64,000 nucleotides of DNA, from the NCBI GenBank assembly GCA_024137785.1, contig JAHRHZ010000041.1, forward strand, positions 15,292,385 to 15,356,384. Direction: 5' to 3'. Of this stretch, positions 1-64,000 are shown piece by piece. A program made the position numbers and the translations under genes. Within the stretch, counting starts at the first letter, position 1. Every line of letters begins with the position of its first letter. The stretch is from Ginglymostoma cirratum (Eukaryota). Below the pieces are notes generated by a model. That model did no database searches. It was not told where the DNA came from and saw only the letters and a list, made by a program, of their open reading frames with translations.

Positions 1-1274
1 AAACTGATAATAGTGAGAGTGTCAAAAAAATGCCCACAATTTTCTATTCTTATGCAGAGGACAACAATAGCAGCAAAGGAGCAAGCCACTTTCAATGGCT
101 CAAAACTATTTTTCACTTCAAGTATTATAAGCAAAGACGACTTTGGATATTCTATGGTTATAACTACTTACATTGAACAGACAAGGTTTATAACATTTGT
201 ATACATTTAAACACAGCAGATGGTTTAAAAAAAAAATCAGCAATATTAATTCAAATGTTGTGACTTCAATGTTGTGACCTACATATTGATGAGCTTTGCA
301 GTTAATTCAATATTTATTTAGTGCCTTTGATCAGATGAATCAAACCCAACAAGAATCCCATGAATTTGCCAGAGAGTAATCAAACAGATCTAAATTTGTG
401 ACCGAAAACTCTGAAAACAATGAAGAAACCAGCATGTTACAAAAATCATCTAAACCAGAGACAAATTGATGCGAGGCATCTCCTTTCTCAGCTGCATTCC
501 CAAAGCCAGTTGACAGAATGTTATTCAGAGGCTGGATCATTTCCAAGTTGAAGGAACTATTGAAGCCAATTAGATTAAGAAGCTAGGGCCTGTCCAACCT
601 GAAGGTCAACTGACATCAATACATGCACAAGACAAGACTTGGCTCTTTTACATTTTTCTTTGAAGAATTCACACAAGGTCTAGTGAACGAAAGCAGAAAC
701 GTCTTGATATGTACAAGACCTTGAAAGACTCCCGAGTAATTCCATACGACCTTTCAGCTCAAAATCATGTCTTTGGAAGTCAGCGTTAGTGCTCTCAGTG
801 GACATACACACAATGATAAATGCGATTCTTGACCCTCAGCAGCAGACAAATGTTTTATTTTGCTCCTCTTGACATTCATCCAGCTAGTTAAGATTTCAAT
901 TACAGTATGCACCTCAAGATGTTGGAGAACAAGATGGTGCATAAATGCAAATCTTTTCCTTAATGTTTTGAGGGCAAAATCCACAAGAACCTTACTTAAA
1001 ATTTAAATGCTAAACCCATCGCCTCGACACAGTTCTTTTAATTAAACATCATATATTTAATCATTGCTGAACAGTGATGGACAATGGTGAAAATTCTCAG
1101 TGCGCTCTCAATATACAATTCAAAAAGCTACTAGCCACATAATATAATTGTAACCCAATGATCATAAATCAAGTTTTTCAGAACCAAGTCTAAATATATC
1201 TTACAAATGCACAGACACAGAGTTTACGAATCACAAAATCAAAGATTTGCCTTTCTTTTAAAGCATCTACTTGA

Positions 1275-1372
1275 CAGTGTAAATAGGTATAGGGCAGTGT
1301 TCTTTTCCTCAGTTGGAGAGCTGGCGTAGACAGGATGGGCCAAATGGTTTCGTTCTGCACTGTAACTCTGAT
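1275..1372 (+). mobile_element. Short CR1-type LINE 3' tail fragment
   Basis: ggcgtagacaggatgggccaaatggtttcgttctgcactgtaactct resembles the CR1/HE1 3' end also seen at 59400-59450 and 56990-57050. Confidence 0.5.
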
Positions 1373-2526
1373 TGCTAAGGACACAACGGTGTGTGTTTCG
1401 ACACCAAAAACAAACTGCAGTGTTTAAGTCCTCAAATCTACTTCATAGTCTGAAACTTCGTTTACATGATTGAACAGTGCTAAATTCAGGATCTTCATTA
1501 AGTGTAGCCCTTGCAGAAGCCAAAATTACAGGTCAACCACAGATTTCGAATACATCATTCCCTCTCCATCCACCTACTCATCACTGCCCTCCGTCCCTGC
1601 AAAAGGTCTGTCCAAGATATTTACAGGCTAAGAGCTAATCTGCAAAAATTGACAATACAAATAAACAGGCCTAATATTCATTGCTCCTGGGACCTAGTTT
1701 TGCCATGAACAGTTTGCTCTCAGTTGCACACAATGCAAGCTATGTCACAGGACAGGATTTCAGTCCCATCAACTATATCAGCGCTGCCACGTGTTCTCAG
1801 CAAAACAGGCAGCCTCAGGGGTAATTAGATAATTAGTCACGGTCCACAAAAGATCAAGACATCTCCCCATGACAGACAATAACTTGAGGGGTACCACTCT
1901 AAGCATAGGGAGAAGTTAGGAGGCAGGTCTATATGAACTATGGCAGAGGTAAGAGAACAGAGCGTGCACTATTGGCAACATTCTACATTAGTGTAGCCAA
2001 CGGAGCTAGATGACAACCAAAATGGAGGAGAACACAGGCAGGATTCCGGGCTGAACAGCATCTGGCCACAGTATCCAATGCTGCATTTACTGCTGATAGA
2101 GTAAGCAGATACCCAATAAAGGAAATAAAGAAAAATCAATGGAATATCACCTTCACTCACTTGGACCTGGGTCAGTTACAACACAAGACAGGCACTGAAA
2201 GATGGGAAATATTACTCGTAAGAACAGTAGATCAGAAAAAGGAACACAGGCGCTGGTAGCGGAAGTGTCACACTGGATATCAGGAGTAAATTTTACGATG
2301 GTGTCGAGATTACATTAGCTTAAGGTCATGCAGAGCTCAACAGTTTGAGAGAATCAGCACTGAATCTATGACGACTGCAGCCAAATTAATCTCTCATACG
2401 CAGTCTAAACAGTTAGAACACAAAATTATACCTTCACAATGTTCCAGCTGGTGAGCAAAATGTTAACATCTGTTAAATATCTAGGAATGGCAAATAACTT
2501 CCATTTAAACAAAACACCAAATTTCA

Positions 2527-3075
2527 GTCTTCCTTCTAGGGCAGCCCGTCAGGACAGCAGAAAACTTTCGTCCACCCTGGACTGGGTCCCGAGATAGCTG
2601 AACAATCCAATGTTCTTCCTCACATTGCACCACAGAATGGGGTGGCTGGGTGGATACTTGGCTTTTCTTCTTCCTCCTCCTGTTTTCACTTCATCTCCAT
2701 CTGTGACAGTTAGAGATATTCAAAATGATTTTTATCCCGTTTGGGTGGTTTTGGGCTGGAGATTCTCATCAGCTGATTGGGTAGTGCACCCCCTCCCTCC
2801 ACTCCACCCTGGGGAGGCTTTAAATGACATCCCGGAAGTGTTTCCTTTGCCCTCATGGTGACCACATGCTGTGACGAAGCTCTGAATAGACGGCTCGACT
2901 TGGGAGTCTGATGCTGGGCACACAGACAGAGACAAACAAACAACGTGGCCGACCATATGCAGCCGAATGATCACAACCAGGGTATCAATATTGGACTGTT
3001 TCAATGTTAGCCTGAGAGGACATTAGCTTTGGACAACCTGCCATGCCATGGGATTTGTAGGGTGCAATGGAGCCT
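2527..3075 (-). mobile_element. Decayed RTE-clade LINE 3' end (RT C-terminus and 3' UTR)
   Basis: Frameshifted minus-strand translation gives LQIPWHGRLSKANVL..QANI, RLHMVGHVV, IRLPSRAVYSELRH, GQRKHFRDV..KAS and NIGLFSYLGTQ. These match the RTE C-terminal motifs W.DR..N..VL, LRW.GHV, RLPK..LY.EL, GGQRKR.KD.LK and IGL.SH.R.H. Confidence 0.75.
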
Positions 3076-4217
3076 AGTTTCCAATTGATACATAATTCCA
3101 GTTAATACACAAAGGTTTGAATTTCAACAAGTATAAAATCAAACTCGATTGCCACTGAATCACTTCAAACTATGAACAAGGAAATAGCCAATAATCCCAA
3201 CCTTCTAATTACCACAACCTACACTATGGAGATCCAAGTGCTAGAGAGCAGCAGATATCCAAGGTGCTGGAAAGTCGTATCCGGTCACCCTGCTTTATCC
3301 AGGCTGTACAGAACAATTCACATTTACTGTCACAGCCTGCACCTACTCTTCACTTAACTGTTTTAAAAAAAAGCAATACGGCAAAGTTGGCCACAGGAGT
3401 TAATTAAAGCAATCCATTTTTGTTTTACGCGAAACATGCCCAGTACAACACTTTTCAGCTCTCAAGCACTGTCACTGGGTGAGATGCAGTCTGGAGAAAT
3501 CACAACCAAGTTCATGAAATTAAATACAGGATGTACAGGAGAAATTTCTGGAAATTTCTGTTGATGAAGCAATAGCAATATACAGAGTGGAGTGGTCTTT
3601 GTTTGAATTTGGAGAGGGAGCAGTAACATGCATTTACATAGTGCTTTTAATGTAGCTCAATATCACAAAGGCTGCAAATTTATTCCCATTTCATTGATTT
3701 CAACCCGATAGGCAGCTGGACTAAACTGGAGTAGCACAGCATCAATATATAAATTTTGGACGGATAAATTAGTGAGTACTGCCAAATTGTGAAACTGGCT
3801 CTGGTTTAACATTCAAGATTGGCCAGTGAGATTGTTTAAATGGATTAAGTTCTGACAGATTCAGTTCAGTTACTATGATGCTGATGTTCAAAGCTCCATT
3901 CACCATTGGCCTACAGAGATGAATTCTTTTGTTTGAGTTAATTACTTATTCAGCCCTTGCATTGCCAAGGTTTTCAATTAGCATTAATTGGAAGTTGGCA
4001 ATTAACAGATGGATTATAATAAATGAGAAGGCGGTTCTTCAATAAGAGTGAAACTCCCATTTGTTCAGAGGTGGAGTGGCAATTGATATTCAAGTTGCTA
4101 ACCAACTATGGCCTAAATGGGGTCATTCCCACCTGTAAAGGCCACTAAAGTCCAAAGTTGAACCCTAATTTATAGCATTTTAGCGTAACGGAGGCAGAAA
4201 TTTTAATTAGTCTCAGG

Positions 4218-4530
4218 GGTATGGTAACATATTGGTTATTATAGGACAAGTAATCCAGTAGGCCCAGACTAATGATCCAGATCCAGAACATTAATTCCCA
4301 TCACAATTAATTAAGCAAGTTTAGGAATAGAAGCTGCATCTTTGGTGACCATGAAACCACCCAAATGAGAAATCTTGTTCACTAACGTAGCCAAGGAAAG
4401 GAAATCACCCATTTTACCTTGGAGTGGACTTTGCGATGGAATACAAGAGGAACATGGTTGACTCTTAACTATTTCTGAAACAGCCTAGCAAGCCACTTAG
4501 TTGCCAACAGAACCTTCGAGGTGGCAATTA
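4218..4530 (+). mobile_element. tRNA-derived SINE, decayed copy of the family at 41608 and 63157
   Basis: Shared blocks agtaatccag, ggtgaccatgaaac, gttcactaac, tggttgactcttaact, cctagcaagccact. Confidence 0.65.
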
Positions 4531-4804
4531 GGTAAACGTGGGGGAAAAGAGAAGTAAGTTTACAACCCGAGTTTTGGATTTGGGTATTGGGTTCACCTTT
4601 GATGTGACTATTTGACACATCACACACAAACCCAGATCAAACAAGACTGCAGTTGGAAATGGTACAAGAGAGAATGACTAGTACCTTTTCAATGGGTTAA
4701 GTTCAAGACAGGACAACTAACAGTTCAGAAAGAGCCGTGAATATGCCTACATGTAATTCAGCGAGGAAACTTGGTATGGGTTTTTTTTTTTTATAAACCT
4801 AAAA

Positions 4805-4965
4805 GTTGGGAACAGGAAAATGCCATTTGACCCCATGAGCCTGCTCTGCTTTGCAAAAAGGTCACGGCTACCCCGCTGGTAACTTCTGTCTCCCTTGTTG
4901 ATCAAGAATCCATCCACCTCCACCTTAAAACTATTTGGCAGTTGTACCAGAGCTCTTCCCACATA
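4805..4965 (-). mobile_element. CR1 LINE 3' fragment
   Basis: gccatttgaccccatgagcctgctctgc ... tccacctccaccttaaaactatt, the reverse complement of a CR1 3' end. Confidence 0.5.
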
Positions 4966-6504
4966 CATGTTGATGATGCATTAATCACCATAATTGTATA
5001 GATCATTGGCTGTTTTCCTGTAACTATATGTTCTTCATAATGTCTCTCTTTGAAATAACGAAATAGGGCATTCACTTAACAGTCAAGGAGCCCAGTGATT
5101 CTCAGCTTCTCAGGCAATATCTTTTCCTGTTCATTTTTCATATAGGTATGGGCGAGGCCAAATATGTGACCTGAATGCAGCATTGCTTATATAATAATTC
5201 ACAAAATAATCCAGTGGTAGCATCATGCTTTAAAATAATTTAAATTTCTGTGAAGGTATTATATTAGTAAGCAAAGTAATCACATTAAAACGATTCCATG
5301 TTGTCTACGTAAGAGAACACTACATCAAATGGTTAGTGTATTGGGTAACTATAGATACAATTGTTGGGCATTTTATCACATTCATATTTGTATGTCACAT
5401 GAAAGTATATTTTAACTTCTTTAGGTTAATGATAATTCTAAGCATTGGTAAAAAGAAAAGCAGCAAACTAATGCATTAGTGGTGCTAATGTTTGCCAAAT
5501 CAAAATCAGAGGGGACAATTTATTCATATTGTACCTTTGTTTGAGCCCTATGTAGTAAAAAATCAAACAGTGCCACACAAATACAGATCAGTCAGCAATT
5601 ATCTTTGACCAACATCAGTCTAAGGTCAGTCATAAAAGACTGTCCTTCAGGGAAACAAGAATAAATACCCACGGCGGGGGGGGGGTGAAAATCAGCAGTA
5701 CAACAACCTTAAGTACTGAAGTAATTAAGATTGTTATTTCTGGCCAATGCAAAAAATTAAATTAACTTACTATTCACTGGGGCAAGTGGACAGATGCATC
5801 TTATTTAAGCCAACTACAAGGCATTGGAAGGAAAACAAAATTCCACAGCTCAGTAACACCATGTGAATGGTATGCACACTTACTAAAGATGTGAGCTCCA
5901 AGGTTTCAATTCTACTCCAGATTAGTCCCACATTCCATTACCAACCTACAAGATTTTAACCTTACAAACGAGTGCCACACAAAGGAGTGATGGCCAGCTG
6001 CTGATGCATTCTGCACACCAGGTTTCTACTGAAATCAGCATTTTATCTGTTGTCATGCAGGATTAAGGTGGCTGAAGGAGATGTGAGGCCACACAAAGTA
6101 GCAGTACCAACGTTTATGTTCACATTGTAAAACAAAATTACCACCTCAAATCAGAGGTGCTGCTTTTTCATCACCTTGACATGGTCAGACTAAATGATAA
6201 ATTTCATTCAGGCACAGGACCAAATGCAACAGCTGGGGTGCTGTTTGCTGCAGTGTTTACAGACCTATTCAAAAAGGGCTTTACATAGGCCAGAAGCACT
6301 TAGTACAATGGACTGCATGCACACTGGGGATTAATTCAAAATCTCAACATTGCATAACACAGCTGTTCCTCTAATTTACAGTAAAGTGAACTACATAAAC
6401 TCCAAACAGAAGCCAACTCTCCTGCACCCCTTCGACATAAAACACTGAAGAGGTTCGCCAGTGGTTGGTTAGAGTTTGAGACTCAAAGCCACTATTGCCA
6501 GTCA

Positions 6505-6930
6505 CGCTAATATAACATCCTTAACAAAGGGAATCATCTCAATTGAGCATTCACAAGCACATTGCCAAGGAACAGCTGAGACACCAAACCACCAAGGGAG
6601 GTGACCAAAAGTTTGATCAATGAGGTCCTAGAGGGAAAACTAATTAAAAGGAATACTCAGAAACGAGTGTACTGGTTCTATTGGAGCTCTATTTTGAGTT
6701 AATCAAGATGAGTCTGACCAGAATGCATCACTCAAGTTTCATGGTTTCTCTCTTCTGGAGAAAGCTTTCAGGAGTGCTTTGAAAAAAGGAGGATGGGCTG
6801 AGGGAGGAGATTCCAGAGTTTAGGATCTTGGCAACTGAAGGCATAGCATCCAATTGTGAAGTGATTAAAACCAGCAATGCAAAAGATGAACTGGGAGTTC
6901 AGAGATTTGAGGGCTGTTGGGGTTACAGAT
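6505..6930 (-). mobile_element. L2 LINE 3' fragment
   Basis: ORF 6768..6995(-) contains IGCYAFSCQDPKLWNLLPQP, the L2 C-terminal G.RAFS...P.LWN.LP motif. Confidence 0.65.
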
Positions 6931-9589
6931 ATAAAGTCAAATAAAATGATGCACAAAAGGACACTATACTTTTCATCCCATAGATAAAATGCCAAGCTTT
7001 GTAGCCTTGACTATCCATAAACTTTTTGAACAACGTGATTGAGTTATTAAATCCACAATTACATACATTATCAAGCTGGGAGTATAAAGAGTGATGGGCT
7101 AATTGGAATTTAACCCCTCAAGAGGGGCATTATTTACAGGAAACTGCACAATAACAATTATAACTTGGACACTTCAAGCAAATTTTAATAATAAACACTC
7201 AACATTTATCACACTTCAACTATTAAAGATTCCAACTTGATAACCCTCTATCCTAACATTTTCACTGAAATCAACGTTTCATCTTGTGCCTGAGGATTAC
7301 AGGTCACACAGGAGAAGCACATGTTTAGATTTCAAGCACTACATTGTGATAAGTAATTTTCCGCACATATATATTGGAGGTGGATATTGGTCAATTCTTT
7401 TTCGTGCTTTGCAAAGATGTCATGCCCTTATGTGAACTAAACACCCAAGACGACCCTGATTTAGGAAGGGCATGTCTCTAGTAAAAAAATCATTCCTTTC
7501 GCTGACACTGGATTGGAGGTGTAATGGTGCGTTGAACAGTTTTTGCAAGGCCTTAACTTGCATCTTGCAGGGCATCTCCAACAGCTTCGCTTCTTCCAAT
7601 ATAGACCATTCCCTGAAATCCTGTTGAACATCATCTCACCTCCTCAGCGTTATTGAAAGAAAATTTCCAGATTGCTCAACCAGGGCACTTTCCTGAAGAA
7701 AAAGCAAGGGGAGCATAACAAAATCTCTTTTCAAACTTTTGAGACTGAGCCCTGCTGCGAGGAAAGTGACTCCACATAAACACTCTGCCTGGGAGACCAG
7801 AATCTTTTGTTTGGCGGGGGGGCGGGGCCCCCGGCCGCGGCGGGTGGAGAGAGACACAGATTTTAAAAAAAAAAAGAAGAAAAAAAGATTTGTATAACTC
7901 CAAATAAAAAGAGTAAACCAAACACACATAGCTGACCCACACTAGTATGTTTGGAATTGGATCCTTGATGCTGATGGTCATCATGGGAGTACTTGTAATT
8001 TGTGCATGCACTTGAAGGCAAATGTAGGGAGCTGTGCTCATTGACTGTCTGTACAAAGCGTGATTGATAACTCCAACTCCTCCAGTGAAACTTGTTTTAC
8101 CAATCGACTCAATCTGCTTTGGTTGACTGGGGCAAAAGAGGTCAGTAAATACTGCAGAGCCTTAAACTAACTTCCGCAAAAACATTACCTTTTATCTAAG
8201 CATACCGAACACAAACTACATACACGTCACAATTTCACCTCTGCCAGGAGGCTGCTATAGAAATGTCTCCTAGTCATCAAGTGGCCTTGCATCACCGATG
8301 GAGACTATTTACATACGCACACCAAATCAATATTATCAAAGGCAAATTCGACTGAGAGTCTTTTAAGTTGAGGATCAGCATGTGATTCTGGAAACCAAAA
8401 GCCTTTTCAATTACATGCTCAGTAAATTTTAGTTAAAAATTGGAAGCACAATGTACATACACAGTTGCAACAAAAACAGGCAGAAGTGAAAAATGGGGTC
8501 AACTCTTCAGAAGGTGACACTGAACAGCTGCTGAACTTGCTTTTACAGTCTTGCTTATAACAGTACTTCAGCAGCACATTAATAAAATGGGGCTTAAACC
8601 TCTAGAGACTGTAAAGCACATTTAAAAACGTGTGGTTTGCACGCACACATCCAGAGAAATTGCAATGAGTGTGTAAATGGTCCTTCCATAAGTAGGTGAC
8701 GACAGCTTTTCTTGCATTGGAGTGATTCAGTGTACATTTTATAGCAAGGAGACATACAATGCCATCGTCTGTAACATCCCTACACTTCTGTTGGTACAGA
8801 ACTAGGGTAGATAGAAATGGGGTAAATTTCATAGCACCAAATCTGCGGTGTTCAAAGTGGCAATGCAACATAAATACTATTAAGTTAATTACATGCCCTG
8901 ATTAAATTGTTGGTCATTATTAATACTCAAGAAAAATGCACTTAAATACATTGTACATAACCCTCACATGCTCCTCAGGACTTTTTTTAATCTTACGAAG
9001 TGGAGTGCAACTGCCTCAACAAACAGGAAGGGTCCACGTCAGCAACGTGTCAGTCTGCCTTCCAATTCAGGAAACGGTCATTCAATTGGAAAACTCACAG
9101 CAATTATTGAAGGACCATTAGTTCAGCTTTATCCGAGGGATCTTAAAACTCGAGAATCCCTTTGAGACTGTCAATGTGTGACGTGTATGCAATAGTCAAA
9201 ACCTCACTGCTAATTGATCCGCTCCCATACAAAAGGTAGTCAGAGTCTTCGATCCCAGACAATATTTATTCAGGGAGAAAGGAGGGGACTGGATACAGTC
9301 AAAAATGAATTCAGAAACCAAGCTCACGTTACTCGTCAACAGACAATGCCTGGGAGATGCTGCCAATGCTAGATTGTCATTTCAATAGGCAGGAAGTAAT
9401 TTTATTTCATGCTCAGCTTCTTATATCCCAACTTTCCTAATTAATAGCCTCCTCTTTTAATCATCCACATCTTTCTTTTATCATGTAGTTTGATGCCATT
9501 CCACAAGTTGGCAGACGTGTTGAGGGCAGGACAAGGAACTATCTTATGGCTTGCTCCTCAAAGTGACACTATTCATTATGCATTTTTAC

Positions 9590-9706
9590 TAAGGGGACTC
9601 TTGTAGTGCTGTGGTCACGTCCCTACCTCTGGGCCAGAACAGCTGGGTCTCACCTGCTCCAGAGATTGTCATAACATGTCTGAACAGGTTGATGTAAAAA
9701 TATCTG
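9590..9706 (+). mobile_element. Short tRNA-like SINE
   Basis: gtagtgctgtggtcacgtccctacctctgggccag...cacctgctccagag...tctgaacaggttgat: decayed A/B-box head and short body. Confidence 0.45.
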
Positions 9707-9740
9707 AACTAATATGGAGGTGAGGACTAGTTTACCTTGA

Positions 9741-10527
9741 TGTACGTGCTTTAACTAAAAGGGTCACTTGTTCGTTGTTAATTTGCCTTCAGTAGAAGGC
9801 TTAAAAGAAAAATATTAAACTTGTAGTCTGATCCGATGTAGCGTTTGCACGTTTACATTTTAGAGCATCCCAGATTCTAACGCATCTAGTGTAGAGATCT
9901 TCCAGATTTTTATAACTCCACTCAGTGGTATTTATATTCAGTGATGTGTAGCTTCAGTACAGCATCACAAGGTTGCTCCAGGGTCCTGAAGCCATTATTG
10001 TATGTCATGAGTGCTAAAGACATGAAAACCATTGTGAATCAACAGTATTGCATAGTGAGATAGTTGATTACTTTCCTCAGATGGTGACACTTGGTTCCGT
10101 TAAGCCACAACCCGAATATAGTGGTGAACCGTGAGAGATCTGGCACAACCTGCCCACTAGGTATGGTCCGTCCAAGGGAAAACCACTGATGCTAATTGGT
10201 TCCTGTATCGAAACCAACTTTGTTGTTTGATATCACGGCAAAATGTCAGACTTTCCAACGGTTGCTTGGGCTTTAACGTAATAGCCAAGAGATAGTTTTT
10301 TGTTCAAACATCAGAAAAGGCTGTGCTCATTAAATCCTCAAATGTTACAGACTATGGATGATTCATTCTGCTTCTGATTAACTTTGCTTTAAACAATCTC
10401 TCAGAATTATTGGTAACAAAGTAAACGTTACCTTAATAATCCACCAAGTTTAATATTTTTCTTTTAAGTGTTCTACTGAAAGCACATTAACAACGAACAA
10501 GTGACCCTTTTAGTTAAAGCACATACA
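9741..10527. repeat. 83-bp inverted repeat pair (9741-9823 and 10445-10527) around a 621-bp spacer
   Basis: Direct comparison shows 78/83 reverse-complement identity. Confidence 0.95.
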
Positions 10528-10824
10528 GCTTTTATTAGAAATTTCGTTATTACTTGATACCTCACCTAACAGACACACTGTTTAGTCATCAAGTTTTACT
10601 TTGACATCTTTATCAGTAAAATTTACAGCTCACTTTCCCTTTTATCAAAACCAAACACTTGTGGGAGAAGACTAATGAGGTCTTGTTTCCCCCCACCCGC
10701 CCACACAAACCAATTTTAGTGTTCTTAATTAAATTGGATGTCAAATCACTAATGACTTAATCCCTCTGTTCTTGTGCCCACCTATGAGAAAGCCCAGCTG
10801 ACGGGCTCCATGATATCCTGTGAG

Positions 10825-11260
10825 TCAGAGTCAGACTCAAAGAGATGTACAGTATGGAAACAAACCCTTTGGTCCACATTGTCCATGCTGACCAAAATAT
10901 CCTAAATTAATCTAGCCCCATTTGCCCCAGTTCCATCTAAACCTTTTCTATTCAAACGCCTTTTAAATGTTGCCATCGTACCAGCCTCCACCACTTTTCT
11001 ATACACATACCACCCTCTACGTGAAAAAGCTGCCTCTTTCAAATCTTTCCCCTCTCACCTTAAAACTAAGCCTCCTAGTTTTGATCTCCCATACCCTGGG
11101 GAAAAGGCATTAACTATTAACCCTATGCGTGCTCTTCGTGATTTTACAAACTTCTATAAAGGTCACCCATCAGCCTCCAATGCTCCAGGGAAGACAGACC
11201 CAGCCTATTTAGCCTCTCCCTACAGCTCAAAGCCTCCAGCCTGGGAGCATCCTGAAAATG
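10825..11260 (-). mobile_element. CR1 (HER1-like) LINE 3' fragment
   Basis: Ends in gagtcagagtcag-type tail repeats plus acagtatggaaacaaaccctttggtccac; body (gattttacaaacttctataaaggtcaccc, cccagcctatt) shared with 45020-45195 and 61085-61620. Confidence 0.75.
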
Positions 11261-12574
11261 CTAACTCCAGAAAGAAAGATCAACATAGAAGGACTTCTAA
11301 ACATTTCTGCTAGAAACTCAAGTCAGACGGACTTGAAATTGTTTTTGATTTGTATTTGGATTTGCATGAATGTAGTTCCTTCAAATACACACAATCAGTT
11401 CCACTCAATTAAGACCCAATTACAAGATACTGGAGAACACTATTTCAAATGCAGCATATTACGTTAAAACTAAACCCAAAGATTAGGTTCCCTACCCCAT
11501 GAAGAGCAGAGATCAATGTCCCAACAGCACAAACAGTAATAAGAGGACAGTAGCACAATGAGTTAGAGGTTCTCTATCTTGAGTGTTGCCGACCTGAGAC
11601 AACTTAAAATATGAAGGAGGTATAGATTCATGACTCAACTCTGCCAAATTCCTACTTTCAAGAAAAGATAAAGCAAGTGCTGTTTCACCTTATGAACTTC
11701 ATTATCTTTATGAATTGATTTTAGGACCAGAAAATCTTTAAAAGACCTAGGATTTTAAGAACTTGATTCTAGATACTGATATGGTAGCTAGAAAAGATAC
11801 CTGGCAGACTCTTGGAATCAGTAATTGTGCTTCTCTGCATTTTTCATCAGTTGACAAGCTCCCAATTTTAACCACCACCAACGTAGCATCTTACCCACAT
11901 AGCAATCAATCAGTTGTACAGTGGCAGAGAACTGGAGACATGTATATAATCCTGTGGACAGGCTGTCTGCATGACAGGACCAGCACAGTGAGGGAAAATA
12001 ATACTGAGTGCAAGCAGGGAGACAAGGTAAGCGATTTTGATGTGTACGGTGTTCGGATCATTATACAAATTGAGAGAGACAAGGAATGACATTGAGTTAT
12101 GCAATATCAAGTTACCAACAACTACCTTGACAACTTGAACCTTCCAAGTTCAATTTCCAAGACTTGTCATTCTGTTTAATGTGATTCGATGAAACACAGG
12201 AATTTCAAATTGATTCATTATTTGAAATTGGATGGGAATCAGGCAATTATCCAAATAGAAAAAGATTTACAGGGCTGCTAGGAGTTGATTAGCTGAGTTC
12301 TTGCAGCCTACCAACACCGTAGTATATAGCAAGATTCAACATTTTGTTGTATTCCCTCCTCTGCTGCCCCATCTGTTGGGAGGCGTAAATGAAGTTAGTT
12401 CAATCATAGCTGCCTATAGTTGAGTGTCCACCTTACTCAGCGCAATGCATATCCTAGAAATAGGATAGGATATTTCTAGGCTCTGTGAAACTTCCTTTTA
12501 TATTTCAGTTGAAAAATTATAGACTGAACGACACGGTGACATTTTAACGGATTTGTGAAATCATTTTTAAAAAC

Positions 12575-12760
12575 AATCCCCATTGGCCTGGGGAATATTT
12601 AGTCATTAAAAAATATCACAAAAACAGATAACCTGGTCATTTATCGCATTCACATTTGCAGGAGTTTACGGAGTATCAAATAGGCTGCCACATACAAGCA
12701 ACCACATCTCAAAAAGTACTTTGTTGATCATCACTGCGATGAAATTTGGGCAGTCACAAG
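12575..12760 (+). mobile_element. Decayed Deu-domain SINE (SacSINE1-like)
   Basis: cctggggaatattta..aaaacagataacctggtcatttatcgcatt..aaataggctgcc..tcaaaaagtactt follows the Deu-SINE body as I recall it; a second copy lies at 28440 (-). Confidence 0.5.
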
Positions 12761-13732
12761 TGAAAAATGATTTTCACATATTTCTAAAAGGATTCAACTC
12801 TAATTTAACACTTTGCTTTTTCTCCAAAAGGAATCAGGCTTTATTTGCTCAATCTGAAAAGTCAGCAGTCCTCGGTGCTTATCTTTAGAAGTGTGCAGAT
12901 TTAGCAAAAATCCCATGTAAATGGTCTACCTGCAAATTATGTAAAAATTCTTTGTTCCAAGTACACTGAATTACCAAAGGGTCTACGAGTATTTTGGGAC
13001 ATTAATAGAAAAGCAAACTTGTGAGTAGTCATAAGGAAGCAGATATCAGCCTACGTATATCGCAACACTCTACTGCATCAAGAGGCAAGTTATATAAGCG
13101 ATCTGATGAGGCTTATCAAGGTAATGTTAAAATCAATACAGTCAACCCTAATAAAAGTGAATAGATAATTGATTTAAGCCAAAGAAAGCAATATTTTCTT
13201 GCCTGAAGATTTTCAACAGTCAAATTTTTGTTCTTGTAATAAAGTAGGCACACTTGCACTGCTTCCCAGGTTTAAATCTTGCATTCTGTTATCACTCCTG
13301 TCACTGAGCGACATCAGTTCTGTGCAGTTGTATACTTCCCATTTGCAATCTTTAGCACTGCAAAAGGTTCAAGGCAATAATTCGCTTTGGTCCTGTATAT
13401 ATTCCAAATTCTTCCAAAGGGAAGCAAGCTCTCTTTTGCTGCAAATGTGGAACCATATTTGGAATGGCAAGGGACCCAATGGAATTTGATGTTATCTTTC
13501 TTCATTTCGCCTTTACACCCACACTATGAAAAGGACTCCAGTGTTTAAAATATGAATGTTCTAGAACTCCAGCACCAACTGCTGTTACACTGACTTCACC
13601 GGTGTTTCAGTGTTGGGTACGATGCTAGCCTGGAAGCAAAGCAGTTTTGTACACAAGATACCAAAGTGCTTCCTTTTACAATGCCAGTGAAAGATTCCAA
13701 TGCAAACAAGGTTCCCAAGAGGAATCATGGGG

Positions 13733-13802
13733 CTCAAAACACTAACACTCTCTCTTTCTCTTCACCAATGCTGCCAGTCCTGCTGAGTTTCTCCAGCTGT
13801 TA
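13733..13802 (+). mobile_element. PLE pseudo-LTR fragment (family B)
   Basis: atgctgccagtcctgctgagtttctccagc matches 36750-36778. Confidence 0.6.
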
Positions 13803-15699
13803 TATTAGTAAACTAGGGTATTGCCGGTAACCTTAAGAACAAACGGTCAACAGTTGAAATATTCCCAATCACCGAAATTCAATTATTCTTACTCAGCAGT
13901 GACATGGATGCCATCAGGGAATACAGGGGGCAAGGTGGTAAAAATCAATCTTGACATAAAAGGCTTCAAACCCTGGTGCAATTCAAAATGGTTAGTTTTG
14001 GTAACACTCTCCTCCAAAAATTACAGCTTCAAGTAATTTTTAGTTGGCTCTTCAATCACTGCTTAGACTGTATATTTTCTGCTCCCATACTGTATCAAAT
14101 AAGCAATTAAACAAATTAAAGCTTTGCAACAGAACAAACAGCTGACATTGTGTTACAAGACTCCAACAGAATCTCTCAATCAGAGCTGGACATGGCTTTA
14201 CTAATCTTCACGAACCTAAGACGGCTGACAATGCATTTTGACCTATGTGCATCAGCTCATAACACCTTCACTTAGAAGTGTAAAGACATATTGCATTCTG
14301 AGTGAGGAAAAAACATTTGTTAGGAAAGTTTGTCGCCTCTGGTCTCTTTAAATAAGACACTGCTAGTAAAAAGACCAAACCGGCCTCAAATTTTTAAAAA
14401 GCTATTTTCTTGGCAATAAAATCCCACAGCTCGGTTCAATTGCAACTGAAACATCCTTTAAAACAGCTTCATTTATTTAGCAGCAAAACAGCAGGCTAAT
14501 TAAAACCAGTCCTTCGACACAAATTGGCCAGCGCTCGGACACTGACTTAGGTGCTTCAGCATGTTAAAAATATCAGAGGAGATAGCTTTATACTACTGCT
14601 TAAATTGGCATGAAGTGGCAAAAAAGGTAGAGTGTTTGCAGTCGTCAATTATTTGCAAATAAAATCAATGAGCAAAACTGCACCTCTGACTAGTTAGGAG
14701 ACAATAAAATGAACCCCGAAATGCTGGCTTCTTTTTAGTTTATTACCATTACCCACTGTTAAATAGTTATTGAGAACAGCAGGTATAAAGCTGGAAAAAA
14801 AACCCGACATATTAGTGTAAAATTTGGATCCATTTTCATGTCTGCTCATTTTTGCCATTAGCTTTCACAGCAAATTGCTGTACAGCAGGAATGCATCTTC
14901 CATGATTAGGTTCCTTATTAAACCACTTTACAACACAATTGAGAACACTGAAGAATTCAATTATTTTTACTGCGCTCAGAATCCACACACTGGGATCTTC
15001 ACCGATTCACACCCGTGGTTTTATAGAAGCTGAGAGTGCAAACTACAGGAGCTGTTGTTCTCTTGCTTTGTACTCGAGGGAATAACCAACTTCTTGCTTA
15101 CCAATCACAGCATTACAAGGTCTCATTTTGTTACCAGGGTGACTCCTGAAGCACACGCAGCCGAAACTACATTCGCATGGATGCAATGAATGTTATTTCA
15201 GCACCCAGGCCAACAGTGCTTCCAGTAAAGGAGGGATCGTTTTTCCACCTCCCCACCCCGTGCAGGGCTGTGATGTGTCAAGAAACATTTCCACAAAGCC
15301 GCAGCCACCACTAGATTGAAAATTCAGCTCATGCCAGCCATGTTTTAACATGTCACCAGCTCCACGATGAATCAGTACAAATGGCTCTGTCAGTGCCCAC
15401 ACTGACACAGGCTCTGACGAAGCAGACTGATTGCACAACTCTCAATCTCAAACTTAGAAAACAAGACAACAATGGGTATGCTTTTAAGTTAGTGCCAAAT
15501 TGGACTCCGATGGTTTTCCTGTAGTAAAAAAAGCAGAACAAAAAAATGTTCACTCCCACAATTTCTTGTGCAGCAAATCCACATTTTCTCCAGACTCAAA
15601 GATTCTCCCCCCCGACACGAAAGAGTGGGGTGGAGGAACCAGACCAGTTTCTTGATATAGCTTCATTTCTCATTTCAGTCTTCAGATCACTGCATCTTT

Positions 15700-16270
15700 G
15701 CACACGATCACCAGTTGAATTTCATTTTATTGTCTCCAGGGAGAAAACTTTTACAACAGGAAGTATTTGCAATTTGTCAGATTTTTTCCTGAAGCATCTA
15801 GAGAAGCTCCAGCCAGCAAGAGATCCTATAGTTTTCCATATTTCTTTGCACTCAAAGACTCAACTAATGCAACGTGATGCTGTGGGGTTAAGTAGTATAT
15901 TGTGTCCTGGGTTCTTTAACGAGAGACCGTGAGCAAGAGGTACCGAGCTGTCTACATAACACAGACACAGGCTACCTGTATGACAATCTATTTCATTGAA
16001 TTTGTCTTTGCCAAGGACATATTTATGGAGTTACTACATTGGAATAGTCACTGTTTAGTAGTTAATGAAGTTTTACATTCAAGTGGTCATTCCATTTTCT
16101 TCTGTTTGTATGAATACACTTTACTTAAAATATAGAGTGCGTTTTGCTTCAAGACTGGCAACTTGATTGGTTAAACTATATCAAGAAAACTGCCTCACAA
16201 TCAGCTTTAAAAGTAAGAAAAAAAGTTAGGGTCTAGGCTATCTTAATATAATTAAGGGGTTTGGTCCTTA
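15700..16270 (+). repeat. Possible solo-LTR-like repeat
   Basis: T-rich block against an A-rich background, ending aaagttagggtctaggctatct...ggtttggtcc, which resembles shark LTR-like ends from memory; 5' boundary uncertain. Confidence 0.3.
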
Positions 16271-16590
16271 TGATCTTATTGAAATGTGCAAGGTCATGAG
16301 GAGGCTTGAAAAGAAGCTTCGATTAAAAAGGGAATCTTAAACCAGGCCACAGTTACTTAATAAGGGGACACTCATTTAAGGACATGATAGGAAGAAATTT
16401 CTCTTCAGAGTACATAATGTCTTAAAATGTGTATCCTAATGAGTTACGGAAGCTCGGTCACCGAAGGAATTTAAAAAGGTGTTTGATAGATTTGTGAAAC
16501 AGAGGAGTTAGGGTCATACTGAATGATCACAAAAACAGAGGTGGAGCCTGGGGCAGATCAATGATCTTACTGAATGGCAGGGCTGGCCTG
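16271..16590 (+). mobile_element. CR1 LINE 3' fragment
   Basis: gatcttattgaaatgtgcaaggtcatgagg (DLIE..K.MR), aggaagaaatttctcttcagag, gatcaatgatcttactgaatggcagggc. Confidence 0.65.
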
Positions 16591-18029
16591 GCCCGTCAGA
16601 TGAAGACCAGAGATGAAAGAAGCATTTCAACTCCACATACCATCCTGATTACTGCCCTCTCAGGACACAGAACTCTAGTCAGCAATCCATTTCAATCTTC
16701 ATCCTGAAGCTATTTCTGCTGCTGCAATTACAACCTTATCAAACACAAGAGGTTAATAAACCTGACTTACTCAAATGCAAGATAAGCAGGGTTTTTAAGC
16801 TTAAAATTAAGTGTGACAGGAAGACATGCGTAGTCTGAAGTTTTAATAAATAAAGAGGGGGAAAAAAAAGTTATGGTAAAAGGTTAATGGGCAGGAAAGA
16901 TTAGCTGAGGCAATTTGGATACTAACTGCAAAATGTCCTGGCTACTGGTTAATGCCACAACTTACAGGGAGTGTGGAGGGAAAACAAACTGGCTTCCTTC
17001 AAGACATCATTGTCCCCTTGCAGCAGTCCCAAAAAAAAAATTCTGCCAGTATTGTTCACATCCACAAGGTGTTCCGGTTACCCAGGAGCTTGGTGGTTGT
17101 CGCCAGACTGATGGTCTTGTCATCCACAACAGGTCACAACTCCAGACACCAAATCAGCAACATGCTGCTACGTGATTCTCACTGTGTACAAACCTTAGCC
17201 GCAGTCTGTCTGCCAACAGCAGCGCCCCCACCACCCCCACTGCTTGAATGATGCAGCAGTGTAAACATGACTTACAATGAGTTTCAGTAACTTGCTTTAA
17301 AAGAGTGCAACAATTCCTTCCTCAATCCTTTGCTGTAAAACAGTCCTTTCTCCATCTCAGTTCAACATAAACTGAAAAATAAAACAGATACAGACTTTAT
17401 ACAGGCTGACACATTAAGAATTTTTTCCATTTTGAACCAACACTCAGGCAACCAGTAAGCTCCCAACACATTGTCTGGATTGTAGGCTGTGGATTGGTGA
17501 GAGGCTGTAGTGTAGAGGAAATGGGTAAAACAGAGGCCAGGCACCAAGCAATCGCATATAGCCGCTCCCAATTTCTCCAAAACAATTTTAACATTAAATG
17601 TAAGTGAAACTAGACTTCAAATTGATGGACATTATAAACCAATTAATACTTTTTACGATATTATGAAATTTTCCAAAATATCAGCATATGTGAGGTTATG
17701 ATTTAGTCCGTGTGCCTTGTCAATGCAAAAAAGCTTCAGCACCCCTGTTGTAAAGAAACAAGGCATTGGTTCAGTGTAGGATAAAAGATCAGCTCTGCCT
17801 AGATGCTTAAGCATGAGAAGATACAGATTGCTTTTGCTAAGTGCCAATAAAACAGAAAAAGAGGGACAGCATTCATACTGATGTTGTTGAATTAGGTACT
17901 GTCCCTCAAAACTGCACTGAGTTTCCTACCAATAGGCGGAGGACAAAAATGAGGTGAGAGTGAGAACAAGACGCGATTGACAATGGTAAGCAACTGAAAA
18001 AAGGTTCAGCTCATACTTTCAGGATAAAC

Positions 18030-18232
18030 AGAGATGCTTCACACGCCAGTGACCAATCTATGTTTGGTTTTCCCAATGCAGTGAATACCCTATTGTGAAC
18101 AGCAAATAAAATTGAAGCAGCATAAGTAAATCGCTGTTGTCACCCGGAAAAAAAAAAGTGTGTTTTGGGCATTGGACAGTGAGGAGAAGGGGCTGAAAAG
18201 GTAGAGTGTTATACCTCCCTCAACTACACAAG
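18030..18232 (-). mobile_element. Highly decayed PLE endonuclease-region fragment, left part
   Basis: aatctatgtttggttttcccaatgcag...aagtaaatcgctgttgtcacccggaa...tttgggcattgga parallels 42518-42640 of the Neptune-like copy. Confidence 0.5.
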
Positions 18233-18236
18233 CCGC

Positions 18237-18685
18237 TTGACACCATCCAGGACAAAGCAGCACCCCCCTTGATTAGCATCACATCCACAAGGATCCACTC
18301 CCTCCACCACTGACAAGCAGTAGCAGTGTGTACTGTTTACAAGATGCACTGCAGAAATTCAAAGACCCTCACACAGCACCTTCTAAATCCTAAACTACTC
18401 CCATCTAGAAGGATGAGGGCAGCAGATACAGGGGAACACCCCTTGCAAGTTCCTCTTCAAGCCAGTCACCAACCAGACTTGGAAATACACTGCCATTCCT
18501 TCACTGTCGTTGGGTCAAAATCCTGGAAATCCTTCCTCAAAAGGCATTGTGGGTTAACCCACAGCAGGAGGACTGCAGCGGTTCAAGGAGGCAGCTCACC
18601 ACCACCTTCTCAAGGGCAATTAGGGACAGGCAATAAATGCAGGCTCAGTCAGTGACACCCATGTCCGACAAATGAATAGAAAAAC
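18237..18685 (+). mobile_element. CR1/L2-group LINE 3' end inserted into the PLE relic
   Basis: Translates LDTIQDKAA...HSLHH....AVCTVYKMHC and GSKSWKS; ends gggcaattagggacaggcaataaatgc...gaatagaaaaa. Confidence 0.8.
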
Positions 18686-18855
18686 TGCACATGAGCCTGA
18701 GGTCTCGTGGCTGATTGAGGGTGGACCAGAGTATCAGAGGGAACTGTACCTTTGGCTTCCTGATAGGGGAGGGGAAGATAGTCCTGGTGGAGGCATTGTG
18801 CTGAAGATGGTAAAAATGGTGGAATATGATCATTTGAGTGGAGAGATTAGTGACA
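18686..18855 (-). mobile_element. Continuation of the decayed PLE fragment
   Basis: gtggaccagagtatcagagggaactgtacc...ggggaggggaagat..tggtggaggcat resembles the PLE RT-EN linker region in reverse. Confidence 0.4.
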
Positions 18856-20971
18856 TGACAAATGAGCACAGGGCTTTGAATGTAGGGGTTACCTTACGAG
18901 CCCGATCAAAACCTATTCATGTCACCAGGCCCCCATTTAAACAATAACTAGAACGGATGGCAGGAGCACCCCGGATTCCCAGCCAAAGGGTCTGGGGATG
19001 CTGGTGGCCAGAATGCTGGTTATAAATGAAGCAATAAGTGACCAGGTGGTATTTGGGGGCCACACACATGCCATCTGCATCAGGTGACAACAGTTTTAAA
19101 AATGTCAAGTTAGAGAAATGATAAAGTGAATGAAAATGTTGGATATATTTCAAGTCACCATGACTAGGTTCCATGATTAAACACACTTGAAAAGAAAAAA
19201 AATTCATCTAGATGTTTTTCTTAAATGTGAACAAGGTTTACAAGACAAGACAGATTTTCACAGCAACTAATTTGAAAGGTTCCAGAAAGCTCCCAGGTGA
19301 GAAGAGACCAAGTTGGGAACAAGGAAGTATGAAACATTGCAGTCTCAGTCTCAGTCTCAAAGCAGTTATTTATCAAGCGCAGAAACAAAATTCAAAAACC
19401 TGCTCTACATACAATCCAAAGGAGACAGAAATCGGATGTCTTCGATACCTGAACCGAAAGGAAAACAAAGACACCCCCCTTCTGTCCTTGTGCCCCTACA
19501 AGGCTGAACCAGGTTCTGAAAAGGAAGCTTCAAGATGCCAAGTTGCCATTCATCAGTACAAACATTGGGGAGGTCAGTAAGTCAGTTTGAGCTAGGGAGA
19601 AGCAGGTCAGCTAAACTGGTTAATGAGACAGCTCAAGGTGCTGAAACATGGTTTTATTAAAACTCTCACACTGACGGGGTTAGTAATGCCTTCAAACCAG
19701 CTTTCCCAAGTCAGGAAAGAAATTTAACCTTGAAATACAGTATATGCGAGTGCACACATAGATATCTGCATTCTTTGGCATGGGAAAGGAACTGGGATCA
19801 GGGTTGGATGGTGCAGCTACAATGCAAGATAGCCCTCAGACTCTTTCAGACCTGGGGCAGGCATTTGATGAAAATGTTTTAAAAAAAGTGGAAAGCACTC
19901 TTTCAGTCATCCAAATCAAAACATCAGAAATCAGCTTTTGGTTCAGGCTGGAGTTGGTGGACACAATACCATTTGCTGTTTCTGGCAAAAAAAAGGGTTA
20001 ATGCCTCAATAGACTTGGCTTGGTGGTTATGGAGTTAATGTGTACACGTACTAATTTGAGTGTTGTTGTTTCAATGCTGACACAGTGTAACGGAGTAGAA
20101 TTTCCTCATCTTCCAGAAAGTGAGGCAACACAGCTGGAGAACCGAGCCAGACACATGGCACAGCAGGTTTGCTAAACATTACAAGTGAAAGCCGCTGCAA
20201 CGTGGCCTCCTGTTGAATACAGACCATCATGTGCTTTTGTTCAATGGGCTGCACGTAACTGAAGTGAGCAACTCCTTGTAAAAAAAAAAGGTAACGAAGC
20301 AGTTCTGATTTAAAATTAACCCCTTACTGCTTTCCTCAGTTCTGTCGCAATATACGAGTTTTTTTAAAAAAAAGTCACAAATAAGAACACAAATCAAAGC
20401 CCAGTTTAAACTGATGCAACACAACAACAGTTTATCCTGTCGACAATTTTGTTGAGGAGCAGATGGTTCAAAAACAGAGATTCATTCTAAGCGAAGATAA
20501 TGGCCAGCTTCTTAATACTGTAACAATTATTCAAATGCTTTCAACTTCAATGGTTGATCCAAGGGCTTACCATCAGACTCTGTGGTTTCAATCACAGCTT
20601 TTGAGGGAAAGAGACTTGAACCAGAGAATCCCTACGGTGCAGGAAGAAGCCATTCAGCCCACCCAGTTTGCACCAACCCTCCAAAGAGCATCTCACCCAG
20701 ATCCATTTGCCACCCTATGCTAGTAACCTGCGTTTTCCCTTTATTCCTTCGTAGGGTGAAGGCATCACTGGTCAGACAGCATTTATTGCCCATCCCTAAA
20801 ATTGCCCTGACTGCGGTTGAGAGTCAACCACATTGCTGTGGGTCTGGAGTCACATAGGCCAGACTAGGTAAGAATAGCAGAGATAGCAAGCATGGGGCTG
20901 GATGAACACAGCAGGTCAAGCAGCATCATAGGAGCAGGAAAACTTGACGTTTCGGGCCTAAACCCTTCATC

Positions 20972-21371
20972 NNNNNNNNNNNNNNNNNNNNNNNNNNNNN
21001 NNNNNNNNNNNNNNNNNNNNNNNNNNNNNNNNNNNNNNNNNNNNNNNNNNNNNNNNNNNNNNNNNNNNNNNNNNNNNNNNNNNNNNNNNNNNNNNNNNNN
21101 NNNNNNNNNNNNNNNNNNNNNNNNNNNNNNNNNNNNNNNNNNNNNNNNNNNNNNNNNNNNNNNNNNNNNNNNNNNNNNNNNNNNNNNNNNNNNNNNNNNN
21201 NNNNNNNNNNNNNNNNNNNNNNNNNNNNNNNNNNNNNNNNNNNNNNNNNNNNNNNNNNNNNNNNNNNNNNNNNNNNNNNNNNNNNNNNNNNNNNNNNNNN
21301 NNNNNNNNNNNNNNNNNNNNNNNNNNNNNNNNNNNNNNNNNNNNNNNNNNNNNNNNNNNNNNNNNNNNNNN
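20972..21371. other. 400-N assembly gap, probably spurious
   Basis: The 17 nt after the gap (ggcctaaacccttcatc) repeat the 17 nt before it. Confidence 0.85.
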
Positions 21372-21387
21372 GGCCTAAACCCTTCAT

Positions 21388-21415
21388 CTGATGAAGGGTT
21401 TAGGCCCGAAACGTC
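21388..21415 (+). ncRNA. Minimal type I hammerhead ribozyme motif, core intact
   Basis: CTGATGA-A-GGG(TTTAGG)CCC-GAAA-CGTC: conserved core boxes, stem II, loopless palindromic helix III (ACGT) and a GUC cleavage triplet. Confidence 0.75.
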
Positions 21416-22417
21416 AAGTTTTCCTGCTCCTATGATGCTGCTTGACCTGCTGTGTTCATCCAGCCCCATGCTTGCTATCTCGGATTCTCCAGCATCTGCA
21501 GTACCTTTTATCTCTTAGGTAAGAATAGCAGTTTCCTTCCCTAAAAAGGGCAGTAGTGAACCAGATAGGTTATTCTAACAAATGACAATTGCTTCACAGT
21601 CACCATTAGACTCTAATCCCAGATATTTATTGAATTCGAATTCCAACATCTGCTGTGGAGAGATTTGAACCTGGGTCCCCGGAACTTAGCTGGGTTTCTG
21701 GATCAACAGTCCAGCAATAATTCCACTAGGCCATCACCTCCCCATGGCTACACATCCTTGGATAATACAGGGAAATTTAACTTGACCAATCCATTTAACC
21801 TACACTTCTGAACGGTGGGAGGAAACCCACGTAGACAGACACAGAGAACGTGCCAACTCCACACAGTCAAACAAAACTAGAACAGAACCTGGGTCCCTGG
21901 TGCTGAGACACAGCAGTGTTAATCAGCGAGCCACCCTTTGGAATAGAACCTGCAGAGAACTCCTAAAGACATGAAGATTGCTAATCCCCGCACAGGGTGG
22001 GATACATCAGGTCCCAATAAACAGGACATGGGGCAATAAAAGGGTTTGTTCCCAACCTCCCCAAAAATCAAAAAAAAAAACTTCCAACTTCCCAAAACCT
22101 ATTACATTTTTGATTTTTCTAAACTCAGACAATAAGCTACAAACCTGAAAAGACTGCTTTTCTCTCTAGTCGGGCTGCCTGACTCAATGAACTTCTTCAG
22201 TCTTTCAAATCTATGGGATATTTTGATTCTGTTGAGAGTTACACCATTTCATTGAAAGAAAAAGGGTTTCCACTGAGGTACAGGATGAAACAAAATTCAT
22301 TGGAAAATATAAAGTTCCTCTACTTAGCAGGGTACAAATAATTTAAAATTGGAGATTTCAAGGCAAGGGCACGCAAAATGTATTATTACCTTCACTCACA
22401 CAATGACCTCAAACATT

Positions 22418-22449
22418 GAGCAGGAGCAGCAGCAGGAGGAGCAGGAGCA
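22418..22449. repeat. Degenerate (GCAGGA/GCA)n microsatellite followed by a purine tract
   Basis: gagcaggagcagcagcaggaggagcaggagca. Confidence 0.8.
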
Positions 22450-23055
22450 AAAGGAAAAGAGAGAAAGAGAAAAAAAATTAGGGACCCATAAGAAAAAGTA
22501 ACATTCCTCTCATGATAGCAAAAAATAGTATTCCTCAGAAAACTCAAGCAGAACTGAACCGAACTAGTCTAAGCACACCGTCTCTCACATGCTCTTCCCA
22601 CATCACCTCCCGAAATCTGCAACTATTTCACTGGCATGCAAACACTCAATCCAAGAATGACAGGAGGTCTTGCTGAGAAGACCTGATCAATTCTTCTACA
22701 CTCAACATGTAGTCGCTTTCAGGCAAAAGTTGTTGGCATACACCCACCTGGCACACAATCCAATCCGTTTACTCTTCACTTGGGTCGCAGAGCCCAAAAC
22801 TTCTAAATAGGCACAGCTCTCCTGGGTCAGCAACTAATTTATTTTTTCATTTCCTGCCTGCTCTTCCCTTCCTCCCTTCCAATGTCAAACGATCCCCTTG
22901 ATGACACTGCAGCAAATTCCACAATAAGCGAGGGGTAAACAGGATCACTGACTAATATTGCTTCAAACACATCCATACCTCAGGTGATTGAGACTTTAAT
23001 TCTCATACCCAAAGGCCAAGGAAAGATGGTTGACTAGAGGTAGTCTTGTTTGTCT

Positions 23056-23120
23056 TAGAGTCAGGAGATATACACCACAGAAACACACCCTTCGTCCAAC
23101 TTGTCCATGCCAACCAGATA
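23056..23120 (-). mobile_element. CR1 3' tail fragment
   Basis: agagtcaggagatatacaccacagaaacacacccttcgtccaacttgtccatgc, homologous to 10835-10900. Confidence 0.6.
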
Positions 23121-23459
23121 TCAAAATAGTGATGCTTTAGAAACAAAAGAACTTAAAAGCTTTTCAAACAGAAATACTATCAGAAAATAGTTTGGAATTC
23201 CAAGTAAAACAATGAAATGGAAATCACATTTCACAGTGAAGTTAGATTGAGAGGAAATATAATTGATTTTCCCAATAGGTAGAGATTCCACACTTTTTTG
23301 AAAGCAACGCTGAGATTTTGCAAAACATATTTTCATCAAAGTCTATGCATACAAACTGTAATTGGACATAACACTTATCTATAGCTAGAAGATTATGCAA
23401 CGCCAGACCAAGTGAAAAGACAAAATTGAGATTGTAGCACCAATAAATCAAACTCATGG

Positions 23460-23605
23460 TAAGCAGGAGGCTGAAAAAGGTTACCAGATGTAGACAGGAA
23501 TGTAGACTGGAGGTTATAATAAAAATCGAGACAGCCGTATTCTTATTAAAAACAGAAGCAGACGAACAAGGGACTGAATGTCATTTTCCTGATCCACATT
23601 TATGG
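23460..23605 (+). mobile_element. CR1 3' UTR fragment
   Basis: acagccgtattcttattaaaacagaagcagac...gggactgaatg, a decayed CR1 tail. Confidence 0.4.
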
Positions 23606-25414
23606 AAGGAGGTGGTGGCAAGTTTTATTCTAGTCTTTAGCTGGTAGGCAGGGCACAGATCACAACAGTTGTACCATAACTTTCCAACATCAGAGTTCAA
23701 TCCTGCTTCATCAAGGACATGAGAGGGTTAAGCAGCAATGACAAAAGAAACCCAGCAAACCACCCCCACACGAACACACCACTGGGAACAGAAACCAACA
23801 TTGTAAACTACAGGGTTTTGGAGGTTAAGCCAGACGAGCTGTGCTCAGAGGCTAGGGTCTCAAAACCTCTCATTTAGATTAACACCATGCAACTCAGATT
23901 TATTTATTTGCAGGGAGGAAAAATTAAAATCTGCATTCCCATGGCAACCATGGGCCTCAATAAAATGTCAAGCTACATCTTGGCCACCTCTTTTGTACAT
24001 GACACCCAAATTCCCTAATGTAATAACACTCCTGACAAGTCCCAATGCCTGCCTCGTGTAACATCAAAGACATAGTGATCAATCATTCCAGGCTCTAGAG
24101 ATGGCATACGGAGGTAAAAACCTGCATCCTAAATTAGAAGAACTTATTACCTGGGAAAGCAATCCGTCAAGGCAGCGTATCTAAGAAATAACTCCATCTG
24201 CTGCCCATAAACACATTTCTCAGGATAAGTCCTGCTGTCAGACAGCAGGTTTAAAAAAAGGTTATTTCATCTTTTGCCAACCCCAAGTAATCAAAATGTG
24301 AATTATCCCAACTGGTCTAATTTTCTTTTCCTGTCTTTTGATCTACACCCTTTCTTCTATTTCTTTACAGATACGCAGTATTGCTGCACGGCCATGATTA
24401 GACACACAAGATAGCTGACATGGCTCATTTGTACACTCTGCAAGCTCCCAATCAATTCTGATTAACTGCTCATTTGAACTAGCCAACGTGTGAGATGTTG
24501 ATCGGTGAAACTTCAAATGCAGTCAGAGCTCATGAAGCATTGGTGTGTATTTCGTGTTGTATGGAAATAGGCTACAGAGTCTTGTTAAAAAGGTGGTGTT
24601 CAGTTAAACTGGGCAGATCAGTTGAATTCTCAGTGCCCTCACTGGCTAAAGTGGCTTCTCCAGGAATAAAAATAGGAATAATCAGCAAACCTGAACTCAG
24701 AGGTGAGCAAAGATCAGTCCACGAAAGGAGGGAGGCTGACGATAGGCACTATCTTCCTAGGAATGAATAATTCAATTAATTTTCCGTCAGTAGTTCCCAT
24801 GATCCAATAAAATCTTTGACTTGCTACATCAGTGGATAATGAAGCTACACATGCTTTCCAGAGATTAGGTATTGAACCATTTGTATACGGCGTCATCGAC
24901 TAAAATCATTCATTGTCTGGCTTACTCTTACCTCAAAATAGCCACACTTTACAGCAGCCTAACTAAGCTAATAATTTGAAACCTTCTGTTTAAAAGAAAT
25001 CTAAGGGAATAATTTCCAGTGGCTGACACAGCCACGTTGATATCAGAAAAAAGGTGCTTTTTGTTTTAATGAGCTTGTGAATATAAATATTGATGAAGTG
25101 TAGACAGTTGCCATCATACAGAATTCTTACTATTGCGAACCAAAACAGACAAAAGTATTGTTAGTCGACAGTAGATGATTAAATATTGTTTTAAAAACAT
25201 CAAAACAGAATTTGTTGCAGCGAACACATTTCAAGACACTAGAACTGCCAACTCTCTCCATAGGAACTCCAAAATTGTAGTAACTCACTGGCAAATTGTT
25301 TCTGCCAGCCCGTCTGAATTTGTTCTTTTCCTCTACATGACAATCAGCATAACCTTCATCCATTTTATGATCAAGCAGCAAAGAACAGCATACATGTTCA
25401 GAAGTTAAACAAAC

Positions 25415-25575
25415 AAAAACCAGCAGAAAATGCTGGAAATACACAGACCAGTCAGCATCTGAAGACGGAGCACAGAAGTCAATAAAGCTGGGTATGGATC
25501 CATCTACTAACGTGAGATACACGAGTTGGACAGGCCTGGCCTGTGTATCCAGCATTCTCCACTTTTTGCTTGGCT
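25415..25575. mobile_element. Old PLE pseudo-LTR remnants in inverted arrangement
   Basis: agaaaatgctggaaatacacagaccagtcagcatctg faces ctggcctgtgtatccagcattctcc. Confidence 0.45.
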
Positions 25576-28439
25576 TCACGAAATTGTTTTCGAATGGATT
25601 AATTAGTGGGGTGTGAACATCATAATCCATCCCCAGATGCTAATGAGAAGGCAGTGAAGAACCTACTTGACCTACTGCAGTCCACATGGTAAAGGTGACC
25701 TTGTCAATTCAGTTAGGCATCTTATTGCATAAGAAGGATTGATGGTTCACTCAGACTAAAGTGCCTGGAAAGGATATTACTAGGATAAAAAAAAGGAACA
25801 AAAAAAAATCTTTCCTTTTGCTGTTCTCCGATAAGATCTTTCTCCATTGTCTTTTATGAATAGTTTCTTTTCCCCCTTGCTTCCAAGTACATGGATAGGC
25901 CCAAGTGGTCTACGCTCAGCAACTGGTCACCATGATAATCAACTTGTAAACATAAAATTCATCGTCTATCATGCAAAATTTCACTCTGGAATCTGACCTA
26001 TGCAAAGTCACCATCAGCTGGGATCAGTTACACACGATCACACCGACGTTTGCAAAAAAAGAGGGAACAAGCAAAACAAGTAAACTGACATTGTGTTTTC
26101 CTGAGGTGAAGGCAAATTACAACAGGACCAAACATAATAGACCAGATTACTGGAAGTGCACTGAGATAGTCACCTCGTCACACGTTTGGGGGCCTAGTCA
26201 ATGGTGTCAGAGGATACTAAAGGGCACGTTGCACCTATTGTAGTCACACGATGGAAATCTTAAGAGCAAGGGTGGCAAAGCAGGGGCCTTCCCAGAATAC
26301 AGGGAAGGAAGAGCACACAAGGAAACCAAAAAAAAAAAAAAATAAAATGAAATGGTAGTGACAGCATAGAGGTGGCAGCAGTAGATTCGGCAAACAAGGG
26401 GTCTGGCAGGCAGACAGATTCTTTATCACAATGAGCGCGAGAGCGCGCGAGAGAGCGCCACAACGAGAAAGTGATTCACTGGCTTTTTCCAAAGGTAGCT
26501 CCAGTTTTACTTTGACCACTTTCAATTCCCCAATGTATGGTATTCCTACCACTGTCATAGCATAGCTGAGAGCATCAGGTTAAATTGGCAATTCACTACA
26601 CTTTGGGAAGGGTGAAGGGTGTAGAGAAGAGTGTGTCGGATGGAACAAGGCTCAAACCAGACCTGATGCACTATAAACCTGTACCACTTGCTTCAGATGA
26701 TAACCTACTGACTGCTCCATTAGATCCTTTCTAAAGCAGCAGCAAGTGAGAGGGCCACTAAGTTTGAGTGATAAGTTGGGAGAAAGTAAAGGCCGACACA
26801 AGGAGTATCCTCAAAGAAAGAGATATTTGTAAAATTATATTTCAGTCCAACAACCAGCTTCACTTTCCTTCGGACGTCAGGAGGCAAAGTTCAGAAATTA
26901 CTTTCTTGATGTCAAGACTTTTGTAAACCTGAATGATGAGAGAGAGACTGCTCATCTCCATGAAAATGCCTGTGTTTCCTTTATACCTCCAGCACAATAC
27001 AGGGTCAAGCTTTCTTCAGTGCCCACAGTCAATGGCATTTCAGCACCTCCACTGTGTCGGTACAGTGTCCAATTTATGACCTGTGGATTGGGAAACTTTG
27101 GACGTGCTCGCTGAGCTGAGCTGGATTACAAATAGCAGTTAAGTGGTTCACTGTTCAGCACATTCAGATGTGTTTGGCCCAGGGATTTCTTCACAGCAGA
27201 CTCTACTCTGACCACATGCAGGCCTGTAACAAGGAAATTCTTGCCAATTCCTGCTCACTAAAGATAACAAGGTCCCAATGCAGTTAGATAAGCCATGTAA
27301 GCTGTCTGCATTGAGATATGACAAATGCACTTGCAGTATTAAGGTTACATTCTTGTAATACTTGCATCAAAATCAAGAACATGCTGATGCCCTCAATAAT
27401 TAATAAAAACACATACAATCTTTGCTGCCTGGGAGAAGGCTTCAGATTCATGCAAGGATGTAGGAGATCAGCTGAAGAACAAGTTCAAAAAAACTCTTCT
27501 GCTAAGATGACAGACATTTTCCTTCAATGGTGTAGGATCCAGGTTACAGCAAGATGAAACGAAAACAAATTCAGTGTTATAATCACACGTGGCATGCAAC
27601 CGTAGCAGTGTGTGGGTGTCAAAACACTGCTTCTGTAATCTATTAGACAAATAAAGCTGTCAAGATGCACAACAAACAGCATTTCAACCCAGCTCATTAG
27701 AATAAGCCTCAATCATGAACGCAATTAGCCCAATGTGCATTCTTTAGCAAAATTTTTCAGGTTAACTTCTCAAATCTGATTTCATATATATTTTGAATGT
27801 AAGAAAAAATCTTACTTTTAAAAATACAATAAATTACAGCTTAAATTCATTACAACAGTTTATCATGGTTTAAAAGCATATATGCTTGAAGAGGATTGGA
27901 CTTCTGAATCCCAGATTAAAATAAAATGCCATGTTATTACTTTATGCAATGTGAAGACCACATTAATAAGCATAGCAAAAGTTTTCCACTTTGATTCAAT
28001 TTCGTCCCATGTATTCAACATTTACCACAATACATAATTCTGAAAAGCTAATGATCACTCCAATCAGTTAATGACATGTTCAATTCATCAGATATAATGT
28101 TGATATTAGATTGAAATAATTAAAAAAAAATTGGTTTCCAGTCAGTCATTTTAGGACTATGCTAACACAATCAATGAATTCACAAACAAACATCGGAGGA
28201 TCGTGGGATATCTGCAACAGGAAGGTAATTGGAAGTTACCAACTTCAGCATGAAGATACAGTGTCATAGCCACACAACCGATTAGAAACACTTGTGGATG
28301 AATTGCAGTAGTTTTAGAGATCACTGAAGTACCCATTTAGCCCAAAGAGCACATCAGGACCACACTGATGACTCAGAAGAGTAACACTACCCTTTTGTAT
28401 ATTCTAAAGGCAATTCTTTTGCAATAAGAAACTGCACAT

Positions 28440-28660
28440 ATAACTTCATGTATCTGTTAGAAGTGTTGAATAATTACATCACAAGTAATGAGATCTTTAG
28501 GAAGAGTCACTTTATGGTACAAATGTGGCAGTCAATTTGCTAATCCAAGGACTTGCTGTTTGTAATGTGATGGAAGACCAGTCAATCTTTCCTGTTGGCT
28601 TTGGTTGAGGGCTTAATGTTGGGTGAGGGGCTGGAAAACTGCGCACATGGCTACTGTGGA
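28440..28660 (-). mobile_element. Decayed Deu-domain SINE (SacSINE1-like)
   Basis: gtggcagtcaatttgc...aatgtgatggaagaccagtcaatct...ggttgagggcttaatgttgg is reverse-complementary to blocks in 12575-12760. Confidence 0.45.
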
Positions 28661-30799
28661 TGTATTGATGGCTAACTGGCCTTTAAATCCCAAAAGGAAG
28701 ACGATCACAATGTTTGCAGCAACAAGAAAAACTGGGCAAGATGAAAACAATGCAAAAAATTGATCCTCAGGTTTACAGAAAAACACCAAGGGGTACTTCC
28801 ATTTTTCAGCACAATTTACACTTCAATATTGATTGATAGCAAATGGATGCATGTCAGCTCAGACCTACAATGCACGTCTTTCAACCAAACAAATACTTTA
28901 ACCATTTCTTGTTCCATGCTCTCCTCGCTCATCATGGGGATGGGGGAGGGGGAGCAGGGTTGGGTGAATATGGGACAACCATCACCCAATGATGCTTCAC
29001 TCCCCATTCTCTTGTATTCGTAAGAATACATCTATTCAGTGAGCATCAGGGAACTATGAGGCAGTGCAACATTGAGCGTGATCCCATCACTCGCCCAGCA
29101 CAAGGTTTGTTAACTCAGACAAAAGGAATCTGACCTGACCTTTTAATGACCCAGCTATGTACTGCTTTGACAGAGGCTCACTGATAAATATTTTTAAAAA
29201 AACTCTTCCCTAACAAAAAGGCAACTACTGTTTAAAGTCCACCTAATGGACTGGCTACAAGAGTGAAGACTTGAGGCATTTTTCTGACCCCCTATCCCTG
29301 GTTTTCCCCCCTCAAATTGGCTCAAAGCTCCTTCTGACAAATCATTGCGTTCATATGGTTGGCATTGCAATACAAGCCAGGTTTACAGCAAACGTTCTCT
29401 ACTTCACACTTGAATTTCCAGGTTTCACAATAGGAGACATTCAGCAGCTTCTGCGCAATTCATTAGAAATTGTTCTGTTCTTTTTATCGTCAGAACCTGT
29501 TCAACCTTCTAGCTCTTAGCAACAGATCATCATCTCCATCCAACCCACCACCCTCTGAATGACTCAAACCTGCTGTTAACAGCATTCCGTGTACAATTTA
29601 CAATCCAGAGGCTGTTTCTGGTTTGGAATGGAGGGGAGAAATATCAGACTACAAATGGTGCGCATTCACCCAGTTCAAAACAATGAGATTGATTACATCA
29701 AGTAGTTTTTGTTTTTTCCAAGGGTGGAGGTGACTAGGACTGGGCAAAAGATGGAGGCTGAGATTCAATACAGACAACTTGACTTGTACACGTCAAAATC
29801 CTTCCTCCTGTAGGAAGGAACAGTGAATAATATTAATCATTTCAAATGCCATTACAGAACACATTCACACAGGGTACACATTATCAGTCATCTATTGCCT
29901 GTATTTATCCAACTATTTGATAAAGGTTTGCAGATTTCAGATATCGTGACTGTGTTTTCTCCCCTCTTCATGACTTTAGTTCAACAGTCTTAATGGATAT
30001 TTGAAGGTCATCAAATCACTAATACCACAATTCCATTCCAACAGAGTTTTAAAAACAGAAGACCATTCTGTCAACTGCAAGGTCAGAGGAGCAAATATAT
30101 TTACCTTGATGGCTGAAATTACTGCTTTTACCTATATATCCAAGGTCTGACCTGCTCACTATCACATCACTCCAATAGGCAGTGACTGTCTTGATAACTT
30201 GCCTTGTCTACCCAATCTGATGCATCTTTTGAAACAAATAATGTTTTGAGAAAGAAAACTTTGCAGCATTGTTCCATTAATACTAATTCAGGCCTCAATG
30301 GGCTTTATCCTACCAATCAAGTTTTATTTGATTTATTACAGACATTGCTTGTGACCATTCTGGGTAATTTGGGTAACACAGAAGTCTATCAGAATGGGTG
30401 CCAAATTTCCCCAGCATGCAAACGTGTTAACTCTTGGTTGCCAGAACCTACGTCTGATATGGCCTTGTGTAAAATCACCCTTGATCAAGAGATTGCCCAA
30501 AGAAGAAGAGAACAGCATTGTAGGACTATAGCTCTGTCATCCCAAAAGTAAAAAAAAAAATCATTGATATTACAGAAAATATGAGTCCACCATCACTTTC
30601 AGAGCTCCCATGCAAAATTTGAGACAAAGATATTGGAGATAGGGAAACCAACTTCAGGGCAGACTAGAACCAAGTTGGATTTGTGGTTGCACATGCAGGA
30701 ATTGTCAACTTGAGTTTTAATGCTTTTTTGGGCACGGTCAATCTCCTCCAGGAGCAGGATGTGAAAGCTCACATGTGTCCTAATGAACATTGCAGATAG

Positions 30800-31680
30800 C
30801 TCCCTTCACTCCATACTCTTTTTTGATAAGGAATTGAGATTTCAAACTAGTGGCATGAGAGTCCTGGTCTACTTTTTGAGACTGAGTTTAATTATTAACT
30901 AGTTCAGTCTTGCTGGAACCATTATTTTAAATTAGTGTGGGTCAAGGAACAACTTCTGAACAAGTCTTGATATCTTGATGGAAAATTGACTATATTGTAG
31001 GGATTTATGACAGGGAAGAGAAAACATCAAGAGATACCAGCCTTCTTTTGGATGTTTCTAAGCTAAAATCAATCCTCGATTCATCTAAAGCTGGCGATGG
31101 AAGCCTTTTGGGCAGATTAAAATAAAGAGAGACTGACTGAAGTTAGTTGCAAGAATAGTTTCTTCCACAAAAAGGAGTTTGTTCAGAGCAGTTAAGGGGA
31201 TAAGTTACCTCAGTGCAAGGGTTTAAAATTTGTGAAAATGTTTAGACCAGGGAGTGTCTAAATAACCAGTGTAGATTTCTAACCAAAAAGATGAGAAAGT
31301 TTCAAGTCAGTGCAAGTCAAAGGAAAAAAAAGGTTTTGCAGCTCACAGGGCTGGCAGTGAAATGCAACTAAACCAATTTCCAGATTTGACAGGAAATAAA
31401 AATTCTCTGGGTTTTGATTCCCATAAAGTGAAGGTGTTGGAGATTTTGTTTTGCTTAGTGTTGAAATCTTTTAAGCTGTTTTATATGTGGACAGCTTTGT
31501 TTGTCTTCTTTGCTTTTGCATAATAAAATTATTAAAACCAGATCTGCAGCCTGGTGGGCTTATGTTTCAGTGAAAGACCAGCATGTTAATTTTTAAAAAA
31601 AAAAGTGATCTAACAAACCAGGCTTTTTTTTCAAGGATCTGACTTGCCCAGTAGTAACATCAGCTAGGATCAAAGTAACT
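30800..31680 (+). repeat. Possible solo-LTR-like repeat
   Basis: G/T-rich block with AATAAA near 31522; its end (gatctgacttgcccagtagtaacatcagctaggatca) resembles 25990-26030; 5' boundary uncertain. Confidence 0.35.
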
Positions 31681-32311
31681 CAAACCGAAAAATTAGATCA
31701 AGTAGCTACACAAGCTGGTTAGTGCCATAGTGGCACCTCTGTAGCAGCATGGGCACCCACATGTCAACATGTTAATTAGCTGCCCTTTCCTACTGGCATA
31801 ATCCTGGGAACTCATCAGCAACCAATATCAGGGTCATTATGGAATGCTAGGAGAGCCATGGTCTGATTTTAAAATTACCAGGGCTATACCGCAGAACAAA
31901 GATATTAATGCAGGGAAGATTTGAAGTTTTCTGCTAAACCTTAGTTTATAGCTGCTGAAAGAAAGGCACAGTTTGTCAAAGCTTTTTACCTTGTACTCAT
32001 CGGGACAACAAGAAATGAGAATCCCCTTTCCTACAGTATAAATGTGGTTTTCCTTTTACATTGGCATCTCTTGCCATTTTCCCTGCTGGGGGCAAGAAAA
32101 CTGGTCTCTCAGCAATACTCAAGTGCTTTATCACTAATATAATTACTGTAGCATCCCTCAACATTAAGGAGGCTTCTCTCATCGGCAGTATCAAGAGATA
32201 CAGCTTGAAAAATATCACCTTAACTTCTTATACCCAAATATAGCTACCCTCTCCAGCAGGACAGCAAATGGCTAAGGGGTGGATACCAACCAGTACACAA
32301 ACTCTGAGGGT

Positions 32312-32453
32312 TAACACAGTGTGGAGCTGGAGGAACAGGAAAGTCCCGACCCGAAACAGCAACTTTCCTGCTCCTCTGATGCAGCCTAGCCTGCAGTGTT
32401 CCTCCAGCTCTACAGTTATCTCTGACTCCGGCATCTGCAGCTCTTCCTATCTC
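32312..32453 (+). mobile_element. Fold-back PLE pseudo-LTR insertion, decayed
   Basis: Short inverted arm taacacagtgtggagctggaggaacaggaaagt joined to cccgacccgaaacagcaactttcctgctcc...gcatctgcagctcttcctatctc; gggttaa on both flanks. Confidence 0.75.
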
Positions 32454-32811
32454 TCAGTGGGTTAAGTGTATATCTCTACAGTTCAAGTCAGTGGTTCACA
32501 TTAATTCCCATTCCCCAATACATTGCAAACACTCACATCCAGATTCAGATTCAATTACTTCCATCAACAAAGCAACAGTGCAAAGAACAACCTTTCCTAA
32601 ACCATTGGCAAAGTCCAACACAACAAAAGTTGGAAACAGAAGCATTACCATGAGATTGTTGGACTACATTGCCAGGCATGGACCTTCGGTCAGACTCAAG
32701 AAATTATGAGGAAAATGGATGTTCAGATTCATTAAAGAAAAGCCTGCTTCTCCTCTACATTCCTTTGAAAAAAAATTGCTCACAAGAGAAATCAAAAGTT
32801 TCTTTTTCTAA

Positions 32812-32940
32812 CAGCACTGCGGGTGTGTATCTACACTACATGGACTGCAGGGGTTCAAAATGACAGCTCATCACACGCAAGATAAATTAAGGATAGGCCA
32901 TAAATATGGGTCTAGTCTAAAGCCACATCCCAAGAAATTA
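32812..32940 (+). mobile_element. LINE 3' tail fragment of the 18237 family
   Basis: ggactgcaggggttcaaaatgacagctca...ataggccataaat...ccacatccca. Confidence 0.6.
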
Positions 32941-33149
32941 GGAAAAATCAGTTCCCTACACAAAATTGTGGTAAGAGGTAAAAGGAGTGGAGAGGAAGTT
33001 GAGAGATGAGAGAGAGGAAAAGAATACTGATCAAAAGGGCAAAAAAAAAAAAGTGATGTTATGTTACCACCCTCCTATGTTTTGAAACCTATAAACCCCT
33101 CATTGGATCCTGTCCCCTTTGTGACTCGATCCAAAAGCCTACAATTGGA

Positions 33150-33335
33150 TAAAAACAAGTTATCGTAGAAACTAGCAGCTCTGGCGAGAAAGCAGAGTCA
33201 TCTTTTCAGGTCCTTTCACCAGACCAAAACTGTTGAGTCTGTTTTCTCTCTAGATGCTGCCAGACCTACTGAGCTTATCTAGCAATTTCTGCTCTTGTTT
33301 CAGATTTCCAGCATCTGCAGTTTGTAGGTTATTTT
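33150..33335 (+). mobile_element. Fold-back PLE pseudo-LTR insertion (family B), decayed
   Basis: agcagctctggcgagaaagcagagt..tttcaggtc faces agatgctgccagacctactgagctt...cagatttccagcatctgcagt. Confidence 0.65.
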
Positions 33336-34926
33336 TTGAACTGATTTTCTGTCCATTTTCCTGGCAGAGCCCAATTATAGACCAAAACAAAAAAAAAGTG
33401 TTTTTTCTGAGAAACAAACTCAGCAATTTCACTGTTTTATCAGCAGAAAACCAGCCTGAAAGCGTAACAGTGAAATTGGCAGCACTGAGGCAATGCAGGA
33501 GTTATTCGTAAACAGTGGAGCCAATGTCCAAGGAGCGCTCAATTCTGCTTCTGGCATTGTACTGTTCCAGTACCTGACCCCACACCATGTAATTACACTT
33601 TTCCAACTACAACTCATTTTTCATTATGACAAATTCAATTATCATTCCCATGACCATCTGACACTATGTAAATGTGTTCACATTTCATTTTACATTTTCT
33701 TTAGGGAAAAAGAGCCCTGGCGGTTCTTGTACATTTTCAGAAAATAAAACCCACCTTTTATTTCATGGAAATGGACTACTTCCTCAGCAATCACCAAAGC
33801 ATGTAGGCAAGTCAGGTTTGTCTTTTATGAAACCTTTCTAGCTATCAGTATCTGGCCCAAGTTACTCAGACGCTCTTAATAGCGTGTTGCCTCAATTCCA
33901 AAAGGAATTGAAGGTTGGGTATAAGTAGGCTGTTTACTTGAAGGAAATGCAAGGGCACGCTCCAGAGTTAAACAGAGGAGTCTGTCAAGTAGCACCCACT
34001 CCAGGGACTATCAGTTCCAAACTCTTGCATGCGTACAACTTGCATTGTTTAAGAAAAAAAAAGAACACTTATGAAACAGATTGAGATTCTTCACATCTGA
34101 ATACCCACCCCCAATAAAACAAGAGGCAAAGAATTACAGTATGTGAAATCTGTAAGACTTATTTTTTCTTCTTAAACATTTCCATTAATGATTCATACTA
34201 AAGCTCTTATGGCTGTACACTACGGTAAATTTTATAAAGTTTTGATTATGTTTTGGGTCCTTAATTAGGGAACGGAGGGGAGGGAAGGTGTCATGTGAAC
34301 TTGTGCTGAAGTCAGCATTATAACATGCCTAGATGATGGGGCTGTAAAAGATTAAAATAGGCCTAGATACTTTTCACCACCTTCCTAGAAAAGGATGTAC
34401 ACTTGCAAATGAATCTGGAGACAAACTGTCAGCCTCAAAAATCTCAACGCTGCTACCTGGATACATAGCCCATGTGATTCACCATACCATGGGGAATAAT
34501 GCAAAAGAAGCTGCGGTGAAAATCAGATTATAGGATTTACAGCATAACCAAATATCATAGATGTATGGGTTGTTCTGCCAGGCTGTGGGAGTCTGGGTGG
34601 GAGGGAGTGGGGGCAACTCAGGGCAAGACACTAAGCAAGTGAGCATGAGTAGGCGTGTGAGGCACCTAAAAACAGGGTGGAAGCTCATGCTTAAATTGTA
34701 AAGATCAAATTCATAAAACATGGCTGAAGTTTACCCAACTTGCGCCAACAGTAGGATTTCTAATAATAGAGTGAAGATTGTTGTCCACGTTAAGCTGCGA
34801 CAAATAACAAATAAATACTTGGATGTTGTGAATCACTGATTTTGGAATAATTAAATATCTAACTAAAAATGACAAAGCAATGTATACTTGCAAAGTGTAC
34901 TTCTTTGGTTGTTCTGAAGTAAAAAA

Positions 34927-34946
34927 GGCAGGCAGGCAGGCAGGCA
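34927..34946. repeat. (GGCA)5 microsatellite
   Basis: ggcaggcaggcaggcaggca. Confidence 0.9.
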
Positions 34947-34959
34947 GACATTCTGTTCA

Positions 34960-35160
34960 AAGATAGTAGGAACTGCAGATGCTGGAGAATCTGAGATAAC
35001 AAGGTGTAGAGCTGGATGAACACAGCAGGCCAAGCAGCATCAGAAGAGCAGGAAGGCTGACGTTTTGAGGGTCTAGGCCCGAAACAACATCAGCTTTCCT
35101 GCTCCTCTGATGCTGCTTGGCCTGCTGTGTTCATCCAGCTCTACACCTTGTTATCTCAGA
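34960..35160 (-). mobile_element. Fold-back PLE pseudo-LTR insertion with up to 15-bp TSD
   Basis: cagacattctgttca at 34945-34959 and 35157-35171; about 72-bp inverted arms with 3 mismatches; about 33-nt tail on the left. Confidence 0.92.
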
Positions 35161-35219
35161 CATTCTGTTCAGCGGTTTAAATTGCCAATACAGCTTTTAG
35201 TCACAGTATATGTCCAAAT

Positions 35220-35266
35220 ATAGCTGAATGAATAATATTGTATTGTTGTATTATTCATTCAGCTAT
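35220..35266. repeat. Perfect 18-bp hairpin with an 11-nt loop
   Basis: atagctgaatgaataata / tattattcattcagctat. Confidence 0.95.
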
Positions 35267-36339
35267 TAAAGAGGGCTGGATTTTTTTTTTTTAAGGAAAT
35301 GGAATGGTCTGCACGGAGCTCATAACAAGTAATGTCAGTGCCAAAGTGGACAGCTTGGGAAGAAATAGAAACTTACTTTGAAAATCAACCTTTCCACCCT
35401 TTCACACCAGGCACAAGAAAGCCATTTGACCCAAAGGGTCTATGTGCAGCTACAATATTCTCCTCCATCAAGAAATGATGCCTCAACGCAACATACTAGC
35501 CGCTTTAACAGTCAGGGAGGAGTACAAAAAAAAACCCTTTCATGGTGCTTTGATCTTTGGAATTACACGACCTGCCAGGCTAAATTGGGTCAAAATTATT
35601 TCTTAAAATAAAACTGTCCATCGCAAATTCAATTTAGAAAACTCAGAACCATTCAAATGATCCATTTTCATACAGATTAGGCAACTCGAATTAGAGATTG
35701 TACAATCCATGTGGGTGCAGAACAATCTTTAGTCCTTCACGTTTACATTAATGGCACCATCCTTACAGAGTTGCATTCCTTGAGTGCATTTTCCTAAATG
35801 CATCATGGCATCTGTATCTAGTAGCTTAAGGTGATAAGATAGACATTGAAATCAGCACGCCAATTCTCCCTAGAAGGAAAGGACTTCAGATAAGCTTTAA
35901 GCTGAAAGTATTGTAGTTGCTTCAATATGAAAATGCAAATCTACTGTGTGCAGGCACAAACTGATGGAGGCTAAGTGAAGAGTTTTGAAGCGATGCCCAT
36001 GATTGTTTTTCTCAATGCTGTTATCCTAGAGCCAAGACCATTCTCTGGGCACACTGCAGATAAATATTATCCTTTAGAGATTATAATCAACCTTCAAAGG
36101 GTCAACATGAAAGCAGGATCTGAACCTTTCTGCCTCCGGTCTTGTTTAGATAAATTTTTTTTGATGCCACAGCATTATCAACGAAATCAAACGTCATCCT
36201 ATAATCCTTTTAACCCTGATAAACAATACTGCAGTTTTTTTTGGGCGGGGGGGGGATGGGGAGAGTCATTCATTTGGGGAACACAGACTCAAAAGTATTG
36301 GAGCCTTGGTGACTCTTCTACGTGCATATTATTGAAAAT

Positions 36340-36465
36340 AGGTCACCATGAAGGACTCTCCATTTCAACATCTCTGCCCGCCGGAGGTCAGTTAAAACAG
36401 ACCTGTTGCTTCTCTCTAATGAGAGGATAGCCCTATGGTTCTGTAGCAACATGGTAACTTTACCT
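36340..36465 (+). mobile_element. 3' part of a tRNA-derived SINE (family of 56280)
   Basis: ctctctaatgagaggatagccctatggt...atggtaacttta shared with 56400-56455. Confidence 0.55.
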
Positions 36466-36695
36466 TTGAGAGTGGACCTAGCTAACTAGGTCATTATTCC
36501 CCTGAATGGAACCCTGCACTTACATATAAACAGAGTGAACGAATGACTTATGAATGACATTGCTCCAACCTGCAACAGCAAGTAGTTGCAGATTTCATTC
36601 CCCAAAAAGGATGAGAACTTTGAACACCATTGCTGCCTGGCAACTAAATCCCCCTCGTTTTTGGAGGCAGGTCAATCAATGCATGTTATACATGT

Positions 36696-36830
36696 CTGAG
36701 GGTCGGTCATTGGACCCAAAGTGTTAACGCTGATTTTTTTCTTCACAGATGCTGCCAGACCTGCTGAGCTTCTCCAGCAACTTTGTTTTTGTTCCCGATT
36801 TACAGCATCTGCAGTTCTTTTGGTCTTTAT
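36696..36830 (+). mobile_element. PLE pseudo-LTR (family B) with decayed hammerhead
   Basis: ctgagggtcggtcattggacccaaagtgttaac...gatgctgccagacctgctgagc...agcatctgcagttc; possible TSD catgttataca / cacgttatata. Confidence 0.7.
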
Positions 36831-37104
36831 CACGTTATATAGCATACGATTTTCTTTAAAAAAAGATGGGAATAAGTAAATTCTAAAGTTAGATTTCAAC
36901 TATTTTAAAGCTTAAAATCTGTAAGGGCACTTTAAAGATTTCCTAATGTTAGCTGTCTGCCCACTACAGACTTCACTGATATCCAAAAATTGGAAGTAGT
37001 TTAAAATAATGCATGTTGGAATTATGAACGTTTAAACTACCTAACCTACCAGCTTTCAGGTGGACGTTTTTTAAAAGCAAAAAAATGCTTTCATGGATGA
37101 GATA

Positions 37105-37228
37105 ACAAGATGGTAAGAACTGCTGATGCTGGAGTCAGATAACACAGTGCGGAGCTGGAGGAACACAGCAGGCCAGGCAGCAGAGGAGCAGGAAAGCTGA
37201 CGTTTCGGGTCAGGACCCTTCTTCAGAA
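37105..37228 (-). mobile_element. Single-arm PLE pseudo-LTR insertion
   Basis: Same family as 20881 and 34960; candidate TSD atggatgagata 37093-37104 / atggatgaggta 37229-37240. Confidence 0.85.
37199..37226 (-). ncRNA. Minimal type I hammerhead ribozyme motif, core intact
   Basis: The minus strand reads CTGAAGA-A-GGGTC(CT)GACCC-GAAA-CGTC^AGC. Confidence 0.78.
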
Positions 37229-40200
37229 ATGGATGAGGTAGTGTTTGTTGCCCATGTTAAATTGTTTTTGAAAAATCAAACAAAAAAAAAAACTTAAAAT
37301 CAAGAATGTTTGAAGCTTTCTAATAAAACTATAAAAACTAAAACAAAATCTACTCTCCATATAAAAGGTGAAAAAACAGACTGCGTTTAAAAGCAAAACT
37401 ACTGATTTTCATTTTAAAAATTAACATTCCCTGTAGTGTTAAGGTGGTTTGTGGTCAATCTCATTTGAGGCTTAGAGCAGTGGGTTAATTTAAGTTCATT
37501 AGCTTTAAAGTTAGGGGAAAAAAAAAGGAATCATTTGCATCACTGAACCCTGATAAATTCTAATTTGTTTTAATTCTTAAATTCAGTTCATCAGATTGTT
37601 ATTTTCTGCTGCAGCATGTCATTAATATAAATTCAAGTACTTTAGAAATAAAAGTCACAACAGATTTAATTAAGGTGACTACATCACCAAATCAGTCAAA
37701 ACTTGGCAGCATTTCCTATTGGAGAAGTTGACTAGACTCCATCCTGAATACTGACTGCATTCAGTTCTATTTAGAGACAACAATCAGGAACACCAAGCCT
37801 GTTAGCAGAAGGGCAATGAGGTTTGTTCTCTAGTGCCTGAAAACTCACTTGAGGATGAGGTGCGACAGTTTGAAATATTCAGCCTTTGAAGGACGGCACA
37901 GGAGAGAGAGTGGGGGATTTTATGATGGAGCAAACAGTACTCCAATTTAAATTCCAAATGCAGAAGACACATTGGGTACAAGGAGAAAGGCAAATTTACG
38001 CACAAAGCACTTTGCTTACGGTGAATAAAGCCTGGGTCATAGTCAACAAGTGTAAAGCTGCGGGATCTGAATGTGCATCCGTGTTTCAGCCAAACAGGTT
38101 CTCATGTTATTGCATTTTTGGAGACGGAATTCAATGGCAAAAATGTGGTCGCACATGAAATTGCACTTGCGCAGTTTAAATGTTAAAAATTTTTTAAAAT
38201 GCTTGCAATGGATACACCAGGACATCTCTTCGTAGATATACACAGCACACAGAGTTCAAGGCAGTTGTGGAATAACTCAGTGCTGATAGCAGAAAGCTCT
38301 CAGGCACTCTAAGATATGGTTAACAAAGGACCACCCACCACTCTAATACATTGAAAAACTTAACTGATGGGAGCTTGTTCAAAAGGTTCATCTTGATGTA
38401 TGAAATCTATCTGGAATTCATACACAGCTGCAAAAAGGTTATGTGTAACACACAACAGTGAAAGAAAAGTCTCAAAAAGCAAAAATTTCCTTGGCTCCAA
38501 CACCACATTCCTCACATCAATGCACTTCACTGACAAGGAACTGGAGGGCTGACCTTTCAAATTTCCTCGACAGTCACCTTCAACCTGACCCCTCATTAAG
38601 CCACAAAATCTCTAAGATGTTGGCTGCATTCTCCTCAGAGTAAATGCAGCCATTTATAATAAAAATAGCATGTTGGATACACAGCAGATAAGCAGCTAGG
38701 GCAAGTACTTGCAAGCAGAGCATTAAAGAAAATAGAAGCAACAATAAAGTAAAAGGAGAGGAGGTAAATTAGGATCAGTCTTTGGTAATACAGGGCAGCA
38801 AAACTAATACAAACCAGCTAATCACAAACTAATCAAAGGCAATTCAGTACTATTTCTAGTAAACTTAATTTTTTCAAGCCAACAAACTGAGCGGGTTTCA
38901 AAGCAAGAAGATTACTTTTTAAAAGAAATGTTGAGTATTATGTGAAAGAAATGAGCACATTTTGGTGAAGTATCAAGACAAAGCAATCCTACATTAGTTG
39001 TGTGTAACTCAAGTGCTCAGGACTATCTAGTAAATGTAATCCAACAATAGGACAGCATTTAATGTTGGACACATATGGGTTTGGTAAGCCCAAACTGCCT
39101 GGATACACCGTCAGTATCTTGCCTGCTCTGAACATCCAAAGGATACGCATAATGGTGAAGCAGTAGCAGTGCCATCTCCTCCAGGTGTTGCAACATGTTA
39201 GAATCAGCTTGACTAGAAAAAAATTTGCTTGACATGATCCACTAGTCTTGACTAACAGGTGAAGCTTGCTGCCTCCCAGCTATTACTATGCGATACAGTG
39301 GCAACTCAAGTGGTGTTCACCACTAACTGGGTGTTGGCTTAAATCTAAAAAAAAAATTAGAAAAATGCACAATATGAATTTCAGAGCTGGTGTTATGTCA
39401 GGTGCATAGATCATACAACCTGCTCATCTTTTGGATGGTATCAAACAGTACGTCCCTATGACAGCTCAAGTTACTGACCGCACCCAATCGACCTACACCC
39501 GCAAAACGTGAAACTAGTGCCCAACATTAAATGTGATTTCGCAGACAGACAACACTTGCCAGCTAACCCCGATTGGTTGTCAGCATTATTCACAATGTAG
39601 GATTCAGAGTTGGACTCAGTAGTGCACTGCACTGGAAGCTACATGTATTAATATACAGGGCTCGGTTCTCGGCTCAGACAGAATGGACACGTACATACAC
39701 CATGCCTACTTTCAACTTAAGATGGGTGATAGCAATTGTGGGTTCATTATTCAGTATGATGCCTCGACCAAACTGTCTGGTTTAAAATTTAAACAAAGCC
39801 TGGAAATTGTCAAATCAGGTGTATTTGCCACAGCAATACCTCTACCAATCAGAATCCACTTCCCAACCAGATCAGCAGCCTTCACTCCTGCACTATAAAA
39901 GTCAGTTTTATCTTTGAATTGGTGTTCTTGCAAAATATCCTGTTTGTTGCAAAACAAATTTCAGTCTTTTGCTATCACCAATATTTAAGTTATGCTCCAA
40001 AAATTTTCTTCTGACCCCCACTCCCAAAGACCACATGACTTATTGATTTTCTCTTCACAGGCACCCAATTCAAACTTGTGGGTCTTTCTGTGGGTGAGGC
40101 TGGTAATTCCACACATTAGTGTTGGAAGTTGGACGAAGGGAATGGAATATAGACAAGGGTTACATTGGAGGCCACCTCTACACACTTTGCACCACAGCCT

Positions 40201-40769
40201 AAATTTCCTGGCAAGAATTAGAGCATCAGGAAGTATCTGCCTGGGTCCTTTGTGTTTAATTATTTTGTGGAGGGAAGACCAGCCCGTATTCCAGGGATTT
40301 CCAATCGCCACCTGGGATTAGGGAGCTGTGCTCTGATTTCAAGGCTCTACCTTCAGCTGTTTGTACAGCACAGAAGATTGAAAAAAATACATTTCATGTC
40401 AATCACTGAATACTCCTAGGATCCAGAGCTCAGAACGCTTTCTGGATCACTTCTGTCCCAGTTTTGGACATGACATGAGGAAATGGAAACCATCTTTGGT
40501 TGCAGGACCTCATGTTCCTTGATCTTGCACCCTCCTGTCAAGCAGACAATGCTTCTCTCAGGCATTTTGGTATTGGATGAGAAGGGAAGCAAAAAACCGG
40601 TATTGTCATCAACATTAGTCTCGTCACTCAAGCAGCTCCAGTGATGACCATCTAAACTTGGCAACAGTTTCCAGACAAGGAACAGCAAATAGGTTGTGAA
40701 AGAGGTTGGCATCACTGACATCCTTTGTTTCCAATTACCTTTGAACTTGTCAGCCATTGCAGAAAAGAA

Positions 40770-41000
40770 TCAGGGGTCAATCACACGACTGTGGATCTGG
40801 AATTGTTTGTCAGGTCAGACAAGGGTGGTAGATCTCATCCTATAAACCACACAGAGGGATTTTTATAACAAATCAATTGTACTTTCATGGTCAACATTAC
40901 GGAGTCTAGCTTGATATGTCAGATTAGTTTAGTTTCAATCCAACCAGCTACCAAGGAATGAAATGAACCAGTATCAGCAGAACATCAGCTCTTGGATCAT
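40770..41000 (-). mobile_element. tRNA-derived SINE, decayed
   Basis: ggggtcaatcacacgactgtggatctggaa...ggtggtagatctcatcctataa...ttcatggtcaacattac matches the 63157 family. Confidence 0.55.
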
Positions 41001-41607
41001 GACCACAGAAGCTCCTATTAGGAGCAAATCATGAAGATATTTCCACGTCTTGACAAATATAGCTCAATGTGATAACAATATTTCATTAAAATTATTTAGA
41101 AAAGATAGACTTTATCGTTTACACAGTAAATACGAGTGTGTGTTCAAGAGTTTGTAGAATTCACTTAACAGGCTTGAAAAATCAACTTCCCCATACATTT
41201 GTGTGGAATTTCTAAAGGGCATTTGTGAGCAATAAACATCCAACAGTGCTAACGTCAGCTGGGAAGACTGCGTATTTACAATGGCACGCTGAGTTTACAA
41301 TACTTCAGCCACTTTGTCGAAAGGCATTGTTCCTTTCTCTGCTGACGTTGGCGATCAAGAGAAATCAATAACTAACACCATTACTGGCATCGAGGGAATC
41401 TCGGTTGGACACATTGGGAGGGCTGCTAACTGAAATATGCCTGCATGTAAAAAAAAAGTGACGTTCCCTGACCCAGGATTTCCAGCAGCTGCAGTGTTTT
41501 GTGAACAGAAATAGTTTCACGCTGCATCAGCTGACAATTCACAGCTTTAGGGAAAAGACCTCTGCATCCACATAGAATATGGGACCCAAAAGCAATCTCT
41601 GAAGAGG

Positions 41608-41930
41608 GAGGAAGCAGCATAGGATAATGTCACTGGACTAGTAATCCAGAACCCTAGGTTAATGTTCTGGAGACAGGGACTGTAATCCTACCATGCAGCA
41701 TGGTGAAATTTGAATTTAATCAAAACTAAAGAAAAACAATCATAAAAAGGGGCAACCAGTTGATTGCTGCTAAACAAGTGAAAAACCCTCTGGTTCACTA
41801 ACGTCCTTTAGGGACAGGGATAATGTCCTTTCCAGGTCTGGTTTCCGTGAGACTTCAGACCCACAATGTGGTTGACTCTTAATTCAGGACGGCCAATAAA
41901 TGCTGGCCTGGGATGCCCACATCCCATAAA
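41608..41930 (+). mobile_element. tRNA-derived SINE, near full length
   Basis: aatgtcactggactagtaatccaga head, ctggttcactaacgtcctttaggga core, caataaatgctggcc...gcccacatccca tail. Confidence 0.75.
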
Positions 41931-41962
41931 CCTGTGTTTATCTCATTTGTTTACTATCTCTA

Positions 41963-42780
41963 AGGTAAGGACTGCAGATGTTAGAGTCAGACATAACACA
42001 GTGTGGAGCTAGAGGAACACAGCAGGCCAGGCAGCAAGTTGATGTTTTGGGGTCGGAGCCCTTCTTCAGAATTGGAGTGGGTGGGGAAAGGGAGCTAAGA
42101 AATAGAGGGGTGGGGGTGAGGCTGGGGAAGGTAGGTGGGATGGCGATAGGTGAATACAGGTAGGGAGGTGGTGGGAGTGAAGATGGACAGGCTGTCAGGT
42201 CAAGTAGGCGGGGATGGGGGGGCAGGGCGAATAAAAGAAACAAGATGGGGACATGGACGAGGCTGAGGGCGAGGATATTTTGAAACTGGTGAATTCCAAA
42301 TGTTTAGGCCATCGGGCTGTAGGCTCCCAAGGTGGAATAGGGAGGAGGAGATGTTATTCCTTCAGTTTGTGGGTGGTGTCACTGTGACACTGGAGGGAGG
42401 CAGCCTAGGCTACCTCCCATCACCCAGGGAGAGGGAGCAGGAGTTAAAATGGTTGGCGACCAGAAGGCATTGGTTATGTTAAGAGGGCAGGTGCTCTTTG
42501 AAAAACACAGTCTCCAAATCTACGCTTGGTCTCACCGACGTAGAAGGCCACATCAGGAGCAGCATTTGGAATAGACCAAGTTGGCGGATGTACAGGTGAA
42601 CCCGTCTGATAGGAAAGGTTTGCTTTGGGCCTTGAATGGAGGTGGGGGTGATGTTGTAGGGGCAGGTGTAGTACTTCCTGCGGTTGTTGGGAAAAAGGTC
42701 AGGTCAGATGCGGTAGGGTTACTGGGGAGTGTGGACTGTGGAGCACGCAACCGGACACTGCCATGGAAGGAGCCCCCAGT
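41963..42780 (-). mobile_element. 5'-truncated Penelope-like element (Neptune-like): GIY-YIG endonuclease pseudogene plus 3' pseudo-LTR
   Basis: Frameshifted translation FPNNRRKYYTCPY (degenerate Cys linker), FTCTSANLVYSKCCS*CGL-YVGETKRRFGD, VANHFNS, FHLGSLQPDGLNI; ends in the same pLTR as the short copies, with a decayed hammerhead CTGAAGAAGGGCTCCGACCCCAAAACATC. Confidence 0.9.
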
Positions 42781-44404
42781 ATACAGTATCTGTGTCCTCA
42801 GCGGAAGGGAGGAAAGAAAGGAGGAGCAAGTCTTGGTCAAATATTTCAAAGATGTCAGCAACTAAACCGAACAGTTCAAATCTCACTCACCAAAATGTAG
42901 TACCGGCATCTTGAAAAGTTACCAAAAAAAGGCTAAGATCCACCTAATTGTGGCATCCCAAGATTTCTCAATGTTGTCATGTTAAAATGAGTAATGATTT
43001 ACATAACTGAAAAAAGGTTCAGCTGCTATCGCACTGACGATCAGGTTGAATGTGCCGAGGGGAACCCAAAGCTTGCCACAAACAAAATTTCTAGCATTTA
43101 ACTCAGCCTTGTTAACAAAGTGACAAGAGGTTTGATACATTATAAAGAGCCTAGTGGACTGACACGTACCAGGGTAATGGTAGGACAGTGCAGGTAGTCT
43201 CTGCTGCTTTGTGCTTACAAAGGCCTATAGGTGGAGGAGGTGAAGACTGAACTCTTCAGATTCCCCCAGCTTCACCATAAATTTAAAAAAAAAAAACAAT
43301 TTTCATCACGATTCCCCCATTTCCTGTCTTTCATTCTGGTCCAGTCACTGTCTGGATGATGCCAAAGTGAGATACTAATTGGCTACTGCCAACAATAATT
43401 TGGAAAAAGAGCAATGATAGAGAGAACAGCTAAGGAAGGGGTGGAATACACACTTGACAACAGGTTCCCAACACATTGTACTCTAACCAGTGAACTGAGG
43501 CAGACTCCAGTATTAATTCAGCACTGTCACTTGTTACCTTGGCAACAGCCACGGTTCAGCTGCAGCCAGAAAGAAAAACGAGAAGTCACAGCTCCACATC
43601 AACAGGTCATTCACTGGCAGTTCAGCAAGATGGAGGTCACCACAGCCGCTGACTCCATCAACCCAAAAGCAACAGCAGGACAACGGAAGGATTAGGTTTC
43701 AGTGGCCAAATCAGTTCTGGTTTATGATGGGTGTGCAGGAAAAGCTGCACTCAAATGATACACTTGTGAATCAGACCTTCTGGATCTTTTCACACAAGCA
43801 TTATTGCACAGTGCGGCATTTAGTTTACTGTGGAGAGAGACCTGGGAGGAACACTGATTTAACAAGTTCTATTTAATTAATCAACTGAAACACATGCACT
43901 GACAAACCAAGTCTTTTGTGGAATAGGCTTGAAATCCTTTCTCCTCTCTCTCTTCACTCTTGTATTGTTCCAGGCATCACAGATATGGAATTCCATTCCA
44001 AGAATCTGTCAGCAAAACTCCCAATTTAATTCAGCCTAATCCAAGATAAATCCACGTGTCTTTTTGGTATTCAAAAGATCTCCATCAGCAATAACCTTGT
44101 CCTAAACATTAACATGAAAAGCAGGACTTCCAACAAAGTTCATGGCAAGTCATATCATGGGCTAGTGGAAACAGAGGAGCAAACACTAGCTAGGAAATAG
44201 CTTGAAAAAGGATGCAATTTGGTTCAAAACTCCGCTTATGAAAAATAAGTTCACATAATAGACTTAAAATGTCAATGGCCTTCATCATTTGATGCCTGTT
44301 TAGCAACACACAATTTAAATTTTCTATGGAGACATTACAACACAGGTGAGGTCATTTGGCCAATAGAGTCCATACTGACATTTTGTAAAATCAGTATGGA
44401 ACAC

Positions 44405-45015
44405 AGTTGTTGGTTCATTCGCTGAGCTAACTGGTTTTCATGCATGTTTCATCTCCTTCCTAGGTGACATCTTCAGTGCTGTTGTTCAGTTCTGCTCTGA
44501 ATATATATGGTCCGGTCTGTCATGGTGGTACCATTGTGTTATGTGGATGGAATCCATTTCAACATGTTTGTTTATTGCACTAGTGGTTGAAAACCAGGCC
44601 TCCAGGAATTCTTGTGCTTGTCTTTGTTTTGCTCGTTCTAGTACTGTAACTTTGTCCCAGTTAAACTGATGTTCTTCTACGTTGGAGTGTATTGAAATGA
44701 GGGAGAGCTGGTTGTGTCGTTTTTGCTGGGAGTCGGTGTTAGTGCATCCTGGTGGTGAGTTTCCTGCCCATCTGTCCTATGTCATGTTTCTAGCAGTTGC
44801 TGCATGATATTTTGTATACCACGTTTGTCCTGCTCGTCATGGGTATGGGGATTTTCATCATTGCCAGTTACACTCAAAGTGTGGCTGTTGGTTTGCGTGC
44901 TATCATTCAAAGAGGTTGGAGTCTTGTAGTCTGCTCTGATGTGTTTCTAAAATAGGGCAGGGTAGCCAGTGTGTTGGGACATAGTGTCTTCTTGGTGTTG
45001 TTTATTTGCCAATTT
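44405..45015 (-). mobile_element. 5'-truncated Penelope-like element (Poseidon-like): GIY-YIG pseudogene plus 3' end
   Basis: Translation LATLPYFRNT..., TNVVYKISCSNC*KHDIGQMGRKLTTRMH, HQFNWDKVTVLE, QEFLEAWFS..AINKHVE. Confidence 0.9.
44441..44479 (-). ncRNA. Decayed hammerhead motif of the Poseidon-like element
   Basis: GCA-CTGAAGA-T-GTCACCT(AGGA)AGGAGAT-GAAA-CA-TGC: core boxes present, stem II imperfect, cleavage triplet damaged. Confidence 0.55.
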
Positions 45016-45019
45016 GCCT

Positions 45020-45195
45020 GGATTGCCCTACATGGGGGAAAGGCCTTGACTATTCACTCTATCCATGCCCCTCATGATTTTATAAACTTCTATGAAGGGC
45101 ACCCCTCAACCTCTGACGGTCCAGGGAAAATAGCCCCAGCCTATTCACCCTCTTTCCTATAGCAGGGAGACCAGAATTGAACACAGTATTCAGTA
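45020..45195 (-). mobile_element. CR1 fragment; its tail may be the piece at about 44330-44385
   Basis: atccatgcccctcatgattttataaacttcta...ccccagcctattca homologous to 11120-11225. Confidence 0.7.
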
Positions 45196-48100
45196 CACTG
45201 GAAGCAGTAGGAAGGATGGTAGAGGTATGGGACAGATGCATACATTCGTAAAAATGCTGTGTAACAATTTTGGGTGTAAAAAAGTGTGGCAGAAGCAAGG
45301 ATTAACCGTGTGTCATTAGAGAAAGAATGTTGCAGGAGATGCTTCATGATGTTGAAACCTGTTGTTAGGAGTTGGGAACTGTTGAATGGGTCCTGGCATT
45401 GGGGACAATTGGGAGCATACTGCTAGCTGGAACCAGGATCATCCCAGGATTAGGTGCAGATTAGAAAAAAAAAAGTATTATTGAGGAAACGAAATATCCA
45501 AATGTATTGAATGGTTTGTATGATCTAAAACAATTGCAAGGGCTGGAATGTCAACAATGTATGTGCAAGCAGAGATTCTCCACGTCCTCCCTTTCCCTTA
45601 TAAGGGAACATTCCTTACAAAAAGAACACCTGTTTCTGAGTCATAGATAAGAACAGGACAGATTCCATCAGGGTGAAAACAGGATACACCGTGCATTAAC
45701 TGGCACTTGGACAGTCCCTAGGGATCGACGTGGTGAAAGCTCACCATAAGAACAAGAAAAATTCAGTACAGCAGAGGCTCAAATTTCATCAGCTAACACC
45801 AGGAAGAACAGATTACATAGAATTTGGAAACACCATCAGAAACTGAAAGATGTAGAATTAAAGTCAGAGTCAAGCACGAGGAAAAAAAAAAAAGACCCAT
45901 TCAAGAAAAACAAATTAAGCTTCAAAACATACATCACCCAAAAACTAAACGTTTACAAGCAAATGCACAACACCTACCCTAACTGGTCAATTATAGATGG
46001 ATAACATTCATGTACAAACGACTGCACTGAATATTATGAAATGCACAAATAAAAATTCACATAGGAATACCAACAGCAACATTGGATTTGTAGGTCCACA
46101 GCAAGTATTGAACATTAGCTCAAGCATAAAGCTATTCTCCTAAGGAGATGTTGCATTACAGATGCAGGTCTGAAAACAGTCCAACGAGACTCAGTACTAG
46201 TCCCAGAAACCTTTTGCAATTACGTGCCAGTCTGCAGAAAAAAACTGAAAACCTGACAAGGAAGACCCATTGCAACCAGTTCTAAAGTTCAACATCGCAA
46301 TCCTCTAAGTAACTGTAACCTGCTACTAGTGATTACATCAATTCGCAATAGCAGCCTAATATGACCGATAGCAAATTAGTGTCACAGCTATGGACTAATT
46401 GCATTCATTGTGATATTTGACAGTAGAAGGATACTGCCAAAATTTTCTTCACTTGACTGGGTCTACAGGCCTTTTTGGTTCACATGGTAGAGAAACAACC
46501 ACTAGTGAGTCTTAGGACTTATTGAATTGCTATTATGTAATGAACTAACTCTTACATTAGTTGGATGTTGTTACTAAGAAAACTAGTGGAGGTGGAGGAG
46601 ATCTTAAAATGTACCGCCTTATCCCCATCCAAGCCAGTTTGTCTGGATACCAAACTGGATGAAGCTTAATGCAGTCTCCAACATTAGCTCCTTCATAGCC
46701 ATTACCTTATACAATTATTTTCATGTGCATACTTCCAGGAGCGAGACCGGGGATTTCTCATGCAAATACTGTATTTTTGATTCTGGACTTAAAAAAGGGC
46801 TGTTTTAAAACCAAGGAATTTTGGTAGGAATTGGTGCACTTTAAAAAATGCCCCTAAAAGGCTGTGTGATGGCTACACTGCTACTTTGTTCACATGGTAG
46901 AAAAAGCTGGTTGTAGATGAGATGGATGTGTGCTCATAATACAAACCTAGCTGGTATGTTTGTGCAATTGTCACCAGGCATGGAGGCAAAAGTCAGTCTG
47001 CTGACAACTCTTAATTCCTGGACAGCTAAGCAGCTTGAGAGTGTGAACACTACAGCGAGAAGCCTTTGGCATGTCAGGAGCCATCTCTCTGCAGGAAGAA
47101 TACTGGAAGCCTGAAGCAAGCCAGGAATTTTCTCCCACCAGCTGCCACAGCCGTTACCTTTAAACAATGAGAGACTTTGCAGTTAGCGTGCTAATTGCCC
47201 TTGGCCTCCTATAGTGAAGTGAAAGAACCTGGAGATGAGGACAAAGCGTAGAAAGTCTTGGCAAGTAAATGGAACATCCGAATGGGCCCTGTGGAACGGT
47301 GCTAGTGGAGTTGCATTTCCCATATCTTCCCCTACATCCATTGACTCAATTTTTTTTTCTGTCTGTCCTGTACTTTTGAACATGGGTTTAAAAGTAGACC
47401 GATATAGTGATAGTTCATGACTGTTTCTTTGAGATTAGAATTTTACTTTGTGTCAAGTTCTTGTTAAGTGCAGGAACCGGATCTGCATTTTCTATTAACT
47501 TGGTCCCATCAGGAAGGTTAAAAAAAAACAAAACAGAGAGGGACTTTGCACACTTTGGATAAATAGTTAACTTTCCTGGTGGCACTAGCAGAAGAGTTGG
47601 TCAAGGATCAGTGCACTTTTCCAAATGGGCCATAGCTGTTGTAAATGGAACAGTTTCTCACAGACAACATAACCAAATAAACTCTCCCAGTCTTTTTGGG
47701 AGGAGTCAATTAGAGGAGATTCAAGATCAAATCTATTTTCACGTCCTTGATGTTAAGCTGATTGAGTGCAGCTCTCAGTTTTAAAGGTTGACATAGAGCT
47801 TTCATTTGTAGATAAAAAGTTGGAAGCACAAGGCTCTTGAACAGCACACAACTTAGCATCAGTTTTTTCTCTGCCGTGAATTTCCATACAGCTGCTTTCA
47901 ACAACTGCAGACATTAATCCCAGTGGCACTGTTCCATGCACAATGTATGCAAGGCCAAGAGTCTGCCAATACATGGAATGCTTTCATAACCGAGGCTTCC
48001 AGGTACTGCAACAAACACCTCTTCAAAATATGCTGCACTGGGAACTCAAAGTCAATAATTGTCCTGCACCAACAGATCAGTATCAAGTCATGCCAAGGGC

Positions 48101-48302
48101 AAAATACTGAATTGTGTTATTTATATACTCCATTCGAAGGAAAGTAACAAGATAAAATGCAGTGAAGTCACGGCAATTTCCCAGATTTGAGAAAGGAACT
48201 CAAGGTAACGTGCCTCAAAGCCAGCTTAACAGAAAAGGAATTCCGACTACAACATCAAAACATAACACTTTGTCAATCGCCACTTATGCATCATTTTGAT
48301 TA

Positions 48303-48439
48303 AAGTAAAACAAAACTGCAAATGCTGAAGATCTGAAACAACTGTTCTGAAGGATCATGAGACTTGAAATGTAGACTCTGCTTTCTTTCCACTGAGGCTG
48401 CCAGACCTGCTGGGTTTCTCCAGCAGGTTCTGTTTTGGT
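48303..48439. mobile_element. Fold-back PLE pseudo-LTR insertion (family B)
   Basis: Tail arm aactgcaaatgctgaagatctgaaac joined to inverted ttctgaaggatcatgagacttgaaatgtagactct...gctgccagacctgctg; candidate TSD atcattttgatta / atcatttaaatta. Confidence 0.65.
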
Positions 48440-48699
48440 ATCATTTAAATTAGGTTACTTTCCACATTAGACAAATTTAATTGTGTGGCATACAACCAAA
48501 ATACAATTATGCGACCGTTAACATCACAAATTCTACTTCATCCAGATTCGTTCCACAGCTCGGTGACCAAATAAGACTACATTTTTAGATATGGAACCTC
48601 AGCAGCCCATCATTTCTTCACTTGCTGATGCATGCCAAGGCAGCAGGCTCCAGTTTGGGCAGCAATGGGCATTAGCAACTTCAAGCATGACCCTAGAGC

Positions 48700-50132
48700 C
48701 ATCTGTTGGGAGATTTTTGACCTAGTGACAGTGAAGGAGCAGTGACACAGCTCTAAGTCAGGATGGCATGTGTTGAGTAGTTACGCATTGGTGTTCCCAT
48801 GCATCTGCTGCCCTTGTTCTTTACACACTGAAGGTCACTGCTAAAAGGAGACTGGGGTGAGTTACTCTGGAGATAGTTGGAACTGCTCATGCTAGAGAAT
48901 GAGATAACAAGGTGTAGAGCTGGACGAACACAGCAGGCCAGGCAGCAGTAGAGCATCAGGAAAGCTATTCTGAAGCAAGTCCAGACCCAAAACGTCAGCT
49001 TTCCTGCTCGGCCTGCTGTGTTCACCCAGCTCTACACCTGGTTATTGGGGTGAATTACTGGAGGTCCATTTTGTACATGATACACACTGATGCTGCCATA
49101 TATTGGTAGTGGAGGGAGCGATTGTTGATGGTGGTGAAGTAGTAAGCAATGGAATGGCCTCCTTGTCCTGAAGGACATTGAGATATTGTTGGAGCTGCAC
49201 CCATCCAAGCAAGTGGGAAGTATTCCATCATAATCCTGTTTCCTACAGATGGTTGCAAGGCTTTGGGAAGTCAAGGCGAGTTACTACACAACCTCCAGTC
49301 TCTGGCCTGCCCTTCTAACCACAGTATTTAGTTGGTTGCTTCAGTTCAAGGTCTGCTGCTGTTGGGGATTTTAGTGACAGGAACACTGTTGAATGTCAAA
49401 AGGAGTTAGATTCCTCTCATTGGAAATAGTCACTGCCTGACACTTGTGGGACAGAATGTACATTGCTACTCATCAGCTCAAACTGCAACACTGTCCAGGT
49501 CTTAAAACATTGCAAGCACGGACCGCTTCAATGTACCAAAGTGCCATGGGTGTACAAGATATTATGCAATCAGCAACATTTACACTTGGGCTTTCGATGG
49601 AGGAAGACAATTGATTAAGTGGATGAAGGCAGCTTGACCCAAGGCAAAGCCCTAAGGTACTCCTGCAGCAATGATCTAGGACTGAAAATGATGGTCTTTC
49701 AGCAACCACCACCGTTTTCTTTTGCCCAAGTTTGACTCTAACCAAGTAGTGATCTCTCCACCCCAATTCCCAGAGCCTTCAGGTTTTCTGGGGATCATCA
49801 ATGCCACACTTTGTCAAGAAAAATCTCTCATCTCTAGAATTCAGTTCTTCTGTCCATGTTTGAACCAACTGACCTCTCCAGAGCACAAACTGAGCAAAGA
49901 GCAGACTAATGCTGGGTAAATGCTTCTTGATAGCAGTGTCAAAGACAAATCAAAAGTAAAGTGGGACTAGACCAAAGGGACAGTAACTGGTCAGACTGGA
50001 AATGCCCTGCTTTGAATGGTCAGGACATACCTGCACAATTTTCCATATTGTCAGACAGACGCCAGCATTGTAGCTGTGAAAGGAACAGCCTTGCTAAGAG
50101 CTGGCCTAGTTCTGGAGCACAAGACTTCAGTT
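48700..50132 (-). mobile_element. Decayed CR1/L2-group LINE RT region (family of 18237)
   Basis: LKSCAPELGQLLARLF..SYNAGVCLTIWKIVQVCP near 50020-50130 and MEYFPLAWMGAAPT at about 49190-49230. Confidence 0.8.
48867..49045 (-). mobile_element. Fold-back PLE pseudo-LTR insertion within the LINE, 14-bp TSD
   Basis: tggggtgagttact 48853-48866 / tggggtgaattact 49046-49059; inverted arms meet at 48966/48967. Confidence 0.85.
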
Positions 50133-50739
50133 AAATCAATTCACATGGAGCCAAAGGACTGGTTTACAGTCACCCTGGTATTTTACAGGTGATCTTATTG
50201 AGACTTGGCAGGCTGCTACAACTTGAGATGCGAGAATAAAAATCAACTACAACACAAAATCACTAAGTTTGAGATCCAATCTGCACTCAGAATTGGATCA
50301 AAAATTATTCCATACAAACACAAAGGGTGCTTTCTTCAAAATGACCCGCACCAAATTATGAACAAACTGAGAACAAAGCCTTTTCATCATTAATAGGAGA
50401 CTTCAGTCAAAGACAAAATGGAAAACACTTGCAGACTTTTTCTAAAAAACGTACTCAGCTAAGGAATGTCTTTATGAAAACCACAGATGTGAGACAGTGG
50501 AGTTTCATTAAATATTTCCAGTTGACCTTATGCTGGAATTCAAACCAGCGCTAGCCATAATATGCACCAGCTCTGCTTCAAGTTCACAAAGAAATACTTC
50601 AATTCTCCAAACATTGTGTGCATGTCCATTTTGCACTAGCATTAACAAAAACATGTTTACAATATACACTGTTCAGCCTAGATACAAAATCTGATTTCGC
50701 CAGTGCCTCTATAGAGTCAACAAACAAGGCTCGATTAAA

Positions 50740-50881
50740 CAAAAAGAAACCAAAAAGAACTGCGGGTGCTGGAAATCAGAAATAGAAACAGAAGTTGATG
50801 GGAAAACTCAGCAGATCTGGCAGCAACTGTGGAGAGAGATCAGAGTTAACATTTGAGGTCCAGCACCCTTTCTTCAGGACT
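50740..50881 (-). mobile_element. Single-arm PLE pseudo-LTR (family B) with 12-bp TSD
   Basis: ggctcgattaaa 50728-50739 / ggcttgattaaa 50882-50893; decayed core CTGAAGAAAGGGTGCTGGACCTCAAATGTT. Confidence 0.75.
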
Positions 50882-53690
50882 GGCTTGATTAAAGCTTTGC
50901 ATTCACAAAATGCCTGTGGGCTTTGTTTCAAATGGGGTCCAAAAAAGAACAACTGTAGATACCAACCACGAAACGATGCAGATCTCAGGGCAGCTATCCC
51001 AGTACATAAATCCATCACAACTAAATGGACCTTCCTGTCATATTCAATTGCAATGGTTTATTTACATACACTCTTCTGTTTCTGCCTTTTGGTTTTGAGA
51101 TTCAAATCTCAGGCAGCAGAGGCAGGGCACATCCAACTAACACAATGGGAAGCTATGGTCTCGGGAAGCTTAGCTACATCCAGGTGCATGTCGTGTGCAT
51201 TCAACATACTCATCGTAATTTCAACTAAAGTCCAGAGAAACAAAAGTCCACATTTCCTTTCAAAAATGCTGATGACGGTGGTGCCAGTGTATCTTGGCAA
51301 GTCTCCAGAACAAAGTTGAACACACTCAGCTCAAGCCTGAAACAAACCCTTTGTGTATTGAATACATGCTACTGATAACACAAGAGCTATTTTGGAATGG
51401 GTTTTGCACCAAGTCCTTGCCCGTTAGGTTTAATGAGCATCATATTCGTTAACGTGATCTGCGAATTCACACTGATCTCTGCCAAATTTTAACCACACAA
51501 GTTGGTACAAAAGCAGCAGCTCAGTAGTTGCTATGGAAATAAGTACCTTTCATAAAAGAGAAAGCACTGACTATTTCAGTAGCCTCCCTGGATCTACTCT
51601 CTTCATGTTTCATCAATTTCATTTTACTGGATTTTAGCTTTCAAGTTCTAAATTGGCCCAAATACCTCTCAGATCCTAAATTTTGAACAACACAATTCAA
51701 CGATCTGGAACGAAGTGGCATTGTTACCATTCCCAAATTCATCCCCCTCTCGCACTCTCAGATGTACAAATACTGCTCCTCTCGTCAGTGCAATGTACCT
51801 CATCTGCTGTTTCTGAATGATTGAGATTGAGTGGAAGAATGAAAAAAGACAAAGCAAAACTATTTCAGAAATATTACACACTCTTCTGGGTGAGGGATGC
51901 CAGAAGGCTGTTGGATAAGAGGGCTTTTTTTAAAAAAAAAAAAAAAACCACCTTCATAGGTCACATCATGCAGACCTCAGCTTACATGTAACTACCAGGG
52001 GGAATCAGACCAGTCGAGCTGCCACATTGTGCTTCCACACAAGTTTGCAAATCATGCCTAGAGAGTCTACTGTCCAGGATCCGAGTTGATGTAAACTGGA
52101 GACCTCACGGCATACACCAGCTAACAGGAGCTCTGTAATGTTTGAGAAATCATATTTTAAGCCTGAAGAAATATTAACTGATAAATACTTGCAGACTGCT
52201 TGTGCCGAAGTAGTAAGCGTAGGATTATAAAACAATTTAGAGTCAGAGTCATACTTCACCTGTAAACATTTCCCACGAGGTGCAGAAAAGAAAGACCAGG
52301 CAAAACACGCTTTTCACAACCTTATACGCACAGCTCAGTAAGCAAATTATACCATATATACCAAGAGGAAATTAATTGTGGCATTGTATTTCAAAGTGTA
52401 CAAAGGTCATAGTGACAGTACAGTATTAGCCATGTTAATATTAACAGTAGCAAGTATGTGGATATACATCTGACATGAAAAATGTCCCCATAGACAAACC
52501 ATGAAATTCCTGATCTATGATCTTCAACTGGATTGTTCAACCAGTTAGGTCTCTAAGCTACCTTCGTAATGTCATTTGCAATGGGACTTCTTCACTATTC
52601 AAAATCATTTTCCATAATAATCTTCTATACTAGGTGAAACACGTAATAAAGAAAATCACAAAATAAAGTAACAAAGCTAACTTTACTTGAAACAGGACCA
52701 CCTATCCACCAAAGGCAAAGCTGAAGTAAGCCAATCAGCCCATTGTGTTTGTTCCACTATTTCATTAAATGACAGTTAATCTATCCCTTCCACGTAGTAC
52801 CTCGTCCTTAATCACATGCACCACATGGTCTCCTGTTCCACTGAATCAATGTCTTTTGAATCAAATAACCAGAGGCAGCAGTGAGAGAAAGAAAAAAACA
52901 TGCAAGAAACCAACTATCATCTCTGAACTCTTTACATGGTTCAACATACAGCAATTCAAACATACATGTACAATTTGTAAGTGAAAAGTCCACTCCAGAA
53001 AAATAGAAAAACTGCTTAATTTAACTCTTCCAATCTCAGGCTCATGCATCTAAAGCTTGCAAATGACAAATTTCTGTTAAACCAAAGCAAGGGCCCATGG
53101 GAAAGCCGTGAGACATGGACATGAAGCCAGGTCTGCCCAAGTAAAGCTTATAGCACGAATGGACTCTATACTGCGGTGTGCAGAGAGCAAATCCACAAGA
53201 CATGAACAAGCCTGGGCTCTGAGCAGATGCACAGGACCAGGAAACAAATACATATTGTCCGTTGCTGAACCATTTAGACTAGACAGGTGCATAACTTGAT
53301 CGCTGCAACATGTCAAGCTATTTAACCTTAGTCAGGAAGTGGCACAGACATAAGTGGCCTCAGCTGTTTTGGTATGGAAGGAGGTGGAGTAGGGAATTGT
53401 TTCATAGCACAAGTTGACACGCTGTCTACATCGTGCGGCTCAGATTTTCACATCAAAGCAACAGGTCTTTGTACAAGTTGGTGCATGTGACAGACAGTTA
53501 CACATCATTCAGAAAAAACTTCTAGAATTTCACTGGGATTTCTGAGATCGTAAAAAGGGCAACTCAGGCCTGCACAATACAGTTAACTGGATAGCCACGT
53601 TTGTTTCACAATAGTCAGACCTCCAAGCAAATGCAAATGGAAGCAGCAGAAATCTGGGAATTTTCTCCCTTCATCAGGTTATCAATGCAG

Positions 53691-53820
53691 AGAGATAACA
53701 GTCTAGGCCCAAAACGTCCAGCTTTCCCGCTCCTATGATGCTGCTTGGCGTGCTGTGTTCATCCAGCTCCACACCTCGTTATCTCGGATTCTCCAGCATC
53801 TGCAGTACCTATTATCTCTA
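53691..53820 (+). mobile_element. PLE pseudo-LTR with a very short inverted arm
   Basis: gagataaca followed by gtctaggcccaaaacgtccagctttcc...gttatctcggattctccagcatctgcagtacctattatctct. Confidence 0.85.
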
Positions 53821-56164
53821 AGGCTGAAAAATCAGTAATTTATAGTTTGGTAATGGCATCAAGGGATATAAACAAAAGACGGACCAATGAAATTGAGGTA
53901 CTGAATAATTTGGGCCGGACTGATAACAGAACAGGCTCAAGGTGTTAAATGACTTACTCCAGTTCATCTCTGGTTCATAAATAAGAGTGGGCATTGTATA
54001 CCAGAAACTTAGCGAATTGGGAAAGACTGTAAATACAATGCTCACTCCGTCACAAAGACAAAAATCTACCAAAAATTCAAGCCATCTTAGAAATGTAGGT
54101 TCTAACGGCTCTATCCAAAACAAAGGTGCTGAAAACGGCGTTAAGCCTGTGTCACTGGTAAGGTCATCCAGGATTAAAAATAGCTAAGTCTCAAGAAAGA
54201 TCAACATTTAAATCCCACTATCTGAAGGGGTTGGTTAGCTCAGATGTGTTACAAACGATTGGTTAAAGCAGGAATATTTGGACAGGGCCCTCTTTCGATG
54301 GATGTTATCATGCGGCGAATTCAAAATAACCTGCCATCACTCATTCCAGTGATTGCTGAGTGAATAATAATTACAATCCTGAGAAGAGCCAGTGGAGCCA
54401 TTGCAAAACAAAAGATGAACTTCTGTATAAATGAAGTCTAAAAGATGACGAATTGCACAGCATTTTTTTTTCAGTTGAAAAGCACAATGCTGTGATTGGC
54501 AGAGGGTCCCCTACGTTATCATTTCACTTCAGAACGTAGAGAGGCAGGAACTTGTGTCAATTCCATGGCATCAGGAGGCTGAACGTGAAGGATTTAAACT
54601 CTCAATCTCTGTATGACTTGGTCAACCATCACTGCGCCACACCGTGTGATGATAAGGAGTCAAGCAGCAGTACGCCACAGGTGATAAAAACCTGCAACAG
54701 AAACACATCTGCACAGAGTGTGGAAGTTCGGATGAATATTTAACAGGACAGCTCTCTGTAAACGCTGCGCAGTACATGACACCTTTCAAACGTCGCCTGT
54801 TCCCAGTGGGGAGTACAATTCGACTCAAATCAAAACCGCCAATTCAGATTTTGCTGTGTTTGATGGACTGCATCGTTTTAACTCCCCTGCCCACATGACC
54901 TAGAGATCAACCCATGGCACAGCTGATTTAAAAAAAAACACCATGGGCAAGATTCACTTCCACTTCACTAGTGGAAGAACTTTCAACCCATTTACTTGAA
55001 ACGAAAGTGAACATTTTTGCATTTCTATGCTTAACCCTATCAGGATATTAAAAAATGTAGACATGCACATTTAATAAAGTTTATTGCATTCTTTGCTCAA
55101 GTGGCTGTAGTACAGCAATTGTCCTTTGACTAGAATTAAATCTGTGGATCATGTTTTAAGCACTACCTACTTACACTAAATCTACAATTATTAAACCTTC
55201 AAAAGATAGATTTCACACTTCATAGTTCCATTAAATTGCATTTCCTGTCTGTCCATTTACAAGTAAAGAAAATTCTGTGGGAGATTCCCTGGTGTCTGGT
55301 TAGGTAGGTTTCTTAACTATGCTATAGGGCCCTTGTGTGGAAATACAGTCCACTATACTATTCTAATTCAATATGGATTCTCAAAACAATTTAAAATTGC
55401 AGACAGCTGTCAGAGCACACAAGTTTTTTTTGGGGGGGGCGGGGGGGGGGGGGAGAGGCTATGCCTTGGTACAATATAGAGCAAGTTGTGCAAATAAAAT
55501 CAACATTAGCTTGTTAATTGCTGTTAAATTCTGGTCAGTGACAGAGTCTGACGAATTAATAATTATTTTGCTCAAATCTAAAATAAAAAGTACACCTCTT
55601 TGTCTGTTTAACATGGAAACTACACTTACTATAATCCTTTGCCAACAGCAATTTAAAATCTTATGCTGGGGTGGGAGTATAGGCTATCACTACCACGAGG
55701 AACTGCCTGAACAAACATCAAACAAAAATCATGCTTAGTACATTCTTCTCGCAAGCTACGAAGCACGCATCACCTCACAATTTCCTTATGTTCCACCAAA
55801 CAGCTGAACAAGACCCAAGTCTTCTGTTTGAACCCTTTTTTAAAAAGCAAAAAATTATGCTACAAATCTGTCCTTTTGAAGTTTTGCTCAGATAGCTGTT
55901 GCTCTTTCCACAAAATTCAGTAAAATCGGGTCAAATAAATCCCAACAGATCACATCCAATGTGTCTGACTGAAACTAGCCAAGAACATGTTTTACTAAAT
56001 ATTTCAGTGTTGTACAGTTTTACATAAAAGATATTTATAGTTTGAAACACCAATACAACTAGTATTAGTAAGTTTCTGCTGGGTAATCTTGAGGCAGAAA
56101 GCTTTTCCTCCCAAAAGTGAAATGAAAATAATTATTTTAAATATAGTTTAAAAGAAGAGAAACA

Positions 56165-56238
56165 AAAGGACACTGATTCTCTCCACTGATGTTTCCTAAT
56201 TTGCTGAGGCTTTCCAGCATTGTCCATTTCTGATCTCA
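56165..56238 (+). mobile_element. PLE pseudo-LTR remnant (family B)
   Basis: ttctctccactgatg...tgctgaggctttccagcatt; similar remnants at about 22140-22205, 59920-59970 and 60935-60985. Confidence 0.45.
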
Positions 56239-56279
56239 GCCTCCACAGTCCCTTCTTTTGCAACCAACTATACCAGCCA

Positions 56280-56458
56280 TGGATGAGGTCGGTTAGCTCA
56301 GTTGGCAGATAGCTGGTTTGTGACACAGAATGGCACCAACAGCACAGGTTCAATTCCTGCGCCAAGGGCCTATCTTCAAGTGAAACTCACCACCAGTCCT
56401 CCCTCTCAAAAGGAGACAGCAGCCCAATGGTCATCTAGAGTGATGGTAACTTTAGATC
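56280..56458 (+). mobile_element. tRNA-derived SINE
   Basis: A box ggttagctcagttggc and B box ggttcaattcc; 3' part shared with 36340-36465. Confidence 0.7.
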
Positions 56459-56673
56459 TACCTTATGCCATCCAGTCTATGTTAAACCTTCCACTCCGCT
56501 TTTTAACATGCCAGTTATTTCAAATCAAAGCTCTCTAGCATCAGAATTTCCTCAACAACCAAGCAGCCTGGGAGATTTTACATACACATGAAGGACTGAA
56601 ACTAAAAATTTTCAGGAACCTACAAAGTTTGGAGAGAGACAAGAATTGAAATTTAATCGAGTGCAGCCAAACT

Positions 56674-57050
56674 GGGCAGCACAGTGGCTCAGTGGTTAGC
56701 ACCGTTGCCTCTCAGCGCCAGGGCACCCAGGTTCAATTCCACTCAAGTGACTGCTTGCATGGAGTTTGCATCTTTTCCCTGTGTCTGCGCGCATTTCCTC
56801 CGGTTTCCTCGCACAGTCCGAAGATATTCAGGGTCGGCGGATTGGCCGTGGGAGATTGCCCCATAGTGTCCAAGGATGTGCAGGTTAGGTGGGTTAGCCA
56901 TGGGAAAGACAGGGTTATGGGGAATTGGGTGGGGTTGGGGTGGTGTGTGTGTGGGCGGGTGGGTGTTGTCTGGGTAGGATGCTCTTTGGAGGGTTGATGT
57001 GGACTTAAATGAGTCAAATGGCCTGCGTCCATACTCTACAGAATTCTATG
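56674..57050 (+). mobile_element. HE1-type V-SINE, full length
   Basis: A box tggctcagtggttag, B box ggttcaattcc, V domain tggagtttgca..tccc.gtgtctgcg..tttcctccggtttcctc, CR1-like tail. Confidence 0.9.
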
Positions 57051-57499
57051 AAACTGTTATGACACTTAGCTGACAATACTTCATGGGAAGCAAAATAATA
57101 AACATGTAATACTTATGTGCACCAAATAATCATCCATCACAAACAGAATTTTAGTATATGACACCTTGAGGACTGCACTTGATTTGCTCAACAAGACAAA
57201 GAAAAAGCAAGCCCTGGAAAACAGTGTTACAGAGAAAAGTCAAGCTATAATCTCAAACATCAGAAGATTGAGTTGCCAGAAGAGACTGTGGTGGGTGGGG
57301 AAGAACATTAAGACAAAAATCAGATAAAGTCAACTTCAGAAGGATGTATGAGGCAATAATCTCCCAGAGTACATGGTTTATTAAAAAGTTGAAGTAATTG
57401 GCCAGTAAGTAGTTTTAATGTTGTGTTCTGTGCAGTAAGTGGACTGAATACTTTCCTCAATAACCAGCTTTTCTGTAATCTTCAAAAGATCCCTAACAA

Positions 57500-57830
57500 T
57501 GGCACATTGGCTCAGTGGTTAGCATTGCTGCTTAATCGCACCAGGGACCCAGGTTCGATTCCAGCATCGAGGGACTGTCTGCATGGATTTAACATGTTCT
57601 CCCTGTGTCTGTATGGGTTTCTGCTGGGTGCTCTGGTTACCTCCCACAGTCCAAAGATGTGCAGGTTAGGTGCATTGGCCATGCTGAATTGCCCTTTTAG
57701 GGTTCTGGGATGTGCGGGCTAGCTGTAGGAGTGGCACAGTTACAGGGTGGCACAAGGGGAGGTGCTCTTTGAGAGGGTCAATGTGGACCTAATGGGCTGA
57801 GTGACCTGCTTCCACTGTGGGGATTCTACG
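57500..57830 (+). mobile_element. HE1-type V-SINE, full length
   Basis: tggctcagtggttagcattgctg...ggttcgattcc...cctcccacagtccaaagatgtgcaggttagg...ggggattctac. Confidence 0.9.
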
Positions 57831-59304
57831 AATACTGCAAACAAAAACACAAGGAAGAGTTACAATATGGAAGGTAAGTGTTGAAGCAACACTCGGCTTG
57901 CTGAACCAGTAGGAGGCCAAATTTCTGAATTTGAAGACATTATTCAAAACCATACCATCCTATGACTATCCAGCAATTCTTGCAAGGCAAAACGTCCCTG
58001 GGTAGACTAGGCAGCGTTCAGCTGGCACATACCCTCCTCCCATATCTAAACGCTCTGTCATCATCCAAGGGATGGGAAAAGAAAACAACCATTTGGGAAC
58101 AGTAACGAAGGGGTTAGATGGGCAGAATTGTAACCCAGAAGGAGGAGTCAGTGTCTTCAGGAGGACAGCTGCAAAATGATGTATTGAAGGGAAAAGCTGC
58201 AAAAAGCAAGCTAATTCAGTTTTCAACATGCAACTGCCGAGTAGATCAGCAATAATCTGTCTGCTGGTCACCCTGATCAAACGTGAGAAATAAAATTAAC
58301 AAAATCAACATTCATTTGTTTTTAAGCAGCTGATCCAGAGTTAGAGTCAGAATACAAATCGCACCCCACCCTTTTGGAATGCAGCTCCTGTAGGTGTTTG
58401 CAAATAAAATGGATCATTTCATTAGAACATAAAATGTTAACAGTACCTGAGGCTATATAAAGCAGAGCCTAGTTACTGTTGCTGCATTATTAAGTTTCAA
58501 TTCCTGTCTGGAAATGATGAAACTTGTTCACATCAAAAAGTGGAATGGTGTTTGGAACGGTTGGTTCAAGGAGCGCTCAGAACAGGGCTCTATCCTGTGT
58601 AGCAGGACACCCTACAGTAGGCCAGCCCAAGCAGCCACACTGATGTACATTGCTGCTGACAGCCTTTTAGTGGCGTCGGAGATGGTCTCCCAATCTTTGT
58701 CTATTTCCCCCGGAGGCTGTGTCACTGCTCCTCACCCACAAACATTCAAAGGCAGCTCAGTAGGTAAAACACTCTGGCTCTGTGGCAAAAAGCTGACAGC
58801 TGGGTTGCCATCTGCCCAGCCAAAGAGTTTAAAATCATTTAAAAAAAAAACAAATTTCTCCTGCTTAAACTCAGTAGTTCCTGGGATATCAAAAGAAAAA
58901 CTGCACAACTTCTTAAACTCTCTTCTACTGCCCAAGCTGACAAAAACCTGTATACTACCTTGGGATTTACATTTCGCTTTGACCAAGTCTCAAATTTGAT
59001 GACGTCTGTCACTCCAAAACTTGAACGCTTGTCCAGAAGTGATGCAAGTGTATTGGACACTGGAGACAAATCCTCAATTTTGTCTGCTTTCCCCCCCCAC
59101 ACCCCGCCTCCAATCACCAACAATTAACTTTCAAAATGAAATAGTGTCTCAGTAGAAGTTTACACTTACTGTTTAGAATTTTACATGAAAACGATCAGCG
59201 TAACATTGTAATTTCACTCATTTTTCTGCATTCAGGACATGAGATGCACATTATGACATGAATATGGCTCAAGCTAATACTGTGCACCTGCTACAGTTAT
59301 TAGA

Positions 59305-59450
59305 TTGAGAGAGATCTGGATACGTACATAAATAAGTAGTGTTTGGGAGGGATAGGGGCCAAATGCAGACAAGGGGGAGTAGTTTAGTTTGGGATTACAG
59401 TCAGCAGGGGCTGGTTGGACTGAAAGGTCTGTTTCTGTGCTCTATGACTG
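59305..59450 (+). mobile_element. CR1 3' end
   Basis: gagggataggggccaaatgcag...ggttggactgaaaggtctgtttctgtgctctatgact. Confidence 0.7.
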
Positions 59451-61084
59451 ATTTTGTGCATATTTCAGGATTAACTATTATGACAGAATAGACAAAACAG
59501 AATGTCCTTTGATATCATTTACAGATTCCTAGTTTCGAAATAACCATTCAAAATTTGTAAACCTTAGAAAAAAAAAGACCAGAATGAGGAATACAATAAG
59601 AGACTGCAATGTAACAGCTTGGATATTTACTGATAGGTCAGTCTGCGTGAATGTATTTAAGTACATCAAGACTCTTCATTCCTAATGCTGAAGCTTATTT
59701 ACTTATGCAATTTTATGAACAGTTCATTCAACTTTTTGTCTCCCCCACCGCCAACATTTACCACTAAGTCACCACCTAGTCAGTCTCACGCTTGCTCTGA
59801 CTGGCCTCAGACATTTGTTTCTTAAAAAAAAGTCTCCAAGTGGCAAGAGGATTTACAGCCACGCTGCTCCAGCAAGACAGCATTGTCTGAAGCATTGCGT
59901 CAGCTTTATTCACTCAATGCCCGACAGATGCTGCCAAGCCTTGTGTATTTCCAGCATGTGGTGTTTCTATCCTGGAGCAAAACAGCCTCCGTCATGGCAG
60001 AATTAGTTGATACGCAAGTACGTGATGCAGGAGAATGATGGTGTGCTAAAAGAAATTCCCCCGACAGTCATACAGCACCAGCCCAGCAACTTGAGTATTT
60101 CTACAAATTATATCCAACAGCTCATTACACATCAACTCGGGTAAAAATGAACTGAACATCATAACTGCAGAACAGTATCTAAAAAGTCATCATCGCAAGC
60201 TGAGAAAAAGCCATTTTAAAACAGAATAAATCACACTTAGACAGGGAACGGTCATAAGTCACCAATGTTTGCTTGCACTTATTTGGCTCAATTTTAAGCA
60301 AAATCTTACAAGATTCAAAATCATAAATGTTTCACATTTATGAGCAGTGCTCCTGCCACGTAATGTCACATACATCACTGCAGTGCAGTCAAGCAAGCTG
60401 CTCTTTCCAGTACATTCATTTAGCAGTTTGTGCAAGGCAGGAAATGCCATGCTATGTCAAAAAACAGAATACTTCAGGGCTGCCAGTTATTATCTGGCTT
60501 GTAAGGTATGAATGATAAGCCTACATACCAAATGCACACCCAGTTTGTTTTGCTTACACTCTAGAGAAGCAAGGTTCGCGAAAATTTCAGCAAGTTGATA
60601 TCAAAAAAGTGGGAACACCACAGTTAAAAATCAACAGAATTCTCTTTACATAGAAAGACAAACTCACTGCGCGCACAACCATTCAGTTTTCAACAGTGAC
60701 TGAGGGGAGTGTGTGGAGAATGTTTTGTTTACATACAAGTGATTTTAAGATTGCTAAGCTGATGACATGAATAGCTTTTCTTCAACTTTGAAGAGCTGAA
60801 TATTCAATGGAAGCCAGATGAAATGTGATACAGTGACCATATAAAGTGAAGAAAGGAAGCTTAAAGTAATGGTTCTGAAAAGGTTAACCTTGCAGATTGC
60901 ATTAAGCGCCACCCAATCAGGTGATGGGATAAGGACTTGTTTCTCTCTCCAGAGGCTGTCAGACCTGTTGAGTTTTTCCAGCACTTCACTCTACCAGCTC
61001 CTAAATAAAAATGAAGGCCTATAAGCCCAGGTTTACAAATAGCATGAGAAACATTGCATAACTGACTAGTGCAACTTGTGTGAA

Positions 61085-61620
61085 TTTTTTTTAAAAATTC
61101 AAACAGCACAGGAAACCATTCAAGTCCATTAAACTCGTTCGAATCTCCTCTCTTTCTGCTCCCCTCTCCCCCCCACCCCCAACAACCTTCAGAACCATTT
61201 CCATCTAAACAAGCATTCCAGTGCCCTCTTCAATGAAACCTACTTCCATCACATTTCCAATCAGTGCATTCCACACCCTGACTATTCACGGTATGAAACA
61301 GGGCTTCCTCAATTCACCCATGCTCCATTTGCACATCACTTTAAAACCTAGGACAACTTGATTTTTCTTTTAAAAAAGTGAGAACAGCTTTTCCCTACCT
61401 GCCCCACTCGTGATTTTACATACCTCTATCGAATCTCCTTGCACCAAGGACAGCAGTCCCAACATCTTCACTTTATCCTCATGGCAGAAGTTTCTCACTC
61501 CTGGAACCGTTCTTGTAAATCACTTCTGCATACTTGCCAATGTCTTCACGTCTTTCCTACAAATGTGGTACCTGGAACTGTAAACAATACTGTCTGGAGA
61601 TCTAACCTGTGTCTTGTCTT
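61085..61620 (-). mobile_element. CR1 LINE 3' fragment
   Basis: acagcacaggaaaccattca...cagtgcattccacaccctgact...cctggaaccgttcttgtaaatc..tctgca...tctttcctac. Confidence 0.7.
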
Positions 61621-61799
61621 GCATGACTGTAATTAAGTGCAACTCATTTAAAGCTCACTAGTGGTTCTCCTCTACCCGCCAAACCAAGCAAGCCTTCAGA
61701 GACCAAGTCGATTAAAGGATGGTAGTGGCAACAAACTATCCAAAATACAGGTTGAACATCTGTTGGCTTCATAGCATGTACAACAACTAGCAAGCTTCA

Positions 61800-62165
61800 T
61801 TTTTAAATTCATACAATGTGACATCTCTAGCAAAGTCCATATTTTCTGCTCATCCCTAACTACCTTAAGATGGGAGTGAGCTTCTGCCCTACATACAAAA
61901 GGAGAGGCTTGCTAGATCAACAAGACAGCCGTGGGTTGGAGTCACATATAGGAGAGGCAAGGCAAGAATGGCAGATTTCCTTCTATAGAGAACTAGAGGG
62001 TTTCAAATGACACCTTGGCATGGTCATGATCACCCCATGACAAACTGGCTTTTTAGTCCAAACGTATTGAATTTAAATTCAATTAAATCAATTTCACCAG
62101 CTGAAGTGCTAGAATTTGAACACTTAAGTCCTAACCTCTGGATCATTACTCCAGCAACACAGCCA
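61800..62165 (-). mobile_element. tRNA-derived SINE, decayed
   Basis: ggagtcacatatagg...aatggcagatttccttc...ctctggatcattactccag. Confidence 0.6.
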
Positions 62166-63156
62166 GTGTTACCAAACCCAACAGCTCCTGCAAATAGCAG
62201 TTTCTTTCCCTAAAGGATATATATAAACAAGAGCAGAGTTCAAACAGACTAAGGTTTGCCGTAGGTTTGAAGGAGTTAACATCAAAATTCATTTTTGATG
62301 ACTCAGAAGCAGATTAGACCATGTGAATTTGCACAAAACTATAAACTTCAGTGGGTAACTAAAGAAAAATTACTTAAGCTAAAAGAAAAAAAAAAGGAAT
62401 ATCCAAAGTGTAGCTTTCCCCAAAACACAGCACAATAATCTTTTCCCCATTTATTACAAACTGACTCTTTGGATCATAGCCTGAAAGATCGTAAAAAAGG
62501 CAAGTTCCCATCTTCATTTGTTCTTTTCATTTACACCAGATCAACGAACACAGTTTTAAATCTTTAAACAGCAGGAAAGAGCTATTGATTTTACTCTGCA
62601 ACTTAGAAAGTCTTGCACAAGATTAGTATCCTAGGAAGAGGTATTATTTCTGAACAGACATTTCCCTCTTTAAAATGTCATTGTGGATAACGGATAATCC
62701 TGACATTTTTAAAAACACAATCTGACTTGCTGTTGACAACAAAAGGATAACTACAACTGCCACTGAGAACAAAATTAAAAGAAGTGACTCAACCCCTCTT
62801 GGGGCAAGTTTTTGATCCATTAGTGAGAAAAAATACAATCCCTTACAAAATTGAGTGGTGGCTAGTCAGCGCAGCTCAAGGGAATGCAAACTTCATGCAC
62901 GTCAGCCACAGTCCCCTTAGGAACAACAGAGTCTCAATAAAGCTACTGGTTATATTGGTCTGAGTTGCCTCCATGGATTGGCTTAATACCTTCATGGCCG
63001 TAAACCTATACAGTGGATTCCATATGCACTTTGCCTATAGTAACGTACGGGCAGCTGGGATCTGACTTGCAGCGTAGATGATGTTCTCTTGGTCTAGACG
63101 GCCCTCTCTTCAGAAGTTGCTGCACCTATCTCTGGCTTCCCCCCCACCCCCGCCTT

Positions 63157-63450
63157 TATTCATTTGCGAGAGGAGGGCATCACTGACCAGGCAGCATTTA
63201 TTTCCTATCCCTAGTTGCCCAGAGGGCAGTTCAGAGTCAACCATATTGCTGTCAGTCTGGAGTCACATGGAAGCCAGACCAGGTAAGGATGACAGTTTCC
63301 TTCCCTAAAGGAGATTAGTGAACCAGATGGGGTTTTTACCTCTCCTGCCCTGCTCCCCCCCACCCCCAAACAATCGATAATGGATTCCTGGTCATTGTTA
63401 GATTCTTAATTTCAGATATTTTTTGAATTCAAATTTCACAGCCTGCCACA
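63157..63450 (-). mobile_element. tRNA-derived SINE, the uninterrupted paralogue of 20740-21743
   Basis: cagcatttatttcctatccctagttgccc...gagtcaacca...ccagaccaggtaaggatgacagtttccttccctaaagg...gtgaaccagatgggg. Confidence 0.75.
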
Positions 63451-64000
63451 ATTAGTGGCCAGAGACTGAAATTAACTTGGGAAATGCAGGCTGTAATGAG
63501 GAGCAAGGAAAATGGCTTTGACCTGTCTAAATACTAATTCAGAGGATATTTCTGCTTGTGGAATACTTGATACTTGACACTCGACAATGTGAGGAAACTC
63601 AAAGGCAGTGACATGGTCAAGAAAGCCGTTGGTGACATAACCAGGAGGTAACTTCAATAAGATATTCGATAAAGGAAGTAATTTCTTTTTGTAATGACTT
63701 CACTGACATGGATCACTCAGAATTCATAGAGCTACTGAAATTCAAAAATGGAGTTGGCACCATCCTATATGAAAAAAAACAAGTTGGGGGCTTGAATTTG
63801 TCAGCCTTGAGAATTTCAACAGCTGATCCAATGTTATCAATAATATCACCTCTGACAAATTAAGCCTGCTTTATTGTACTTAAAGCTTGCAGAGAATCTC
63901 TCATGTGTCAGTTACTTCCCAGATTAACTGTATTCCTTTTATACCCTCAAAACTGCACAACGACATCAGGACATTTATCAAAAAAAAAATTAACTACATA

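Follow-up and report, generated by a model that had tools for sequence, protein, structure and literature searches.

Scattered through the 64-kb stretch of shark DNA analysed here (the window) are short insertions that carry a hammerhead motif and in several cases fold back on themselves with unequal ends, which raises the question of what element they come from and whether such hairpins are copied as hairpins or put together at the target. A preliminary description had seen in them a dispersed, ribozyme-defined system of non-coding mini-insertions mobilised by the reverse transcriptase (RT) and endonuclease (EN) of Penelope-like elements (PLEs).

Results

At least six copies of a unit of about 130 nt had been claimed, and this was confirmed by blastn and nhmmer: the six loci listed, together with the one at 41963, share the unit (20881, 32312, 34960, 37105, 41963, 48867 and 53691, hereafter c1 to c7; blastn E 1e-14 to 1e-57). 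A profile of this family A recovered the main arms in nhmmer with E 1e-18 to 1e-38 and gave 0 matches in the reversed window used as a control. Read 5' to 3', the unit consists of a minimal hammerhead, site 1, a tail and site 2, both sites being marked in family A by a repeated TATCTC-type motif, of which the inner one is site 1 and the outer one site 2. From motif to motif, the tail measured 33, 33, 33, 31, 31, 29 and 29 nt across the seven loci, so that the 33-34 nt originally given becomes 29-33 nt. A sister family B, absent from the preliminary description, has the same anatomy with a tail of about 40 nt and comprises seven further loci (b1 to b7), two of them inverted, which brings the density to 7 family-A plus 7 family-B loci in 64 kb. 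A tRNA-derived SINE was rejected, since the Rfam search gave no tRNA family match over any copy at E up to 5 and, with no tRNA-related head, the 5' end is the hammerhead.

The parent element is represented at c5, where a decayed Neptune-type GIY-YIG PLE spans 41963-~42845. Its terminal unit (41963..42075, minus strand), with a decayed hammerhead core, tail and site 2, is the 3' end of a coding relic, as had been proposed. A C-rich 3' UTR (42076..42275, minus strand; G-run-rich on the cDNA strand) separates the hammerhead from a decayed PLE linker with a Cys motif plus GIY-YIG endonuclease (42276..42775, minus strand), which contains several frameshifts and stops; the element is 5'-truncated near 42845. 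The 42276-42775 stretch was matched in tblastn (E down to 1e-14) by the whale-shark protein P0012, which has RVT_1 (E 9e-5) and GIY-YIG (E 9e-5, at the Pfam cut-off) domains, and by its relatives; these proteins carry a CX4CX2C linker of which the aligned stretch of the window is a decayed homologue. Searched alone against Pfam, the window pieces of the GIY-YIG relic gave no match, and neither did any of the 242/242 stop-free stretches of at least 62 aa in the window give one above cut-off; no host gene was found in which the dsRNA stems suggested earlier for introns would lie. The 64-kb window contained no RT domain and no full-length element, and the 5' pLTR, transcription start and ORF start are therefore not seen. 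According to the available excerpt of PMC8557442, a Cys-rich linker between RT and EN is a trait of Neptune/Nematis. Judged by sequence, the loci are best read as the shortest insertion products of Neptune-type PLEs, the Neptune label coming from the linker. That they belong to PLEs is almost certain, given the tblastn matches of RT plus GIY-YIG proteins and a database protein, P0030, which joins the antisense of a PLE RT domain (42/56 residues, vs 22-24 in 12 shuffles) to the sense unit from the hammerhead onward. Two other proteins, P0028 and P0029, read through fold-backs of the unit with two further, different apexes, and P0027 begins at the hammerhead core; P0027-P0030 are gene predictions without DNA, so that a splice could mimic adjacency. 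In family A, minimal forms stood to coding copies as 6 to 1 in this window.

Five fold-backs had been counted in family A. Head-to-head structure held for four (c1, c2, c3 and c6) but not for c7 (53689..53819, plus strand), since its long arm (53700-53819; beginning in stem II, 33-nt tail) follows an inverted start-site piece of only 9-11 nt and lacks a TSD. In line with that description, the inner TATCTC-type motif bounds one arm and the outer motif its partner. One of the four is c1, a perfect palindrome, in which a 16-bp TSD copy lying within an older repeat (20865..20880, plus strand) precedes a short, tailless arm that ends at site 1 (20881..20971, minus strand), and in which the long arm (21388..21515, plus strand; intact minimal hammerhead core at 21388-21415, site 1 at ~21481, site 2 at ~21514, 33-nt tail) is followed by the second TSD copy (21516..21531, plus strand). 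The arms were 91/91 identical, and the apex is hidden by a 400-N assembly gap (20972..21371) that is false, the contig ends overlapping by 17 nt. Since c1 crosses this gap with arms 100% identical, an assembly or sequencing artefact might be thought of as the origin of the fold-backs; the others, however, are gap-free and TSD-flanked with diverged arms, and the same structure occurs in database proteins from elsewhere, which makes an artefact next to inconceivable.

In c3 (34945..35171 with its TSD; MFE -161.7 kcal/mol; arms 68/71 identical), the long arm (34960-35066, minus strand) ends at site 2 with a 33-nt tail, and the short arm (35067-35156, plus strand) ends at site 1 and extends further into the hammerhead. 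In c6 (48853..49059 with its TSD; arms 42/48), the long, site-2 arm (48870-48966, minus strand) is paired with a short, site-1 arm (~48967-49045, plus strand) that carries the whole mutated core. The c2 fold-back (32302..32465, arms and decayed TSD) combines a short arm of ~26-34 nt with an internal deletion, ending at site 1 (~32312-32345, minus strand), and a long one that begins in stem II and has a 31-nt tail (~32344-32455, plus strand). The remaining locus, c4 (37093..37237, minus strand), is a single-arm copy (37102-37228) with an intact core (37226-37199), a 29-nt tail and an additional piece of ~10 nt resembling site 1 at its 3' junction. Family B presented b2 (33151..33340), a fold-back without TSD and with its apex in stem II (short arm ~33151-33220, minus strand; long arm ~33216-33335, plus strand), and b4 (48290..48452), where a tail-only arm (48303-48341, minus strand) abuts a body arm (48342-48439, plus strand) with almost no overlap, the two covering positions 96-135 and 18-92 of the reference. 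Single arms were found at b1 (13718..13801, plus strand, ending near site 1), b3 (36696..36830, plus strand) and b5 (50728..50893, minus strand), and decayed copies at b6 (56169..56254, plus strand, E 2.7e-7) and b7 (60934..60985, plus strand, E 1e-9).

Flanking direct repeats were compared with 20,000 random flank pairs. They were clear in c1 (16/16, p 5e-5), c3 (34945-34959 / 35157-35171, 15/15, p 5e-5), c6 (48853-48866 / 49046-49059, 13/14, p 7.5e-4), c4 (37093-37101 / 37229-37237, 9/9, p 0.006) and b5 (11/12, p 0.006); b4 showed 11/13 (48290-48302 / 48440-48452), and c2 a weak repeat (7-nt core, p 0.07) that on a wider look becomes a decayed TSD of 11/13 (32302-32314 / 32453-32465). None was found at c5, c7 or b2. 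TSD lengths over both families were thus 16, 15, 14, 13, 13, 12 and 9 bp, as against the 12-16 bp stated earlier for four loci. Host-repeat paralogues at 63153-63336 and 41780-41882 cross the c1 junction without insertion. These paralogous empty sites and the variable TSDs back a TPRT-type insertion. Short, high-copy, palindromic sequences with TSDs also recall MITEs moved by a DDE DNA transposase; we rejected this as barely credible, because an offset of 29-33 nt between the family-A ends (31-33 nt in the four fold-backs) contradicts flush terminal inverted repeats, and also because TSD length varies from 9 to 16 bp, single-arm copies have TSDs too, all apexes differ and an RT/GIY-YIG element has the unit as its terminus.

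The hammerhead core was complete only in c1 (plus strand) and c4 (minus strand), being mutated or truncated in the other five of the seven family-A loci, and the Rfam search gave no hammerhead match in the window. In the two fold-backs modelled, the pairing probability of stem II was 0.00, vs 0.3 in a single-arm copy. Since arms run through the cleavage site, most templates were uncleaved. This bears on retrozyme-like, non-autonomous elements processed by the ribozyme, whose boundaries would be set by hammerhead cleavage, possibly via circular RNA. The c6 long arm has its 5' end exactly at position +29, the base that directly follows the cleavage site; the c2 short arm falls, by eye, ~1 nt short of that site, the matches of b6 and b7 start close to it, and PLE-derived retrozyme monomers are described for one chondrichthyan genome in the excerpt of 10.64898/2026.07.22.740005. 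Yet chance could account for one exact match, given that some ten arms end in a 30-nt zone, most arms pass the cleavage site into the core, TRF found no tandem array of the unit, and the core, intact in 2/7 loci, is masked in both modelled fold-backs, so that we hold this explanation to be very improbable. On these counts, "ribozyme-defined system" overstates the part of the hammerhead, which would be a passenger and a landmark in copies mostly dead on arrival; nor does anything set a separate non-autonomous system apart from short products of ordinary PLE RNPs.

A site-1 end opposite a site-2 end, with the tail on one side only, was found in 6/6 scorable fold-backs (c1, c2, c3, c6, b2 and b4; c7 was dropped as ambiguous), which has p 0.016 under an independent 50:50 choice of ends. 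The RNA-sense 3' ends of both arms point outward, to the TSD. In c3, c6 and b4 the site-1 arm has 5' sequence missing from the site-2 arm, which in turn has the tail; neither arm is therefore a plain copy of its partner. The arms overlap in 5/6 fold-backs and not in b4, where the site-2 arm goes no further than site 1, the form that twin priming on a single RNA takes. No consistent leading arm emerged, because it is the site-1 arm that supplies the loop in c3, c6 and b4 but the site-2 arm in c2, c1 being level. Concordance between arms was clear only for c1 and c3, the closest match of the c2 left and c6 right arms not being the partner. In 6/7 family-A loci the farthest 5' end lies within ~20 nt of the core, a clustering at the 5' edge of the hammerhead for which truncation spread evenly over 40-300 nt gives a rough p of 5e-6. 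At least four sequence groups of the identity matrix include hairpins, and the apex differs in every fold-back of the window. The preliminary description had taken these differing apexes as a sign that each hairpin was built at insertion. They are not the stronger evidence, because palindromes can lose their centres after insertion, and such deletion could also be the source of the mutually exclusive arms. Construction at insertion, by second priming, is nonetheless the most likely reading because the ends are heterotypic throughout, in three loci each arm has sequence missing from its partner, the arms of b4 abut and hairpins appear in several subfamilies.

A snap-back, in which the cDNA primed at site 2 would fold near the hammerhead and copy itself, with the second strand resolved by the EN at site 1 and the apexes made to differ by later deletions of the centre, seems to us rather unlikely. 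It would yield heterotypic ends automatically and fits the arms of c1, which have private variants in common, the greater asymmetry of copies older than c1, the youngest-looking one, and the several apexes in stem II, a ready-made small hairpin; the excerpts used also propose self-priming for junction palindromes (PMC3846280) and EN resolution for the tail (PMC8557442). However, the extra 5' sequence on the site-1 arms of c3, c6 and b4 would need a later deletion in the partner, the tailed arm of b4 ends at site 1, and site 1 corresponds to a direct RT start site in vitro (PMC11167929). Alternatively, PLE proteins could act in trans on the transcripts of a few hairpin master loci and retrotranspose them entire, as non-autonomous elements, with apexes decaying separately. 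No two fold-backs of the window have the same apex, P0028 and P0029 differ in theirs, hairpins grade into single arms and coding relics, and a fully base-paired RNA would hide sites 1 and 2 and require exact regeneration of both ends; despite the high density of loci and the ability of PLE proteins to act in trans on pLTR-flanked sequence (PMC3846280, in excerpt), we regard such masters as improbable.

Discussion

The explanation that we hold probable is an insertion in which both nicked strands of the target act as primers, at two internal start sites of the RT; it is drawn from a small sample of six fold-backs in one window and with an anole enzyme for comparison that is a Poseidon, not a Neptune. 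The GIY-YIG endonuclease would make staggered nicks ~9-16 bp apart, and reverse transcription would be primed by each 3'-OH, from one of them at site 1 and from its counterpart at site 2, which lies 29-33 nt downstream; the machinery would probably be a dimeric RNP on one RNA, whose trailing RT would displace the leading cDNA or stop at it. Both cDNAs would usually end at or near the 5' edge of the hammerhead, and short-homology end joining would then link them into a head-to-head hairpin that has its tail on one side and an apex peculiar to the locus. Extension of one end only would give a single-arm copy, and a cDNA that runs on would leave a canonical PLE, 5'-truncated and with an inverted pLTR. 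The common stop would most likely arise from RT initiation in the 5' copy of the pLTR on the mRNA, followed by run-off at the RNA 5' end, or else from stalling at the ribozyme fold or the G-run tract. In Drosophila Penelope, the pLTR contains the transcription start, which a 75-bp intron follows 46 bp downstream (PMC2377424); the end of that intron maps to helix I of the hammerhead (PMC4209133, in excerpt). The anole Poseidon protein nicks and extends both target strands, starts RT in vitro at two internal sites bounding the tail, is dimeric in the published model and can dispense with hammerhead cleavage; top and bottom strands were found not to differ in start site, which does not of itself yield coupled heterotypic ends (PMC11167929).

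A wider reading is possible but somewhat doubtful. In it, integration would be coupled and two-ended, by a dimeric RNP whose two RT active sites sit on one RNA at fixed internal positions separated by the length of the tail, each primed from one strand of the staggered cut; initiation in the 5' pLTR would make strong-stop mini-insertions the main product, and a minority would be copied from hammerhead-cleaved RNA. If true, this mechanism alone would explain the inverted pLTRs, one-sided tail and TSD of PLEs, extrapolation from 7 per 64 kb would put the number of such fossils in shark genomes on the order of 10^5, and the minority would be in-vivo evidence that PLE hammerheads cut. The origin of the inverted ends and tail, and hammerhead cutting in vivo, are stated to be open in PMC11167929 and in the excerpt of PMC8557442. 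The value of these loci is as a dense in-vivo record of PLE integration, in insertions short enough for both junctions, apex and TSD to be read in one piece; at a density of 14 loci in 64 kb, a single shark assembly would contain very many of them. Short-read assembly fails at perfect young palindromes, as in c1, and many long hairpins may feed dsRNA pathways if transcribed.

In L1 twin priming, both target strands prime on the RNA and produce an inversion with a TSD, the inverted part being a different, upstream RNA piece primed by homology. The abutting arms of b4 are similar, whereas both primings here use fixed sites 29-33 nt apart, and arms are therefore usually duplicates. Poseidon_Ac (PAc) of Anolis resembles our loci in vitro in its two start sites bounding the tail, in the nicking and extension of both strands and in its uncleaved RNA template, but belongs to a different clade, and here the ends appear coupled, one site each, with a TATCTC-type motif at both in family A; inverted or fold-back products are not discussed for PAc, the sole "inverted" being a primer block (PMC11167929). 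Non-LTR retrozymes, known from a chondrichthyan too, are likewise non-coding, pLTR-related and hammerhead-bearing, with dispersed monomers, but their definition in the excerpt of 10.64898/2026.07.22.740005 is by head-to-tail tandem units, each with a hammerhead; our loci are head-to-head or single, and this identity was rejected on the tandem criterion. With the dispersed metazoan PLE hammerheads they have in common a short helix I, an extra base before helix II, a G-C closing pair and a palindromic helix III; the excerpt of that survey ascribes thousands of single motifs per genome to truncated PLEs and reports some pairs on opposite strands 100-700 bp apart, names no shark, and has junctions, TSDs and tails outside its analysis (PMC4209133). 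Among published PLE traits are thus the inverted pLTRs, the tail on one side only and minimal hammerheads that are dispersed or lie on opposite strands. The closest likeness is to 5'-truncated copies of Neptune EN+ PLEs, which, in the excerpts of PMC3846280 and PMC8557442, combine a C-terminal GIY-YIG after a Cys linker, a pLTR hammerhead, a head-to-head inverted pLTR, a one-ended 30-40-nt tail, a variable TSD and assembly trouble at inverted repeats. Head-to-head inverted pLTRs with a TSD were found in c1, c3 and c6, and more weakly in c2 and b4; unlike in the copies described in those excerpts, however, both arms here usually stop at the hammerhead, and nearly the whole insertion is therefore pLTR.

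Seven copies of one unit and a sister family

Six loci, at 20881 (c1), 32312 (c2), 34960 (c3), 37105 (c4), 48867 (c6) and 53691 (c7), had been described as copies of one unit of about 130 nt. This was confirmed by blastn (E 1e-14 to 1e-57), which also found the unit at 41963, as the 3' terminus of an element there (c5), and by a profile built from nine arms, which recovered all seven loci (family A) and gave zero matches on the reversed window. Of the five fold-backs claimed in the preliminary description, c1, c2, c3 and c6 are real, whereas the second arm of c7 measures merely 9-11 nt; c4 is a single-armed copy. The arms of the fold-backs lie head to head, with the target-site duplication (TSD) at both 3' ends. 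Copy c1 spans the sole N run in the window and, since the contig ends overlap there by 17 nt, it corresponds to a perfect palindrome left unclosed by the assembler.

Scored against 20,000 random flank pairs, flanking direct repeats were significant at c1 (16/16), c3 (15/15), c6 (13/14) and c4 (9/9), marginal at c2 (p 0.07; 11/13 when looked at more widely) and absent at c5 and c7. A search for empty sites among paralogues within the window, covering c1, c2, c3, c4 and c6, was clear for c1: this copy was inserted in an older repeat, and the paralogues at 63153-63336 and 41780-41882 cross the junction with a single target copy. The flanks of c6 are collinear on both sides with a paralogue at 18248-18518 that does not span the junction, and c2, c3 and c4 gave no paralogous match.

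A sister family (B) comprises seven more loci, b1 to b7, whose blocks are those of family A and whose tail is about 40 nt long. Two of them, b2 and b4, are inverted, and TSDs were seen at b5 (11/12) and b4 (11/13). Four weaker matches to the family B profile (22145-22200, 25421-25475 on the minus strand, 41476-41503 and 59924-59974; E 0.03 to 1e-4) are probably older related families of pseudo-LTRs (pLTRs).

Anatomy of the unit

On the sense strand, the unit begins with a minimal type I hammerhead, followed by about 60 nt of sequence, an inner 3' end motif (site 1), the tail and an outer 3' end motif (site 2). A TATCTC-type motif forms the end of either site in family A, with spacings of 33, 33, 33, 31, 31, 29 and 29 nt; motif to motif, the tail thus spans 29-33 nt rather than the 33-34 nt first proposed. 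The hammerhead has an extra base before helix II, a G-C closing pair and a palindromic helix III, all given as traits of the minimal hammerheads of Penelope-like elements (PLEs) in the available text of PMC4209133. Among family A loci, the full core is kept only in c1 and c4. The pairing probability of stem II was 0.00 in c1 and c6 versus about 0.3 in c4, and the ribozyme is therefore predicted to be masked in the fold-backs c1 and c6. Cofolding of two hammerhead monomers produced an intermolecular duplex that differed from the active dimer fold. Rfam at E up to 5 returned no hammerhead family; its sole matches were to miRNA-precursor models, fell short of the gathering scores and reflect the hairpin shape of the copies.

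In c3 (34961-35065, minus strand) and c4 (37101-37226, minus strand), one frame runs without a stop from the hammerhead across site 1 and through the tail; in c7 it is partly open. It may represent the first codons of a PLE ORF, since the ORF of an anole PLE starts inside the hammerhead (PMC11167929). Four database matches to the translated unit (P0027-P0030) were discarded as evidence of such a start, being accidental read-throughs in predicted proteins.

The parent element

That the unit is the 3' end of a GIY-YIG-encoding element was borne out, c5 being the terminal unit of a decayed relic on the minus strand. Pfam had no match on five stop-free pieces of this relic (42040-42900), a homologue search with a mixed-frame piece found none, and the top ESM Atlas score (0.77) was uninformative. 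Among three phmmer matches, P0001 and P0003 were discarded as low-complexity repeats and P0002 was the real lead; a search with it yielded 22 longer proteins, one named as whale shark (P0012), a match from which a shark-like host is inferred. P0012 and its relatives aligned to the minus strand of 42276-42775, the matches being spread over several frames (tblastn, E down to 1e-14). In a Pfam scan of 22 of the 25 proteins, with P0025 omitted as a chimeric prediction, P0012 bore RVT_1 and GIY-YIG domains; it also has a CX4CX2C linker, a type typical of Neptune and Nematis (PMC8557442). The relic itself is 5'-truncated and without RT, and the window contains no full-length copy. We conclude that the loci belong to EN+ PLEs, probably of the Neptune clade. 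MITE and retrozyme identities were also tried, and the loci lacked the marks of membership in either class that were tested.

Predicted proteins P0028 and P0029 run across unit fold-backs with two further apexes (hairpin centres), P0027 begins at the hammerhead core, and P0030 contains a PLE RT domain in antisense (42/56 residues versus 22-24 in shuffles) followed by the sense unit from the hammerhead. As these four are gene predictions without DNA, the adjacency of the pieces joined in them is rated only as likely.

Two other PLE remnants lie on the minus strand. A second Neptune-like relic at 18050-18870 (tblastn E 1e-6) is split by another repeat at about 18250-18700, and no terminal unit was found with it. 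The other, at 44410-45000, is a decayed 3' fragment in which tblastn weakly detects GIY-YIG-like pieces (E 0.007) and Pfam has no match; a separate hammerhead-like core lies near 44430-44480, and by motif the fragment looks to be of Poseidon type.

Formation of the fold-backs

The evidence on mechanism comes from six fold-backs in one window, each of the six that could be scored having one site-1 end and one site-2 end (p 0.016 under independent 50:50 choice); c7 was left out of this count, its short piece fitting site 1 and, with 10/11, also site 2. In c3, c6 and b4 either arm carries sequence absent from its partner, and in b4 the site-2 arm does not run past site 1 (it covers reference positions 96-135, the other arm 18-92). 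The 5' ends cluster: for 12 of the 14 loci of both families the profile match begins no later than position 12, and upstream continuation into the coding relic was seen only in c5. In vitro, the anole PLE protein nicks each strand of the target and extends it, and its RT starts at two internal RNA sites bounding the tail (PMC11167929). On the basis of the heterotypic ends, the mutually exclusive arms, the 5' clustering and the anole results, we favor, as a reasonably probable reading, two-ended priming, in which one target strand would start at site 1 and another at site 2, the two cDNAs then being joined together. The main rival is a snap-back whose centre was deleted later (PMC3846280). In its favor, asymmetry is seen in the older copies but not in c1, which is perfect, and several apexes fall within stem II. 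The two arms agree clearly only in c1 and c3. As proof that each hairpin was formed at insertion, the differing apexes are insufficient alone and were rejected.

The common 5' stop is best explained by reverse transcription that starts within the mRNA's 5' pLTR copy, by analogy with Drosophila Penelope, in which transcription starts shortly upstream of the hammerhead (PMC2377424, PMC4209133). Alternatively, the ribozyme or the G-run tract of 42076-42275 may have stalled synthesis. Matches in b6 and b7 begin near the hammerhead cleavage site, and the long arm of c6, a single case, ends exactly at it; hammerhead cleavage is dispensable for the anole protein (PMC11167929).

Pieces of the start sites, 9-11 nt long, were present at the junctions of c4 (37099-37111), c5 (41952-41961) and c7 (53689-53699), that of c4 being site-1-like and placed before the site-2 end, and that of c5 an inverted site 2. 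Their words are absent outside the seven family A loci, and they could stem from abortive priming or from re-priming, recalling telomerase-like realignment. Some 3' junctions show 3-4 nt of target/element microhomology (c3, 35157-35160; c2, 32312-32314; c4, 37099-37101), although the cases are few and decayed; in the anole system, by contrast, initiation is non-homologous (PMC11167929).

Other sequence in the window

A search for a host gene in 242 stretches, which small exons would escape, gave zero Pfam matches at cut-off, so that the proposed seeding of introns with long dsRNA stems is conjectural. A sub-threshold match to the Pfam PSI family (plexin repeat) at 1242-1442 on the minus strand (E 0.001) is possibly a host-gene exon, or chance. 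The element at 9741-10527 is probably a non-autonomous DNA transposon. Its terminal inverted repeats measure 83 bp, are 94% complementary and lie 621 nt from each other, and no TSD was seen. A dispersed repeat at 21748-21933, 56679-56902 and 57502-57683 may be a tRNA-derived shark SINE, which it resembles, and a 121-nt pair, 80% identical (11097-11217 and 45033-45153), is by resemblance a candidate 3' region of a CR1-type LINE.

Comparison with known elements

Eulor and a palindromic Penelope entry in Dfam are conserved vertebrate hairpin repeats. A link of our copies to them was unsupported by the available part of PMC5753468. The minimal fold-back insertions are a real feature, and with them the mechanism of PLE integration can be tested on a large scale. 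Searches of the openly readable literature turned up neither such insertions in sharks nor coupled two-site priming; Repbase/Dfam or subscription papers may describe them. Already on record are inverted pLTRs that bear a TSD and, on one side, a 31-bp tail, together with solo pLTRs and palindromes at junctions (PMC3846280), a tail of 30-40 bp on one side, along with assembly problems (PMC8557442), minimal hammerheads dispersed by the thousand, plus opposite-strand pairs (PMC4209133), and tandem retrozymes derived from PLEs, with a chondrichthyan among their hosts (10.64898/2026.07.22.740005).

Follow-up and report, generated by a model that had tools for sequence, protein, structure and literature searches.

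5' ends of head-to-head Penelope-like insertions in Ginglymostoma cirratum gather at the 5' edge of the hammerhead, a likely transcription start, with ribozyme cleavage as a probable minor contributor at most

What sets the 5' end of the cDNA when a Penelope-like element that carries a hammerhead ribozyme is copied into a genome? The question is raised by a fold-back in Ginglymostoma cirratum, within a 64,000-nucleotide stretch of contig JAHRHZ010000041.1 (the window), in which one of two facing arms begins exactly at the predicted cleavage site of the ribozyme. From this junction the original prediction proposed that ribozyme cleavage or ribozyme structure sets the 5' end of the reverse-transcribed template. 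In what follows, bases are numbered from the predicted cut: +1 is the base right after GUC, -1 is C17, core C3 lies at -28 and the A of CCATTT at -32. Subfamilies reading GTC-AGC (A, B) are called single-A and those reading GTC-AAG (C, D) double-A, both labels being those of this study. Positions 48853-49059 hold one insertion, made of two head-to-head Penelope-like arms bounded by 14-nt target duplications, and the limits first assigned to it run exactly from one duplication to the other:

48853-48866, plus strand: left target-site duplication, 14 nt, identical to 49046-49059 at 13 of 14 positions
48870-48966, minus strand: tail-bearing pseudo-LTR arm of single-A type that begins at +1, right behind the predicted GUC cut
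48967, between the arms: lone A at the head-to-head junction, a gap of 1 nt
48967-49000, plus strand: decayed minimal type I hammerhead of the plus arm, predicted cut at 48996/48997
48968-49045, plus strand: tail-less arm, 5' end at -30, within the family-wide wall; 14-nt internal deletion
49046-49059, plus strand: right target-site duplication, partner of 48853-48866

The family reads GAAACGTC-AGCTTTCC, as was first described, and this text is found exactly at 37191-37206 on the minus strand. The placement of the focal minus arm also held: plus-strand ggaaagct stops at 48966, where the arm starts at +1 with AGCTTTCC, and the tail is present. At 48959-48976 the junction reads ggaaagct a ttctgaagc. 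The A at 48967 may be filler, or the initiator A of the plus arm (-32) with one T missing; from the sequence the two cannot be told apart. The tail-bearing arm shares about 88% identity with a natural copy and is therefore old, and the core of the plus-arm hammerhead, CTGAAGC and AAAAC, is altered from the family in both boxes.

Family copies fit a minimal type I hammerhead, with the CUGANGA and GAAA boxes, stem II, a palindromic 15.2-16.2, an NUH triplet and a short helix I, and self-cleavage after GUC is predicted; the excess of ends at +1 described below bears on it indirectly. Helix I comprises 3-4 contiguous pairs in C and D, and 2 pairs plus a mismatch in A and B. Within the 64,000 nt of the window the hammerhead-cut motif has 3 matches at up to 2 mismatches, where 0.02 are expected by chance; an Rfam scan of the whole window gave zero matches at the gathering score. 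Single motifs, when folded, did not give the hammerhead and scored no better than shuffles (z from -0.5 to 0.1), so that a monomeric hammerhead is not supported. A 61-nt junction piece has a low energy, which is just that of the fold-back.

The focal locus belongs to a set of tens of thousands of head-to-head Penelope-like insertions, and one 35-base tail motif is matched exactly 58,529 times in the 4.36-Gb genome. Long copies carry an upstream broken-frame ORF with reverse transcriptase motifs (GPSYA, YIDD), followed by a YIG domain. The best ESM Atlas hits are GIY-YIG clusters (scores 0.96-0.97), Pfam gives GIY-YIG (E=0.092) and RVT_1 (E=0.12) below its cut-off and no hit for the element protein at E<=0.01, and a PDB sequence search returned no hit. 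By its sequence the element is an endonuclease-bearing Penelope-like element, reverse transcriptase first and GIY-YIG at the C-terminus. Its linker between the two domains, CNRRKCYTC, fits the CX2-5CxxC criterion given for Neptune/Nematis in the accessible text of PMC8557442, and it is therefore provisionally called Neptune/Nematis-like by that linker. Upstream, long arms have up to about 1.8 kb in common (matches within one insertion or to a nested copy excluded), and no full-length copy was found among the genome stretches examined. The inverted 5'-truncated copy, optional 30-40-nt tail and target duplication of such elements are all seen: there are 61 close head-to-head pairs, 49 of them with the tail on one arm, and the duplications of filtered pairs are mostly 10-16 nt, with a filter that lets through 29 of 150 random draws.

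Arms were searched from a downstream anchor over 1,147,392 non-N bases, and their 5' ends were called against per-column scores of natural copies. For families A-D, 301 arms were found, 268 with a readable junction and 33 dropped as the junction touches N or the stretch end; a further 30 loci picked for likeness to the full hammerhead were excluded from the histogram. Loss per base was computed on 262 arms, after removal of six rows with identical junction text, three of which are long copies and probably not true duplicates. One contig gives 225 of these 262 arms, and many arms come from stretches centred on exact tail matches. Five 100-kb blocks are all N and contributed no arms, and the assembly is gapped at many palindromes, which limits the histogram of ends. 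The caller recovered simulated +1 ends exactly in 46 of 60 trials, so that a peak at +1 would not be hidden by it.

The histogram of 5' ends proposed with the original prediction was the right test, and the sharp +1 peak called for there is absent. Among the 268 junctions, the focal arm is the only one called at +1, against 86 at -34 to -29, 37 of them at -31; two arms beginning with AGC were scored +2 and would be +1 if single-A, raising the count to up to 3/268. Eight ends fall at +1 to +3 and 39 lie past -165. Smooth decay of truncation points, named beforehand as the outcome against the prediction, is likewise absent; instead, the 5' edge of the hammerhead forms a hard wall. The predicted ribozyme cut lies about 31 bases downstream of the most common end, and the wall sits on an initiator-like CCA/TTT. 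Loss per base (n=262) is 10% at -34 to -29 and 30% at -31; it is 2.3% at -28 to -16, 0.54% at -15 to -4, 0.46% at +1 (95% upper bound 2.1%), 0.49% at +4 to +27 and 0.2% beyond -46. A shoulder of ends at -28 to -16 (61 of 203 at risk) shows a slight rise at -23 to -20. Genome-wide, five further family bases are present past -31 in 8,225 of 20,571 copies and past the cut in 35,250 of 45,297; the shortfall at the cut, as sampled, consisted in 13 of 13 cases of the double-A subfamily, a point change or a gap, with no truncations. The wall is thinner outside the main contig (6/37).

Three further loci of the window serve for comparison:

32295-32452: head-to-head pair from the original prediction; short arm ambiguous, +2/+3 only across a 28-nt gap
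34961-35160: head-to-head pair with a 13-nt overlap on stem II
37105-37232, minus strand: solo arm with intact core, beginning at the likely transcription start

In the original prediction, the short arm facing 32343 was said to end within about 1 nt of the same point as the focal arm. This second case is weak: the arm reaches +2/+3 only through an 8-9-nt island past the gap, and the profile caller places it at +28. The remark that other arms of the window begin in or just before the core was borne out at 21387 (-29), 35068 and 35080 (-21, -20), 53701 (-18) and 32343 (-18). The arm near 37228 was called at -40; its flank CTCATCCAT recurs on the 3' side as a target duplication, which puts the start near -31 to -34. 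At 20880-21481 a 400-N gap separates two facing arms, and the junction sequence is repeated on either side of it; the assembly has probably split a single fold-back here. Other stretches likewise hold such pairs, with N and a spacing of about 500 bases.

The wall of the short arms is most likely a transcription start at the first base of the hammerhead, and the arms run-off cDNAs of uncleaved RNA, a reading that draws on promoter-like motifs. TATA and initiator have consensus motifs, and the box normally lies about 30 nt before the initiator A. In A-D, TATWWA occurs upstream in 40 of 119 cores, exactly at -31 from the A of CCATTT in 36 of the 40; the box, TATTTAT, is a functional but non-canonical TATA variant. 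In family E, where C3 is -30 and the initiator A -34 in its own numbering, the upstream sequence is unrelated to that of A-D, and a canonical TATAAA box precedes the A of TCAGTT by 29 bases in 8 of 9 copies. The one long copy of family F carries TATAAAT at -30 (1/1). The 5' ends of E fall at -35 to -31 in 42 of 127 arms and at +1 in one. Among 100 listed of the 12,721 matches to a single family E pattern, 64 of the 68 rows that are not long copies end, by eye, within four bases at CAGT. The wall A opens the four-base helix I strand in every family from A to F. Against this reading stand the non-canonical form of the A-D box and the promoter of Drosophila Penelope, described in the accessible text of PMC2377424 as internal and TATA-less. 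The window also holds family E arms with their own hammerhead at 13754-13798, 36750-36821, 48377-48424 and 50753-50835, and more hammerhead-bearing repeat families exist at lower copy number, e.g., F with AGCT/AGCT helix I.

Against a start at the A stands the mode, which is the second base (-31) and not the A itself (-32). Simulated -32 ends were placed at -31 in just 2 of 60 trials, so one base must be lost or miscopied. An extra T precedes 28 of the 37 arms at -31 (P=0.001 vs other ends), which would agree with a cap-adjacent base that is lost or miscopied, or with slippage on UUU; a cap-derived G was sought by eye at the arm ends and was not evident. The extra T, and the position of the wall at a T run adjoining a C tract, would also suit a stop set by sequence, through a stall before the C-rich tract or pairing of TTT with T-rich target ends. 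Such a stop is improbable, as other T runs (+4 to +6, about -55 to -62) have no such peak, arms past the wall traverse hundreds of C-rich bases at 0.2% loss per base, and the wall of family E lies at AGTT with no adjoining C tract; the fixed TATA spacing and the pairing of long arms with long ones would be left unexplained. That the wall reflects a 3' splice site where helix I begins is very unlikely. The intron of Drosophila virilis Penelope ends at the 5' end of helix I according to the accessible text of PMC4209133, and the family E wall reads CAG/TT; however, the wall of A-D lacks an AG, the ends of family E fall for the most part 1-3 bases upstream of its AG boundary, and where a spliced template would show a common upstream exon the arms are flanked by target duplication, partner arm or filler.

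A transcription start at the wall, then, remains the favoured reading, and the head-to-head pairs can be set beside it. At least one arm lies at the wall in 36 of the 61 close pairs and one arm at -1 to +3 in 5; the tail is on exactly one arm in 49. Pair junctions comprise 20 overlaps, 35 with filler (often copied from nearby) and 6 blunt joins. Several pairs are joined by 13-16-nt overlaps on stem II. Among 62 duplication-filtered pairs, long-long, long-short and short-short combinations number 8, 2 and 52 (expected 1.3, 15.4 and 45.3); since long arms pair with long and short with short, both arms usually come from the same kind of template. At L108:3760-4300 a single-A arm of another subfamily comes straight after a long double-A arm, both pointing the same way. 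Palindromes are deletion-prone, the focal copy is old, and some joins are perfect and centred on AAGCTT or AGCT, all of which would allow the fold-back junctions, the focal one included, to have been set after insertion by deletion at the hairpin centre. This too has a low probability: solo arms share the wall (39 of 146 at -34 to -29), and filler has been added in the 35 pair junctions noted above.

In the accessible text of PMC11167929, the Poseidon element of the anole has both target strands cut and extended, and two internal start sites define the tail. The observed pairs match this scheme in its two-strand extension and in a tail from two internal sites. Ribozyme mutants of Poseidon insert normally according to the same text, and zero RNA-seq reads begin or end at the cut. 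For the shark element, RNA polymerase II would initiate at the A that doubles as the first base of helix I, and the element protein would prime one cDNA from each side of a staggered target cut. Reverse transcription may begin internally, 65-100 nt 3' of the ribozyme cut, at two adjacent sites, as for the anole element in vitro. If the start-proximal pseudo-LTR is used, the cDNA would run off the capped end after about 100-130 nt; if the downstream one is used, both arms would extend into the 3' UTR and ORF. The two cDNA 3' ends would then be trimmed and joined with microhomology or templated filler. The focal locus is such a pair of short pseudo-LTR arms, probably made by dual-side priming, in which RNA that was likely uncleaved was copied to or towards its start, and in which the +1 arm likely arose by chance.

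The ends near the cut were followed further. In the first sample 19 ends lie at +1 to +7 and 4 at -7 to -1, a post hoc count. A follow-up test was fixed beforehand, with fresh junctions drawn genome-wide by patterns blind to position between -8 and +9. It was passed in double-A: among 100 listed of 3,553 matches, read by eye with 6 rows set aside as internal deletions, 55 ends lie just 3' of the cut and 16 just 5', and 17 are at +1, of which 7 are perfect palindromes centred on AAGCTT. When 41 of these arms were re-called by script, the counts across the cut were 22 vs 6 (P=0.004), with nine at +1, one of them probably an internal deletion and five palindrome-type joins. It failed in single-A, the focal type, where 100 listed of 2,861 matches (14 rows set aside) show 27 vs 26 and no step; +1 has 9 ends vs a mean of 3.1 (P=0.005), a weak excess in which 4 of 9 are AGCT-centred. 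Once palindrome-centred arms are removed, P for the +1 excess is 0.013 in double-A and 0.2 in single-A. The step seen in double-A only fits the stronger helix I pairing of C and D. The excess is partly due to palindrome joins, and ends remain high at +5 to +8 (33/100); for these two reasons the case for ribozyme cleavage as its cause is evenly balanced. As rough estimates, scaled by sample ratios and a capture rate near 0.4, +1 ends make up roughly 2-3% of double-A and <1% of single-A arms, or 1-3% overall, a minor class that would likely come from ribozyme-cut RNA. Three-mismatch genome counts are contaminated by 1-nt indels, and their corrections, made by eye, are rough.

Stem II appears to add minor effects, seen as ends at -8 and as stem II skips. 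A cluster of ends falls at -8, on the GAAA G that lies at the foot of stem II, in 30 of 100 single-A and 8 of 100 double-A rows; the pile-up is in part an edge effect and in part possibly a structural stop. In single-A it takes in stem II skips and diverged intact arms, and one double-A row at -8 was re-called at -29. The single-A list contains a recurrent deletion that joins GGGTC to the triplet GTC and removes stem II and GAAAC; it accounts for most of the 14 of 100 rows set aside and is likely a jump across the hairpin. Two arms (G000:C2:5764789 and G000:C3:8452831) lack exactly +1 to +8, in a deletion that starts at the predicted cut.

Was the focal minus arm, then, copied from hammerhead-cleaved RNA, the cDNA running off at a 5'-OH? 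This account concerns the focal arm and the minor class, not the family, and for the focal arm it is a less likely one than chance. The arm does start exactly at +1, double-A shows the step by eye, by script and in the first sample (10 vs 0) with its mode at +1 and has the better-paired helix I, and the single-A list has its own excess at +1. On the other side, the focal arm belongs to the stepless subfamily, whose excess fades once AGCT-centred palindromes are removed; three-mismatch counts before correction are flat (65 at +1, 51 at +2, 69 at -1), and about 10 of 30 loci at +1 are small indels. Family E, with a perfect, 4-bp helix I but a GUU triplet, has the single +1 end among 127 already given, and the partner arm holds the entire ribozyme and thus comes from uncleaved RNA. 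The sample has one end at +1 and a mean of 1.24 ends per base over -15 to +27; the focal +1 end is no more than chance for a single copy. The focal junction is probably a chance stop, and a ribozyme-cut template for its minus arm is a distinctly weaker possibility. For most arms, whose 5' ends are set by a likely transcription start at the first hammerhead base, the original prediction did not hold; it is partly supported in that cleavage and hammerhead structure are minor contributors, not the rule, and ribozyme cleavage is likely at most a minor route.

The element belongs to a known kind, as inverted pseudo-LTRs, tails, hammerheads and a start inside the pseudo-LTR have all been known; what may be new is the map of 5' ends. 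No published report of Penelope 5' ends at a start site or a cut was found in the accessible literature that was searched. Like Neptune/Nematis elements, the shark element has a CX2-5CxxC linker before GIY-YIG, 5'-truncated copies, an inverted 5' copy and a tail, whereas most of its copies are 100-130-nt pseudo-LTR pieces. With Poseidon of Anolis carolinensis (PAc; PMC11167929, accessible text) it shares a reverse transcriptase with C-terminal GIY-YIG, a pseudo-LTR hammerhead, an optional tail from two internal start sites and a main template of uncleaved RNA; it differs in a CX4CxxC linker, which the accessible text of PMC8557442 gives as absent from Poseidon. The Poseidon study maps 3' ends, and a map from 5' ends to promoter was not found in its main text as accessible. 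The minimal type I hammerheads of metazoan Penelope-like elements (PMC4209133, accessible text) have the same core boxes, a bulged base before stem II, a palindromic CG replacing helix III and a short helix I. Helix I of the shark element, unlike theirs, seems to start with the first transcribed base and comprises 2-4 pairs only, and cleavage for precursor processing, proposed in that text, contrasts with a shark genome record in which most templates are uncut.

The pseudo-LTRs of Adineta vaga Penelope elements, as given in the accessible text of PMC3846280, are similar in the head-to-head inverted pseudo-LTR, the short target duplication and the putative TATA and initiator inside the pseudo-LTR. 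Their authors proposed self-priming on an antisense template (PMC3846280, accessible text), whereas the shark ends fit two sense-template cDNAs bounded by a sense start. An identity as non-LTR retrozyme was rejected, the examined copies being solo or head-to-head with target duplications; such retrozymes form head-to-tail tandem units, each with a hammerhead, in the accessible text of 10.64898/2026.07.22.740005. Unlike those of L1 and retroviruses, shark arms would begin at element-specific internal sites and duplicate the same sequence, with no tRNA primer and no poly(A) priming. In L1 twin priming both target strands prime and the products are joined by microhomology, and retroviral strong-stop DNA is a short cDNA that runs off at a capped 5' end; the shark element would share these features.

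The role of the hammerhead in Penelope-like elements and the origin of head-to-head repeats are called open in the accessible texts of PMC8557442, PMC3846280 and PMC11167929. More than 58,000 exact tail copies constitute a large natural record of cDNA stop points, and the record says that most templates are uncut and end at the first base of the ribozyme, with cleavage at a few percent at most and dependent on subfamily. The end map names exact bases: the start A, the TATA-like box and the helix I variants. It is possible, though somewhat doubtful, that these copies form a fossil record of Penelope templates with two walls, a major one at the capped start, the first hammerhead base, and a minor one at the cut in the best-pairing subfamilies. 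If this is true, it would be in vivo evidence that a minimal hammerhead removes the capped first 32 bases and that cut RNA still inserts. One ribonucleoprotein would then prime both target strands from a single kind of template, and promoterless short copies would be mass-produced.
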